A stretch of 64,000 bases of DNA from Macrostomum lignano (lineage: Eukaryota). Shown piece by piece: positions 1-64,000 of the stretch. Position 1 is the first letter of the stretch. Every line of letters begins with the position of its first letter. A program made the translations under genes and the position numbers. The stretch lies in contig NIVC01003286.1 of assembly GCA_002269645.1 (NCBI GenBank), positions 1 through 64,000 on the forward strand. Reading direction: 5' to 3'. Under the pieces are notes generated by a model, which searched no databases, was not told the origin of the DNA, and saw nothing but the letters and a program-made list of their open reading frames with translations.

Positions 1-180
1 CTCTCATCTCCTCACCTTTCTCTCTCTCTCATTTCTCTCCTTTCTTTTCTCTCTCACCGATCTTCTTTCTTCTCTCTCTCTCACTTTCTCTCATCGCGTC
101 TCCCATCTCGCCTCTCTTCTGTAATCTCGCTTCTCCTCTTTATTCTTCTCTCTCCCCATTCCCTCACCTTTCACTCTCAC
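1..180. repeat. CT-rich low-complexity tract
   Basis: Almost pure pyrimidine sequence with degenerate (CT)n runs. Confidence 0.85.
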
Positions 181-792
181 CTGGGTGGGTCTTGGGGACG
201 AGTTTGGCCGGTTGTTCCGCCCCATTTGGAAGTGTCACTTCCATATGTAGAGTATTCCCTGCTTAGCGTAAAGAGGTGTATAAAATACACCATAAACCGC
301 CAACGAAAAAAAATCCGGAAATATTTTCCGGCAAGGAAACCTTAGAAGTTCTCATCTAAAGCAACCCGGCTGTCGCAAGAAACCAGTATTGTATAGAATT
401 ATCTAAAACCAAATGCCCAAGAAAACACTGCGTATGCTGTGGATTGACATAATCTGAAAACACAAACTTAAACACAGTTCGCACTGAAGACTGCAAAATC
501 AAAGCCCGAAATTCCGAAATGACATCCAGCACAAACAGAATTTCTTGCAGCAAGGCAGGTAAAAATGAGGCGCTGCATGGCGCAAAGGTTGCGAGTGACG
601 CATGCAGAACCTCGGGATTCCAGACACTGTCTGGCAGAGAGTGCATTTAGTCACGGGATTCTGGCCAACCGAATCCCAGCAGCTGAGGCAAACAGTCTGA
701 TGTAAATGGCAAACCGCGTTACGCGTCTGGAATGCGAAGTGCAGCCTGCAGTCACGTGAAATTTATGCCATGGGCAGGGAATGCTTCATCTG

Positions 793-800
793 TATATAAA
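793..800 (+). promoter_or_regulatory. Candidate TATA box, FReD gene copy 1
   Basis: TATATAAA ~75 nt upstream of ATG 873; same motif and context (TATATAAATGCAGCCATTTTACAG) at 21603-21610 and 42267-42274 upstream of copies 2 and 3. Confidence 0.6.
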
Positions 801-872
801 TGCAGCCATTTTACAGAATGCAGCTGCAATCCTCAGCTTACCGATACAACAACGAAAGGTGAACTTGACTCG

Positions 873-3800
873 ATGCAGCTCTTTCAGTTGCGAGTTTCTG
901 CAGCGTTGGCTCTGCTGCTCTGCTCGCTGGCAGCCGGCCGCCAGGTCTCCCAGTGCGCTCCCGCTGACTCTCCGCGGCTCCGCTTCGTGGCGCAGCTCAG
1001 CGTGAACGGCTGCGCGCTGTTCGTGCACGACACGGGCGAGCGAGCGACGGTCCGCACTTGGCAGTCGAGCCGCTCATGTGCGTGACGGACAGCCTGAGAG
1101 GCATTGTTCCCCGATTCGACTTCATCACACAGCAGCTGTACTTCAGCGTCCTGTATTGATGAAGGATTCTGGAATGCTCGCAGAGGCTCAGCGTCAACTA
1201 CGGCATCTGTCACCGAGGTCTGTGAGCTTCGCCACGGTGACCAACATCAGCGTCTCAGCCGACAGCCGCTCATCGGTTCGGGTTTTGGGCTTCCCGTGGA
1301 CTCCAAATGAGTCAGTAGCCACTCTGAGACTCGGCTTCGGAGAGAAGATCACATATGAAGCCCTAAATCTACGAGCAAGCATGCTGGGACTGGCGAATAT
1401 CGACCAATTGACCAAAGTTTTTCTGTTACCAAACACTCATATAAGCAGACGAAATAAAATTGAAAATTCAACAATCGAGACTCTAAAAAATGTAAAACTC
1501 TCAGCTACTCTTCTGTCGAATGGCTGTTTCCATGAGGTTCAGAGCCGCATCATGCTGCAAAACGACAGCTTCATCGAAGTCGGCTTGTACAGGAAAAAAT
1601 TCTTACCCGTGTGCCAACAGCTGCGGTTCAGTCGGTACGTCAAACTCGAGAACTGCTCTGTCCGAGTGCACCAGAGACTCGACATCAAGGGCCACTTCCT
1701 CATTGAGCCTCTGCTGTGCCACAACATCTCCAGCTTGAGCAGCGAGTCAGTCAGGTATGACTACAGCCGAGACATGCACTACCTGAAGCTGGATCTAGTG
1801 CTGCAAGATGAGGCCACACGCGATTCTGTGAGGACTCAGTTGGCCGACTTGTCGCCTCGCTCGGTCGACTTCATGCGGCTGTGGACTGCTGAGAGATCAG
1901 TGAGCTCTTCGTTGAGTGCTCGGTTTGAGGTCGGTCCGCTGATGGCGTCGACAGACTGGAGGTCCGCTCAGCTGCGGCTGCTCTGCGGAAACTGGACGGA
2001 GTGCCGCGATCTCAGGTTGGCTGACATTTTCTAAGACATGTGGCAGAAGGTCTGACAATTCGTTCACCGTAATCAAAAACTTTAGTGCTGCTTTTGAGCT
2101 GCTCTTTTCTGGACTGCTTCTTACAGCTTTAGGGAGACAAAAATACTTTTTTAGCATGAGTTTGGAAGCAGAGGATATTTGATTAGGTAAGTTTTAGCTG
2201 GCTCGAATTCCTGACGTAAATATCGCATAAGCACACATTGCACAGTTGTAAAGTTTATACGAGCGTAAAATAATTGAATGTCTGCGGCATCACTACATTC
2301 TAATATCATATACCAGGCATTATTGGCTTTAAAAACTTGCTCTGACTTTTCTGTTTCATTCCTTCGTAGCACAGTGCCGTTAAAAAAGTAATTGACGACT
2401 TCCAGGGCTGCTGTGCTGGCGGAGCCCGCTGACCTGTGGCGACACGTGCAGTGGCGGGTGACGTCGCTGGTTGCTGAGCAGTGCCTTTCCAAGTACAGCC
2501 AAATCACTTCATCATGGAGAATGAAAGCGCTTGTAAGCGAGAGCTGCTACAGTCTGAAGTCCTGCGCCAGGCTGCAATGCGCCTCTGCTCAACGCACAGC
2601 GAACTCTTCCAGTGCGGTTCAACTGCAGCCAGACGGTCGCTGCTTCGTGAAGATTCAGCAGCGACTTACTGGCAGAGTGAGTTTCCAACGAAACTGGACT
2701 GAGTACGAGACTGGGTTCGGTGACGGCACTGACTTCTGGATCGGTGAGCGGCAGTTTTGAGTCAACTAATGTTGTGTGACGAGAGAGGTAGCAGATTTTG
2801 TGAATCTTATATTGAAATGCTAGTTGACTCATAAGCTTTCAAATGACAAAAGATGAATTGAAAGGTTAGCTTCTCGGCTAATTAAAGGAATGTTAACTTT
2901 CAGTTGCGCCATGACTGCAATGCTCTACATTGACCTTTCCCGCCTTATTGGCGTTTCGGGCTCTCGGCTGGCTTCAGTGAGTCAGGAGGCTACTGTCATT
3001 ATTTTCAACGAGCTCACCAAAAGATATTGATGAGATTCTCTAGTCTCAGGAAGTTTGGGATAATTTGCTCTAGTCTGTCTTTTACACGGCCAGGACCCCT
3101 AATAGCAAAAATAGTGTGTTTCAGTTAGCAAAAAAGTTTATCCAGGAGTTGTCAATGAAAAGGATTTGGACTCTCCATCCAGACAACAAAATTTTCGAAA
3201 AATAGAAGTCCCAAAACTAATCTGACGCGAAAAGCAGTAGAAAGCAGTTTAGTCCATTACCAGCTGTTCGAACAAAAAACTTGGGCTTGCTGTGTTGGCC
3301 ATTACAGTGCATTTGCTGAAATGAAGCAGCACCAGCCAGAGCAGCAACAAACTTCATTGTGCATTCCCAAGTTCGGCACTGTAGCACTCCTAGACTCCTA
3401 GGCATTACCCTGGACCGTACGCTCAGCTTTAACGCGCACGTCAACGACATCTGCAGCAGAGTCCTGTCCCGCTGCCGCATGCTGTCCTGCCTCGCGGCTC
3501 GGGACTGGGGTTGGCGCAAGGAGCGCCTTCGCGGCGTCTACCTGGCTATGCAGCAGAGCCTTCTTAACTACGCGGCCCCGGCTTGGCAACCTTGGCTTTC
3601 CAGCTCCTCCTTCGAACGCCTTGAGCGCGCGCAAAACCAGGCCCTCAGAATCGTCACGGGCTTGCACCGCTCGGCGCCGCTTGACGCTGTGCACCTGGAG
3701 GCCGGCATCGGCAGCTACAGGAACACCAGCGACCGCCTTTGCCTCATCGCCAGGGAACGCGCGCTCAGGCTGCCCAACGACCATCCTCGCGCCATCGCCC

Positions 3801-5891
3801 TCTCGGGCACCGTGCAACACCGGCTCGCCCGCAGTAGCTGGAGACTCCGCTCGGCTCAGCTCGCCAATGGCCTTGGCATTGATCTCACGCCGCGTTTGCC
3901 GCTCACACCGGCCTTTCCATGCCCCTGGCTGGACCAACATCTCCCGGCGATCCTAGCTGACAATCCTTTGCCTCCGGCCACCACGCCCCGTTGGAGCGCT
4001 GTCTTGCCGCTCTTGACGTCATCCGGTCTCACCCGGCTGAGCTCGTCATATACTGCGACGGTTCGGCGGCCGGCGGCTCCGAGGCTGGCGGGGCGGCCGC
4101 TGTGGTCACCATCGGAGACCCGGCAGTCCCGACGAACGTAAAAGTCCGCACGGCCGCTGGCAGCCGCTACACCAGCTCCTTTGAAGAGGAACTCCGCGCT
4201 CTGGTCCTAGCGCTCGACTACCTCCGCTCGCATCCCACGCGCTCTGCCATCATCTGCTCTGACAGTCAGTCTCTTCTGCGCGCCCTTCAGCGTCCCTTCA
4301 GCCGCCTGGCCTCTTCTCTCCGCTTCCCGCACAACTGTCGCGCCCTCCTGTGGGTCCCGGGTCATGTCGGCATTCCGGGCAATGAACTCGCGGACCGCGC
4401 TGCTAACTCCGCTGCCGCCATCGCCGATGAAGCACCGCGCCCCAGCATCAGTTTTCCCACTGCCGCCTCGGTGATCCGCCGCACTCTGGCGGACAAGCCG
4501 GTCACCCACGCGAGATCTCGTCTCACCTACGCCTCCGCCGACGCCGACAAGGAACGTCGGCTTATTACTAACCGCAAAGACGCTCTCCTTCTTGCCCGGC
4601 TGCGCTCCGGCCACTCCAGCCTCTTCGGAGCCTTCCGCGCCCTCATGGACCCCACGGTGGATCCGACCTGCCAAAAGTGCTCCCTCGAACCAGACACCCT
4701 TGAGCACTGGATAGCGTGCCCTGCTCTCGAGGCCGCCCGCCGTCGCTTCATTGGAGCTCCGATCTCCCTCAGCAACTTGTCCGATTACCCTGATGGTTTG
4801 GTCGCGCTGGCCAGGTTCTGTATGGATCCTGGGCGCGTTTGGGTCATCTAACAACAACAACAACAAGAGCAGCAACAGTCATGGCTTCATCAGCCGACTC
4901 AGTTCTTCAGCTGCTCTTTGCAACTGACTGACTGTTAAATCATTTTTACATTTTTCATTTTCAGCTTTGAAGCTTAAATTATTTTTTCCGTCGTATTATA
5001 TATAGTATCGACTTTTTGAGACGATAAACACTGCTGTACTTCGTCTTCCGATGCGAAGATCTGCTTCCCACTGGTCAATCAACATCCCCATCCCCGCAAA
5101 AATCGGTGCATATAGAAAATTTTGCGTTTATTTCTATGCAGACCAGTAAGCTTGGTCATGCAGCCAATTCTTTAACTAAAAAGTTGCACTGTCTATGGTA
5201 TGTATAAGATGAATGGCCTCATGACAGCCTTCTGATATATGCATGAAGTGCATGTATTGCATAGTTTGTAAAAGTCTGACTTGCGTGAAAGTTTTTCAAA
5301 GAATTCCGCTTGCGTAAGCGGCTCAAAATGGATCATTTAACCTTGCAATAAGCCTATTTATCTTTAATATCTGCTTTATTAAAACGCGTATTTAGTTTTT
5401 TTACATTTTCGTTAACATATGAATTGCGACGAGCCGAGCAGAAGTGACTCAGACTCAGCCGCTCTCCTCCCGCAGGTCTCTCCGCCATCCACTCGCTCAG
5501 CCAGGGCGGCGCCACCCTCAGAGTGGAGATGAAGCTGTGGAGCGGCTCTGAGCTGCATGCGGAGTACGCAGGATTCCAGGTGGGAGACGCCAGCACTGGG
5601 TATCGGATGACGTACCGAGAGATGCTGAGCCACAGGTCCAGTGTCAGCTGGAATGCTCTGGAGCTCAGCAAAGACATGCGGTTCTCCACGATGGACAGGG
5701 ACAATGACATATGGGGTGCTTCGTGCTCAAGCCGTTATGGAAAAGGAGGCTGGTGGTTTAAAGACTGCCATCAATGCAACCCTAGCGGACGCTTTCCTAG
5801 GCGAGACACACCAGATTCCAGATATATGGTCTGGTACTCTGGCTCTTTCTGGCTGTCTCTTCGTGAAATGTGGCTGCTGCTGCAGATTTGA
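873..5891 (+). pseudogene. Secreted fibrinogen-related protein, copy 1 (frameshifted in exon 1; pseudogene or assembly error)
   Basis: Exons 873-2015, 2406-2743, 5476-5891 with GT-AG boundaries and matching phases (AG|G = Arg; G|GT = Gly, giving FWIG-LSAIH). Signal peptide MQLFQLRVSAALALLLCSLAAG; FReD motifs FQRNWTEYETGFG, FSTMDRDND, GGWWF. Relative to copies 2/3: extra CG at 1037-1038 and one T missing near 1149 (net +1), splitting exon 1 across ORFs 732..1085 and 1078..2034. Confidence 0.75.
3350..4865 (+). mobile_element. 5'-truncated non-LTR retrotransposon (I-group-like): RT C-terminus, RNase H, Cys/His motif
   Basis: ORF 3359..4141 (RLLGITLDRTLSF; YAAPAW) and ORF 3991..4851 (IYCDGS, SDSQS, WVPGHVGIPGNELAD, CQKC...EHWIACP); (CAA)n tail directly after the stop; 12-bp TSD AGAGCAGCAACA at 3338-3349 and 4866-4877. 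Lies in intron 2 of FReD copy 1. Confidence 0.9.
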
Positions 5892-6202
5892 GCAGCAAAA
5901 TTGAGCAACTAAACAACGCACTTTGCTTATTAAAATAAACCTTTCATCGAATCGGATTTTAACTAAAGTGTTTTTTTCAGCAATAACAAGCATGCCTTTG
6001 CAAATATGTAACTACAAAACAATGCAGTCTAAAATTTCACTGATTGCAAGAGTTTTAAAGTTAGTGACAGAAACTTTTAAATTTGCGAGGTTAAACTCAA
6101 TAAACCAAAGTTAATAGAGGCAAACTATTTTCAACAATAAACTAACAAGAAAAGGTTAGCAACTAATCTACCAATCTACTGCTCTAACTGTCCTGTGTTT
6201 TT

Positions 6203-6638
6203 TGTTCTATCAGTACTGTGCTGTCTGTTCTATCAGTATTGTGCTGTCTGTTCTATCAGTACTGTGCTGTGTGTTCTATCAGTATTGTGCTGTCTGTTCT
6301 ATCAGTATTGTGCTGTCTGTTCTATCAGTATTGTGCTGTCTGTTCTATCAGTATTGTGCTGTCTGTTCTATCAGTATTGTGCTGTCTGTTCTATCAGTAT
6401 TGTGCTGTCTGTTCTATCAGTATTGTGCTGTCTGTTCTATTAGTATTGTGCTGTCTGTTCTATCAGTATTGTGCTGTCTGTTCTATCAGTACTGTGCTGT
6501 GTGTTCTATCAGTATCGTGCTGTCTGTTCTATCAGTATTGTGCTGTCTGTTCTATCAGTATTGTGCTGTCTGTTCTATCAGTATTGTGCTGTCTGTTCTA
6601 TCAGTATCATGCTGTCTGTTCTATCAGTATTGTGCTGT
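6203..6638. repeat. 23-bp minisatellite (TATTGTGCTGTCTGTTCTATCAG)n, ~19 units
   Basis: Direct reading; same unit as arrays at 30003-31101 and 35527-35722. Confidence 0.95.
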
Positions 6639-6899
6639 TTTTTAGGTTTTTTCAGAGTTATGACATAATTTATGCAAGCAGACGCGCTCCATGGAACTTC
6701 ACTTACCTGTGGGTCATTTCGGAGCCGCACTGAGTTGTCTGAGTCGCAACGCAAGACGCATCGGGGGAGCAAAGTCTTCAGTTTAGAGTTCGCCTGCCAA
6801 GGCCTCATCAGGGCTGCTGAAAACACCGCTTCCATGACAGAAAGCCCAGCTCGCATTGCTGAGATTGACCCGAGTCCAGCACGCGCTGGTATTGCAAAT

Positions 6900-7945
6900 C
6901 TGACGACTGCTTGCTGGCATCCAACCGCAGAAACACAGGCGAGTTGACGTTTAACAGTTTCACACTTTCACACGCTGCTTCACGTTGGTGAATGATGCCT
7001 TGACAGCCACTCTGTAGTCAAACACGCGCTCCACTTTACGAAGTTCCTGCAGAGGCCGCCAATTTTCAGCAAAGTTGGGAAGAAGTCGCCTTCAGAGCTG
7101 CAAAATCCCCACACCGGTCGAGATCCTTCCTGCTTCTCATAGCTTCTACATCCTAAATCATCTGCACCAATCCCGGATCCGGCCTTATCCTCTCCTCATC
7201 GATGATGTGGCCCAGGAACTTCAAACTGCTGGCCTTTTTAATGCACTTCGCTTTGTTGATTTTCACATTAGCCTCTCTCAGTTTGTCCAGCATTTTCTCT
7301 CCGATATTCTAAAGCTCCGCCTTCGACACCGCTCCACGAGCACATCATCCTAATGTACGATGACACTTAGGTTGCTCACCCAGCAGCTTCTTCATCTCGC
7401 GCTAAAACACTGACGAAGACAACTTGATGCCGTACGGCAGCCTGTTAAAAGGGTAGCAGCCGAAAGGTGTGTTGACGGTGGTGATGTTCTTTGACTCATT
7501 TTCCAGCGGAACCTGCTAGTAAGCGTTAGACAAGTTCACTCGGCATAACAACATCATCTTGTTTGCCGTGTTTGAGAATGCTGTCTCGATTGACGGAATC
7601 AGATACGTCTGATCCTGCAACCACTTATTGATGGCAGCTTAGTCTCCGCAGATCCTCACGGAAATCTTTTCGGACTTCATCGTCACTGCTATTGGACTGT
7701 CCCACTTTTCAACAGGATCTCGCCAACTGCTCCCTTGATGACCAACAAGCTCTCGTAACTGTTGCTGCTGGAAAGCTGGCATCATCCGAATGGTGAGCAG
7801 GGAGCGAGCTGAGAAGATCTCAGCTGAGTAACCCAAGTTCTGCTCGTCTTAGATGACTGGCAGCTCCTCCGCCGCAACGAAGCGGCCATCAGAGCCAGTC
7901 TTCACCAGGCATTCCGGCATGACCGTCCTACACAAGCATCTGAGA
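6900..7945 (-). mobile_element. Degenerate Ty3/Gypsy pol fragment (RT to start of RNase H)
   Basis: Minus-strand translation with stops: PIAVTMKSEKISVRICGD, NLSNAY*QVPL, TVNTPFGCYPFNRLPYGI, LKFLGHII, FLRLDASK. Confidence 0.75.
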
Positions 7946-7951
7946 CTTTTG

Positions 7952-8444
7952 TTTATTTTATTTTAGTTTTTTGTATTTTAGTATAGTTTATTAGTTTAGT
8001 GTAGTATAGTATAGTATAGTATAGTTTAGTTTAGTTTAGTTTAGTTAAGTATAGTTTATTTTAGTTTAGTTTAGTTTAGTTTAGTATACTATAGTTTATT
8101 TTATTTTAGTAAGGTATAGTTTAGTTTAGTTTAGTTTAGCTTAGTTTAGTTTAGTTTAGTTTAGTTTAGTATAGTATAGTTTAGTTTAGTTTAGTTTATT
8201 TAAGCTAAGTATAGTTTATTTTAGTTTAGTTTAGTTTAGTTTAGTTTAGTTTAGTTTAGTATACTATAGTTTATTTTATTTTAGTAAGGTATAGTTTAGT
8301 TTAGTTTAGTTTAGTTTAGTTTAGTATAGTATAGTTTAGTTTAGTTTAGTTTAGCTTAGTTTAGTTTAGTTTAGTTTAGTATAGTATAGTATAGTATAGT
8401 TTAGTTTAGTTTAGTTTAGTTTAGTTTAGTTAAGTTTAGTATAG
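7952..8444. repeat. (TTTAG)n/(TATAG)n pentanucleotide microsatellite
   Basis: Direct reading; abuts the 3' end of the LINE at 8445. Confidence 0.95.
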
Positions 8445-11400
8445 TATTGACTTAAACTTGACTCAGCTGCAGGGCTTTCCCGGGGGGACACAGCGGGAAG
8501 GCGCGAGCGCCCATTCCGCTAATCCCTGAACGGCCGACGCGTCGCTATGGACGAAGGGTTGGCGCCGCCCAGGGAGGTCCCCCAGTGTCGCCAGCAGCTA
8601 TGGTGCTCTTTGGAAAGGAGAGTTCAGCCCTGCGGGTGGCCCGGAGGTAGCGCATGAGCTGGTTAAAGTTTTCGGGTTTGCACGCTTCAGTAATAGATGT
8701 GTGTGGCCCGAGGTAAGTGAGTCTGGCTCGCGTAAAGGCGGGACAGATGCTGACGAAATGCTCAGCGGTTTCGTCACCTGAGTTACAGAAACTGCAGATG
8801 GCGTTGGTGGCGTTGCCCTGCAGGTACTGGTGCCTAGAGAAGCAGCCGTGACCTGAGAGGGTCATGGTGGTAGCCTGCATGTCTCTGCGTGAGAGGCACA
8901 AGAGGAGCTTCCGGAGCTGGTGAGAGGGTTGAGGGACAGCGCCTCTGGATTGCCTGCAGTTCGTGCGGTTCGCCCAAGTCGAGCGGTGCTGAGTCCTGAT
9001 CCACGCTTTGATGCGCGAGTCGATGACACAGCCAGGAATCGGGACAAGGGGTTCGGGACCGAGAGAGGAGCCGGAGGCGCCAACTTTCGCAAGGGCGTCA
9101 GCCAACTCATTCCCTCGGATCCCCACATGCCCCGGAACCCACTTGAGGGTGATTTTGTTGGTGGAGCCCAACATGTTGAGGATTTTGATACAGTCGAGGA
9201 CTTTAGCAGAATTGGTGCTGCAGCCGCTGATGGCGTGCAAGGCAGCTTGGCTGTCCGAATGGAAAGTGATGTTATTACCGGTAACGCCAGTGGCGAGGAG
9301 CTCTGCGGTGCAGGAGCTGATGGCAAGAACTTCATTTTGGAAGACACTAGAGTTGACCCCAGTGTACTGAGCTTGGGCTGCGATAACCCTCCCGTTCAGG
9401 AAGATTCCAACACCAAAACCGGTGTTGTCTGACTGCTTAGAACCATCGGTGTAGCAGTGAAGCTCACCAGGGTTCCAGTGGTCATAGAGAGTATCTCGCG
9501 AGTCGATAGCTACGGAGTAGCGTTGTCTCAGGTTGAGCGTTGAGGCAATGCCATCGGTGAAGACCCGATTGGCCTGACACTCGTTGAGGATGTTGATGCA
9601 CAGGTCGCTATGCGGGACGAGGTTCCGCTTAGCAAGTGCCCTCATGTAAAGGAATTTGACACCGGCATAAAGTAAATGCCCGGTCGTTCTAGCCGCCTCA
9701 CCCCTGACGAAGAGGTCAAGAGGCGGTAGATTAAGGAAGGCCCCCATGCCGGCAAAAGGCGTGGACCTGGTGGCGTTGCAGATAAGCCTACACGCTCTGC
9801 CCTGGATCGTGTTGAGCAAATCTGCCTGGGTAGCGCTAACCCAGACAACCGAGGCGTACGTAATTGCAGGTCTAACTACGGAAGTGTAGATCCACCAAAG
9901 CCGTTTTGGGGATAGACCCCAAAAAGTGTCAAATGCTCGACGGAGCTGGGCCAGGATGGCTGAGGCACGCTTGGCTTTTGCTTTCACGTGGAAGGACCAG
10001 TTGAGCCGGTGGTCAAGTATGACCCCGAGACATCTGGTCTGGTGCGCGAAGGCAATATCTCTGCCGTAAAGCTGCAGAGGTCGTATGTTCCAGCGTATTC
10101 TGCTGGTGAACATAATGGCAACAGTTTTGGGCTCAAAGAGTTCCAGACCGTTGTTATTGGCCCAGGATTCTGCTGCGCGGATAAAGCTCTGCATCAGATC
10201 CCTGAGCGTGCTGGAGGACGGCCCAGCCACAATGGCAGTGACATCGTCAGCATACCCGACTTTGAAGACGGGATCAGGTCGGGAGTCACCCAGAAGAGCG
10301 TCCATGACCAGGTTCCAGAGCGTCGGGGTGAGGACTCCGCCTTGGGTCCACCCTTACAGACTCTGGCGGAGGCAGTTTGCCCAAGAAGTTGGGCAGTGAC
10401 CGTACGGTTAGAGATCATGTACATGATCCACCGTATGAGGGTAGCGTGAGCTTTGCGATTTTGAAGGTCCCTCTAAAACGCTTCAAAGATAACGTTGTCG
10501 AAGGCGCCAACAATGTCGAGAAAAAGAGCCAGGGCGTTACCGTCACCCAGTACCGCCCGTTCAATCTTCTCGACAATCGCATGCAGGGCGCTGTCAGTCG
10601 ACCTCCCGGTACGAAAGGCGTGCTGATGATTGCTGAGAGGCATTGCTGTCAGCTCGCAAGAAAGCAGCCGCCAGAGAATAAGCCTCTCAGTGAGCTTAAG
10701 CATTGCTGACGTTAAGCTAATTGGCCTAAAGGCCTTGACGCTCTGGTAGTCACCCTTCCCAGGTTTGGGAATAAAGACTACCCGAGCTTCAGTCCAGCAT
10801 TTGGGAACGTATCCCAGCTGGATAGAGGCCCGCATAAGATTGCGGGTGAGTCTCAGGAACGAGGGTATCTTGGCTGCTTCACGAAGGAGAACAGGGTAGA
10901 TACATGTACCATCAGGTCCAGGAGATTTGAAGGGTTTGAAGGTTCTGACCGCACGAGCGATTAGGTCTTCAGTGACAATGCCCGCCGCTAGGGTGGCTCC
11001 ATCCATTGAGTGGTTAGGTTCCGATCTAGCGGTGGGTACCCTCGGGAAGAATGTGCTGAGCATATGCTGAAGCACCTCTTCAGGGTCTTTAGTAAGAGAG
11101 CCATCATCTTTTTTGATCATGGCTAATTTGGACATTTTGTCCATTGTAAGGGCCTTTACAAGCCTAGAAGTAGGTCTGTCTTGATCCAATTCATTGCAGA
11201 ATTGGCGCCATTTACATTCCTTGGCCTTGCGCACTTCAGATTTGAAGTTGCGGGAGGCTTGCCGGAAAAGCTCCATGTCCTCCGGGTTTCCGGTCTTCAT
11301 GGCACGGCAATGAAGGCTTTTGGCCTTCCGCCTGAGTTTCCCCAGCTCCGGGTTCCACCACGGCGCCGAGGTCTTGCCTTTGTAGGCGCGAGCAGGACAA

Positions 11401-13116
11401 GCCGCTTCGTAGGCTGCAATAATGCAACCTGTCAGCGTCTCAGCCATATGATCCACATCCTCGCAGGTCTCAATCGGACGTAAGTCCGTGAGTTCCTGCA
11501 GGTGCAGATCAAGGGCAGCCTTGTAGGCCGCCCAATCAGTGTTGCGGATATTGCGCCTCCAAGTGATCAGAGACTGGGTTTTAGTGTCCGCGATATTAAA
11601 GGCGATAAAGCAGTGGTCAGACAGGGAGGGCTCGTCAGACCAGACTCTCCACTCCTTAACTCTGTCAAAGAGTCTTGGGGTAACAAGTGTGGCGTCAAGG
11701 ACCTCAGTCCATCTGCCATTGTTAAAGGTAGGAGTGCTACCGCGGTTGCAGAGCATGAGGTTTGTGTTAAAGATAAGGGCCAGAAGCTCCTCCCCTCTAG
11801 TATTGGTGTCTTTGCTGCCCCAGTGCTTGTGGTGCGCGTTGAGGTCGCCCCCTAAGCACAGCTCAGCGTTCTGGGACTCGCAGTACTGCGCAAGGCGCAG
11901 TAGACTCTGGGGAGCAGGGTCTCTGTCGCCAGGGATGTAAATCGAGGCAACAAGACACGTACGCGGAGTGAGATGATTAGATTGGATGACACAGAGGTCT
12001 CAATCAGAGAGATCAGTCCTCAGCCAAGCCTGGAGATGGCTGGCAGCGAGGATAGCCGCTCTAGGGCGGCTGTTCCCCGGGCAACACACATAAAAGTCAG
12101 AGTAGCCAGAGGGAATGTTGAGCAACTTACCGTTGCGCATCCAGGGTTCTTGGATCAGGATGAGGCCTGGCCTGTACAGCTCAGCAATCTTCATCAGATT
12201 TACTGACGCAGATACGTAATGCTGTAGATTTATTTGCAGACAGAATGTCGCTCCTTTGGCAGCGTGGAGCTTAGTCATACTGTATTAAATGCAATTGTCT
12301 GGCTAGAACCCCGGGCCATCAAGGAGACTTGGACAGCAAATCGTCCTCGTCCCAGGCCGTTGGGGCTTAACTGGGAGATGGGATGTGGTCGACGTCCATG
12401 GCCTCCTCACCCCTACCACCCCCCAGCAGAGTCCTCGGGCTCCGATGACAGGATGGAGGGAGCTTCCTCATCTGCATCTTTGCCTTCAGACCCCACCAGG
12501 ATGGCCGAGGAGAGCTCGGATTCCGAAGACCCGGCCTCGTCCTCAACTCCTTCTCCGGCTGGCAGGTTCGGTTCTTGGGGCTTGGCCGGAGCCGTTACCG
12601 CGGTGGCCGAACTGCTGCTAGCAGAGGGGCGAGATGCAGCTTTGGCTTTGGGATCGGCTTGCGCCTTTCCTTGGGCCTTAGACTGCGCCCCGCTCTTGCC
12701 GGAGATGCCGGGGTTGGCAGAAGCCTTCCCTTTGGCAGACTTTCCTCGGCGCATCTTGAGCTTGAGAGCACCCAGCTGGAAAGAGGATCCATTAGGGTAC
12801 CGACTCGCCCAAGCGTTGGAAAGGCCGAGGACAATTAAGTTGCCCGTCTCCCCCCTGCGGACTTTGCGGTGATACACCGGTCCACTAGCAGGGAGGTCGG
12901 GGTTCAGACGCAGTAGGACCCGGCGGATAACGTCAGATCCAGCTGCGGTGCTTTTAGCAGGGACAAACACCACATAGGGTATTGTCTTTGGACGCTGGCC
13001 CTCGCGAAGAAAAAGAGCTCCGCCGAGGTCAGCATCCAAGGAGACCGTCGGCAGCAGCTGGAGCAGCTGCTGAGCGTCCTCCTCACTGCTGGGAGCAATA
13101 AGAACGAATGTGCTAC
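8445..13116 (-). mobile_element. R1/LOA-like non-LTR retrotransposon with RNase H; 5'-truncated within ORF1, frameshifted ORF2
   Basis: ORF1 remnant 12413..13138; ORF2 pieces: APE (12278 down: CLQINLQH, LIQEPW; SDH at the end of the domain in ORF 10473..11756), RT (KSPGPDG, FRPISLTS, QHAFR, FLDIVGAFD; YADD in ORF 8545..10305), RNase H (YTDGSK, HSDSQAAL, WVPGHVGIRGNELAD), CCHC-like CSFC...EHFVSIC. Clade assignment is from motif style, not a phylogeny. Confidence 0.88.
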
Positions 13117-13411
13117 GAACGAAAAAATTTTCCGGCAAGGAACAAATCCCACATTAGAAGTTCCACATCTAAAGCAAACTGGCTATCGCAATAAACCGGC
13201 ATCGTATAGAATTACCTAAAAGTCGATGCACAAGAAAACACTGCGTGTAGTGCAGATTGAACCAATCTGAAAACACAAACTTAGACACAGTTCGCATTGC
13301 AGACTGCAACAACAAAGCCCCAGAACTTTCGAAAGGTCATCCAGCACAAACAGAAACTCCCGCAGCAAGGCAGGTAAAATTGATGCGCTGCATGGCGTAA
13401 ATGTTGCGAAT
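13117..13411 (+). other. Remnant fourth copy of the FReD gene upstream region (continues at 17800-17838 after the LTR element)
   Basis: Aligns by eye with ~300-595 (TTTTCCGGCAAGG...CACAGTTCGCA...GCAAGGCAGGTAAAA...CATGGCG); sequence after the Gypsy element (GACGCATGTAGTGCCTCGGGAT) continues the match to 597-625. Confidence 0.8.
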
Positions 13412-16400
13412 TGTGGTGTTCGTGTGGCCAAGCAATCTGAAGTTTCTTTTGGCGGTCGCGTGTATTTTAAAGAATAAAATACTCTATGGTACAAGCATAG
13501 ATAAATGAAATGAATAGTCAGTCTGGGGATACCACATCCCTCCACCTTTAGTAAAATCAGTTTATTGTAGGGAAACGAATTGGCCTCCTCAGTACAGTCT
13601 GTGGTCGGAGTCCACTTCTGCGCATTGTTCTTGGATCACACTGTGGTATTTCGGATGCGTCCCTCTGTTCTCGCTGACTGTCGCTCATTCCTCCTCCACC
13701 AGAAAACGTTACCAGAGCCTCGTCAGATTCTGAGTCTGGGAATATCTTTCTGGCCTTGTTAACGTGGCGCTTCTTGATTGTGCCACTTTTGTTCTCCAGG
13801 ATCAGCAGTCCTCCGACTCGCTTCCTTACGTAGTATTGCTCTGTACCAAAAAAACTATCGTACTTGTTCCTTGCTTCCCTTTCAATCACTACTGTGTCAC
13901 CTGTTTTGATGTCGCAGTCACGAGCGTTCCGATTAGCGTAGTTGGACATTTTTCTTTTGTAGTCGGTGTCTTTATCTTTCTGCTTAATCAAAGGTTCTAT
14001 TGTCTCGTTCATCTGTGGAAGTTTTGTCCACGCGCTTCACCGAAAGAATAGGCTTGCTGGCGCTACGCCTGTTGCTCTCATCGGTGTTGTTCTGTAGGCG
14101 TGCAAGAAGATTTGCAACTCCTCTTCAAAACTTGATCCATTCAAAATTCTGGATCTTCTGATGACTTTGTTCAATGTTTCATTGAATCTTTCCACCTCCC
14201 CATTTGCTGCTGGGTGACGCGGAATTATCCGTGAGTGAATGACGCCTTGACTGTTAAGGTATTCGTCAACGACTTTCGAACAGAAATTTGTTCCGTTGTC
14301 TGAGACGAGTTCTTTCATTGGTCCAAATAGTGAAGTCACTTTCTTTAGAATTCGCACTACGTCGCTCGCTTTTGTGCGCTTCATGATGAACACTAGAGGA
14401 AATCTCGAGTGGTAGTCGATGAAAACTAGCAGTTTGCTACCATTCGGAAGTGGTCCTTTGAAGTCCATTGCCACATTGTCCCACGGCTTATCCGGAATTT
14501 GCGTTGGCACAGTTGGGATCCGACTTCCTTTTTTCGTTGTGTGGATGCACAAATTGCATTTCTTGCAAAAGATCTTCACGTCTTTGCTTATACCGGGCCA
14601 AAATACGGTACTTCGCAGTCGTTCTTTGGCTTTGGAAATGCCTTGATGTCTTTCATGGGCAATTAACAGAGCTTTTTGTCGCAGACTCTTCGGCAGGACA
14701 ATGCGGTCTTCGTACAGGAGAATTCAATTCTGCTCCGACAGTTTATTTCTTTCTGCAAATAGTTTGTTGTGCTTTTTCCATGTTCCTCCTGATACTATTG
14801 ATTCCAGTGCCTCGACAATTTCATCATCAATCGCAGAATCTTTTCGGATCTGCTCTAAGCTCAGGGCTGTGCTTACTGCGCTTTCAAGTTTGCTGTTAAT
14901 GAATGCGATGTCGTGTCGATTGCAGAGTGTGTCGTTTGGTGTTTTCACCGGTTGTCTCGACAAAATATCTGCCTCGTTGGTGTCGCCTGGTTCATATTTT
15001 ATCTTAAAGTTGAATGGTTGCAATCTCATTTCCCAACGCTCAATTCTTGGTGGTGGTTTTGAGTTCGATGCAAAACATCCGACTAGAGGTTTATGATCCG
15101 TTATTACCGTAAATTCGGCTGCTCCTTTGAGAAAGTGAGAAAATTTCTCGCATCCCCATTTAATTGCCAATGCTTCTCGCTCGATTTGACTGTATCGAGT
15201 CTCCACGTCTGTGAGAATTCTACTGGCATAGCAAACTGGCTGTAGATTTCCATCTTTCTGCCGCTGAACCAAGATCGCACCAAGACCGACAGGACTAGCG
15301 TCTACTCGCAGCTGTGTTTCTCGCCCATTGCCAAAGTACGCGAGCGTTTCCGTTGAGCTAATCGCTGCTTTGATGCTGTTGAAAGAAGTTTCTTGTTCTG
15401 GACCCCATTCCCAGGTCTTTCCTTTCTTTGTGAGGTCATTCAGAGGCTTCGACAAGGTTGCTAGGTTTGGTACGAATCGAGCAACAAATTGTGCTAGACC
15501 AAGAAACGATTTAACTTCACTTGGACTGCACGGTGGTTTGAACATTTGAATAGCCTCCGTTTTCTTCTCGTTGATGGTTATTACCTTTCTCGGTTAGAAT
15601 AAATCCCATAAAAGTAGCTCTACTCATTCCAAATTTGCATTTTTCCTTTCCAACGGTCGTGCCGTTCTCCACGAGCCTTGCTAAGACCTGCTTTAGCCTG
15701 TTGTTGTGTTCCTTGACGTCCTTTCCATACACAATTATATCATCCTAGATATTTAGTAGCCTATGTAAACCAGCCAAAACTTTTTTCATGTAGGCTTGAA
15801 GATAGAATGACGAGTTGACCTAACCCATCGGCAATCGTTTGTACCTGTATAGCGGTTGTCCAGGGATTCCTGTTGAGAACGTTGTCAGATGTCTTGATTC
15901 ACTGTCCAGTTCAATTTGATGGAACATTTTCTTGCCATCAATGTAGCTGAAGCAGCTTGCTTCTCCCATATTGGTGAGCTGATCATCCAGAGATGGATAG
16001 GAAATTGTAGCTTTTCCGTTGCCTCGTTCAAATTTCGTAAGTCAACGGTCAGTCGTACCTTACCAGTCTTTCCTTTGGGACGACAACTAGCCGCGAAAGC
16101 CATGCACTGGGACCATCAACTTTCTCTATGATTCCTGAGTTTTCCTGCTCTTCCAGTTCTTGTAGGAGTGCTTCTCTGAGATGGGCAGCTACTCTTGTTA
16201 TCGATTGTGATATCGGCGTGCTTCCTTCCTTCAGAGCAATGGTCACTGCTGGCTGCGTGGTCAATCTACCAACTCCCTGAAATACCTCCTGATGATCTTT
16301 CAGAATTCGTTCGATTTCTTCGTTCTTCTTCTCAATCTGATTGATCATTATCTGCAGCAAATTCAAATCGATGCTGTCTTGACATCAGAGTATTGTCTCA

Positions 16401-17799
16401 GCGTTGATACTGCACTTCACGATAAATTTGATTCGCTTCACTGAGTCTCCAGCCACCACAACCAGTGTTGTCGTTCCCAAGACTTCCAGCGCCTTTTTCG
16501 ACATGTAGGCATATAGTCTTGGCTTTTCTGATCTGTTTAGGACAGTATCCTTTGACTTCACTGACTCCCACGATTTCATACTTATCAAACTTGCTGAAGA
16601 TCCGGAGTCAATGAGCACTGTACTCTCAATACCATTGATCTTCACTTTGGCTCTTGCGCCTGCTGAGTCCTTCGATTCAGTCATAGAGACAGTGTTGATT
16701 TCTTCGCCATTCGATTCGTCGTTGCCATTTTGCTCTTCCGGTTGCTCAGACATCTGAATATTTCTGGTTTTTATTCTGCTCTCTGTCTTTAGACATAGTC
16801 TACATGCTTGCTTAATTTGCCCTTTCTTATGGCAAAATTTGCATTCCATGTTACGAGCGAAGCAGTCCCAGGGACGGTGACCTGTTCTGTTACATCTGTA
16901 GCAGACTCGATCGCACTTGTTGGTGTTTAGAGTTGATGTCCGCTTGTCAGTCTGTTTGAACTGTAGCTTGTTAGTTGGTCTGTTGTCGATTTTGCTGACT
17001 GTGTTGCGCGCCTCATTGGTTGGTTTTTCAACGTCTTTAGCCTGCGTTTTTGTTGCTTCGAAATTCTTGCTAATTTTTTTACTGCTTTCTTTAAGGTGAG
17101 GTCAGAGCCTTCTTTTAGCAGCAGAGTCCTTAGCGGCTTTGACGTGCTCTTTAGGACTATCAGATCGCGTAGCAAACGATCCTCGAAGCTGAGTTTCACT
17201 GTGCTCTCATTTCCTTCAGGCTTGTACTCGACGTGCAAGTTGCAGTACTTTGCTGCACTTTTTAGACGACTGCAGAAGGAATCAAACGGTTCTCCCTCTA
17301 TCTGGCTGACTGACAGCAGCTTTTAAGTCTCATGGACGCTGTTGGTTGCGCCTTGGAATAGAGAGCTGAGCGCTTCCTTCGTTGCTTCGTTGCCTTGTTC
17401 ATAGCTTACGGTTTGCAACAGCTTTCGGATTTTCGGCCCTGCTAGAAGAAATAATGTACGAGTAGCTTGCTTATTTTCGTCAGCTATTCCTTGCACTTCC
17501 ATGAACAGCTCGACTTCCTGCACATACTCGTTCCACTTATCTGCATTGTTGAGCGGATCTTCGTCTGGATCGAAATGCCCAATGCTGTAGAACTGTGCTG
17601 AGGCCATCCTGCGAGGTATTTTCTTAATAGTACATCCGTAGCTTTTCTTTTTTCACCGCTGCCACCAATGTGGTGTTCGTGTGGCCAAGCAATCTGAAGT
17701 TTCTCTTGGCGGTCGCGTGTATTTTAAAGAATAAAATACTCTATGGTACAAACATACGAGTAGATAAATGAAATGAACAGTCAGTCTGGGGATACCATA
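13412..17799 (-). mobile_element. Full-length but degenerate Ty3/Gypsy LTR retrotransposon
   Basis: LTRs 13412-13536 and 17669-17799 (4 substitutions and a 6-bp indel); PBS TGGTGGCAGCGG next to the 5' LTR; PPT AAGGTGGAGGGA at 13537-13548; gag from 17607 with CYRCNRTGHRPWDC knuckle; protease LIDSGSS; RT with a stop (NI*DD); RNase H VDAS...YSQIEREAL; integrase VAMDFKGP, SDNG, ANGEVERFN; degenerate 5-bp TSD CGAAT/CGAGA. Confidence 0.93.
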
Positions 17800-17839
17800 C
17801 GAGAGACGCATGTAGTGCCTCGGGATACCATGCAGACAC

Positions 17840-18141
17840 GGAACGGCCAAACGGAGAGGTTCATTCAAGTGCTCAAGCAACATCTGCTCAAGAGAGGGCA
17901 CTCAACGGTGGCACTGCAGCGGATGTTGCTGTCCTACCGCAACACGCCGCACTCGATAACAGGCGAAGCTCCCAGCCAACTGCTCATCAGCCGCAGACTG
18001 CGCAGTCGGCTGGACCTGCTGATGCCATCGCTGACTGACAGCATGCAGCGGCGCCAAGAGCGGCAGGTCGAGCAGCAACCACGGGTGCGCGAGTTCCAAG
18101 CTGGTGACCAAGTTCTGCTGCGCGACGTTCTGAAGTTTTGA
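17840..18141 (+). mobile_element. Ty3/Gypsy integrase C-terminal fragment
   Basis: NGQTERFIQVLKQ...LLSYRNTPHSITGEAPSQLLISRRLRSRLDLL, typical of the end of a Gypsy integrase. Confidence 0.8.
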
Positions 18142-18362
18142 AGCGAGAAAAGTGAAGCCCTTTGGCTTGCGACAGCGTCCATATATTTATATTGTTTAGT
18201 GCAGTACATTTATTGAGTCGCACGCAGGAGTGAGATGGGGTGGTGGGTACTAGAATAAATATGATTGGCTAGGCACGCAAAAGAGAGGGGGCGGGGTCAC
18301 AGGGCTAGCACAATGCACGTTGACTGAGAAAGTGAATAAATAGTTAACAGTAACAATCCGAC

Positions 18363-18871
18363 ACTCATGTCCTGTCTACTGCATCTGGTCTCATCTGTGC
18401 TCTGCTACTCATGTCCTGTCTACTGCATCTGGTCTCATCTGTGCTCTGCTACTCATGTCCTGTCTACTGCATCTGGTCTCATCTGTGCTCTGCTACTCAT
18501 GTCCTGTCTACTGCATCTGGTCTCATCTGTGCTCTGCTACTCATGTCCTGTCTACTGCATCTGGTCTCATCTGTGCTCTGCTACTCATGTCCTGTCTACT
18601 GCATCTGGTCTCATCTGTGCTCTGCTACTCATGTCCTGTCTACTGCATCTGGTCTCATCTGTGCTCTGCTACTCATGTCCTGTCTACTGCATCTGGTCTC
18701 ATCTGTGCTCTGCTACTCATGTCCTGTCTACTGCATCTGGTCTCATCTGTGCTCTGCTACTCATGTCCTGTCTACTGCATCTGGTCTCATCTGTGCTCTG
18801 CTACTCATCTCCTGTCTACTGCATCTGGTCTCATCTGTGCTCTGCCACTCATGTCCTGTCTGCTGCATCTG
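18363..18871. repeat. 44-bp minisatellite (ATGTCCTGTCTACTGCATCTGGTCTCATCTGTGCTCTGCTACTC)n, ~11.5 units
   Basis: Direct reading; units nearly identical. Confidence 0.95.
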
Positions 18872-18911
18872 AAGAGCTCGCCTTAGCACACTAGTGAGAC
18901 GGAAAGAGAGA

Positions 18912-18959
<48 letters not shown>

Positions 18960-19160
18960 GAGAGAGAGGGAGAGAGATAGAGAGAGAGGAGGGCGCCTCC
19001 AATCTCGGGCACTGACACGGTAGAGAGTCAGAAAGGACTGAAAAAAGTCAATTTAAATTGAGTAGCCGATATTTCGAAATTAAATTTCTTCGTCAGGGCT
19101 GTAAGGCTGTAAGGCATCTGAAGAGCTCGCCTTAGCACACTAGTGAGACGGAAAGAGAGA

Positions 19161-19238
<78 letters not shown>
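18866..19238. repeat. Local direct duplication with (GA)n microsatellites
   Basis: CATCTGAAGAGCTCGCCTTAGCACACTAGTGAGACGGAAAGAG followed by (GA)n occurs at ~18866 and ~19115. Confidence 0.85.
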
Positions 19239-19239
<1 letters not shown>

Positions 19240-19920
19240 AAGTCCAGTGTCTAAACGCACGAACTCCCACTTCCTGACCGCAAGCCTGGGAAAGAAATTT
19301 ATTGATCAATTACTATTGCTGGCTCCTCTGTTTTGTTTGCCAGGTTGGTAGAGCTTGTCTACTCATCGTATTACTCCTCCGCAGTTGTCTTCCTGAATTT
19401 TGAAGTCGACCGAGTATGAGAGAACTTTAGTGAACGTATACAAGTCAATCCATCGACGTCAATGTATTCCTCACGATCAAAATTAGAATTAGAAGACGCG
19501 CCCTAAAAACAAATTCAACTCTGTAACAATAACGAGGTCCTCCAGGAAGGGCGTCTTCTTCTAGAAATAACAAAATCGGAGTCATGTGCTCCTGTCTCGT
19601 CATCTAGGTACCAAAATCAGTCAATCAATAGTCGCTTAAGAGTATCGGAATCGGTCCGCAGATCCTATCCAATCCCTTAGGAATAGGGAGGCCTCAAATT
19701 CAGTAGCTCAATATAAATCAACTGATCAGTAACGGCTGGCAATAGCACAGCTCTCAATCAGAGATGTGGCCTTGATTGGCTGCTCTAGCAAAGTCCAAGA
19801 CCAAGACTGGATGGATTTTTCGTTTGTAATTGATACAAAATTTGAGGTCAACTTTGAACTCAAACCAGTGTTTTGATAAGGTCAAGAAATGAGAATGAGA
19901 AATGAGAAATTATTGGACCG
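19240..19920 (+). repeat. Interspersed repeat (unclassified, possibly LTR-like); related copy inverted at ~40705-41460
   Basis: Blocks such as GTATCGGAATCGGTCCGCAGATCCTAT and AACTCCCACTTCC match the reverse complement of 40705-41460. Confidence 0.6.
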
Positions 19921-21681
19921 TGAAACTTGGAGGTGAAACTTGGGTTGCAATTGGGTTAAAATTCACCATACTTGTAAATTCTAAAAATACACTTGTAGAT
20001 GATGCAAACCTGTTTTTTGAAGTATAGAATGATCATTAGCTGTTTTCGTGATATTACTGGTATCAAGAAAGGTAGCGAATGACGCATGCTATTTTGAAAT
20101 TTATATTCGTATTTTTATCTTACTACTCTTAGTAGTCTGCTAGGTTTGGACATATCTACACATCTGGCCTAAGCTGTTCTGTCTCATGTCCTGTCTACAA
20201 GAATTTAGTCGTCAGTTCTCTGGAACCTCAAAAATATTGAGCGATTCTGCCAGAAGGTCGGAATTGATCCATCAGCACCAGTGAATTGAATAATCCACTT
20301 TGCGTCAATCAGCACTGCGTCTCGGTGTGTCGTTGCCAAGCCTCCCTATTTTATCACAACGCCAACCGCATGTGTCTGCAACAGCTCTGGCTTTGTTGAT
20401 AACTGGAATTTACACTGGCGGAGCTTCTGGATCTTCAACAGTGCCACAAACAGACTATGGATGCCGTCGTCTGTGACGTCTCAGATCAAGAGTCAACGGA
20501 GGGCAAACCCGAACTGCTTGGTGTCCTTACCTACTTGTAGTATCTCAAGCATTCGGACATCATCCAGAAACCGTTGGTACCTTCAGCCGACTGCACCAGT
20601 AGACTATGTACGTTTTGCTTGAAGTTGCACAGCGAAATAAATGCATTTTGTGCATTGTTTCGAACGCGAGATCCTCTCTGCGTAAGAATTCAGTTTACAC
20701 TTGATGAAACTGAAAAACTTGCCAATTAATTATTTGCTAGATGGATAACAATGCATTCAAAATTACTTATAAGAATATAATTCAATAATATGACACGTGC
20801 TTAGTTTTACTCCTCATGAATTAAATAGTTTTAATAGCTTCAGAAATGAAAAAGATATGATGAAAAATCTCAATTAGGTGTAGCTGCTGGTTGCAACCCG
20901 TCGAAGAAGCCGAAGGCATCAGCGTGAAGGCTACATGCAATTACCTGGGAGTCTGGCTAAGGTTGTCCAGCAGTTGAGATTTGCCCGTTATTGAAGCTTG
21001 ATAATAAAAATGCTGACATGGCGCAGTGCAGATTGGCGCACGAAGGTGAATGAATACAACAACGCTAATGGTAGGAATCAGACAAAAACTATGAAAAAAA
21101 GGGAAAAAACTCAGAGGGCGAATTCTACTCTTGGTAATTTTACGGGTAAACTCGGGTGTCTCCAGAAATCTGTATTACATAAAATTATCAAGAACATCTT
21201 AGCACTTCAAGATAGCACTTCATGAGCTGCAGATGAAAGAACGACCCAAGCTAAAAAACACCGTATTGAAGCTTAGACGAAGTTCGCATTGAAGACTGCA
21301 ACAACAAAGCACCAGAACTTCCGAAAGGTCATCCAGCACAAACAGAATGTCCTGCAGCAAGGCAGGTAAAATTGATGCGCTGCATGGCGCAAAGGTTGCG
21401 AGTGACGCATGCAGTACCTCGGGATTCCAGACACTGTCTGGCAGAGATAAAAGTGCATTTAGTCACGAGATTCTGGCCAACCGAATCCCCAGCTGAGGCA
21501 AACAGTCTGATGCAAATGGCAAACCGCGTGACGCGTCTGGAATGCCAAGTGCAGCCTGCAGTCACGTTAAATTTATCCCATGGGCAGGGAATGCTTCTTC
21601 TCTATATAAATGCAGCCATTTTACAGGATGCAGCTGCAATCCCAGATTACCGATACAACAACGAAAGGTGAACTTGACTCG

Positions 21682-24600
21682 ATGCAGCTCTTTCAGTTGC
21701 GAGTTTCTGCAGCGTTGGCTCTGCTGCTCTGCTCGCTGGCAGCCGGCCAGGTCTCCCAGTGCGCTCCCGCTGACTCTCCGCGGCTCCGCTTCGTGGCGCA
21801 GCTCAGCGTGAACGGCTGCGCGCTGTTCGTGCACGACACGGGAGCGAGCGACGGTCCGCACTTGGAAGTCGAGCCGCTCATGTGCGTGACGGACAGCCTG
21901 AGAGGCATTGTTCCCCGATTCGACTTCATCACACAGCAGCTGTACTTCAGCGTTCCTGTATTGATGAAGGATGCTGGGATGCTCGCAGAGGCTCAGCGTC
22001 AACTGCAGCATCTGTCACCGAGGTCTGTGAGCTTCGCCACGGTGACCAACATCAGCGTCTCAGCCGACACCCGCTCATCGGTTCGGGCTTTGGGCTTCCT
22101 GTGGACTCCGGATGAGTCAGTAGCCACTCTGAGACTCGGATTGGCAGAGAAGAACACATATGAAACTCTACATCCCGAAAACATAGTTCTAAGACTTCTG
22201 AATATCGACTCAATGAGAACCTTACTAATTCAAAGTACCCAGACGCGGATCGTCGAGAAAAAAAATGAAAGTTCAATAATCGAGACTCTAAACAATGTAA
22301 AACTCTCAGCTACTCTTCTGTCGAATGGTTGTTTCCATGACATTCAGAGCCGCATCATGCTGCAAAACGACAGCTTCATCGAAGTCGGCTTGTACAGGAA
22401 AAAATTCTTACCCGTGTGCCGACAGCTGCGGTTCAGTCGGTACGTCAAACTCGAGAACTGCTCTGCCCGAGTGCACCAGAGACTCGACATCAAGGGCCAC
22501 TTCCTCATCGAGCCTTTGCTGTGCCACAACATCTCCAGCTTGAGAAGCGAGTCAGTCAGGTATGACTACAGCCGAGACATGCACTACCTGAAGCTGGATC
22601 TGGTGCTGCAAGATGAGGCCACACGCGATGCTGTGAGGACTCAGTTGGCCGACTTGTCGCCTCGCTCGGTCGATTTCATGCGGCTGTGGACTGCTGAGAG
22701 ATCGGTGAGCTCTTCGTTGAGTGCTCGGTTCGAGGTCGGTCCGCTGATGGCGTCGGCAGACTGGAGGTCCACTCAGCTGCGGCTGCTCTGCGGAAACTGG
22801 ACGGAGTGCCGCGATCTCAGGTTGGCTGACATTTTTTTAGCAAGGTTTGAGGTTTCATACACGTAAAGTCTAAATTAGTTTTTATCCTTTTTTTTGCTTT
22901 AGACTCAACAGATTTTGATGTTAGCGCGAATACGAGCTAAAACTAAGGTAGCAGTTGGGTGCAGAGTAGGTTTGAATGGATACGTTTCTGATGGCCCGAA
23001 TTCCTGACCTTATAAATGCGGTAGCACGCATGGCAAAAGTGCTAAAATTTACATGATAATTATATGCTGGCGGCATCGTTACTCTACTACTTTATACCAA
23101 GACAGTGAAAAGACGTGAATGAAGTAAATGTAGTCTTCAAGGGTGGGAAGATTCGATATTTGCTTTTTACTTTGCTGTTTGGTAGGGGCTTTGATCTAAT
23201 GCATTTTCAAACAGTATTGACAAACAAGCTGTTGAAACCCGCGGATTTTGAACCGGGGAATTCCAATCCCCGAAACTCTTTTTGCATGCATTCTAAAATC
23301 TGAGGTCATACTCAAACAAAAACTTGTTAATAGTTGGGATAGAGGTGAACATAAAATAAAGTACATTCTTGTGGTTTTAAAATTATATAGGATTTGAGGC
23401 AAACATTGATACTGCGCAGAATGTCAGGCAATGTCTATCTGACTCTAAACTCTGACCTCTTGCCTCTGCCTCTCCCTACGTGCCTTGGATCCTTTGAAAC
23501 TTCCATCTTCTTTTCTGTTTTCTTTTATTCTCTCTCCTCTCTCCTCTCTCCCCTCTTCTCTCGTCTCTTCCCTCTCCTCTCTATTCTTTTCTCTCTCCTC
23601 TCATCTCTTTTTCTCGTGTTTCTGTTCTCTTATCTCTCCTTTCCCTCTTTTATCTCTTCTGATTTCTCTCTGCTCTATCTCTCTCTTATCTCTCCTTTCA
23701 TATCTCTGCTCTCTGCTCTCCCATCTCTTCTCCTTTCGACTATTTCCTCTCTTCATTCTCCCTTTTCTCTCATCTCTCTCCCTTCCCCTCTTTCCCCTGG
23801 TTCTTGATTCTCTACCCTCCTCTCTCCTCACTCACTTCTATCTCACTTTGTCTCACCTCTCCTGTCTCATCTCTTCTCTCTTCTCTCCTATCTCTCCTCC
23901 TTTCTCTCTATTTTTCCATCTCTAATCTGTTCACTCTCGTCTCTGCTCTGCACTCTTCTTTCCCCACTTTTGACTGCTATTTTTCCTTTCTTCTCTTTTA
24001 TTCTCTTCCCTCTTCTATACTCTCTCTCTAAAAAGCAGCCTAACTTTAAAAGCGCACATCGCTATTCAGGATTAACCTTTAAACTTGAAATTTCACACGA
24101 TTGTGTCAAAAGTTCAAGATTATTGTCTGTGTCAAATTTAAAGAGGATTAATAAAAGTAGAGCGGCGCTAAGGAGGATTTAGTGAAAAATCCTGCTTTTC
24201 TAGCAGTTTTTTGGTTTTTTAAGTAGAAAGACTTAGACTTAGGAAATTTTAAGGTAAGCCTAAGACATTTTCCGTAGTGAGTTCAGGATGGGTGCAAAAG
24301 TTGGTTTGATTTGCTTGAGCGGTTTGGGCGTCCATAGCGATCAAAATTGTACACAGACAGCCACACAGACACACAGACAGACACACAGAGAGACACACAG
24401 ACAGACACAGACAGAGTTTTGATTTTTATAGTGATGTAACCGCCCTTGTCGCCGGTCCGCTCCGATTGAGAGACGAACGCTTGGCTAGAGGGGGCAATGA
24501 CCGTAGGCTGCCTATGACCGGGCAATGACCTGACGGACCTCCAGCACCAGACTGTCCCGCCCACATGATTGATAGCTTTGGTAGCGCTTTGTGACAAGAG

Positions 24601-27600
24601 GGCCAAGGACCCACATGGACCCCACCTGTAGCCAAGGTGCAATAGTTGGTCACTCGGTCATGGTATGACCGAGTGGCTGCCACCACTCTATGTGACCTGG
24701 CGCACCTGGATCTTTCTACCAGACCTCTCGAGGCTAGAGCCCCGCCTGGGATGGTTACCAGGAGATTTAGGCTAACAGGGGAGACACATGCAGCCGAGTA
24801 CAGGGACTCTGCTTGGGGCATGATCGGGAACTCTGGGCTCAATCTGGAGGAATACTCAGCAGGGGATCCTTTGTGGCTGTGAGCGAGGCTGACTTGCGAC
24901 TTTGATTACTAAGAGTAGTATGAGGCGAACATGTACTGTCTCTAGTTTAGATTGCTCAGGGCGAAGGGACGCGTCAGCATGGGGTTGCAACCTTCCTACT
25001 GCCATTCTGTGCCAAGACTCGCTAATCCCTCTACTGCACGCACACGCGGCCCGCAACACGCACTCACAGGCGAGCTTTGCACGGGGAGAGGCCATTAGCT
25101 TACCCAAACTTCCCTAGGCTTTGCCACCCCAGGAGAAAGGCTTAGCAAGCCATGAGTGAAATGATGGTGAAAGAGTGAATAATGATGAGGTTAGTTAATA
25201 GTTAATAATTATGCCTTTAGGCAAATAATCAGGCAATTAGGCGGCTTCACTATTAAGTAAAAATACAGCAAAAGATACGGTATCACAATTGGCTCAGCTC
25301 TCTAATCAGACAATGGAAAAATAGGCAAACTCCGGATAAGCAAAGGCAATTAGAGCACAAATCAGTAATAGGAACTTACCGGCAGCTGCACAGAGAGAGA
25401 GAGAGACGGAGTGACCGAGGGCGGCTGTAGCTGCAGTCAGGCAGACAGTGAAGCGGCGATGCGCTGAGGCGACGAGGCGCTGGTGTAGATCAGGCGACGC
25501 TGATGATGCTGGGCGGTGTCAGACCGCTGGCCGATAGGCGAGCTCACTTGAGGAGCTGAAGATCACTTGGCGGTAACAGACCGCGGACCGGCAGGGATTC
25601 GTCTTATAGACGAATGGGTCAGAACTCAATCTGACAGCAAGTCTAAAGAAAGACTAGGAGCCCGAAGGTGGGCACAAGTGGCGACAGAGCTGAGGATTCT
25701 CATGCCGAAATCGCTTTCCTTTTATAGCCTTCCCAGCCGCCGCTCTGAGGTCGTTTCCATGACTCCCTCTCTCTGATTGGCTGCCGGCAGAATGACGTCA
25801 GAATGAGTCATGATGAGAAGCATGAGACCGGCATAGCAACATGAGAAATAGAGAAATTGCGCAATCCGGAGGCGGGGTGGGGGGATAATTGGCGCAGCGG
25901 GAGGTCGCGAAAGTGTTGCGCAAGCAAACATTGAGAACAATGGGGCTGGGGTCGAGAACAAAGGAATTGGAAATCGGGGATAATTGGGGAGAATCAAGAA
26001 CAATGGAAAAGTAAACATTGGGGAAAAGGTGATAATTAGGTGCGAAAACGAGAACAAAAGAAAGAGAAAATCGGAGAAAATGTGATAATTGGTGGGGGTC
26101 GAGAGAACAAAAAATCAAAAACGAGAACAATAGAAGCGGAGGTGGGGTGGGTGTCGCATGAGAAATTTGGGGGGGAGAACAATGGCGTGAAAAAAGGTTG
26201 CGCAAGAGAGGGGGATGAGTCATCGATGAGTCACCGAGGGGGAGAAGGGGTCACACGACTTGCGTCACCGTTTGGGAGTTTGAGAGGGGATGGGGAGGCG
26301 GTGAGCACACAAAATACTGTAAGTAGACACAGAGAAAGAGGGGACAGCGCAGGAAAAGAGTGCAGAGGGAGACAAAAAGAGGGGAGATAGGGAAAGTACA
26401 AGAAAACTAGGGTGGAGCACAGGGGAGATAAGGTAGAGGGGGAGGTACAGAGAGGAATAGGGGGCTCCGGAAAGGCAGGTGTGGCGGCAGGGGAGACGGA
26501 ACCAAGGCAGCAGGGGGGTGCAGCAGAGCGGGAGTCTCCAGGCCTGGTCGGAGACCTGGCCGAGTCTCGACAGCTCTGTGCAGAGGGTACACGGGATAGG
26601 AGGCACTTACGAAAAAGTTCCCATGCCCTATCCCGCGACCAGAGCGTGGTTACATCAATAGGTATAGATAGAAGATTTTGCGGCTGCTAGGTGCCAAGCT
26701 ATACATTTTCACCTGTTTAGACAGGTAAGTGAACAGATATTAAGGCCTGCTAACTTAGGAAGCAGAATTCAGAACTGATACAGTTGCATAGTGACTCCAA
26801 GGCACTATAGACACCAAACTTGAGTCTCCAGTTGAGTTATTGGTACAGCGGTACTCAAATATTGCCTAAGCTTTTTGAAATTCAGAAGCAATCTTCTAAA
26901 AAAGTTGCATTTCTAGCTGTCGTATCGAAAGACTTATTGAGTTCACTTGCTGTTTTATTTTTATCGATTGACTGACAATTCTTCATTGAAACGTGTGACT
27001 AAGTGTGTGCGTACTTTTAACCCCCCGTTCTTTTAACCTGTGTTTTTAAGCATAAGTTATTCTTACATTCGTTTTTACCAAGATTACAAATGTCGTCTCG
27101 TGTGCTCTCGGAGCTCATAGCTTTGATTTCTCGCGCAAATCACTATAGAGTTGTTTTACTAGTCATGTCGGCGTATGACCGGTTAAACTTCAGCTATTTG
27201 GCTACACAGAGAAATCGGTGCGCGAAAATCCATATTTTAAACTTTAAAGTTGGCACTCCGGAAGGACCGTTTTTCAATAAACAGGTAAAAGTACCTCAGA
27301 AAGATACCTGTTAACAGGGACTTTCTCCAGAGTGTCTTGCGTCGCTTGAACGAGCATCTTATGAGCGATAATTCGACACCACATTCGAAAAAACCTCCCA
27401 GTTACAAAATTTTCCCTAAAACAACATCTGATTTTTGGCCGAGCCACCCGGCCTCTTTTTTCGAGTTTCCGGGCCACTGCTCCGCACGGGTAGCTTTAAA
27501 TGCTCAGAAAATCTAGAAACAAACAATTCCACCAATTTGACACGCCGTGTTGAAGTCTCAACATAGCAGCGTTAAACGGCTTCTTAATTTTAACGACTAT

Positions 27601-29379
27601 TTTTTTAAAAACGAAACCCAAATTTTGAGAGATATGCCTCTCAAAATTGCACGAAAAAGTCCTAGCTCGTACTTTTAGAGTGCACGTAGCCAGCCCTGTC
27701 AAAAGTGAATTTTAGCTATCGCTTGTCCTTCTCGCTGCGGTACGGGCTAAGTTAAAAAGCCAATTTTTCGACGTGAAAAACACGTTTCTGTACTTTTAGC
27801 CCCGAAGATGAAGTGCAAAAATTAAGTTAACATCATTTCAGAGTTTGAATGCCCGCCGCTCGCTAAGCGCTGCCATATTTTCCCGCCGCTAAATTAAGAT
27901 CATAGTTTTTTAAAATGTCTAAAAACGCGTTGTCATGGCAATCAAACAGTGCTTTTGTCTTTGACGCATTTAAGCTAAAAACCGTTTGTAAATCGATCAT
28001 GCCATTTAAAAATGCCAACGTTTAAAATTTGACAAAGTTGACTTGTGATGTGTCAATCTGTTGCACGTCTTACCAGGGACAATTTTTTTTCAGAAAGACA
28101 TGGCATTTCTGGCTCAATCGTCAAACAATAGTATTTTGCGTACATACGTAGTGAGATTTTGAATTCATTCGAAATAGTTGTTTTAAATGCGTGCTCATTT
28201 GTATTTTTGTTCTTTTCATTCCTTCGTAGCCCTGTGCCGTTTAAACAAGTAATTGACGACTTCCAGGACTGCTGTGCTGGCGGAGCCCGCTGACCTGTGG
28301 CGACACGTGCAGTGGCGGGTGACATCGCTGGTTGCTGAGCAGTGCCTCTCCAAGTCCAGCCAAATCACTTCATCATGGAGAATGAAACCGCCTGTAAGCG
28401 ACAGCTGCTACAGTGTGAAGTCCTGCGCCAGGCTGCAATGCGCCTCTGCTCAACGCACAGCGAACTCTTCCAGTGCGGTTCAACTGCAGCCAGACGGTCG
28501 CTGCTTCGTGAAGTTTCAGCAGCGACTTACTGGCAGAGTGAGTTTCCAACGAAACTGGACTGAGTACGAGACTGGGTTCGGTGACGGCACTGACTTCTGG
28601 ATCGGTGAGCGGCTTGTCAATTGGTGTGCGTCAGGAACTGAAGCAGGTCTTATCAACTGCCATGAGAGTGTCATTTAGGCCGTACAATTGATAACGTTCG
28701 TTGGTTGGTGGCTGTGGAAATTTAATTCTTCGAACCGCCCTGCAGCTAAGTGGAAATTTTAGCAAAACTTTTTTTCCTAGCATGCTGAGCTGCATCAATA
28801 GAATTCATTGGCGCCTGAATCCAGACTGCCTGCGCAAGTCAGGCCCAAAATTATGGAAAATATATTTTCATCAATTTTGAGTCACGACTCACCTGACAGC
28901 AGCGGCGACAAGCCGAGCAGAAGTGACTCAGACTCAGCCGCTCTCCTCCCGCAGGCCTCTCCGCCATCCACTCGCTCAGCCAGGGCGGCGCCACCCTCAG
29001 AGTGGAGATGAAGCTGTGGAACGGCTCTGAGCTGCATGCGGAGTACGCGGGATTCCAGGTGGCAGACGCCAGCACTGGGTATCGGATGACGTACCGAGAG
29101 ATGCTGAGGGACAGGTCCAGTGTCAGCTGGGATGCTTTGCAGCTCAGCAAAGGCATGCGGTTCTCCACGATGGACTGGGACAATGACGTATGGGATGCTC
29201 AGTCATGCTCAAACACACTCGGAAATGCAGGTTGGTGGTTTCATTACTGCCGCCACTTCAACCCTAATGGACTTTATCCTTCGCAAGAGAAGGTAGATAT
29301 AATTGGCAATATGGTGTGGTACATTTCTTATAGTAAGAAACTGTCTCTTCGTGAAGTGCGGCTGATGCTACAGATTTGA
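21682..29379 (+). CDS. Secreted fibrinogen-related protein, copy 2 (intact, 633 aa): signal peptide, two tandem unknown domains, FReD
   Basis: Exons 21682-22820 (1139 nt), 28267-28604 (338 nt), 28955-29379 (425 nt); GT-AG introns in phase 2 and phase 1; total 1902 nt open; FReD motifs FQRNWTEYETGFG-FWIGL, FSTMDWDND, GWWF..C...NPNG. Confidence 0.85.
23400..24030. repeat. CT-rich low-complexity tract in intron 1 of copy 2
   Basis: Pyrimidine-rich degenerate (CT)n; its ORFs are S/L/F-rich artefacts. Confidence 0.85.
24432..26657. mobile_element. 2.2-kb solo LTR (or non-coding LTR-type insertion)
   Basis: TG...CA ends with 10-bp terminal inverted repeat TGATGTAACC/GGTTACATCA; 4-bp TSD ATAG at 24428-24431 and 26658-26661; no retroelement ORF inside. 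Confidence 0.8.
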
Positions 29380-30002
29380 GATTATCAACCGCAAAATACC
29401 GATTTTTAAAGTCTCTTTGATGCAAGAGTTTCACTGAATGAAAACACTCGACCGCATAAAAACTAAAAACAATATTTTTGCGAGTTTAAACTTAATAAAC
29501 TCATTTTTATATACTCATACTTTTTTCAACAATATGCTAATCAGAAAAGACAAACCATCATAACGCAGCGCATCTGCGCAACTCAAATACAGAGTTGTTG
29601 TTCGCGACTTTTCCTTCACATTTTTTGCATTCGAATTTCCTACAAATTGCAAGCTGAAAGCCTCAAGTTTGTTGCTACGAGCGTATGAAGCTTTTCTGAA
29701 GTCTTGCTTTTCTGATACTGACTGATAATCCCCTATAGATGCCTGTGATTTGAGCGCATTTTAAATGGATATATACACACGCACATGTGATGAACGGGAG
29801 GGAGGAGACTTCAGGTTGCCTCACCTGGGTTCGTGTACTGAACCTTTAGCGCTACGGTCCTCCAACCTACTCGCGTACGAAGCAAGAGTCGGTTGAGATC
29901 TCGGAACGGCCCAGGCTCGGCTCGGTTGTCGGCTCGGCTTCAAGACGAAGATCGCCACTACATTTATACGCGCAGTCTCAAAGCGTTGACCGGTGAGGGG
30001 CG

Positions 30003-31101
30003 GTGCTGTCTGTTCTATCAGTATTGTGCTGTCTGTTCTATCAGTATTGTACTGTCTGTTCTATCAGTATTGTGCTGTCTGTTCTATCAGTATTGTACTG
30101 TCTGTTCTATCAGTATTGTGCTGTCTGTTCTATCAGTATTGTGCTGTCTGTTCTATCAGTATTGTGCTGTCTGTTCTATCAGTATCATGCTGTCTGTTCT
30201 ATCAGTATTGTGCTGTCTGTTCTATCAGTATTGTGCTGTCTGTTCTATCAGTATTGTGCTGTCTGTTCTATCAGTATTGTGCTGTCTGTTCTATCAGTAT
30301 TGTGCTGTCTGTTCTATCAGTATCATGCTGTCTGTTCTATCAGTATTGTGCTGTCTGTTCTATCAGTATTGTGCTGTCTGTTCTATCAGTATCATGCTGT
30401 CTGTTCTATCAGTATTGTGCTGTCTGTTCTATCAGTATTGTGCTGTCTGTTCTATCAGTATTGTGCTGTGTGTTCTATTAGTATTGTGCTGTCTGTTCTA
30501 TCAGTATTGTGCTGTCTGTTCTATCAGCATTGTGCTGTCTGTTCTATCAGTATTGTGCTGTCTGTTCTATCAGTATTGTACTGTCTGTTCTATCAGTATT
30601 GTGCTGTCTGTTCTATCAGTATTGTGCTGTCTGTTCTATCAGTATTGTGCTGTCTGTTCTATCAGTATTTTACTGTCTGTTCTATCAGTATTGTGCTGTC
30701 TGTTCTATCAGTATTGTGCTGTCTGTTCTGTCAGTATTGTACTGTCTGTTCTATCAGTATTGTACTGTCTGTTCTATCAGTATTGTGCTGTCTGTTCTGT
30801 CAGTATTGTGCTGTCTGTTCTATCAGTATTGTACTGTCTGTTCTATCAGTATTGTGCTGTCTGTTCTATCAGTATTGTACTGTCTGTTCTATCAGTATTG
30901 TGCTGTCTGTTCTATCAGTATTGTGCTGTCTGTTCTATCAGTATTGTGCTGTGTGTTCTATCAGCATTGTGCTGTCTGTTCTATCAGTATTGTGCTGTCT
31001 GTTCTATCAGTATTGTGCTGTCTGTTCCATCAGTATTGTGCTGTCCGTTCTATCAGTATTGTGCTGTCTGTTCTATCAGTATTGTGCTGTCTGTTCTATC
31101 A
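30003..31101. repeat. 23-bp minisatellite, ~48 units (left part of the array split by the Ngaro element)
   Basis: Direct reading; array resumes at 35527. Confidence 0.95.
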
Positions 31102-34100
31102 TTAGTGCTTCCAGCAACAAAGGCAATAAAAACGCGAACTTGGCACAGAAACGAAGCAGGCCTCGGTCAATAAAAAAGTTTTTTGAACTTCAATCTATGA
31201 GTATATTAGGCTTAAAGCAAACTTAACACGAAAAAGAAAAAAAATTCACTGCGAGAAGGCAAAGTGAGCCGCTAGTAGAGCGCGACGGGGGTTTAAAAAC
31301 ACCCCTGCCACCCAAAGGGGGGGGCAGGCGGCGATGTACAATCAACGCGCTGGGCACTAAAGCCGGTTTGTGCGCTTTCGCCGCACAAACCAGTCCATTA
31401 GTGCTTCCAGCAACAAAGGCAATAAAAACGCGAACTTGGCACAGAAACGAAGCAGGTCTCCAAAGCCAAACACAACGGGGGATAAGAGCAGCAGCTAGGC
31501 ATTGGGCAAAAAACAAATCAGCGGGAAGAGCACCGTCAAAAATGAGCACTAAGGGCGGAAGAAATATGCAGAGAAGCCGCAGCAGTGGCAACACCCGAGT
31601 GGGGCAAGTAGCGCTCCACCGCCGAACTCTACCAGTCGCCGATCCGCTGGATCTCCGCCACTGGCAGGCCCATGCGAGCTGCCCAGGTAGCCCCACCTCG
31701 ACGCAGGCTGTGAGCCGAGTAGAGCTTGCCGCCACACCCAGCCCTCTGCAGCTTAGAGTCAAGAAACCGGTCCAAGTCCCGAGCAGCTAGATGGCGCCGC
31801 TGTCCATTACAATCGATGAAGGACCAGAGTGGCGCCTCGGCCATCGCCAGCTTGTTGACACACAGATGTCGGCGAATCGCCACTACCGGGCAGAGCGCGG
31901 GGCAGGCGGGGAACTTCGGAAGCAGGACGCGGTGGACTCGATCTCGGAACTGAATAGTCTTGCCAAAGTCCACGCTTAAGAGGAGGCCGCAACGGTGAGG
32001 TGTCAGATTATGCACCTTCATCCCACTACCCAACTGAGGCGACGATAGAAGGAAATGATGATTTTCGCAGCATCCCCCACCAGGCAGTGATGGTGACCGC
32101 CCAGCAGGCCAGTTGCCGATTGTCGCCCTTGTCAACCAGAGAACAAAGCTTTTGCAGCACCGACGGAGACATTGGTAGCTTCTGGTTGACCTGAAGCCCT
32201 AGCGCTTGCTTGCAGCCCCGCAGCAGATGCTGGGTGAGGGTGTGCTTCGTCAGGTCCTGAGTGCCGTTCAGCCGAAACCACAGTGAAAGCGAGCTGATGT
32301 GACCGCGAACGCTACTGTAGGCTCGCAGGCGCCTGCCCGTGAGGCCAGCCAGGTAGTTTAGCAGCGTGGACACAGTACACCCGGCGGGGTCGAGTCCCTT
32401 GGCTGAGCAGTACGCGCGCCAGGACCGCACGTGTGAGCTGATGGCGCTTTTCGAGCGGGCCGCGTTGGAGGAACCGAGTAGTTCACGGGCTCGGTGGCTG
32501 AGGTGGTCTGGCGCAGTCTGGCGACCTGAAAACGGAGATAAGCGGATGTGGCAGCAGAAAGCGTGTGCCGGGAAGGCGAGCAATTGGTGAGACGCATCAA
32601 TGAGCCATAATAGCGCAGCAAAAATTCAACAACTGACTGCCCTCGTGCAGCCGAGACGCGGCGTCAGCAAAAATTTGAAACGGCCCTGGTACGTGGTAAG
32701 CACGCAGCTGAATGTTCTGACGAATGCAAAGCAGCGCCACCGTCTGCAACAGCCTCATCACCAGAGGGCACTTAGAGACCCCATTGTTGATAATACAGCA
32801 CGCTGCCATATTATCGCAGTAGATGCACAGCCGACAGTTGTGCAGGCGGTCCCGCCACGACAGCAACGCCATCAGAGGCATCACAGCCTCCTTGTAATTG
32901 ATAGGCAGATCCCGAAAAACAGCATCCGCGTCGAGATCCCAATTAACGTACCGCCAGTCACTCACGCCCCCGGCAACCGCAGCACGGCTGCGCCGCCCAC
33001 CAGGCAGGCGTCCGACTCGATCGCGGCATCGAAGTCGCCATTGAACCAGAGAGTCTTCCACCTTTGAGCTAGCAGAGCAGACTTCCACCAGCGCAGCTGA
33101 CTACGCAGGGCCGCATCCATCTCATCTTGCTGACCGACGGCCAAATTTTTAGAGCGCGAAATCAGGTCCTGAAGAAAGGGGCGACCGCATTCGATCACCT
33201 GCGAAGCCCACGCCAGCCTGCCGATGATCTGCTGTAAACTTTGCTTGCTGATGCGATCCTTGGCAGCAGCATCGTCCAGTTGCCCTAAAAGTTTCTCCAC
33301 TTTCTCGTCTGAAAGCCGCTTCAGGCCCTTGACGGTGTCGAGCTCCACACCGAGAAACGTCATCCTTTGCGAAGGCCGCTGACACTTCGTCCAATTCACG
33401 GTGAAGCCCAGTCTGGTCATTAGCGACGTCAACACATTAAAGAAGGCCTCGCACTCGTTTTGCGAACCGCAAAAGGCAAAATCGTCCAGATAGGCCTCAG
33501 TATTGACGAAGCCGCGGTGCACCATCATCAACTTGACCGCCTCGCTGAGATGATAGAAAGCCGTGACGGAAGCAGCAGCACCAAATGGCAGGCGCGTGTC
33601 CACGATGTAGGTGTCGCAAGCATCGCTACCTAGCCGAAACTTCAAAACGGTAAACTTTTGGTCGTCAGGATGGATCCCACATGAACGATAGGCTTCGCTT
33701 AGATCGACCTTGCACATAAAGTAATTCTTCTTAAGCCTCTTAGCAAAGTTCTGGACACAGGTGAAACGCAGTCTCTGCTCGCTCTCGTAAGCGGAATTGA
33801 CAGACTTCCCTTGCGGCCGGCTGCAGTCATGGATTAAGCGAACGCCACCGTTGGACTTCGGCAGCGCACCAAGGGCGCTGACTATGCGAGGTTTGTCACC
33901 AGCAGCACAGAGACGATAACGACCGAGACGAAGCTCGTTAGCAATCTGACGCGCAACCCTGTCATGGTGCTTAAAAACCGATGAGTAGTTTGCCACTTCA
34001 ACCAGCTCGTTGCCATGCATCTGACGATTGGTGATGCGAAAGCCACTAGCAACGCCATCAAGGATAAAAGCCATCCGACCGGGCGGGAGATCTAGCTTGG

Positions 34101-34228
34101 ACAACTCCGCCTGCCACTCGGCCAGATTGAGATCAGAGGATAAAACAGGAGGAATAAAATTCGCGCTATGATCGAGTCAGTGTTGCGGTTTCTCCTCACC
34201 GCTCGATTCGTCGCGGTGGAAGGCTGCC

Positions 34229-35338
34229 TCAGAGTGCGCCAGGCCGCATCATCGGCAGCGATGCAGGAACCGAAAGCTCTTGCGTTCGCACCCGCGTATC
34301 CTGTTGTAGTCGAAGCAAACCAGTTGATTGCGCTTCTGGGCACCACCCCCCGATTGCTGCTTCTGGGGCTTGACTTACTTGACTTAGCTGCAGGGTGGTC
34401 CGTAGACACAGCGGGGAGGCGAGGGTCGCCCATTCCGCTAGCCCCTGAAGGGGATGCTGCTTCTGGGGAGCCATGAGGTACGCCGCAACCAGACTCAGGT
34501 CCGAGCTGTGCGACTCCCACTTGCCATCAGTCGCTTGGCTGAGCCGGCACTCGTCATCAAATCTCATGACACGGCTCTTGTCGAAGCCCAGGTCCAACAA
34601 CTCGCTAATGCGTGCGGTGTACCTGAGATAGTCTCTGAGCTCTGCTACATCCAATCGACCATGCTGATCCAGTCTGACTAGACGCCCGTCAGTCAGCATC
34701 TGAAGCATCACCTGCGCATTGCCCGTCACCCAATCGCCTAACGAACGCGCCTCGACCGCCACTTCTTTAGACTTACTCTGGCTTAGAAGACACTGCCTGC
34801 GCTTGCTGACGAAGTCAACGATTCGGTAGACGCTACTGGTACTTCTCCCTGAGGCTCCCATGTTCTCATGCTGCTGCCCAACTTCATGCTGCACACATCC
34901 AGTTAGGAAATTTAGCAACTCACCCGGTACATCACGTGCCTCAGAACGGCCGACCCGTAGCTGCGCGAACTTGGATTCCAGCTGCGCTTCTTCTTTGCGC
35001 AGCTTCAGCAGACGGATCCGCTTCTCCGCCTCCAGCAGCTGTTCGTCCAGGCCGCCAGCCGCGCCAGACCCACCGTTCTCGACCTGTCGCCGATTTGGGG
35101 GGCTGCCCCCGCTGCTCGCTACCGCCGAGTTCTGCCCTGTAGCTCGCAGAATGGCCTGAACGGTCGTCAGCTCGTCACTCTCGACAGAGATCTCCACGTC
35201 TTGAATATGGGCGCGAAGCCTTTGGACTAGTTTTGTTTTGTTGCCAGAGGTTGGCAAACCAAGCTCCTTTAGTTTCCCTCGCAGGGCTGGCACAGTTGTG
35301 GGGCCGGAATCGGCTGACTGGCTACGGTTGCGGTTCAT
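34229..35338 (-). CDS. Ngaro ORF1 (Gag-like) with N-terminal SAP-like motif; frameshifted by a LINE micro-insertion
   Basis: TVPALRGKLKELGLPTSGNKTKLVQRL fits the SAP motif pattern; removing 34369-34468 restores the frame into CFDYNRIRGC...H.CR*CG..H. Confidence 0.7.
   Translation of the reverse strand: MNRNRSQSADSGPTTVPALRGKLKELGLPTSGNKTKLVQRLRAHIQDVEISVESDELTTVQAILRATGQNSAVASSGGSPPNRRQVENGGSGAAGGLDEQLLEAEKRIRLLKLRKEEAQLESKFAQLRVGRSEARDVPGELLNFLTGCVQHEVGQQHENMGASGRSTSSVYRIVDFVSKRRQCLLSQSKSKEVAVEARSLGDWVTGNAQVMLQMLTDGRLVRLDQHGRLDVAELRDYLRYTARISELLDLGFDKSRVMRFDDECRLSQATDGKWESHSSDLSLVAAYLMAPQKQHPLQGLAEWATLASPLCLRTTLQLSQVSQAPEAAIGGWCPEAQSTGLLRLQQDTRVRTQELSVPASLPMMRPGAL
34369..34454 (-). mobile_element. 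86-bp extreme 3' fragment of an R1/LOA-like LINE
   Basis: Matches 8445-8530 (TTGACT.AGCTGCAGGG...GACACAGCGGG.AGGCG...CGCCCATTCCGCTA.CCCCTGAA); flanked by 14-bp TSD TGCTGCTTCTGGGG at 34355-34368 and 34455-34468. Confidence 0.85.
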
Positions 35339-35526
35339 GACTCAGCAAAAGTTTCCATTTCCAAGTCAAAAAAATTCACTGAGAGAAGGCAAAGTGAGCC
35401 GCAAGTAGAGCGCGACGGGGGTTTAAAAACACCCCTGCAACCCAAAGGGGGGGCAGGCGGCGATGTACAATCAACGCGCTGGGCACTAAAGCCGGTTTGT
35501 GCGCTTTCGCCGCACAAACCAGTCCA

Positions 35527-35722
35527 GTATTGTGCTGTCTGTTCTATCAGTATTGTGCTGTCTGTTCTATCAGTATTGTGCTATCTGTTCTATCAGTATT
35601 GTGCTGTCTGTTCTATCAGTATTGTGCTGTCTGTTCTATCAGTATTGTGCTGTCTGTTCTATCAGTATTGTGCTGTCTGTTCTATCAGTATTGTGCTGTC
35701 TGTTTTTATCAGTTTTTATCAG
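35527..35722. repeat. 23-bp minisatellite, ~8 units (right part of the split array)
   Basis: Direct reading. Confidence 0.9.
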
Positions 35723-35892
35723 CATCGGGCTCGTTGCCGTGAGAGGCAGGAGTTCAGCTCGACAGAAGCTCAGATATTCGACTAAATGAGCCCAACTGCA
35801 GCCATTCTGAACTGTGTGTCGTTTAGACTTGCCTACAATGAGTTACTCTTTGCACAGAGCGCTCAAGTTAACAATCAGGACAGGTACCACAT

Positions 35893-36450
35893 ACTTATTT
35901 GTCTTAGCTGTATGGGGGCTCCGGGCATCCGGATACGGCGGGAAGGCGTCGCCGCCCATTCCGCTAACCCCTGGCGACCACGGGCAGCTGGTGCTGCGGT
36001 GTCGCATAGGGAGATCCGGTGTTGCCGCTGTCTGCAGCGCGGTCCCCTTCCGGAGAGTCCAGTAGGTAGATGGTCGCTCTCCCGGTAGCCGGTAGCGAAC
36101 GAGCTGGCAGAGATTCTCGGGTCTGAAAGCATCGGAGATGTCCAGATTTAAGCTGAGGTACGTGAGCCAGTCCTGAGTAAAGGCAGGAAATCACATATGA
36201 AGTGCTCCCACTCTTGATGCTTTCGAGAGGCAGAATGGGCATTCCTCGCTACTGATTTTCTCATGAGGTGACGATGCCTGGCAAAGCAGCCATGTCCCAC
36301 GAGGGCCATGGTCTCCGCCCTGATATTCCTCCGGGTGAGTCCAAGCAGGGCCCTGCGGAGGGCAGGAAAAGGACAGGGGAACAGCCGCGCGCGATTGCCG
36401 GCAGTCTGTGGCATTAGCTGATGCACCTCTCCCAGTGCTTTGAAGTCACC
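35893..36450 (-). mobile_element. Diverged 3' fragment of an R1/LOA-like LINE
   Basis: ORF 36148..36453 LLGLTRRNIRAETMALVGHGCFARH resembles LLCLSRRDMQATTMTLSGHGCFSRH of ORF 8545..10305; shares the GCGGGAAGGCG...CGCCCATTCCGCTAA.CCCTG 3' motif. Confidence 0.75.
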
Positions 36451-36917
36451 CACTGGTTGATCCGATAGGTGATAACGGCGGCGGGGGTTGGGGCCTCATT
36501 GAGTATCTCAAGCCTTCGGTCATCATCCAGACGCCGTGGGCAACTTAGTAGACGGCACGAAGAAACTATTGACATCGAAACGAAATTTTTTTCACAGGTG
36601 CACATGAAATCAAGTAGAAGTTACTATAACGATAAGAAAAATTTCCTCAACGTGTAATAAACACTTTTTTCGAGTTAATAAGAGTAGCTGTCATGATTTC
36701 GCACTATATTTTTTTGTTTTAATAGGTTTTTTACCCGATCTTAGTGTAGAGATATCAAAACCCAGCAGACTACTAGAAGTAAAAGAATAAAATTACGAAT
36801 GCAAACTTAAAAATAGCATGCGCCATACTCAATGTTTATTAATACCAGTTTTATGACGAAAACAGCGAGTGACTATTCCTTTTCTATTCAAAACCTCACC
36901 GTTCAAAGGACGACGGT

Positions 36918-39900
36918 TGTAAAGACTTCACTTAGTTTGTGTGGCAGAAAGATGCTTTTGCGATAGCATGATAAAATCATTCATATATGTATTTGTCGAA
37001 ATAGTATTTTTACCGATCAATGATTTGGGGACTGTAAAATAGATATATTAGTCACGTGCACGTACGCACAAAAGAACAAGCGAAGGAGAGAGTTAAAGAG
37101 CACGATGGTAAAGTGTACGCAGCAACCCCCTCAGCACCCCACACAACACAAGCCAAGTCACTACACTCCTTCCCAACAACTGCAGAAGCAGGGAACAGGG
37201 ATTAAAAGAAACTATTTAGTCCCCAACTCAAAGAGCACTAAAAAACGGAATCACAGTCACTGGTAACACAGTCGATTAGGCTCAGTTCAGATCCTGGTCG
37301 AGCGCCGCGGCAATGCCAAATCGCTCGCATTCGTGGCGTCGCAGGCGACCGCCAGGCCGGGGGCAGCAGCTGCGCCGGCCGCTGCTGGCGGATCTTCCGG
37401 CGGATCAGCGATTGGCTCAGCCTCGGGAGCTTCGCCAGCCGGTACAGCATTCGCGGGTTTGCGAACTTGGTCGATGTGCCGTTGGACCTCCCGGCCGTCA
37501 TCAAAGTGGCACGAGAACGACGCTGCTCCAGAGCTGGCAGTCACCACCGCCGGCTTCAATCTGCCGTCATCAGCGAAGTCCCTGGCAACCACGGCATCGC
37601 CGACCTCAATGCGGCGATTGTGAGCGTTGGCGTCGTGATGCTGCTTTTGCATCGCTTGCTGCACTGCAACCCTGGCTGGCACGTCGGGACGCACTCGATC
37701 GAGCAGTGCAGTCGCCTTCCCATCAGCAGCTCGCACGGCGGCGTGCCAGTCGTGGCATGTGGCGTCACACGGTATGTCAGCAGGAACCGCGCTACTCGGT
37801 CTTCGAGCGAGCCGCCCTTCTGCTTGGCCAGCGACTTCTTCAGCGTTTGCACCGCGCGCTCCGCCTGGCCGTTGGATGCTGGGTGATACGGTGCAGTTCG
37901 CACGTGCTGAATGCCGTTTTTCCGTAGAAATTCGCTCATCTCTTCGCTGACTAGATTTGGCCCGTTGTCCGTAACGACGATGTCTGGCAGACCGTGAGTA
38001 GCGAAACTCTGCCGCAGTCTCTGAATCGTGGCCGTTGACGTCGTCGACATCATTACATGAACTTCCATTCACTTCGAATGAGCTTCCACGATCATCAGAA
38101 GCATTTTTCCTTCTACCGGATCAGCAAAGTCGAGATGAAGACGCGACCAGGGTCTGTCCGGCCATGCCCATGGGTGCAGAGGAACCGGCGCCGGTGACTT
38201 CAGCAGCTCACGGTACTCAGACCACGCACTGGACAGGTGCTCAATGGATTTATCCAGCTTTGGCCACCAGAAAAAACTGCGGGCGAGCGCCTTCATTCTT
38301 GAGGCGCCCTGGTGTCCTTGGTGCAGGCACTGCAGAAGCGCCGAGCGGCCAGCTTGCGGTATCACCACTCTTGTGCCCCAGAGGAGACAGCCATCTTGGA
38401 CACTCAGCTGATTAGCCCGATTTTTGAACGGCTGTAGCTCTTGAGTTACTCGCTCGGGCCAGTAGCCAGACTCGGTGAACTGCAGCACCTTGGACAGGAT
38501 CGGGTCCGTTCTAGTCAAAGCTCGAATGTCTCCGGCAGTCACTGGTCCCTCATCAAGCGTGTCCATGACTAGCACCACATCGGCTGGTGTCGGTGCCTTT
38601 GCTGGTCTCTCTGGCAGCGGCAGTCGACTCAGCGCGTCCGCACGGAGCAGCGAACGACCTGATTGGTGCTCCATCGAGTAGCTGTAGACTGCCAGGATGA
38701 GCGCCCACCTTTGAATTCGACCGGATGCCATTGCTGGAATCGGCTTGGACTCGTGTAGCAGACCCAATAGCGGTTTGTGGTCGCTGATCAGTGTAAACTT
38801 CCGACCGTACAGATACGCATGAAACCGCTTCACTCCGAAAATGACCGCCAGAGAGCCTCTTTGTCCAACTGGGAGTACCTGGTCTCAGCATCGTGCAAAG
38901 AGCGCGAAGCGAACGCGATCGGCTGATCGATACCATCAATCCGATGACTGATGACCGCTCCGACGCCGTAGGGCGACGCGTCGCACTTCAGAATCAGCGG
39001 CTTACTTTCGTCGAAGTGCGCGAGGACCGGCGCTTTGCTGAGAAGCGACTTGCACTTCCTAAATGCGGTCTCCTGTTGAGTGCCCCAGCGCCACTGGGCA
39101 CCTTGGTTGAGCAGACAATGCAGCGGCGACAGCTCCGCGGACAAGTTGGGCATGAACTTCCCGTAATAGTTGACATGTCCAAGAAAACTGCAAAGCTGTG
39201 TCACGTCTCGTGGTGCTGGAGCGTCGGCGATCGCACGAACCTTGTCCGGTAGCGGATGCAGACCGTCAGCGTCTATCCGATGGCCCAGATAGCTGACACT
39301 GTCCTGCATGAAGTCGCACTTGCTCAGGCCGCAGTGCAGTCCGCTTTGGTGCAATTTCTTGAGCACTGACTCCGGTGAGCGCAGCTGACTTTTGTCGTCA
39401 ACACCGGTGATGATCAGATCGTCGATAAAACAGGCGACATGCGGAATCGACTGCAGCAGATTGTCCATGTGTCGTTGGAAAATACCGATGGCCGGAGCAA
39501 CTCCAAAAGGCAGCGGGTGTAGCGCAGAAGGCCTTTGGACGTATTAATTGTACAAATCTCTTGGGCTGCTTCGTCCAGTGGCAGTTGAGAATAGGCTTGC
39601 GACAAGTCGAGCTTCGTAAATTTTTCCCACCTGCAAGCTTAGCAAAAAGCTCTTCGATTCTCGGTAGCGGATATTTGTCAGGTTCAACACAGAGATTTAC
39701 CGTTTGTTTGAAGTCGGCACAGATGCGTATTGAACCGTCCGACTTGAGCACTGGCACAATCGGCGAGGCGTAGTCCGAGTTTTTGACTGGTCTGAGCACA
39801 CCTTGCTCAATTTCCTTGTCGAGCTGAGCCTCCACCTTAGTCTCAGGAGCAAACAAGACGTTGCGTGCCTTGAAAAATCGAGGCCGGGCCCCGGCTTTCA

Positions 39901-40699
39901 GATGCAACTGTACAGGCGGTCCGTTGTACTTGCCGAGTCCGGGCTCGAAAACCTCGGAATACTGGTCCAGCAGGGCGCGGATTCCAGGGTGCTCACTGTC
40001 TTTTCGCACAAGGTTGATGCTGCGCCAGTCCAGCGGCAAACATGCCAGCCAGTCACGGCCGATCAGGTTCGAACCAGAGCCCTCGACTACGAGCAGTGGA
40101 AGCTCCTTGGCAGCTCCGGCAGCTTGCACTCGGACGGTAATTTTACCTAGCAGGGGGACCGGCTCTCCTGAGTAGGTGTGCTCTGGGTCGAAGTGCTCTT
40201 TCAGCTTAGCGCAGATCGCTGTATGGCTGAACTGTGCAGGCGACTCTGGAGACATCAGGCTGGCAAGCAACTGATACGTCTTCTTGCCGCAGACGCTAAG
40301 GAAAACGGCACGCTTCTTCTCTTCTTTGATATCATTGGCCTCAAAATACTGCTCCAGTCTTTCTTGGTACTGAATCCACTTTTCAGTGCCCTCTTCATAG
40401 GATTCTATTGAGCCAATCAAGCTCATGGCTCGTCGCCACTGTAAAGACTTCACTTAGTTTGTGTGGCAGAAAGATGCTTACCAAGATGCTTATGCGATAG
40501 CATGATAAAATCATTCATATATGTATTTGTCAAAATAGTATTTTAACCGATCAATAATTTGGGGACTGTAAAATAGATATATTAGTCACGTGCACGTACG
40601 CACAAAAGAACAAGCGAAGGAGAGAGTTAAAGAGCACGATGGTAAAGTGTACGCAGCAACCCCCTCAGCACCCCACACAACACAAGCCAAGTCACTACA
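36918..40699 (-). mobile_element. Ty3/Gypsy (Mag-like) LTR retrotransposon, internally deleted and frameshifted
   Basis: LTRs 36918-37165 and 40440-40699 (TGTAAAGAC...CACTACA on +); perfect 5-bp TSD ACGGT; PBS TGGCGACGAG; PPT GGGAAGGAG; gag start MSLIGSIESY; RT (ACFIDD), RNase H (KCDASPYG), integrase (HLDFA, TDNG, SNGQAERAV). Confidence 0.95.
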
Positions 40700-40704
40700 A
40701 CGGT

Positions 40705-41460
40705 CAAATCCATTTCTTGATATCATCAATAAAACCGGTTTGGGGCTCAAAGGTCGACTTAAATTGTGTATAAATACAAGTGAAAAATCCGAGCTGAAAC
40801 CTCAGACTTGGAGCAGCCTCGTGAAGGCCTCAAGAGATTTTGGGCTTTGGTAGAGCAACCAAACGAGGCAATATCTCTGAAGGAGACAAATACTAATTGG
40901 TAAGCCTTTGTACGAGTCTGAGGTATTTGATTATTGAGAGCTGCGTTATTGCCGGCCGTTACTGACCAGTGGAATTCTATTGAGTTATTGAATTTGGGGT
41001 CTCCCTATTCCTAAGGGATTGAATAGGATCTGCGGACCGATTCCGATACTCTTAGAGGATTATTGGGTGATTTATTTTGATACCCTAGACTCCTAGAGTA
41101 ACAGATAAGGGCACGCGAATCTAATTCTGTTATTTCTAGAAGTCGCCCTTTCTAGAGGACCTCGTCATTGTTATCGAGCTGACTTTGTTACTAGGGCACA
41201 TCTCGGAGTTCTGGACTCGAGGAATACTTCGACGTCGACGGATTAAGTTGTTACGCTCTCATTCTCGGCCGACTTTAGAATTACGAAGGAAGACCACATA
41301 GAGGAGACGAGCTCTACAGACCCACCCTACAAAGAAGAGGAGCCCGCACCAGTAAGTGATCAATGAATTCTGTTCCCAGGACTGAGGTCTGGAAGTGGGA
41401 GTTTACGAGTGACTGATCACCACTCTTAAACTTTTCATTAAGTTCAATCTTCGTAACAGT
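40705..41460 (-). repeat. Interspersed repeat related to 19240-19920 (inverted)
   Basis: Reverse-complement similarity; TGTTACG-like terminus on the minus strand at 41458. Confidence 0.55.
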
Positions 41461-42346
41461 GAGTTCAATACTGTTTATTAATTTTTTTATTACTAAAATA
41501 CAATAGATATGGCTGGTTTTATGTAATAAAACACACAAATAATACGATAAACAATCACTACCGAGGGTCCAGACGAGCGCAGTTGCCTTGTTGCCATGCC
41601 TTCAAGAGGCCGACGGCGTCACCCTGATGACAGACTGAATAAGAGTCTTGCTGAGGAGGTACCAGCCGTTGAGGTTTTCTCATTATTGAGATTCTGACAT
41701 GGGCGTAAAGGGGTGCATTAAATACGCCGGCGCCCATGGGAAGAATCCGAAAATCCGGAAAATTTGTTCGGGATGAGAGGAAAATCAGCGTTAAAAGTTT
41801 TAATTCTAAAACAACCCCGATATCTAAAGATACCCGAACTATCAATAATTACCTGTATTACCTGAATTACCTGGGCCAATGTACAAGATAATACGGCTTG
41901 CGCTGCAGATTGAAAAAAATCTGAAAAGACCAACTTTGACACAGTTCGCACTGCAGACGAAAAAAAACAAAACGCAAAAAATTTTCGTCACGACATGCAG
42001 TGTAAACAGAAACTCCTGCAGCGAGGCAGGTAAAATTGATGCGCTGCATGGCGCAAAGGTTTCGAGTGACGCATGCAGTGCCTCGGGATTCCAGACACTG
42101 TCTGGCAGAGATAAAAGTGCATTTAGTCACAGGATTCTGGCCAACCGAATCCCCAGCTGAGGAAAACAGTCTGATGCAAATCCCAAACCGCGTGACGCAT
42201 CTGGAATGCGAAGTGCAGCCTGCAGTCACGTGAAATTTATGCCATAGGCAGGGAATGCTTCTTCTGTATATAAATGCAGCCATTTTACAGAATGCAGCTG
42301 CAATCCTCGGATTACCGATACAACAACGAAAGGTGAACTTGACTCG

Positions 42347-45300
42347 ATGCAGCTCCTTCAGTTGCGAGTTTCTGCAGCGTTGGCTCTGCTGCTCTGCTCG
42401 CTGGCAGCCGGCCAGGTCTCCCAGTGCGCTCCCGCTGACTCTCCGCGGCTCCGCTTCGTGGCGCAGCTCAGCGTGAACGGCTGCGCGCTGTTCGTGCACG
42501 ACACGGGAGCGAGCGACGGTCCGCACTTGGCAGTCGAGCCGCTCATGTGCGTGACGGACAGCCTGAGAGGCATTGTTCCCCGATTCGACTTCATCACCCA
42601 GCAGCTGTACTTCAGCGTTCCTGTATTGATGAGGGATGCTGGGATGCTCGCAGAGACTCAGCGTCAACTGCAGCATCTGTCACCGAGGTCTGTGAGCTTC
42701 GCCACGGTGACCAACATCAGCGTCTCAGCCGACACCCGCTCATCGGTTTGGGCTTTGGGCTTCCTGTGGACTCCGGATGAGTCAGTAGCCACTCTGAGAC
42801 TCGGCTTCAAAAGGATTGTTGTCAAGACCGATTCAAGTAAAGCTTCAGGTTCAAGAATTTTACAGGAAAGTTTACCTCTCCAGTTTTTTCAATCAGTGTA
42901 TAACCAGCTGAAGCGCAGTGATGACTTTGGAAGCTCACCACAAGAGGCTCTTGAAAAGGTGAAGATATCAGCTTTTATCATTTCAAACGGATCTTGTCAT
43001 GAGGTTCAGAGCCGCGTCATGCTGCAAAACGACAGCTTCATTGATGTCAGCGTGTACAAGCAAAAATTCTTACCCGTGTGCCGACAGCTGCGGTTCACTC
43101 GGTACGTCAAACTCGAGAACTGCTCTGCCCGAGTGCACCAGAGACTCGACATCAAGGGCCACTTCCTCATCGAGCCTCTGCTGTGCCACAACGTCTCCAG
43201 CTTGAGCAGCGAGTTAGTCAGGTATGACTACAGCCGAGACATGCACTACCTAAAGCTGGATCTGGTGCTGCAAGATGAGGCCACACGCGATGCTGTGAGG
43301 ACTCAGTTGGCCGACTTGTCGCCTCGCTCGGTCGACTTCATGCGGCTGTGGACTGCTGAGAGATCGGTGAGCTCTTCGTTGAGTGCTCGGTTCGAGGTCG
43401 GTCCGCTGATGGCGTCGGCAGACTGGAGGTCCGCTCAGCTGCGGCTGCTCTGCGGAACCTTTACGAAGTGCCGCGATCTCAGGTTGGTTGGAATTTTCTG
43501 AGGGGTTTTCAGCTTTTATTGCACCAGATTCAAAAAAGAGTTTACTTTCTAGACTCTCTTTACTTCACAGGACTTCTTGAGTGTTTGCAAGAGTAATACA
43601 AAATCCCTTTTAGTGTCAGCTTGGTTGCTATTGAGCGATCAGATCAGGCTATCAATGCTTTTGTATTGGTTTTTTTTTCTTTTTTAAATTTTTTTGGCGT
43701 TCAAAAATGGATTTGACAATATCCAGGTCTGCTGTGCTGACGGATCCCGCTGACCTGTGGCGACACGTGCAGTGGCGGGTGACGTCGCTGGTTGCTGAGC
43801 AGTGCCACTCCAAGTCCAGCCAAATCACTTCATCATGGAGAATGAAAGCGTCTGAAGGTGCAGTCAGCTGCTCCAGTCTGAAGTCCTGCGTCAGACTGCA
43901 CAGCGCCTCTGCTCCACGCACAGCGGCGTTTCAAATCCTGCCAGACGGTCGCTGCTTCGTGAAGTTTCAGCAGCGACTTACTGGCAGAGTGAGTTTCCAA
44001 CGAAGCTGGACTGAGTACGAGACTGGCTTCGGTGACAGCACTGACTTCTGGATTGGTGAGCGGCGTTTGTGTATCAGCTAATATTGTGTGACGGAGGGTT
44101 GGTAGCAGATCTTGTTAATCTTATGGTGAAATTATGGTTGATTCATGCACTTTCAACTGACGTAATACGGACTGAAAGATTAACTGCCCGGCTAAATAAA
44201 AAAGTTAAGTTGAAATTGCGCCATGATGGCAATCGTCAACACTGGCCTTTTCCGCCTGATTGGCGTTTCGGGTCCTTGTTTTTGGTCCTTGGTTTTTTAT
44301 ACAGCTAGGACTATCAATGCCAAATAGTTTTTTTCAGATGACTAAAATGTCATCCAGGATTCATCAATGAAAAGTATTTGACACTCCGTCCAGACAACGA
44401 AAATGTCGAAAAATGGAAGTCCCAAAGCTACTTTAAAGCATAAGGCAGTAGACAGCGGTTCAGTCCAGCCAGAGCAGCACCAGCCAGAGCAGCACCAGCT
44501 AGAGCAGCACCAGCCAGAGCAGCACCAGCCAGAGCAGCACCAGCCAGAGCAGCACCAGCCAGAGCAGCACCAGCTTCTACGAGTACAACCATCGTTGCAG
44601 TTTTTGCGTATATTTCTATGAAGTTTACATAAAAAACCTTGTTCCCCGACTCAAAACATTAGCTAGTAAATTTTGCGCTGTTCACGTCACGTATAATATT
44701 AATGGCCTCATGAGGCCTTATGATAGATACATGGCGTACTTAAGAAAGGTTAGAACTTATTGACTTATAAAAAAAATCCAAAAAAAATTCCTTTCGTGCG
44801 CGCCCTTCTACGAGATATTTATCTGAGTCGCAGTCAAGTTTCCGAAGCGATGCATTCAGATGACATTTCGCTTCAGTCCTGGCCTGATACAATTAAAACC
44901 CGTCTTGAAGTCTCAGAACAGCCGGCCACTCATCTGGGATATCAGAAGACTTTGAATGGATAATTTAGTCAGTAAACGAATTTAGCTGCACCATCTGCTA
45001 TGGAACGCACATTGTAAAAAATTTATCTCAGGATCCAAATGACGAATCACCTGACAGCAGCGGCGACTAGCCGAGCAGAAGTGACTCAGACTCAGCCGCT
45101 CTCCTCCCGCAGGCCTCTCCGCCATCCACTCGCTCAGCCAGGGCGGCGCCACCCTCAGAGTGGAGATGAAGCTGTGGAACGGCTCTGAGCTGCATGCGGA
45201 GTACGCTGGATTCCAGGTGGGAGGCGCCAGCACTGGGTATCGGATGACGTACCGAGAGATGCTGAGGGACAGGTTAAATGTCAGCTATGTCGCTTTGGAG

Positions 45301-45531
45301 AACAGCAAAGGCATGCGGTTCTCTACGATGGACAGGGACAATGACGTACACAGAGGAATCTCATGCTCAAACAGATGGGGAAAAGCAGGCTGGTGGTTTA
45401 ATGCTTGTCTACACGTCAACCCTAACGGACTTTTTCCTTCGCGGGAGACAACAGATGGCAGCTATATCGTCTGGAACTCTGGCTCTGTCTGGCTGCTTCT
45501 TCGTGAAGTGCGGCTGATGCTGCAGATTTGA
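42347..45531 (+). CDS. Secreted fibrinogen-related protein, copy 3 (intact, 627 aa)
   Basis: Exons 42347-43482 (1136 nt), 43727-44055 (329 nt), 45113-45531 (419 nt); GT-AG introns in the same phases as copy 2; total 1884 nt open. Confidence 0.85.
44464..44575. repeat. 15-bp minisatellite (CAGCCAGAGCAGCAC)n in intron 2 of copy 3
   Basis: Direct reading, ~7 units. Confidence 0.9.
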
Positions 45532-45909
45532 GCATCAAAAATTGAGCAACTCAGTGGCGCACCCTGTTAATTCAGATACTGATTTTTTGGACTTAAGCCA
45601 AAAATTATTGGGAGACTAACAAGCCTGCTGCTGCTAATTATTACCTGCAAAACATGGATTTATACGTCTCCCTGATTGCAAGAGTTTTACTGACTGAAAA
45701 CACTCGAGCGCATAAAAAGTGAAACCAATATTTATACTCAATAAACTCATTTTAATAGACGCAAACTTTATAAATAAGCAAATTATAAAAGGCTGAATAC
45801 TTCAACTAAGAAATCTGAGCAGCTACTCACTTTATTCATACGGCCAAATGCTCGAGAATTTCTTTTTAAATTCGTTTTTTACACTGAAATTTTAGTAATG
45901 ATTTTTTAT

Positions 45910-46323
45910 GAGCACCAGCCAGAGCAGCACCAGCCAGAGCAGCACCAGCCAGAGCAGCACCAGCCAGAGCAGCACCAGCCAGAGCAGCACCAGCCAGAGC
46001 AGCACCAGCCAAAGCAGCACCAGCCAGAGCAGCACCAGCCAGAGCAGCACCAGCCAGAGCAGCACCAGCCAGAGCAGCACCAGCCAGAGCAGCACCAGCC
46101 AGAGCAGCACCAGCCATAGCAGCACCAGCCAGAGCAGCACCAGCCAGAGCAGCACCAGCCAGAGCAGCACCAGCCAGAGCAGCACCAGCCAGAGCAGCAC
46201 CAGCCAGAGCAGCACCAGCCAGAGCAGCACCAGCCAGAGCAGCACCAGCCAGAGCAGCACCAGCCAGAGCAGCACCAGCCAGAGCAGCACCAGCCATAGC
46301 AGCACCAGCCAGAGCAGCACCAG
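45910..46323. repeat. 15-bp minisatellite (CAGCCAGAGCAGCAC)n, ~27 units
   Basis: Direct reading. Confidence 0.95.
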
Positions 46324-46602
46324 TCGTGGCAGCACCGGCCGACTCAGTTCTTCAGCTGATGCTTGCAACTGACTGACTCAAATTAATTTTGTCTTAGACT
46401 TCTCCTTACTTCTTCTTTACCTTAGATTTTTTCATTTAGTCAAGTTTGCGAACAGAAGTATTTAGATGACATTTCGCTTCACTACTGACCTGATACAATT
46501 AAAAACCCGTCTTGCAATCTCGGAACAGCTGGCCGCTCAGCTGGGATATCGGAATGCTTATAATGGATAGTTTAGGCAATTAACAAATTTTAATTTAGGC
46601 AA

Positions 46603-46922
46603 TCCAGGTAGGAGACGCCAGCACTGGGTATCGGATGACGTACCGAGAGATGCTGAGGGACAGGTCAAGTGTCAGCTGGGATGCTTTGGAGCTCAGCAAA
46701 GACATGCGGTTCTCCACGATGGACAGGGACAATGACGTATGGGATGCTGGTTCATGCTCCAATAAATATGGAAAAGGAGGCTGGTGGCTTAAACGCTGCC
46801 ATCAATTCAACCCTAACTGACTTTATCCTTCAGGGGATTTAGCACATCACAGGAATACGGTCAGGCACTCTGGCTCTGCCTATCGAACTTTTCGTGAAAT
46901 GAGGCTGATGCTGCAGAGTTGA
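46603..46922 (+). pseudogene. Degenerate extra FReD terminal exon
   Basis: Homologous to exon 3 from ...FQVGDASTGYR onward; splice acceptor and first ~95 nt missing; in-frame TGA at 46818-46820 where copy 2 has GGA; preceded by intron-2-like sequence (46465-46570 vs 44865-44965). Confidence 0.8.
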
Positions 46923-47569
46923 GAATCAAAAATTGAGCAACTCGTTGGCGCACTCTGTTGACTCAAATATGTTTTTTTTATCGGATAACTGCCAGACATT
47001 AGTACGACTCGTAATAATACTTTTGCAAATTATGAGTCACATATTATCGATTTTTTCGATATCTTTCTGATTGCAAGAGTTTTACCTACTGAAAATAGTC
47101 GAGCGCATAAAGAAACTAAAAACAATATTTTTCGTGATTTTTAACTCAATAAAATCGTATTTTCAACCATAAGCTAATTCAAAAAAGTAAAACATCCAAA
47201 TAAACAAACGTTTTTCGTAAGTCTTAGTCAGTTAAAAATTTTTACACTTGAATTTTCCACGAATTTAAAAACAAACCAAAAGCCTCAATGCTTTGTTGCT
47301 ACTAACCGCATGAGGCTTTTTTGAAGTGTTGCTTTTTTGATAGAATTGATCGATTTTGTGGTTTTTTTGCTTCTTGTCAATGAGGCACGCAGACTCATTT
47401 TTTGTATTCACAGCTTTACCGATAATCAATAAATAGAATTGAACCAGATTGAAGTGCAGAAAACTCCTGTTATTGTTGGTGATGTGCAGGATCAAAAAAT
47501 TACCACTAATTAATACATTTTAATTTATTTGCGTTGACATATTTGCTATGGTCATGAGCGCTACTCAAT

Positions 47570-47763
47570 GGGCCGTATGCAGAAAGCTCTGTCTAGGGTA
47601 GTCCGGTCTTGAAAAGCTAGTCTGGACTTGGATTTGGTATTCAGAAACGCAAAGTTAGACCAGTCTACTATAGACAGAACTAGGATAGCTAGACCATAGA
47701 CTATAGACTGAACTACCCAAGCCCGGACTAGCTAGTCTGGACTAAGCTTTCTGCATACGGCCC
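47570..47763. mobile_element. MITE, probably PIF/Harbinger-like
   Basis: 19-bp perfect TIR GGGCCGTATGCAGAAAGCT; 3-bp TSD AAT at 47567-47569 and 47764-47766; no coding capacity. Confidence 0.8.
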
Positions 47764-48428
47764 AATGCCTGTCTACTGCATCTGGTCTCATATGCATTCT
47801 ACCAACGTACAAAAGTAAAATGTACTATTTAAATTCTGAGCTGTAGATTTCACTTTAAATAATAGTGTCAAAATAGAAGATTGCAATGAAGCATACGGTA
47901 TGTAAACATAAACATGGTGTGGAGTCCAGGACTAATGTGCTCTATATACAAACTTATCGTCATTTTTCCAGTGCTGGAATGTTGGAGCCGGTGGGTAGGT
48001 TTTTACTTGAACTAATTATAATTCGGTAAAGTGTATAATAGTCTTCACCAGACATACATGGTAAAACAAAATCGCACAACAGTTCTACTGTAAAGTGCAG
48101 ATGCAACAAGTTCAGTTCAGCTTCGTCTCGCTTCGAACCGCTCGTGAGCAGTAAAATTCGCAGAAAAATGTCACTTTTCTTCAGCTGTTTGCTGCTGTTC
48201 CTGCAAGTTGGGAATAAATTTGATTTAAAACTGTATTAATACTTTATTGACTTACTAAGGAATCTTACTACATATATCAGCTTCTCGCTTTTATAACATA
48301 TTTCACAGCTGGATGTGTCAAGGCCGAAATCTGCACAGTGGAAGGACTAAATGTTTAATTTCATGAAAATATGAAAATGACGGCTGTTCTTACCTTTTTT
48401 AACGTGGTTTGGAACAAAAGGGAGCCGG

Positions 48429-48888
<460 letters not shown>

Positions 48889-49537
48889 GCAAGTCGTCTT
48901 AAATTAAAAAAAACTGCAATTCAAGCGGTAAAACTGCGAAAGCGCCCCCTATGTGCTTCAAAATCTGTTCAAGCGAAAGATGGAGCAGACTCCACAGCTG
49001 CCTCTATCAAAGCTTCATGGATGGCATCGGCATGCATTGGGTGCAGGAAAATCGGTCCTGGTTACAAATCATAAGCGGCTATACAACACAGACACAAATC
49101 AGCCTATGAAGATCATTTAAACGTCTCTACCGGGTGTAGTGTTGAAATTTTGGCCCTGAATCACAACTGATTGCTGCCATCGACTAAAGAGTAGCTAAAT
49201 GAAATAGCAAACCTGTTTCAGCTTCTCGTAGTGGTCAAGAGAACTCTTCAGTGGCGTCACCATGACTTCCGTGATGCGAGGGAACGGCTGCCAAATGTAC
49301 GCAGTTATTTAATAGTGTGACAGCCGGGTTACGTTGCACAGTATTCAAGAAAATGCAAATAAAAATCTTTACGAGTACTTTCCTACGTAGAGACTACTCA
49401 AAAAGACGGTGCACTTTCAAACCGTGAACATTCACTGACTGTTGCTGCTCCACGAGGTACATACTAATCGGCTTCGGTTTTCTTGAATATTTATCTTGGG
49501 AAGTAATCATCTATGCTTGTTTTGACGTTTAAAAGTT

Positions 49538-52500
49538 TCATTTACCTACTGCACAGTAGAGCAAAGCAAGTTCTAACAGAAAGGAAAGCGGTAACATTGG
49601 GATGATCAGCTTTGAAACTTCACATGAGTCATTTTTCAAAGCTCTATGATTTTGAAAGTCCTTCCACTGTTGATTCGGCCAGTCTGCTAGCAAATAAACT
49701 GTTTCAAAACCCTTCGACTGTCTTGCCTGCTTTCGTCTGGCTTCCTCTTGCTCTTTGAGTGTCTCGTACTTGTGCAGAGAGGATTTCAGCTGCTGCACCA
49801 TGGAGTCCGTGAGCGCGGGGAAAAGCTGACGAGTGCGACAGGAGTTGGATGGGTGCTCAGACGTCAGACACTGTCGTTGAACTGAGATGGTCTATTATAG
49901 CTGAGCTAGTACTGACATCATTTCTGTCTATGCATGACCTTTACTTTCACTAATTCTCTCAACGGACATCCAACCCATCCCTCTTCATTTCAAGTCAAGT
50001 TCAAGTTCAATTAGCATTAGCTGGAGTAGTTGAGGGTGTTTGTGGCGACCCTCCAGTCATTGGACTGAACAGCCGTATGCAGCCTTTCAGATGCGCCGCG
50101 CAAGAGTTTCGGCTGAGCTGTTGGTTGCCCATCTGCCCACTGAGCAGGCGTAATAATTCAATCAACAATTATTTGACTTATATGAAAGGAAAAGCTACGC
50201 TTTGATTAAACTGGCTACAGTTTGTGAGGTGAGAGCAAAACAACCAGTTGATATGAATGAATCATGAGTTTCGTGCTTTCCATCGCCATGATCAACATCC
50301 ATTTCGCCTTATCTGACTGCAGTACAAGCTGCATGCAGGCTACCAAAATTGCAAAACCTCACCGTATCTTAGCCTCACCTTAGCAACCGCCTCAAACATT
50401 GGAATGAGTACGAATCGGATGAAACCAATCTGAGCTGTTGGCTTTGTCACCTTCTCTCGGTCCATGAAGGGGGCCACGGGTAGGCCTTCGATTTTTTCTC
50501 GATCCGACTGATGTCAAAAAATGTTTTGAAACGTTGGTGTAGTGACTTTCTACTCATGGTTACGTATAGTAGTATGTTTCACTCGCAAAGTGGCTGGCTG
50601 ATTAATTGAACTAACCTGATTAAAATACTCCTCCAGCAAGCAGTCGACCCATGGCTCGCTGACCTCCATTGGGCGAACTTCATTGGAGATGTCGCAGCAC
50701 TTGATCAGCACCATTTTCAGCTGCAAAAATGCAGAATAGCTGTGATACATAAATGCGACTGGAAGTCCTATGAACTCTGTCTAAACTAAATTCTGAATGC
50801 AGCGTGAACTCACCGTATCCAAGTGATCCTTCTTGGAGAAATCGAAGCCTTCCTCGGTGCGCTTCTTGAAGTTCTCCAGGATCTCAGCGTGTCGAGCCAT
50901 GTCGGTGGCCAGAATCAGCATCGTCATGCCCTGGGCATTAATTGATAAAGACAGTTAGTCAGTTCGCTCGGGGGCTGTAGTGTGAGCAGTCAGTCGGCAG
51001 TCTATTCGTAGGCAGTGCAAGCAGTTACGCCATGGCACGCGCCCACACTGGGTGTACAGAGGCCTTGATTTTCTCTATTTTCAGACACGTTCACACGTAC
51101 ACTCTCTGTACTTGGAGGCTTGGCTTTCACGTTAATTTTGCAACAAGTTACAGGCCAATTTAATCAAATTTTACTTAAAAAATAAATTCATTCGAAAGTA
51201 AACAAGGGCCGCTTGATAAATACTCGTAATATTGTAAACTTGCATCCACACTCCTCTCAAGCGTTCGCCTCTTGATTTGGCTATCACGAGCACGAGTCGA
51301 GGATTCCCTAGGATTACAGCTTTTTTAATTATTTAGAAACTTTTGTTTTACCAAGAGAGATAACAATAGCTTGTACTAACCTTGCGAATACGCTGGAAGG
51401 CCTCCTTGTCTACATTGGCGAATATATTGGTCTCCGGATTGTTGAGTATCTGGAAAGCCACAGCGCAGTGATGATTCTCTAGTGGGCTGATGTCGTTATA
51501 ACGGATGGCAAGCTCAGTTCTAGCATTGATTTGGTAGGTGTTGTTGTAGCCCGGGTGGTCAAGGTCGTGGCAAATCGCGGCCGTGATGAGGATGCCCAGA
51601 TCCTCCTTGGGCAGCAGAGAGTCCAGGCCGCACAGGTGAATCATGCCGTACATCATTTGCGACACACAGAAGCAGTGGCGAAAGTTGTGGAACGGGTTGT
51701 TCCGATAGTTGGCCTGGATGCACAGCTGTGTGTCGAATTATACTTTTGACTTTTAGCAACTCAGTAGCGATTTTGATCGATTAAAAACTAAACAAAACGA
51801 CTGAAAACTAAAGGCCTAAGCAAAAATTGATCACAAGATAGCTCGCTCTAGAATCCTCAATCCTTGTTCTAAAAATAGCCTTCTTCAATAATTAGAGGGC
51901 ATTGCGTTCTGAGTGAAGACGTCATTAGCTAACTTTTTGTGGAAGGCTAGACTGTTGAGCAGAAGACTTACCAGCCAGCGTTTCAGAGTCACCGGGTTCA
52001 TGTTGAACTCTTGCAGCAGATCCAGCTCGTGATACATGTGCTCCAATAGACTGAGCATCTGAAAGAATTGGGTGTACGGTTTTTAAATTATTAGTAAATT
52101 AGTGCGGCTTATGGTACAATCAGGTTTTTTCAGGTTTTTAAGCATCAGTTATCAAGCTTACTTCGTTTGGTTCCCAGTGCCAATTATCGAACGTTGGCTT
52201 TTTAAGGTACTCGACTGTTTCTTGCGACAAAATGTACTGAAATCGATTAGAAATTCATGGAGTTTGTTGAGAAATGTTTCAAAAGAAGCAGGGGGCTTTG
52301 TGCACCCATAAGCAAAATTGTCACACAACTGGCGAGAAGCATCACTACACAGACTCCCCTGAGCAGGCACACAAGCGCGCGGATGCGTACTCACAGGCAC
52401 ACTCACAGGGGCCCTAAATTTATTTATAGTTAGGCATGTACACTTCCCTGTGACTTGGGGGTGAGCCCTCAAATTAAGCCTAGCCGAACAAAGCCACGCC

Positions 52501-55203
52501 GAGATTCCAATTTAGCCCCAAATTAATGTGACTGCATTTGGTATGGGGCCTGGGATGCTGGGACTTCTGCACTGCACTTTTAGATTCTCTAAAAGATATT
52601 TGCACAGCTGCTGAGCCTCAAACCTTTTGAAAAGCCGGCACACGCTTCATGCTAACAAATTTGATTCCATTGTCCGCCGTCAAAACAATATCCTCGCTGT
52701 CTTGCGATGACATTGGAACCCTGCAATTGAATTTTTTTTTAATTGGCTTAACACTAGGTTTCTATGACAACGGCATGAAGGAAACATGATAGATTCATCA
52801 AGTTGATTCCATTAAGTCTAAGTAGAGCTAAATGTAAGGCATTACGGATTTAGTGAGTCGCACCGACTCAGCCAGAGTTACAATGTGTATTTACACGCCC
52901 TAGCAAGCATCGAATTTAGAAGCAAGTCGTAAAAAAAGAGCAGAGCTCGAGAAATCAAGCTCGTGAGACTTTATCCACCTGTAGCATCGATATTCTTTAG
53001 AATTCTTTAGTTATTCGCGACGAGAACTGAGTACTATTCCGTGCCTCTCCTTGATCAGTTGCCGCCAGGGACGAGCAGAGCCTTGGACTCTAAGTGCGAC
53101 TATCCGACCAACTCATGCGAAAGAAGCCATCTCAGTCGAAATTCCCGGCGGGTTCAGATGAGGAGACCAGTCTAGCGAACTACATTGAGAACTAGCGCGG
53201 ACTTCCTTACTTTCTTGTTTCTCAAGTTGATTTAGTAAGATTTCACAGTACGTGGCCACTTCATTTAACTACACGTACTGGTGCCACACAAGCGTCCAAT
53301 GAGATAATGGATGCACCAAACAAGAACATTTTGTTTGTCTACTGAACGCAAACATTGAAACAACACAATCTCGAAATTGAAAACAGGTAACGGCTCGTAT
53401 CATACACTCGAAAATAATTACTCTGCTCTTGTTTACTTTGCCATCTGTCTCCCCCGCTAAAAACTTGAGTCCTCACTTCAGTTCCAGTTCCCTTTACTCA
53501 GCTTTGCAGTAAACCTGATGCACTTTTTCTCTCTCTCAATCCAGACAAAACCGACTCACAGCTTTGAGCCGGTTTCAGACGCCTGGCTCAGCTTCTTGCC
53601 CTGCTGCCAGACTTGGTCGCGGACTTCGCTGATCTCCTTCTTGCAGCGCTCGATTTCCACAAGTTTCAGCGATTCGCCTGAAAAGTTTTCGGCGATTCTA
53701 GATTATATATGTGTGTAGATGTTATGCATTTTCACCAGACTTGTACGGTGGTAAGAAACTCACTTTCAAGTCTCTTCTCAATTATATTGAGCCGTTTGTC
53801 CAGTTCAGTTCTGAACTCCTCCATGCGAAAAGCTCTGAAATGCGCACCGGTTTAACGATTTTGTTTAAATCTCATTCGGACCGACGATAGAAATAAAGCA
53901 AAGTGAATTCCTGCCTGTTAAACTGCTCTCCAACTTTGCTGAGCACCAGGCTCAGAGCTTGCACCTCGGTGTCTCCGGAGTCGCCAGCTTTCGTTACGTT
54001 GACGCGGTAAGCCGAGCTGAAAGCGGTTACAGAAATTATTAATTTTTTTTAGAGTCAGAGGGGTTGTGTGCACCCTGGCGCACTTTAAGCGACATAAGCA
54101 CACAACCGGCGAGAGGCATTACTGCCCATTCCGCCGACTCCCCTGAGCAGGCATACAAGCGCGCGGATACGTACGCAGGCACACACTCACACAGGAGTGT
54201 ACAGCGGCCCTAACTTTATATTATCGTTAGGCATGTACACTTCACTGCGCCTCGGGGGGTTGGCTCTCAAGGCCGTTAATTGCACGAGCAGAGCCAAGCC
54301 GAGATTCCAATTCAGTCCCAAATTAATTTGACTGCACTTGGAATCGAGCCTGGGTCGCTGGCACACCAGAGCAGCTGCGCTACCGCTGGGCTACGGCCCC
54401 CCAGCGGTTACAGCAAGCTTTTAAAGTTCCTATGCAACAGTTTTACTCTTAAACCCATTAGCCTGTCATTCCTTACTCAGTTGTGTTCTGCGGCATGTCT
54501 GGCACAATGGGCACGTGACCACCTTCGGAAGTTTTGAGAACAATTTGCGAGCTGCGCTTCACTTGGGCCACCTGACAAATCAGGTCGTGAATGTCCTGCG
54601 ACGAGCAGTGCGGGCTGAATACGATCTGAAATAGTGAGTAGTGGACGGAACTGAATAACGTGCTTTGAGCATATACACCGGGTTCATAACAATAAGTGGT
54701 TCGTGGGTGTGGTCGTGGTTCAGATGAAAAGTACTATTAAGCCATAGCATCAGATAATTGGCTCCAATCGCGAGCTCATTAAGCCCAGCTGGACAATTGT
54801 TTACGGTCTATAAATTTAGCATTTCATCTGAGTGATCATCCGAAAAATATTTACCTCACCTGTGCAGTTTTTGCAGGACTTAATTATTTTATGATCCGAA
54901 AGAAGCAATCCAACCCTGCTGACCCAATCTAATTTTAGCCAGCATTTTTATGCCTATCAATTATCTGAAGTTCTCGAAAGCACCCCCCTCCCATCTGGTT
55001 GCATTAACAGCGCCGCAGCTGAGGCCATGTTTTGCTGCCGATGTGATGAAATAGTTACCCATACGTTCGTATATCGATATGTTTTTGTAAGCAGCTATAG
55101 GCTCGACATGCGCTATAAAACAGCCGCTGAATGAACTCACCGACTCTGTTTTGCCGTTCACGCTCAAGAATATCGATCTCGACGTAGCCACTCCGTTGCC
55201 CAT
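49538..55203 (-). CDS. PDE9A: High-affinity cGMP-specific 3',5'-cyclic phosphodiesterase, PDE9 family
   Basis: Exons (minus): 55141-55203, 54477-54625, 53915-54016, 53764-53834, 53560-53677, 52624-52720, 52162-52236, 51972-52058, 51381-51725, 50814-50930, 50616-50720, 50379-50507, and a last exon from 49825 (stop at 49538 if unspliced; 3' end uncertain). All phases compatible. PDE9 motifs [65 protein letters not shown]; MG start. Confidence 0.92.
52330..52570 (-). mobile_element. Degenerate copy of the tRNA-derived SINE
   Basis: Aligns with 54105-54350 (GACTCCCCTGAGCAGGCA...GTTAGGCATGTACACTTC...GCCGAGATTCCAATT). Confidence 0.7.
54043..54402 (-). mobile_element. tRNA-derived SINE in PDE9 intron 2
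   Basis: Minus-strand head GGGCCGTAGCCCAGCGGTAGCGCAG...GGCTCGATTCC has A-box-like and B-box-like Pol III motifs; A-rich 3' end; second copy at ~52330. Confidence 0.7.
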
Positions 55204-56375
55204 GACCGATGAGATGAGAATTTTTAGACAAAGCTTAAATAAAATTGAACACTTGTTTAATCGATTTGTATGTTTGAGTACTTCGAGAAACCCTGAGCAG
55301 CTGCTGTGTCGCTTGACCGTCGGAAAACTGGATTCTCGATTCCCATAGGGGTGTTTTTATAGGTAGAGCTCGCCTCGGCTATGGGGCAGCTCGGATTGGG
55401 CCAGGCGATGATGACGGCGGAACTGAGAGCGGAGAATAGGAAAGTAGAAGGGATTTGAGACCGAGGGAAAGAGGGTAATGGGGAAGCGGCCGGACTGCCT
55501 GCCGGGTATTTCATTAGCGCCGGCCTGTTCCTCTCTGTAAACGGATTATTCCCTCCTCATACACCTGCCTTCCCACCTGGAGTCCAATTGACTCGCGAAC
55601 TTGGTCTGGATAGAAAATTTGGGAAACGGAGGCCGCAGGGGAGAGGGGGGGGGGTTCCTGCTAGGCAGTCGGCTAAAACAGAAGAATACGAGCAGCAGGA
55701 AGGACAGCGTGTTGTCGCACCTTCGCTAGTTTTTTGTCGAGCTTAGATGAAGATGTTCCTCTCTGTTTCTCTGTCCCCTATGTAGGTAGACTTTCCACGC
55801 TTCTCTTTGCAGTAAAGTTGCCAATTTATTTCGCTAGCTTTCGAATTAGCTTGGAACGCACGTTCAAGGCGCGTGCACAAAACGCGTATAGCTATACATG
55901 TAGCTCTGCGACACCGATGCAAACGAAATACAGATAATTAAAAGAACTTGCTCTGCTAGTCTAATAACCCTGCCTTTGATGCTTTCACTGGTTCTGCGAC
56001 AACTGCAACGTCCGACGGTAGCAAAGGATTGATCAATTTTATGGGAGATGCTGCTTAAGAGTCTTATCTAGGTTTTTACTGGCTATTTCGTACATGCAAG
56101 AGCTGTGCATTTACAACTTTATTCGTTAATTGCACGAAAAATGGTACAAAAATTGCTTTCTAGCAGGAAAAAGAAGATAAACAGCTGATCTTTAGCCGTG
56201 AAGCGGATTTATCAAGTTAACTATCCTCTATTCTTAGAGACAGAGCAGAGACAAAGACAGAGTAAACCGTCTGACCCTCGCGCTCGCGATCCCGTGGTTC
56301 GATTCCGTGTGTCATTTATTTATTTATTGCATTCATTAATAGCTTCTGCACGAAAAATTTAGCTGGTGGATTGTC

Positions 56376-56675
56376 TGGGCGCCAACCTCCAAGATACAAA
56401 CGACAGAAAATGTACATACCTAAAAAACTCTGGGCGCCAACCTCCAAGATACAAACGACAGAAAATGTACATACCTAAAAAACTCTGGGCGCCAACCTCC
56501 AAGATACAAACGACAGAAAATGTACATACCTAAAAAACTCTGGGCGCCAACCGCCAAGATACAAACGACAGAAAATGTACATACCTAAAAAACTCTGGGC
56601 GCCAACCTCCAAGATACAAACGACAGAAAATGTACAGGCCTAAAAAACTCTGGGCGCCAACCTCCAAGATACAAA
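56376..56675. repeat. 55-bp tandem repeat, ~5.5 units
   Basis: TGGGCGCCAACCTCCAAGATACAAACGACAG... recurs at 56376, 56431, 56486, 56541, 56596, 56651. Confidence 0.95.
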
Positions 56676-57417
56676 AGACTATATTTGTATTAACCGTATA
56701 AACAGAAGTAAGGCGAACATGTAGCATTTTACACGTACATGTGCTTACAGGATCCGTCTTTTACTCTTCCATGGATACATCTCCGTGATTGTTTTTACTA
56801 GAATATCCTAGGGTCTGTCTTGGGACTCTGAGGTATCTAAGATGCACTGTCTCATGGTGGGTTCTCTCGGCCGTTTCTTGGCGGGCGCCCCCTATACCCC
56901 TGTTGCCTACGCCGGTGAATGCTTTTTCCAAGGGCTGTCATTCATCGAGCTTCTGGAGGAGCACAACTTGTCGTGGTTCGATTAGAAAAACAAACTATTG
57001 GCATTTTGCGAATATTTTATCATGTCTGCCGTCAGGAATCGCTCTTAGAAAATATCAAAGCCTTCTGTTTCACCTGACGCGTCACCCACTGGGCTGCCAG
57101 GAGATAACTCACATCATTTTTAATCCGGAGGATGCCGTGCTAAATTATCTTTCAGATTTTAAATTCATCCCAGGAGTAGCTAATTTGAATTCTCTCGGGA
57201 CAGACAGCCCCGCCAATGGAATAGGATTAGCAGACAGTGGTGGCATAAGCCACGCCAGAACGGCCGAATGAAGCAGCGAGCTGGTCGAGCTGATGTGACT
57301 GAGTTAATCTGATAATAACAAGTTATTAAATATTGATATTTCATCAAGTCTTGACTGATTGAAAATCGGCACGACATTCTGCCACCCGCTCGACATCATT
57401 GAAACGTCTTTAAAAAG

Positions 57418-58095
57418 TCCCTGTCCCTTGATGCATGGGTGCCACTGTCACTTGATGCGCGTCCCTGTTGCTTGATTATAATCCCTGTCACTTGATGCAT
57501 GGGTGCCACTGTCACTTGATGCGCGTCCCTGTTGCTTGATTATCATCCCTGTCACTTGATGCGCGTCCCTGTTGCTTGATTATCATCCCTGTCACTTGAT
57601 GCATATGCGTCCCTGTTGCTTGATTATCATCCCTGTCACTTGATGCGCGTCCCTGTTGCTTGATTTAAGTTCCTGTCGCTTGATGCATATGCGTCCCTGT
57701 CGCTCGATGCATATGCGTCTCTGTCGCTTGATGCATGGGTGTCCCTGTTGCTTGACTTGCGTCCCTGTCGCTTGATGCATATGCGCCCCTGTCGCTTGAT
57801 GCATATGCGCCCCTGTCGCTTGATGCATATGCGCCCCTGTCGCTTGATGCATATGCGCCCCTGTCGCTTGATGCATATGCGTCCCTGTCGCTTGATGCAT
57901 GGGCGTCCCTGTTGCTTGACTTGCGTCCCTGTCGCTTGATGCATATGCGCCCCTGTCGCTTGATGCATATGCGTCCCTGTCGCTTGATGCATGGGCGTCC
58001 CTGTCGCTTGATGCATATGCGTCCCTGTCGCTTGATTATCGTCCCTGTCACTTGATGCGCGTCCCTGTGGCTTGATTATCATCCCTGTCACTTGA
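57418..58095. repeat. Complex minisatellite with core CCCTGT(C/T)(G/A)CTTGA and variable unit length (24-bp main unit)
   Basis: Direct reading. Confidence 0.9.
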
Positions 58096-59735
58096 TCGAT
58101 GATCTAACAAGCTCTTTTAGCAATCAAAACCCTACACGATTGATATACAAAACGCCAGTAAAGATGCAAAAGGTATGTGCGATAACAAAAATCGGTCAAC
58201 ATCTGGGCGTTAGAATGAGCCTCTTAAGCCTCAATAAAGTGAACCTAATAAAGCATATTGCTAGAAAATCTAAAAGTATGTATGTATGTATTTTGATCAG
58301 TTAATCGATCACTCTAAAGCAACAGTTATTGAATAGAAAATCTGTTCAATTGCGTTATTGAATATGCTTATATCATTTTATTCTCAAGATCAGACAATGG
58401 ATAAAATTGCATGCTAAAAAAGATTTTAATATAATATAATTTAACCTGCTTGATGGTTCTGTACACCATGCGGCTGTATTCTATACTATAATTCATCTGA
58501 CAGTTACATAGAACCATAAAGCGTTTATTTATGTTCGTATGCTCTAAAAAATTGACCTTTATTACCAATTGATACCATATACATGTATTGTTAAAATGCG
58601 TGTAGACATACAAATTCCACGGGGGGCCGCGTGTGATGGCCAGCTCTGACATATGTAGGATAGCTACATGTACACGTGGAAGTCTATACGATCTTCATGG
58701 TACCAGCAATTTTATTAGACAACGTTTGCTATACAAGTACATGTTTACATGTACCCGCGTTTGTAAGCAAAACAGTGTGGCTAGCTAAGTTATAACCCAC
58801 GCTTGGCAGCAGGATATACATGTACATGCTCTGCAAAGTCAAGCTGACAGCTAAAAAATAGTGACATGTACATGTAAGTTGTCCTTGCGCAACTAATAGT
58901 AATAAAATAATACGTAAAATATTTGTTAAAATTTACAAAACGCTCATCGGTAGTCGCGGTGCTTGATTTAAATAGATCGACAATGAATGGGTCATGTGTG
59001 ACGAGTTTATTTAGTTCGAGAACATGGGACTGATGCGCGTGCGCGTGCTGAGTCTGAGTGTTGATCTTGTCCTAGGCCAATATACGTATTATTAATTTAA
59101 CAACTTAATTGCTAGTCTGAATAATGGCGAGTAGGTCAGAAGCAGTATGGCAATGCCAACTGTTTACCAAAGGTAATCTGAGACGATAATATAATGCTAA
59201 TGCCACCAAGCCTACGGGTACTAAGACCAACACACAGAGCGCAGGCCTATCAAGAACTGCAAAAACTATCAAGAAGCAAAATTTGAATAACCGCACTAAT
59301 TGAAAATAAAAAAACAAAATTAAACCAAATGGGGAAGTAACTAAAAAAGTTACAAACATTAGACCAAAATAGATATAGTTTTAAATATTAATTGCAAACA
59401 CCATAAATACGAAATTGAACATTTTCAATACAGAAGCGACGACGTTACATCCGCCCCTTTCCGCAAAAATTAGGGACCGGCCTGGCGATCTTATGAATTC
59501 GAAAATAACAGGGCTTAAAATGTAATAAAATGTCAACGAAAGTTGTTATTTGTGCGTACTCGAACTCCACAAATATTGGTTGGGAATAAAACCAGTAGAC
59601 GATCGATTAAGCAATAAGTAACGATATAACATTCAGTAATATAACTATTTTATATTCGCGAAAAATTAATTGAGAGACAAACGGTCAGAAGGAATCAAAA
59701 GTGGATTAAGACATACGAGCGTACGAAACGCCAAA

Positions 59736-60190
59736 GGAGGCCGATGGTAGCCGGCAGGAGGCCGGTGGTAGCCGGCAGGAGGCCGATGGTAGCCAGCAGG
59801 AGGCCGATGGTAGCCAGCAGGAGGCCGATGGTAGCCCGCAGGAGGCCGATGGTAGCCGGCAGGAGGCCGATGGTAGCCGGCAGGAGGCCGATGGTAGCCG
59901 GCAGGAGGCCGATGGTAGCCAGCAGGAGGCCGATGGTAGCCAGCAGGAGGCCGATGGTAGCCGGCAGGAGGCCGATGGTAGCCGGCAGGAGTCCGATGGT
60001 AGCCGGCAGGAGGCCGATGGTAGCCAGCAGGAGGCCGATGGTAGCCGGCAGGAGCAGGCCGATGGTAGCCGGCAGGAGGCCGATGGTAGCTGGCAGGAGG
60101 CCGATGGTAGCCAGCAGGAGGCCGATGGTAGCCGGCAGGAGCAGGCCGATGGTAGCCAGCAGGGGCCGATGGTGGCCGGCAGGAGGCCGA
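59736..60190. repeat. 21-bp (some 24-bp) minisatellite GCCGATGGTAGCCGGCAGGAG between pol and PPT
   Basis: Direct reading. Confidence 0.9.
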
Positions 60191-60567
60191 TGGTGGCTGG
60201 CAGGAGACCGATCCTCCCCCCTAATAACTACAACTGCAGAACCCCCCCCCAAAGACGAAAGAAAAGAACCTAAGGTGGAAAGGCACAAGAAAGCTAGGAA
60301 AGTTTCACACCAGGCTTAGAGCGTTGCAGCAACGATAGCCCGCAACACAGCCAAGGGCAAACGATATGTGCGAAAACCAAAGCAGACCACCAGCACTAAA
60401 AACTGAAAACTCAAATTTACCTTTTCATGGTTACTCTAACGACTGCTGCAATGTCGTATTCGAATATTTCCATTTCAATATTTTTGGATTTTTTAAAAGT
60501 TTTTTTGTCAGTTAAAAATCATTAGTAGTGAGCAATGACCCCAAGTAAGCCCCATTAAAGTTAAACG

Positions 60568-63500
60568 CTAGGCGCTGTTGCTTAAATGTCCATTCCTCGA
60601 ACACAGACGCACTATAGTGTTCAAGAAACGCTGAGGCTTACGCACCAGACGGCCGGAACGGGTCGTCGTAATCGGCGTAGTGACTGGACCAGCTGGAAAT
60701 GCTTCCACTTTATCACTATCCACGGTATCTTGCGCTGGTGGTGTCTCTCGACTACAATGGCTGCCACTCGTTGGACTTTCTGGACGCGAGCCGTCCATTG
60801 CAGGCATGGTAATGCTGCTTTCATGGACTCGAGATTCTGGCAGCTGTTCTTCTGTGTTGTTCGGCGGTACTTCCACTTCTGCACCAATTTCAGGTACCTG
60901 GTAATCCTGTTGCAGATTGCCCGAGTCTGCCACTTCTACGAAAGCGCTAGGCAAGCTTGACAACTGGTTTCGTGCTAAACGATCAGGCGACGATGTGCAC
61001 AGAAAATCAGGCGCTACTGTGCGCGGTGGATTAGGCGCTGGTGGGTGCGGTGGATCAGGCGCTGATGTGCGCGGTGGATCAGGCGCTGATGTGTGCGGTG
61101 GATCAGGCGCTGATGTGTGCGGTGGATCAGGCGCTGATGTGCGCGGTGGATCAGGCGCTGATGTGTGCGGTGGATCAGGCGCTGATGTGTGCGGTGGATC
61201 AGGCGCTGATGTGCGCGGTGGATCCGGCGCTGGTGTGTGTGGTGGATCAGGCGCTGATGTGTGCGGTGGATCAGGCGCTTCGTCATCCTGCGTGTTGGGA
61301 ACTTCAGCTTCTGGTTCCGGCTCACTGCAGGTAGTGGCCGATGGACCCCAGGAGTCACTGCGAGACTCGGATTGATCATCGAGTTGGCCTAATCTCGAAG
61401 GCGGAATCAGAGCTGGGACCCTGAGTTCGAACCGGTCGGCGATATCTTGGTACGTTTGCTTGCGGATACACCGCTTCATTCGGTCTACGTTGTAGATGTT
61501 ATGACTCGGATTTGGTGTTTGGCAGATTGGATTGATGCGAGCGAATTCGGGAATGAGGCGGTAGTTTCGCTCAGAAACCTTTTGAACTACTTTGTATGGC
61601 CCTAACCAGACGGCTGAGTCTAATCCCCGATGGTCGGGGTTGAGTACCCACACCAGTTCTCCGATTTCGAAGTTGGAGTGAATGGTATTACGATCATAAT
61701 TCCGCTTTTGCCTCTGTTGGGCCTTACCTCGCTCCATGCGGGCGATCGCCGATACCTCCACCAATAGTTTGTGCAGCTTGTGTGCATAACAGTCTGGATC
61801 ATACCTGTCGTGCCTTGGCGGGTTGAACAGCAGGTCTAGAGGCAGCACAAGTTCCCGACCGAAAAAGAGCCTGGCTGGGGTCCAGCCTGTGGATTCGGCC
61901 ACAGTCGTCCGGATTGAAAGACCGGCCAAACGAGCTGCATAGACCCAATTGACTCTTTTTTCAAGGCAAATTGCACGAATCTGCGCTTTGATTGATTGTA
62001 TGGTCCTTTCCGCTTTACCGTTTGATTGCGGCCTGTGTGCGGTGATACGTGCCATATCTATTTCAAGTAGTCTGGTGAGCTCGGCTACCGTTTTATTTAT
62101 GAAGGCCGTGCCATTATCCGAAACAAGTTTCTCCATAGTGCCATATCGAACTATCCACTCGGTTAGTATAACTGTGGCGGTAGTTGCGGCCGAGACGTCT
62201 GGGACAGGCACGATCTCTACATACCCAGAAAAGTTATCTACTAGCACCAGCAAGTAACGGTTGCCCTCCTGCTCTGGGAAAGGCCCTGCGTGGTCAACGT
62301 GCACAATTTGATTTGGATAGCCTGATAAAATTGGTTCTAATGGTTCTTTATTCTTCCGTTTGTTCTTCTTAGTGCGGCAGCATACCTCGCATTCAGCAAT
62401 GATTCCCTTCACGAACACTTCGAGGTTTGTGATTTGGAACCTTTGTTTTAAGGCCCGGACTGTTTTGTTGATTCCGCAGTGATTAATGTCTCTGTGATAG
62501 CAGGAAACTAGCTCATCAACATCTGCTGTCTCTGGTATGATTATGAGGCGCTGACTGACTTGGCCCTGCTTAGCGGGTTTGACGCGAGTCAGAAGGCCAT
62601 TTACAACCTCGAGTTCGTCAAACATGGCCCAAAGCGTTCGAATTTCACGACTGCAGTCCTGGACTTCAACCTTAGTTAGTCTTGGAGATTTCCCTTCAAC
62701 GGCCTCAATCAATCTCACGAGATCTGTGCTAGATTCTTGAGCTTCTCTAGCCCATAGATTTTCGGAATTTTCTGACATCTTATCCTCAGATGTTTCTCCC
62801 TCCGGGTCCGGTTCCTGGGCTGTCGAAGGCAAGCTAAGTGACCGATGGCTTCTGACCTCATCCGACCCTTCATGGCTGGTCAAAATCTCGGAAGGATACT
62901 TCGGCTCTTGGTTTGATTGGTGGGACTCCGTCTGGCAGCAAGCGTCTATTTGTGCTGTTCTCAGTTGCACAGCGGGCATGCTGTCTGTATCCTCATCCTC
63001 GTCCTGGCACCTTTGCTCCTCCAACTTCCTAAATTTGTCTTGGAAAGCAGGGATTTTGCTGCACGTTGGGCAGTCATGGTGATCTGACCTAAACCTGGGG
63101 TTGCGGCTGAGCATATCCGCGTTAACATGATCACGGCCAGGACGATGCTCCACTGAGAAGTCATACTCCGCAAGTCGTTCCAGTGGTGTCTGACATACCT
63201 TAAAGTTGTAGACGTCAATGGTTGCCAGCCACTGAGCTAGCATGCCCGTGCTATGTTTTTTGGTGTGCAGCCACTGCAAGGCTGCTGCATCGGAACGCAC
63301 CAGAAAACTGCGGTCCAAGAGGTACGTTCTGAAGTGTTCTAGCATAATGACCAAGCCAAGTAGTTCGCGCATAGTAGCACAATAGTTCCGCTGGGAGTGC
63401 GTGAATTTCTTGGACGCGTACGCCACAACGTGTTCTTGTCCATCTGGGCCTTCTTGTGACAATACTCCGCCAACTCCTTCGAGCGAGGAGTCACAGTCCA

Positions 63501-63996
63501 AGATGAAGGGCCCAGCTGACGGCTTGAGGTCAGGATATGCTAGAACTGGAGGAGCACATAAATTGGCCTTCAACTCTTCAAATGCTCTGTCGTGATGTTC
63601 GAGCCAGCAGAATTTTGATGACCCTTTGGCCAACGAATACAGAGGAGATGCGATTACAGAAAATCGAGCTACAAATTTCCTGTAATAATTCGCGAATCCC
63701 AGGAAAGCTAGTAACTGCCTCTTGTCTGTTGGCTTGCACCAGTTTCTAACAGCGTCGATCTTAGTCGGATCTGCTTCTATGCCCTGGGAGGAGACGACGA
63801 ATCCTAAGAAACGAACTCGATCCTTAAAAAGTTCACATTTCGATGGCTTGATTTTTAGATTGGCCTTTTTAAGTTGCCAAAGGACAAGGGCCAGGTGGAC
63901 GATCATTTCGTCATTGTCTCTGGCTTTTATAATGATGTCGTCCAAGTAGATAAGGCTGACGCGCATTAATAAAGGTCGGAAAACTTTGTGCATCAA
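60568..63996 (-). CDS. Gypsy Pol (RT C-terminus, RNase H, integrase, Pro-rich tail), 5'-incomplete
   Basis: YLDD, LDCDSS...RNYCATMRELL, HRDINH...C..C zinc-binding motif, HVDHAGP, SDNG, SNGKAERTI; PDPPHTSA repeats (24-bp units at ~61010-61280); no stops over 1142 codons. Confidence 0.93.
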   Translation of the reverse strand: MMHKVFRPLLMRVSLIYLDDIIIKARDNDEMIVHLALVLWQLKKANLKIKPSKCELFKDRVRFLGFVVSSQGIEADPTKIDAVRNWCKPTDKRQLLAFLGFANYYRKFVARFSVIASPLYSLAKGSSKFCWLEHHDRAFEELKANLCAPPVLAYPDLKPSAGPFILDCDSSLEGVGGVLSQEGPDGQEHVVAYASKKFTHSQRNYCATMRELLGLVIMLEHFRTYLLDRSFLVRSDAAALQWLHTKKHSTGMLAQWLATIDVYNFKVCQTPLERLAEYDFSVEHRPGRDHVNADMLSRNPRFRSDHHDCPTCSKIPAFQDKFRKLEEQRCQDEDEDTDSMPAVQLRTAQIDACCQTESHQSNQEPKYPSEILTSHEGSDEVRSHRSLSLPSTAQEPDPEGETSEDKMSENSENLWAREAQESSTDLVRLIEAVEGKSPRLTKVEVQDCSREIRTLWAMFDELEVVNGLLTRVKPAKQGQVSQRLIIIPETADVDELVSCYHRDINHCGINKTVRALKQRFQITNLEVFVKGIIAECEVCCRTKKNKRKNKEPLEPILSGYPNQIVHVDHAGPFPEQEGNRYLLVLVDNFSGYVEIVPVPDVSAATTATVILTEWIVRYGTMEKLVSDNGTAFINKTVAELTRLLEIDMARITAHRPQSNGKAERTIQSIKAQIRAICLEKRVNWVYAARLAGLSIRTTVAESTGWTPARLFFGRELVLPLDLLFNPPRHDRYDPDCYAHKLHKLLVEVSAIARMERGKAQQRQKRNYDRNTIHSNFEIGELVWVLNPDHRGLDSAVWLGPYKVVQKVSERNYRLIPEFARINPICQTPNPSHNIYNVDRMKRCIRKQTYQDIADRFELRVPALIPPSRLGQLDDQSESRSDSWGPSATTCSEPEPEAEVPNTQDDEAPDPPHTSAPDPPHTPAPDPPRTSAPDPPHTSAPDPPHTSAPDPPRTSAPDPPHTSAPDPPHTSAPDPPRTSAPDPPHPPAPNPPRTVAPDFLCTSSPDRLARNQLSSLPSAFVEVADSGNLQQDYQVPEIGAEVEVPPNNTEEQLPESRVHESSITMPAMDGSRPESPTSGSHCSRETPPAQDTVDSDKVEAFPAGPVTTPITTTRSGRLVRKPQRFLNTIVRLCSRNGHLSNSA

Positions 63997-64000
63997 CTTG

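What the first reader, a model, noticed from the sequence alone, without database searches (positions are those of the whole stretch)
873..46922. Tandem family of secreted fibrinogen-related proteins with an unrecognised doubled N-terminal domain
Seen: the ORF track splits these genes. Splicing CTCAG|GTTGG to TCCAG|G (phase 2) and ATCG|GTGAG to GCAG|G (phase 1) joins the long exon-1 ORF to two FReD exons in all three copies, giving 627-633-aa proteins (signal peptide, domain X, linker, domain X', FReD). Established: FReD proteins such as ficolins, tachylectin-5 and snail FREPs (IgSF domains plus FReD) act as innate recognition lectins and occur in diversified clusters. Inference: this is a FREP-like architecture with a different N-terminal module, and the cluster shows birth-and-death turnover (two intact copies, one frameshifted, one promoter remnant, one orphan exon). 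It is a candidate lineage-specific immune or adhesion receptor family.
Basis: partly seen in the sequence, partly recalled or inferred. Interest (0 to 1): 0.85.

Follow-up and report, generated by a model that had tools for sequence, protein, structure and literature searches.

The report
Flatworm lectin genes with novel domain
This stretch of Macrostomum lignano (flatworm) DNA holds a tandem cluster of genes for secreted fibrinogen-type lectins whose front half is two copies of a protein domain found in no domain or structure library, a module the same animal also attaches to C-type lectin heads.

Summary
Copy B (21682-22820 / 28267-28604 / 28955-29379) and copy C (42347-43482 / 43727-44055 / 45113-45531) splice with GT-AG introns, phases 2 and 1, into 633-aa and 627-aa proteins. 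Each has a signal peptide, two copies of "domain X" and a C-terminal fibrinogen-related domain (Pfam E 2e-34). Copy A carries two frameshifting indels. A 133-bp 5' remnant and a stop-containing partial exon 3 also exist.

The window is Macrostomum lignano. These proteins are already in UniProt/GenBank as uncharacterised "Fibrinogen C-terminal domain-containing protein".

New here:
- Domain X is a unit of about 150-170 aa with no Pfam or PDB sequence match.
- Its AlphaFold model is confident (pLDDT 92.6) and has no PDB fold match.
- X' runs across intron 1, and the "linker" is the degenerate tail of X plus a spacer.
- The same domain occurs six times in M. lignano C-type lectin proteins.
- A phase-2 intron sits at the same spot in almost every unit.
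- Conserved blocks are homogenised (dS 0.01-0.07), while two blocks, one in the ligand-binding subdomain, are strongly diverged (dS 0.25-1.1).

Best reading: a diversified family of secreted recognition lectins, analogous to snail FREP/CREP. Function is inferred, not shown.

The parts
464..872 (+). Copy A upstream region (start of the duplication unit, including a conserved TATATAAA about 75 nt before the ATG)
   Evidence: 92% identical to 21269-21681. TATA box conserved in A, B and C.
873..2015 (+). Copy A exon 1 (signal peptide, X, spacer, most of X'). Frameshifted by +GC at 1036-1037 and a missing T after 1148.
   Evidence: Three-copy DNA alignment. Premature stop at 1083-1085. Otherwise open.
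2406..2743 (+). Copy A exon 2 (end of X' and the first part of the FReD)
   Evidence: cttccag|GGCTGC ... GGATCG|gtgagc. tblastn 94% to copy B.
3359..4851 (+). Retroelement fragment (RNase H and reverse-transcriptase-like ORFs) inserted in intron 2 of copy A
   Evidence: ORFs. Pfam RNase_H E 1.7e-12.
5476..5891 (+). Copy A exon 3 (FReD B/P subdomains, stop codon)
   Evidence: cccgcag|GTCTCT. tblastn to copy B residues 493-633.
13277..13409 (+). It starts at the same boundary as copies A, B and C and is cut off next to an LTR retrotransposon.
   Evidence: 91.7% identical over 133 bp to 21269-21401. Integrase and RT-RNaseH ORFs at 14037-15545 on the minus strand.
21269..21681 (+). Copy B upstream region, TATA box at 21603-21610
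21682..22820 (+). Copy B exon 1. Signal peptide is residues 1-22. X core is residues 36-164 (nt 21787-22173). Variable block 1 is residues 151-245. X' begins at residue 250 (nt 22429).
28267..28604 (+). Copy B exon 2. The last ~21 residues of X' reach nt ~28327. A Cys-rich junction follows. The Pfam FReD match starts at nt ~28481.
28955..29379 (+). Copy B exon 3: FReD B/P subdomains with the Ca2+-site motif DWDND and the Cys pair. Variable block 2 is residues 546-633.
41934..42346 (+). Copy C upstream region with conserved TATA box
   Evidence: 94% identical to copy B upstream..
42347..43482 (+). Copy C exon 1
   Evidence: Public model P0012 has the same C-terminal part.
43727..44055 (+). Copy C exon 2
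   Evidence: atatccag|GTCTGC ... GGATTG|gtgagc.
45113..45531 (+). Copy C exon 3
   Evidence: cccgcag|GCCTCT ... TGA.
46603..46922 (+). Orphan, 5'-truncated exon 3 (matches copy B residues 526-632) with an in-frame TGA; a pseudogene fragment
   Evidence: BLASTN 87.8% to 29054-29282. tblastn 67%. Sequence read. Public model P0013 wrongly fuses it to copy C.
47029..47162 (+). 3'-flank fragment that belongs with the orphan exon
   Evidence: 76% identical to 29381-29508.

Best explanation
The region is a tandem, transposon-riddled cluster of three-exon Macrostomum lignano genes. There are two intact copies, one with two frameshifts, and two fragments.

Each intact gene encodes a secreted protein built as follows: signal peptide, two copies of a previously undescribed alpha/beta domain of about 150-170 aa ('domain X'), then a C-terminal fibrinogen-related domain (FReD). 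The FReD keeps the Ca2+-site motif and the P-subdomain disulphide.

Proposed working, which is inferred rather than shown: the FReD is a Ca2+-dependent lectin head that binds acetylated or glycan ligands. The X array is a conserved chassis (stalk, self-association or partner-binding module) that this lineage also puts under C-type lectin heads. It moved between genes by exon shuffling, because nearly every X unit is split by a phase-2 intron at the same internal position.

Paralogues are kept nearly identical over most of their length, most simply by gene conversion. Two blocks stay strongly diverged: the tail of the first X domain, and the loops of the FReD P subdomain around the ligand pocket. 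This gives a repertoire of heads with different specificities on a common scaffold. It is a functional analogue of the snail FREP/CREP (VIgL) recognition lectins.
For: Shown:
- Gene models and open frames.
- FReD: Pfam E 2e-34. Alignment to ficolin-1 conserves FST-D-x-D-N-D, the Cys pair and NxNG-Y.
- The N-terminus fits the (-3,-1) signal-peptide rule (AAG|QV) and no other hydrophobic segment is present (sequence).
- Internal duplication: E 9e-12.
- Domain X recurs in 38 instances across 16 proteins. These include six units followed by a Lectin_C domain in P0022 and P0032, and one unit plus a FReD in P0027.
- Single-domain AlphaFold model: pLDDT 92.6, pTM 0.85.
- Phase-2 introns at the homologous site: window intron 1; both X units of P0011 and P0015; five resolved introns in the X6-C-type-lectin gene; both units of environmental contig L003.
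- Purifying selection over long distances: omega 0.14-0.48 for X, X' and FReD against P0011 and P0015.
- Mosaic divergence among A, B and C: dS 0.01-0.07 in conserved blocks, against 0.3-1.1 in residues 151-245 and 0.25-0.41 in residues 546-633.
- Nearest neighbours differ from block to block. Column identity drops to 0.19-0.5 in those blocks.
- Other loci are tandem too: L005 holds P0015, P0011 and a third, degenerate copy.
- Public RNA-seq-guided models join the exons.

The FREP/CREP analogy rests on PMC5433772.
Against: - No expression site, induction or binding data could be found.
- Among the three window copies, overall dN/dS is 0.8-0.9 and never clearly above 1. Diversifying selection is therefore suggested, not demonstrated, and relaxed constraint on young duplicates would look similar.
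- The FReD A subdomain is atypical. The Pfam match starts at profile position 35, and 'GGGW' is replaced by DGR(C/W).
- No collagen, coiled-coil or other known oligomerisation element is present.
- Gene conversion is inferred from the dS mosaic only.
- 'Lineage-restricted' may partly reflect poor sampling of other macrostomid flatworms.
Confidence: 0.6

Rival explanations
1. The same proteins, but acting in reproduction or secretion (seminal fluid, the sperm-female tract interface, eggshell or adhesive glands). In this reading, rapid divergence of the variable blocks is driven by sexual selection or conflict, not by pathogens.
For: The family is known only from Macrostomum-like organisms. It is tandemly amplified and shows fast-evolving blocks with dN/dS near 1. 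From general knowledge, lineage-specific, rapidly evolving secreted proteins are typical of Macrostomum reproductive tissues. The mainly somatic expression expected of an immune lectin has not been shown.
Against: Nothing in the sequence points to a reproductive tissue. Well-studied invertebrate examples of FReD and C-type lectin heads on a shared scaffold are humoral recognition lectins (PMC5433772). No paper linking these genes to reproduction was found.
Confidence: 0.2
2. Extracellular-matrix or signalling FReD proteins, like tenascin or angiopoietin. Here the FReD engages a cell-surface receptor, the X domains are matrix spacers, and the variable blocks are simply unconstrained.
For: The best PDB sequence matches include angiopoietins and tenascins as well as ficolins. 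There are multiple N-glycosylation sites and Cys-rich modules (sequence).
Against: The coiled-coil or EGF/FN3 context of those families is absent. Many near-identical tandem paralogues that differ mainly in the P-subdomain loops fit a ligand-diversified lectin better than a single-receptor ligand.
Confidence: 0.12
3. The joined model is an annotation artefact. In this reading exon 1 encodes a stand-alone X-X' protein that ends at the in-frame stop 15 codons past the donor, and the FReD exons belong to another transcript or are decaying.
For: A read-through stop exists shortly after each exon 1 donor. Intron 1 of copy B is 5.4 kb and full of repeats.
Against: X' is incomplete without the first ~21 residues of exon 2. 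Intron position and phase are conserved across paralogues, across the C-type lectin genes and in an environmental relative. RNA-seq-guided public models join the exons. The FReD exons are under purifying selection.
Confidence: 0.03

Closest known systems
Biomphalaria glabrata VIgL lectins: FREPs (one or two IgSF domains plus a FReD) and CREPs (IgSF plus a C-type lectin)
   Same: Secreted. One or two copies of a non-lectin N-terminal module followed by a C-terminal FReD. The same N-terminal module is also used with C-type lectin heads. Multigene and clustered, with paralogue diversification. (PMC5433772; window data.)
   Different: The N-terminal module is not IgSF: there is no Ig Pfam hit and no significant fold match. 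No interceding coiled-coil region. The intron logic differs (a phase-2 intron inside each X unit). Somatic diversification and parasite binding are untested. The C-type lectin version has six modules rather than one or two.
Ficolins and tachylectin-5 (FReD recognition lectins)
   Same: The FReD has the Ca2+-site motif, the P-subdomain Cys pair and an NxNG-Y segment, about 30% identical to ficolin-1 over ~170 residues. Presumed to bind acetyl groups or glycans.
   Different: No collagen-like stalk or short N-terminal Cys segment. The A subdomain is atypical. One residue is inserted next to the pocket Cys-His in copy B (CRH instead of CH).
M. lignano 'C-type lectin domain-containing proteins' PAA78696.1 and PAA72931.1 (P0032, P0033) and their 49%-identical homologue from SRR30276812 (P0022)
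   Same: They contain the same domain X (six units, domain E 1e-32 to 1e-50), with the same phase-2 intron after the C-x-x-L motif.
   Different: The head is Lectin_C rather than FReD. They are ~1440 aa and have no hypervariable tail in the first unit. They are not encoded in this window.
Uncharacterised protein A0A7S7YF07 of Medusavirus stheno (predicted structure in BFVD)
   Same: The only significant fold match to the domain-X model: Foldseek E 4e-4, probability 1.0, TM 0.60 on the query, 169 columns.
   Different: 15% identity, unknown function, a giant virus of amoebae, and a predicted rather than solved structure. Whether this reflects homology or convergence is unknown.

Membership tests
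Fibrinogen-related domain (FReD, Pfam PF00147) proteins | Significant match to the Fibrinogen_C profile above the curated cut-off | tested here: met
   119.7 bits (copy B) and 122 bits (copy C) against a cut-off of 22; E 2e-34 and 4e-35. 68 PDB FReD chains matched at E<=0.01, best 2.6e-22.
Fibrinogen-related domain (FReD, Pfam PF00147) proteins | P-subdomain Ca2+-site motif (D-x-D-x-D) and the flanking conserved Cys pair | tested here: met
   FSTMDWDNDVWDAQSC...GWWFHYC aligns with ficolin-1 FSTKDQDNDVS-SSNC...AWWYADC. F, S, T, N569, C577 and WWF are invariant across the 10 paralogues aligned.
Fibrinogen-related domain (FReD, Pfam PF00147) proteins | Canonical A subdomain (N-terminal Cys pair, CDM...GGGWTV) | tested here: inconclusive
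   The Pfam match begins at profile position 35 of 221. 'GGGWTV' is DGRCFV or DGRWFV. Conserved cysteines C406, C427 and C433 lie upstream, but their pairing is unknown.
Snail-type FREP / VIgL family | One or two IgSF domains N-terminal to the FReD | tested here: not met
   No Ig-family Pfam hit at E<=1. The high-confidence domain-X model has no PDB match better than E 0.057 or TM 0.27. It is alpha/beta, not an all-beta sandwich.
Snail-type FREP / VIgL family | Somatic diversification and binding to parasite glycoproteins | not testable with these tools
   This needs sequencing of individuals or single cells, and binding assays.
Ficolins | Collagen-like (G-X-Y)n region N-terminal to the FReD | tested here: not met
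   No G-X-Y repeats in the 633-aa sequence and no Collagen Pfam hit.
Domain X family (defined here; no name in any library) | A unit of about 150 profile positions with the signature C..L+F...GC..VH......EP(L/F).C ... Y..L.V.L.D ... SV.F ... LRL.C.....C..L, then a helix and a strand | tested here: met
   Both halves of copies B and C match the iterated profile: X 36-164 at E 2e-49, X' 250-400 at E 3e-65. The 34-row alignment has E38/P39 nearly invariant.
Domain X family (defined here; no name in any library) | Phase-2 intron immediately after the C-x-x-L motif | tested here: met
   X' of A, B and C: ECRDL|R, phase 2. The site is also conserved in P0011, P0015, L004 and L003. In the window genes the equivalent intron of the first X unit has been lost.

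The most novel reading that the evidence does not exclude
Domain X is a new extracellular fold restricted to macrostomid flatworms. It serves as the common scaffold of a lineage-specific, germline-diversified recognition system. The scaffold is shuffled through symmetrical phase-2 exons onto either FReD or C-type lectin heads. It carries two separately diversifying surfaces (the tail of the first X and the FReD pocket loops), which are kept distinct while gene conversion homogenises everything else. This would be an independent invention of the snail FREP/CREP solution using a different building block.
Probability: 0.2. Interest if true: 0.8.

Novelty: new variant of a known kind. Interest (0 to 1): 0.55.

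Why it matters
FReD and C-type lectin expansions are a recurring form of invertebrate innate recognition, but almost nothing is known about this in free-living flatworms. M. lignano is a transgenic, RNAi-amenable model.

This family would give three things:
- A well-defined, undescribed domain with a confident model and no solved relative. It is a candidate for a new Pfam entry and a structure-determination target.
- A clean example of domain shuffling by same-phase introns, linking two lectin classes.
- A compact system of a few tandem clusters in which to test whether mosaic gene conversion plus protected variable blocks produces functional diversity in ligand recognition. This parallels the snail FREP/CREP lectins that matter for schistosome transmission.

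If the genes turn out to be reproductive, the family would instead be a tractable case of sexually driven lectin evolution.

Tried and rejected
- Modelling the whole N-terminal region (357 aa, 8 close paralogues) gave pLDDT 49.7. Its Foldseek hits (IgE-Fc, adaptin ears; E>0.004, TM<0.2) were discarded as meaningless. Stacking X and X' units from all relatives into a 34-row single-domain alignment solved this.
- SEA or ferredoxin-like, Ig-like and other known extracellular folds were considered for domain X. None reached significance in Foldseek against PDB (best E 0.057; a ferredoxin-like dimer at TM 0.43 on the target, probability 0.6), nor in profile-versus-PDB or Pfam searches.
- The word-indexed protein search with the domain alignment returned only three already-known fragments and added nothing.
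- Literature and supplement searches found nothing about this family. They covered Macrostomum with fibrinogen, fibrinogen-related or C-type lectin, and the locus tags Mlig011340, Mlig019144, Mlig006328, Mlig015699, Mlig024225 and Mlig010465. The M. lignano adhesive and gut proteins that mention C-type lectin domains are different genes.
- A clear dN/dS above 1 was looked for in the variable blocks and not found. Values were 0.4-1.0, with dS partly saturated.
- Whether copy A is a true pseudogene could not be decided. Its two indels lie in a GC/GA dinucleotide run and a T run, which is typical of long-read assembly errors, and no further stops have accumulated.

Full report
**What is in the sequence**

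- Copy B joins 21682-22820, 28267-28604 and 28955-29379 into a 1902-nt open frame of 633 aa.
- Copy C joins 42347-43482, 43727-44055 and 45113-45531 into 627 aa.
- All introns are GT-AG. Intron 1 is phase 2 and intron 2 is phase 1.
- Copy A (873-2015, 2406-2743, 5476-5891) has the same sites. Its exon 1 carries a +2 insertion (GC at 1036-1037) and a 1-nt deletion after 1148, so the frame from the ATG stops at 1083-1085. With those two indels set aside, the remaining 631 codons are open.

A self-comparison of the window shows the duplication unit three times: 464-6154, 21269-29549 and 41934-45791. It also shows a 133-bp solo copy of the unit's 5' end at 13277-13409, next to an LTR retrotransposon. 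A 5'-truncated exon 3 lies at 46603-46922 with an in-frame TGA, and its own 3' flank lies at 47029-47162. A TATATAAA box about 75 nt upstream of the ATG is conserved in all three copies.

**Whose genome, and is this already known?**

A search with the mature exon 1 product returned 19 proteins, all from Macrostomum lignano. They are named only 'Fibrinogen C-terminal domain-containing protein' or 'hypothetical protein BOX15_Mlig...'.

- P0004 is copy B's product with an internal deletion.
- P0012 is copy C's product.
- P0013 wrongly fuses copy C to the orphan exon.

The window is therefore M. lignano, and the spliced architecture is already present in public gene models. The BOX15 models come from the Mlig_3_7 annotation, which was built from a genome-guided RNA-seq transcriptome (PMC5730564). 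That counts as transcript-level support for joining exon 1 to the FReD exons. I found no paper that discusses these genes.

**The C-terminal half**

Pfam finds Fibrinogen_C at residues 452-631 of copy B (E 2e-34) and at 448-611 of copy C (E 4e-35). The best solved relatives are fibrinogen alphaE, ficolin-1, -2 and -3, angiopoietins and tenascins.

The alignment with ficolin-1 keeps FST-D-x-D-N-D (the Ca2+ site), the Cys pair that frames the pocket loop, WW(F/Y) and N-x-N-G-x-Y. The A subdomain is atypical: the Pfam match starts at profile position 35, and GGGW is replaced by DGR(C/W).

**The N-terminal half: domain X**

The two halves of exon 1 are homologous (BLASTP E 9e-12, 30% identity over 102 aa). 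Pfam has nothing for them.

An exhaustive HMMER scan of 1.84 billion representative proteins with a profile of the N-terminal region found only 13 clusters. All named members are from M. lignano. One comes from an unnamed transcriptome (Logan SRR30276812) and one from a JGI metagenome contig.

The hits fall into three architectures:
- More X-X-FReD proteins.
- A protein with a single X followed by a FReD (P0027).
- Proteins of ~1440 aa with six X units followed by a C-type lectin domain (P0022, P0023, P0032, P0033; Lectin_C E 1e-9 to 1e-11).

Iterating a profile over 16 proteins gave 38 domain instances of about 151 positions each. In copy B these are residues 36-164 and 250-400.

- X' continues about 21 residues into exon 2, so it is split by intron 1.
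- The 'linker' (151-245) corresponds to the C-terminal C-x6-C/helix/strand part of X plus the inter-unit spacer. In this subfamily that part has lost its cysteines and become hypervariable.

**Structure**

A model of the whole N-terminal region was poor (pLDDT 49.7), and its fold matches were noise.

Using the 34 stacked single-domain sequences (mean identity 24%) as the alignment, AlphaFold modelled copy B residues 240-413 at pLDDT 92.6 and pTM 0.85. The result is an alpha/beta domain with eleven strands and three main helices.

- Foldseek against 350,542 PDB chains gave nothing better than E 0.057 and TM 0.27 on the query.
- The domain profile against PDB sequences gave nothing.
- Against predicted viral structures there was one significant match, an uncharacterised 417-aa Medusavirus stheno protein (E 4e-4, TM 0.60 on the query). 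I could not follow this up.

No AlphaFold DB search was possible. 'No solved relative' is therefore shown, while 'new fold' is not.

**Intron logic**

I reconstructed exact exon structures for relatives.

- In paralogues P0011 and P0015 (61% and 47% identical to copy B, tandem neighbours on contig NIVC01001149.1) there are four exons. Phase-2 introns follow the 'L' that ends the C-x-x-L motif in both X units, and a phase-1 intron follows DFWI. The last two are the window's introns 1 and 2. The first has been lost in the window subfamily.
- In the X6-C-type-lectin gene (L004), introns 3-7 are all phase 2 at exactly that position in successive X units.
- An environmental contig (L003) encodes signal peptide-X-X with phase-2 GTGAGT donors at the same two positions.

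Symmetrical 2-2 exons of about 190-225 codons explain how units multiplied and how the array came to sit in front of two different lectin heads. The same data are strong independent evidence that intron 1 of the window genes is real.

**Evolutionary pattern**

Against the distant paralogues, omega is 0.14-0.48 in X, X' and the FReD, so these are constrained coding sequences.

Among copies A, B and C the picture is mosaic:

| Region | dS among A, B, C |
|---|---|
| X, X' and FReD A/B | 0.01-0.07 |
| Residues 151-245 (variable block 1) | 0.3-1.1 |
| Residues 546-633 (variable block 2) | 0.25-0.41 |

In the two variable blocks dN/dS is 0.4-1.0.

Protein identity across ten paralogues is 87-97% in the conserved blocks within the close subfamily, 33-80% in block 1 and 54-68% in block 2. 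The nearest neighbour differs between blocks. For example, copy C's block 1 is closest to P0006, while its block 2 is about equidistant from all the others.

Because synonymous sites show the same contrast, the simplest explanation is gene conversion homogenising most of the gene, while two blocks escape or are exchanged as cassettes. Block 2 covers the P-subdomain loops around the Ca2+ site and pocket, where FReD lectins bind ligand. Positive selection is not demonstrated.

**Interpretation**

- Shown: real, conserved, secreted-type multi-domain FReD genes in a turnover-prone tandem cluster.
- Shown: a new, modular domain shared with C-type lectin proteins.
- Shown: conserved same-phase introns.
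- Shown: mosaic divergence concentrated in the lectin pocket region.
- Inferred: Ca2+-dependent glycan or acetyl binding by the FReD.
- Inferred: a scaffold, self-association or partner-binding role for X.
- Inferred: a recognition repertoire analogous to snail VIgL lectins, in which IgSF modules carry FReD, C-type lectin or galectin heads (PMC5433772).

It is not a member of the FREP/VIgL family, because the defining IgSF domains are absent. It is not a ficolin, because there is no collagen region. A reproductive role is the main rival and cannot be excluded without expression data. The exon 1-only artefact reading is effectively excluded.

**Verdict**

The genes themselves are already deposited but uncharacterised. 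What is new is the definition of domain X, its confident model without a solved relative, its use with two lectin heads, the intron-phase logic and the mosaic pattern. I rate it a new variant of a known kind (FReD recognition lectins), of moderate interest (0.55).

Noticed in passing
window 22100-22350 (copy B exon 1); equivalent sites in copy C and in paralogues: Three public gene models (P0004, P0009, P0013) splice from different internal GT donors to one internal acceptor just before 'SR[IV][ML]LQNDS' (AG at 22346-22347 in copy B). Each removes all or part of hypervariable block 1 in frame, like an exitron. This could be real alternative splicing or a prediction artefact.
   Followed up: partly
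structure model m295504318953 (copy B residues 240-413): The only significant fold match to domain X is an uncharacterised 417-aa protein of the giant virus Medusavirus stheno (A0A7S7YF07; E 4e-4, probability 1.0, TM 0.60, 15% identity). Nothing in the PDB matches.
   Followed up: no
L005 (NIVC01001149.1), 6698-16176: A second, very compact tandem cluster of the family. P0015 and P0011 are ~2.1-2.2 kb genes with introns of ~70-280 bp. A third, degenerate copy follows (X-X at 13437-14582, FReD fragment at 15712-16170). These genes retain the X-unit intron that the window genes have lost.
   Followed up: partly
L002 (NIVC01003268.1) against window 10192-13114 and 19142-22154: Another M. lignano contig carries a paralogous or homeologous locus. 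Its flanks are 93-96% identical to the window. Its gene (P0002) resembles copy B at the 5' end of exon 1 and copy A in the remaining exons. This fits recombination or conversion between copies and the known redundancy of this genome.
   Followed up: partly
window 6202-6733 and 29893-31226: The same long minisatellite follows copies A and B, so it is part of the duplication unit. It reads through as 'CCLFYQYCAVCSISIVLSVLSVL' in three frames. Copy C is followed instead by a different short-period repeat at 45866-46372. Further simple-repeat arrays lie at 18367-18894, 23394-23925, 48347-48892, 57592-58091 and 59695-60319.
   Followed up: no
window 8545-11756 (-), 13557-17238 (-), 31223-35338 (-), 37287-40453 (-), 60568-63996 (-): The spaces between the gene copies are filled with retroelements. 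These are: a non-LTR element (RVT_1 plus RNase_H); two or three LTR/Gypsy-like elements (RT_RNaseH, rve, Integrase_H2C2); and an element with a reverse transcriptase next to a weak tyrosine-recombinase (Phage_integrase) hit, as in DIRS-like elements.
   Followed up: partly
window 51348-51665 (-): An exon-sized ORF encodes part of a 3',5'-cyclic nucleotide phosphodiesterase catalytic domain (PDEase_I, E 2.7e-35). An unrelated gene therefore lies on the minus strand downstream of the cluster.
   Followed up: partly
window 21610-21681 (and the same region in copies A and C): An in-frame upstream ATG extends the ORF by 24 codons (MQPFYRMQLQSQITDTTTKGELDS...), and some public models start there. 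The signal peptide only makes sense from the ATG at 21682, which lies about 75 nt downstream of the TATA box.
   Followed up: no
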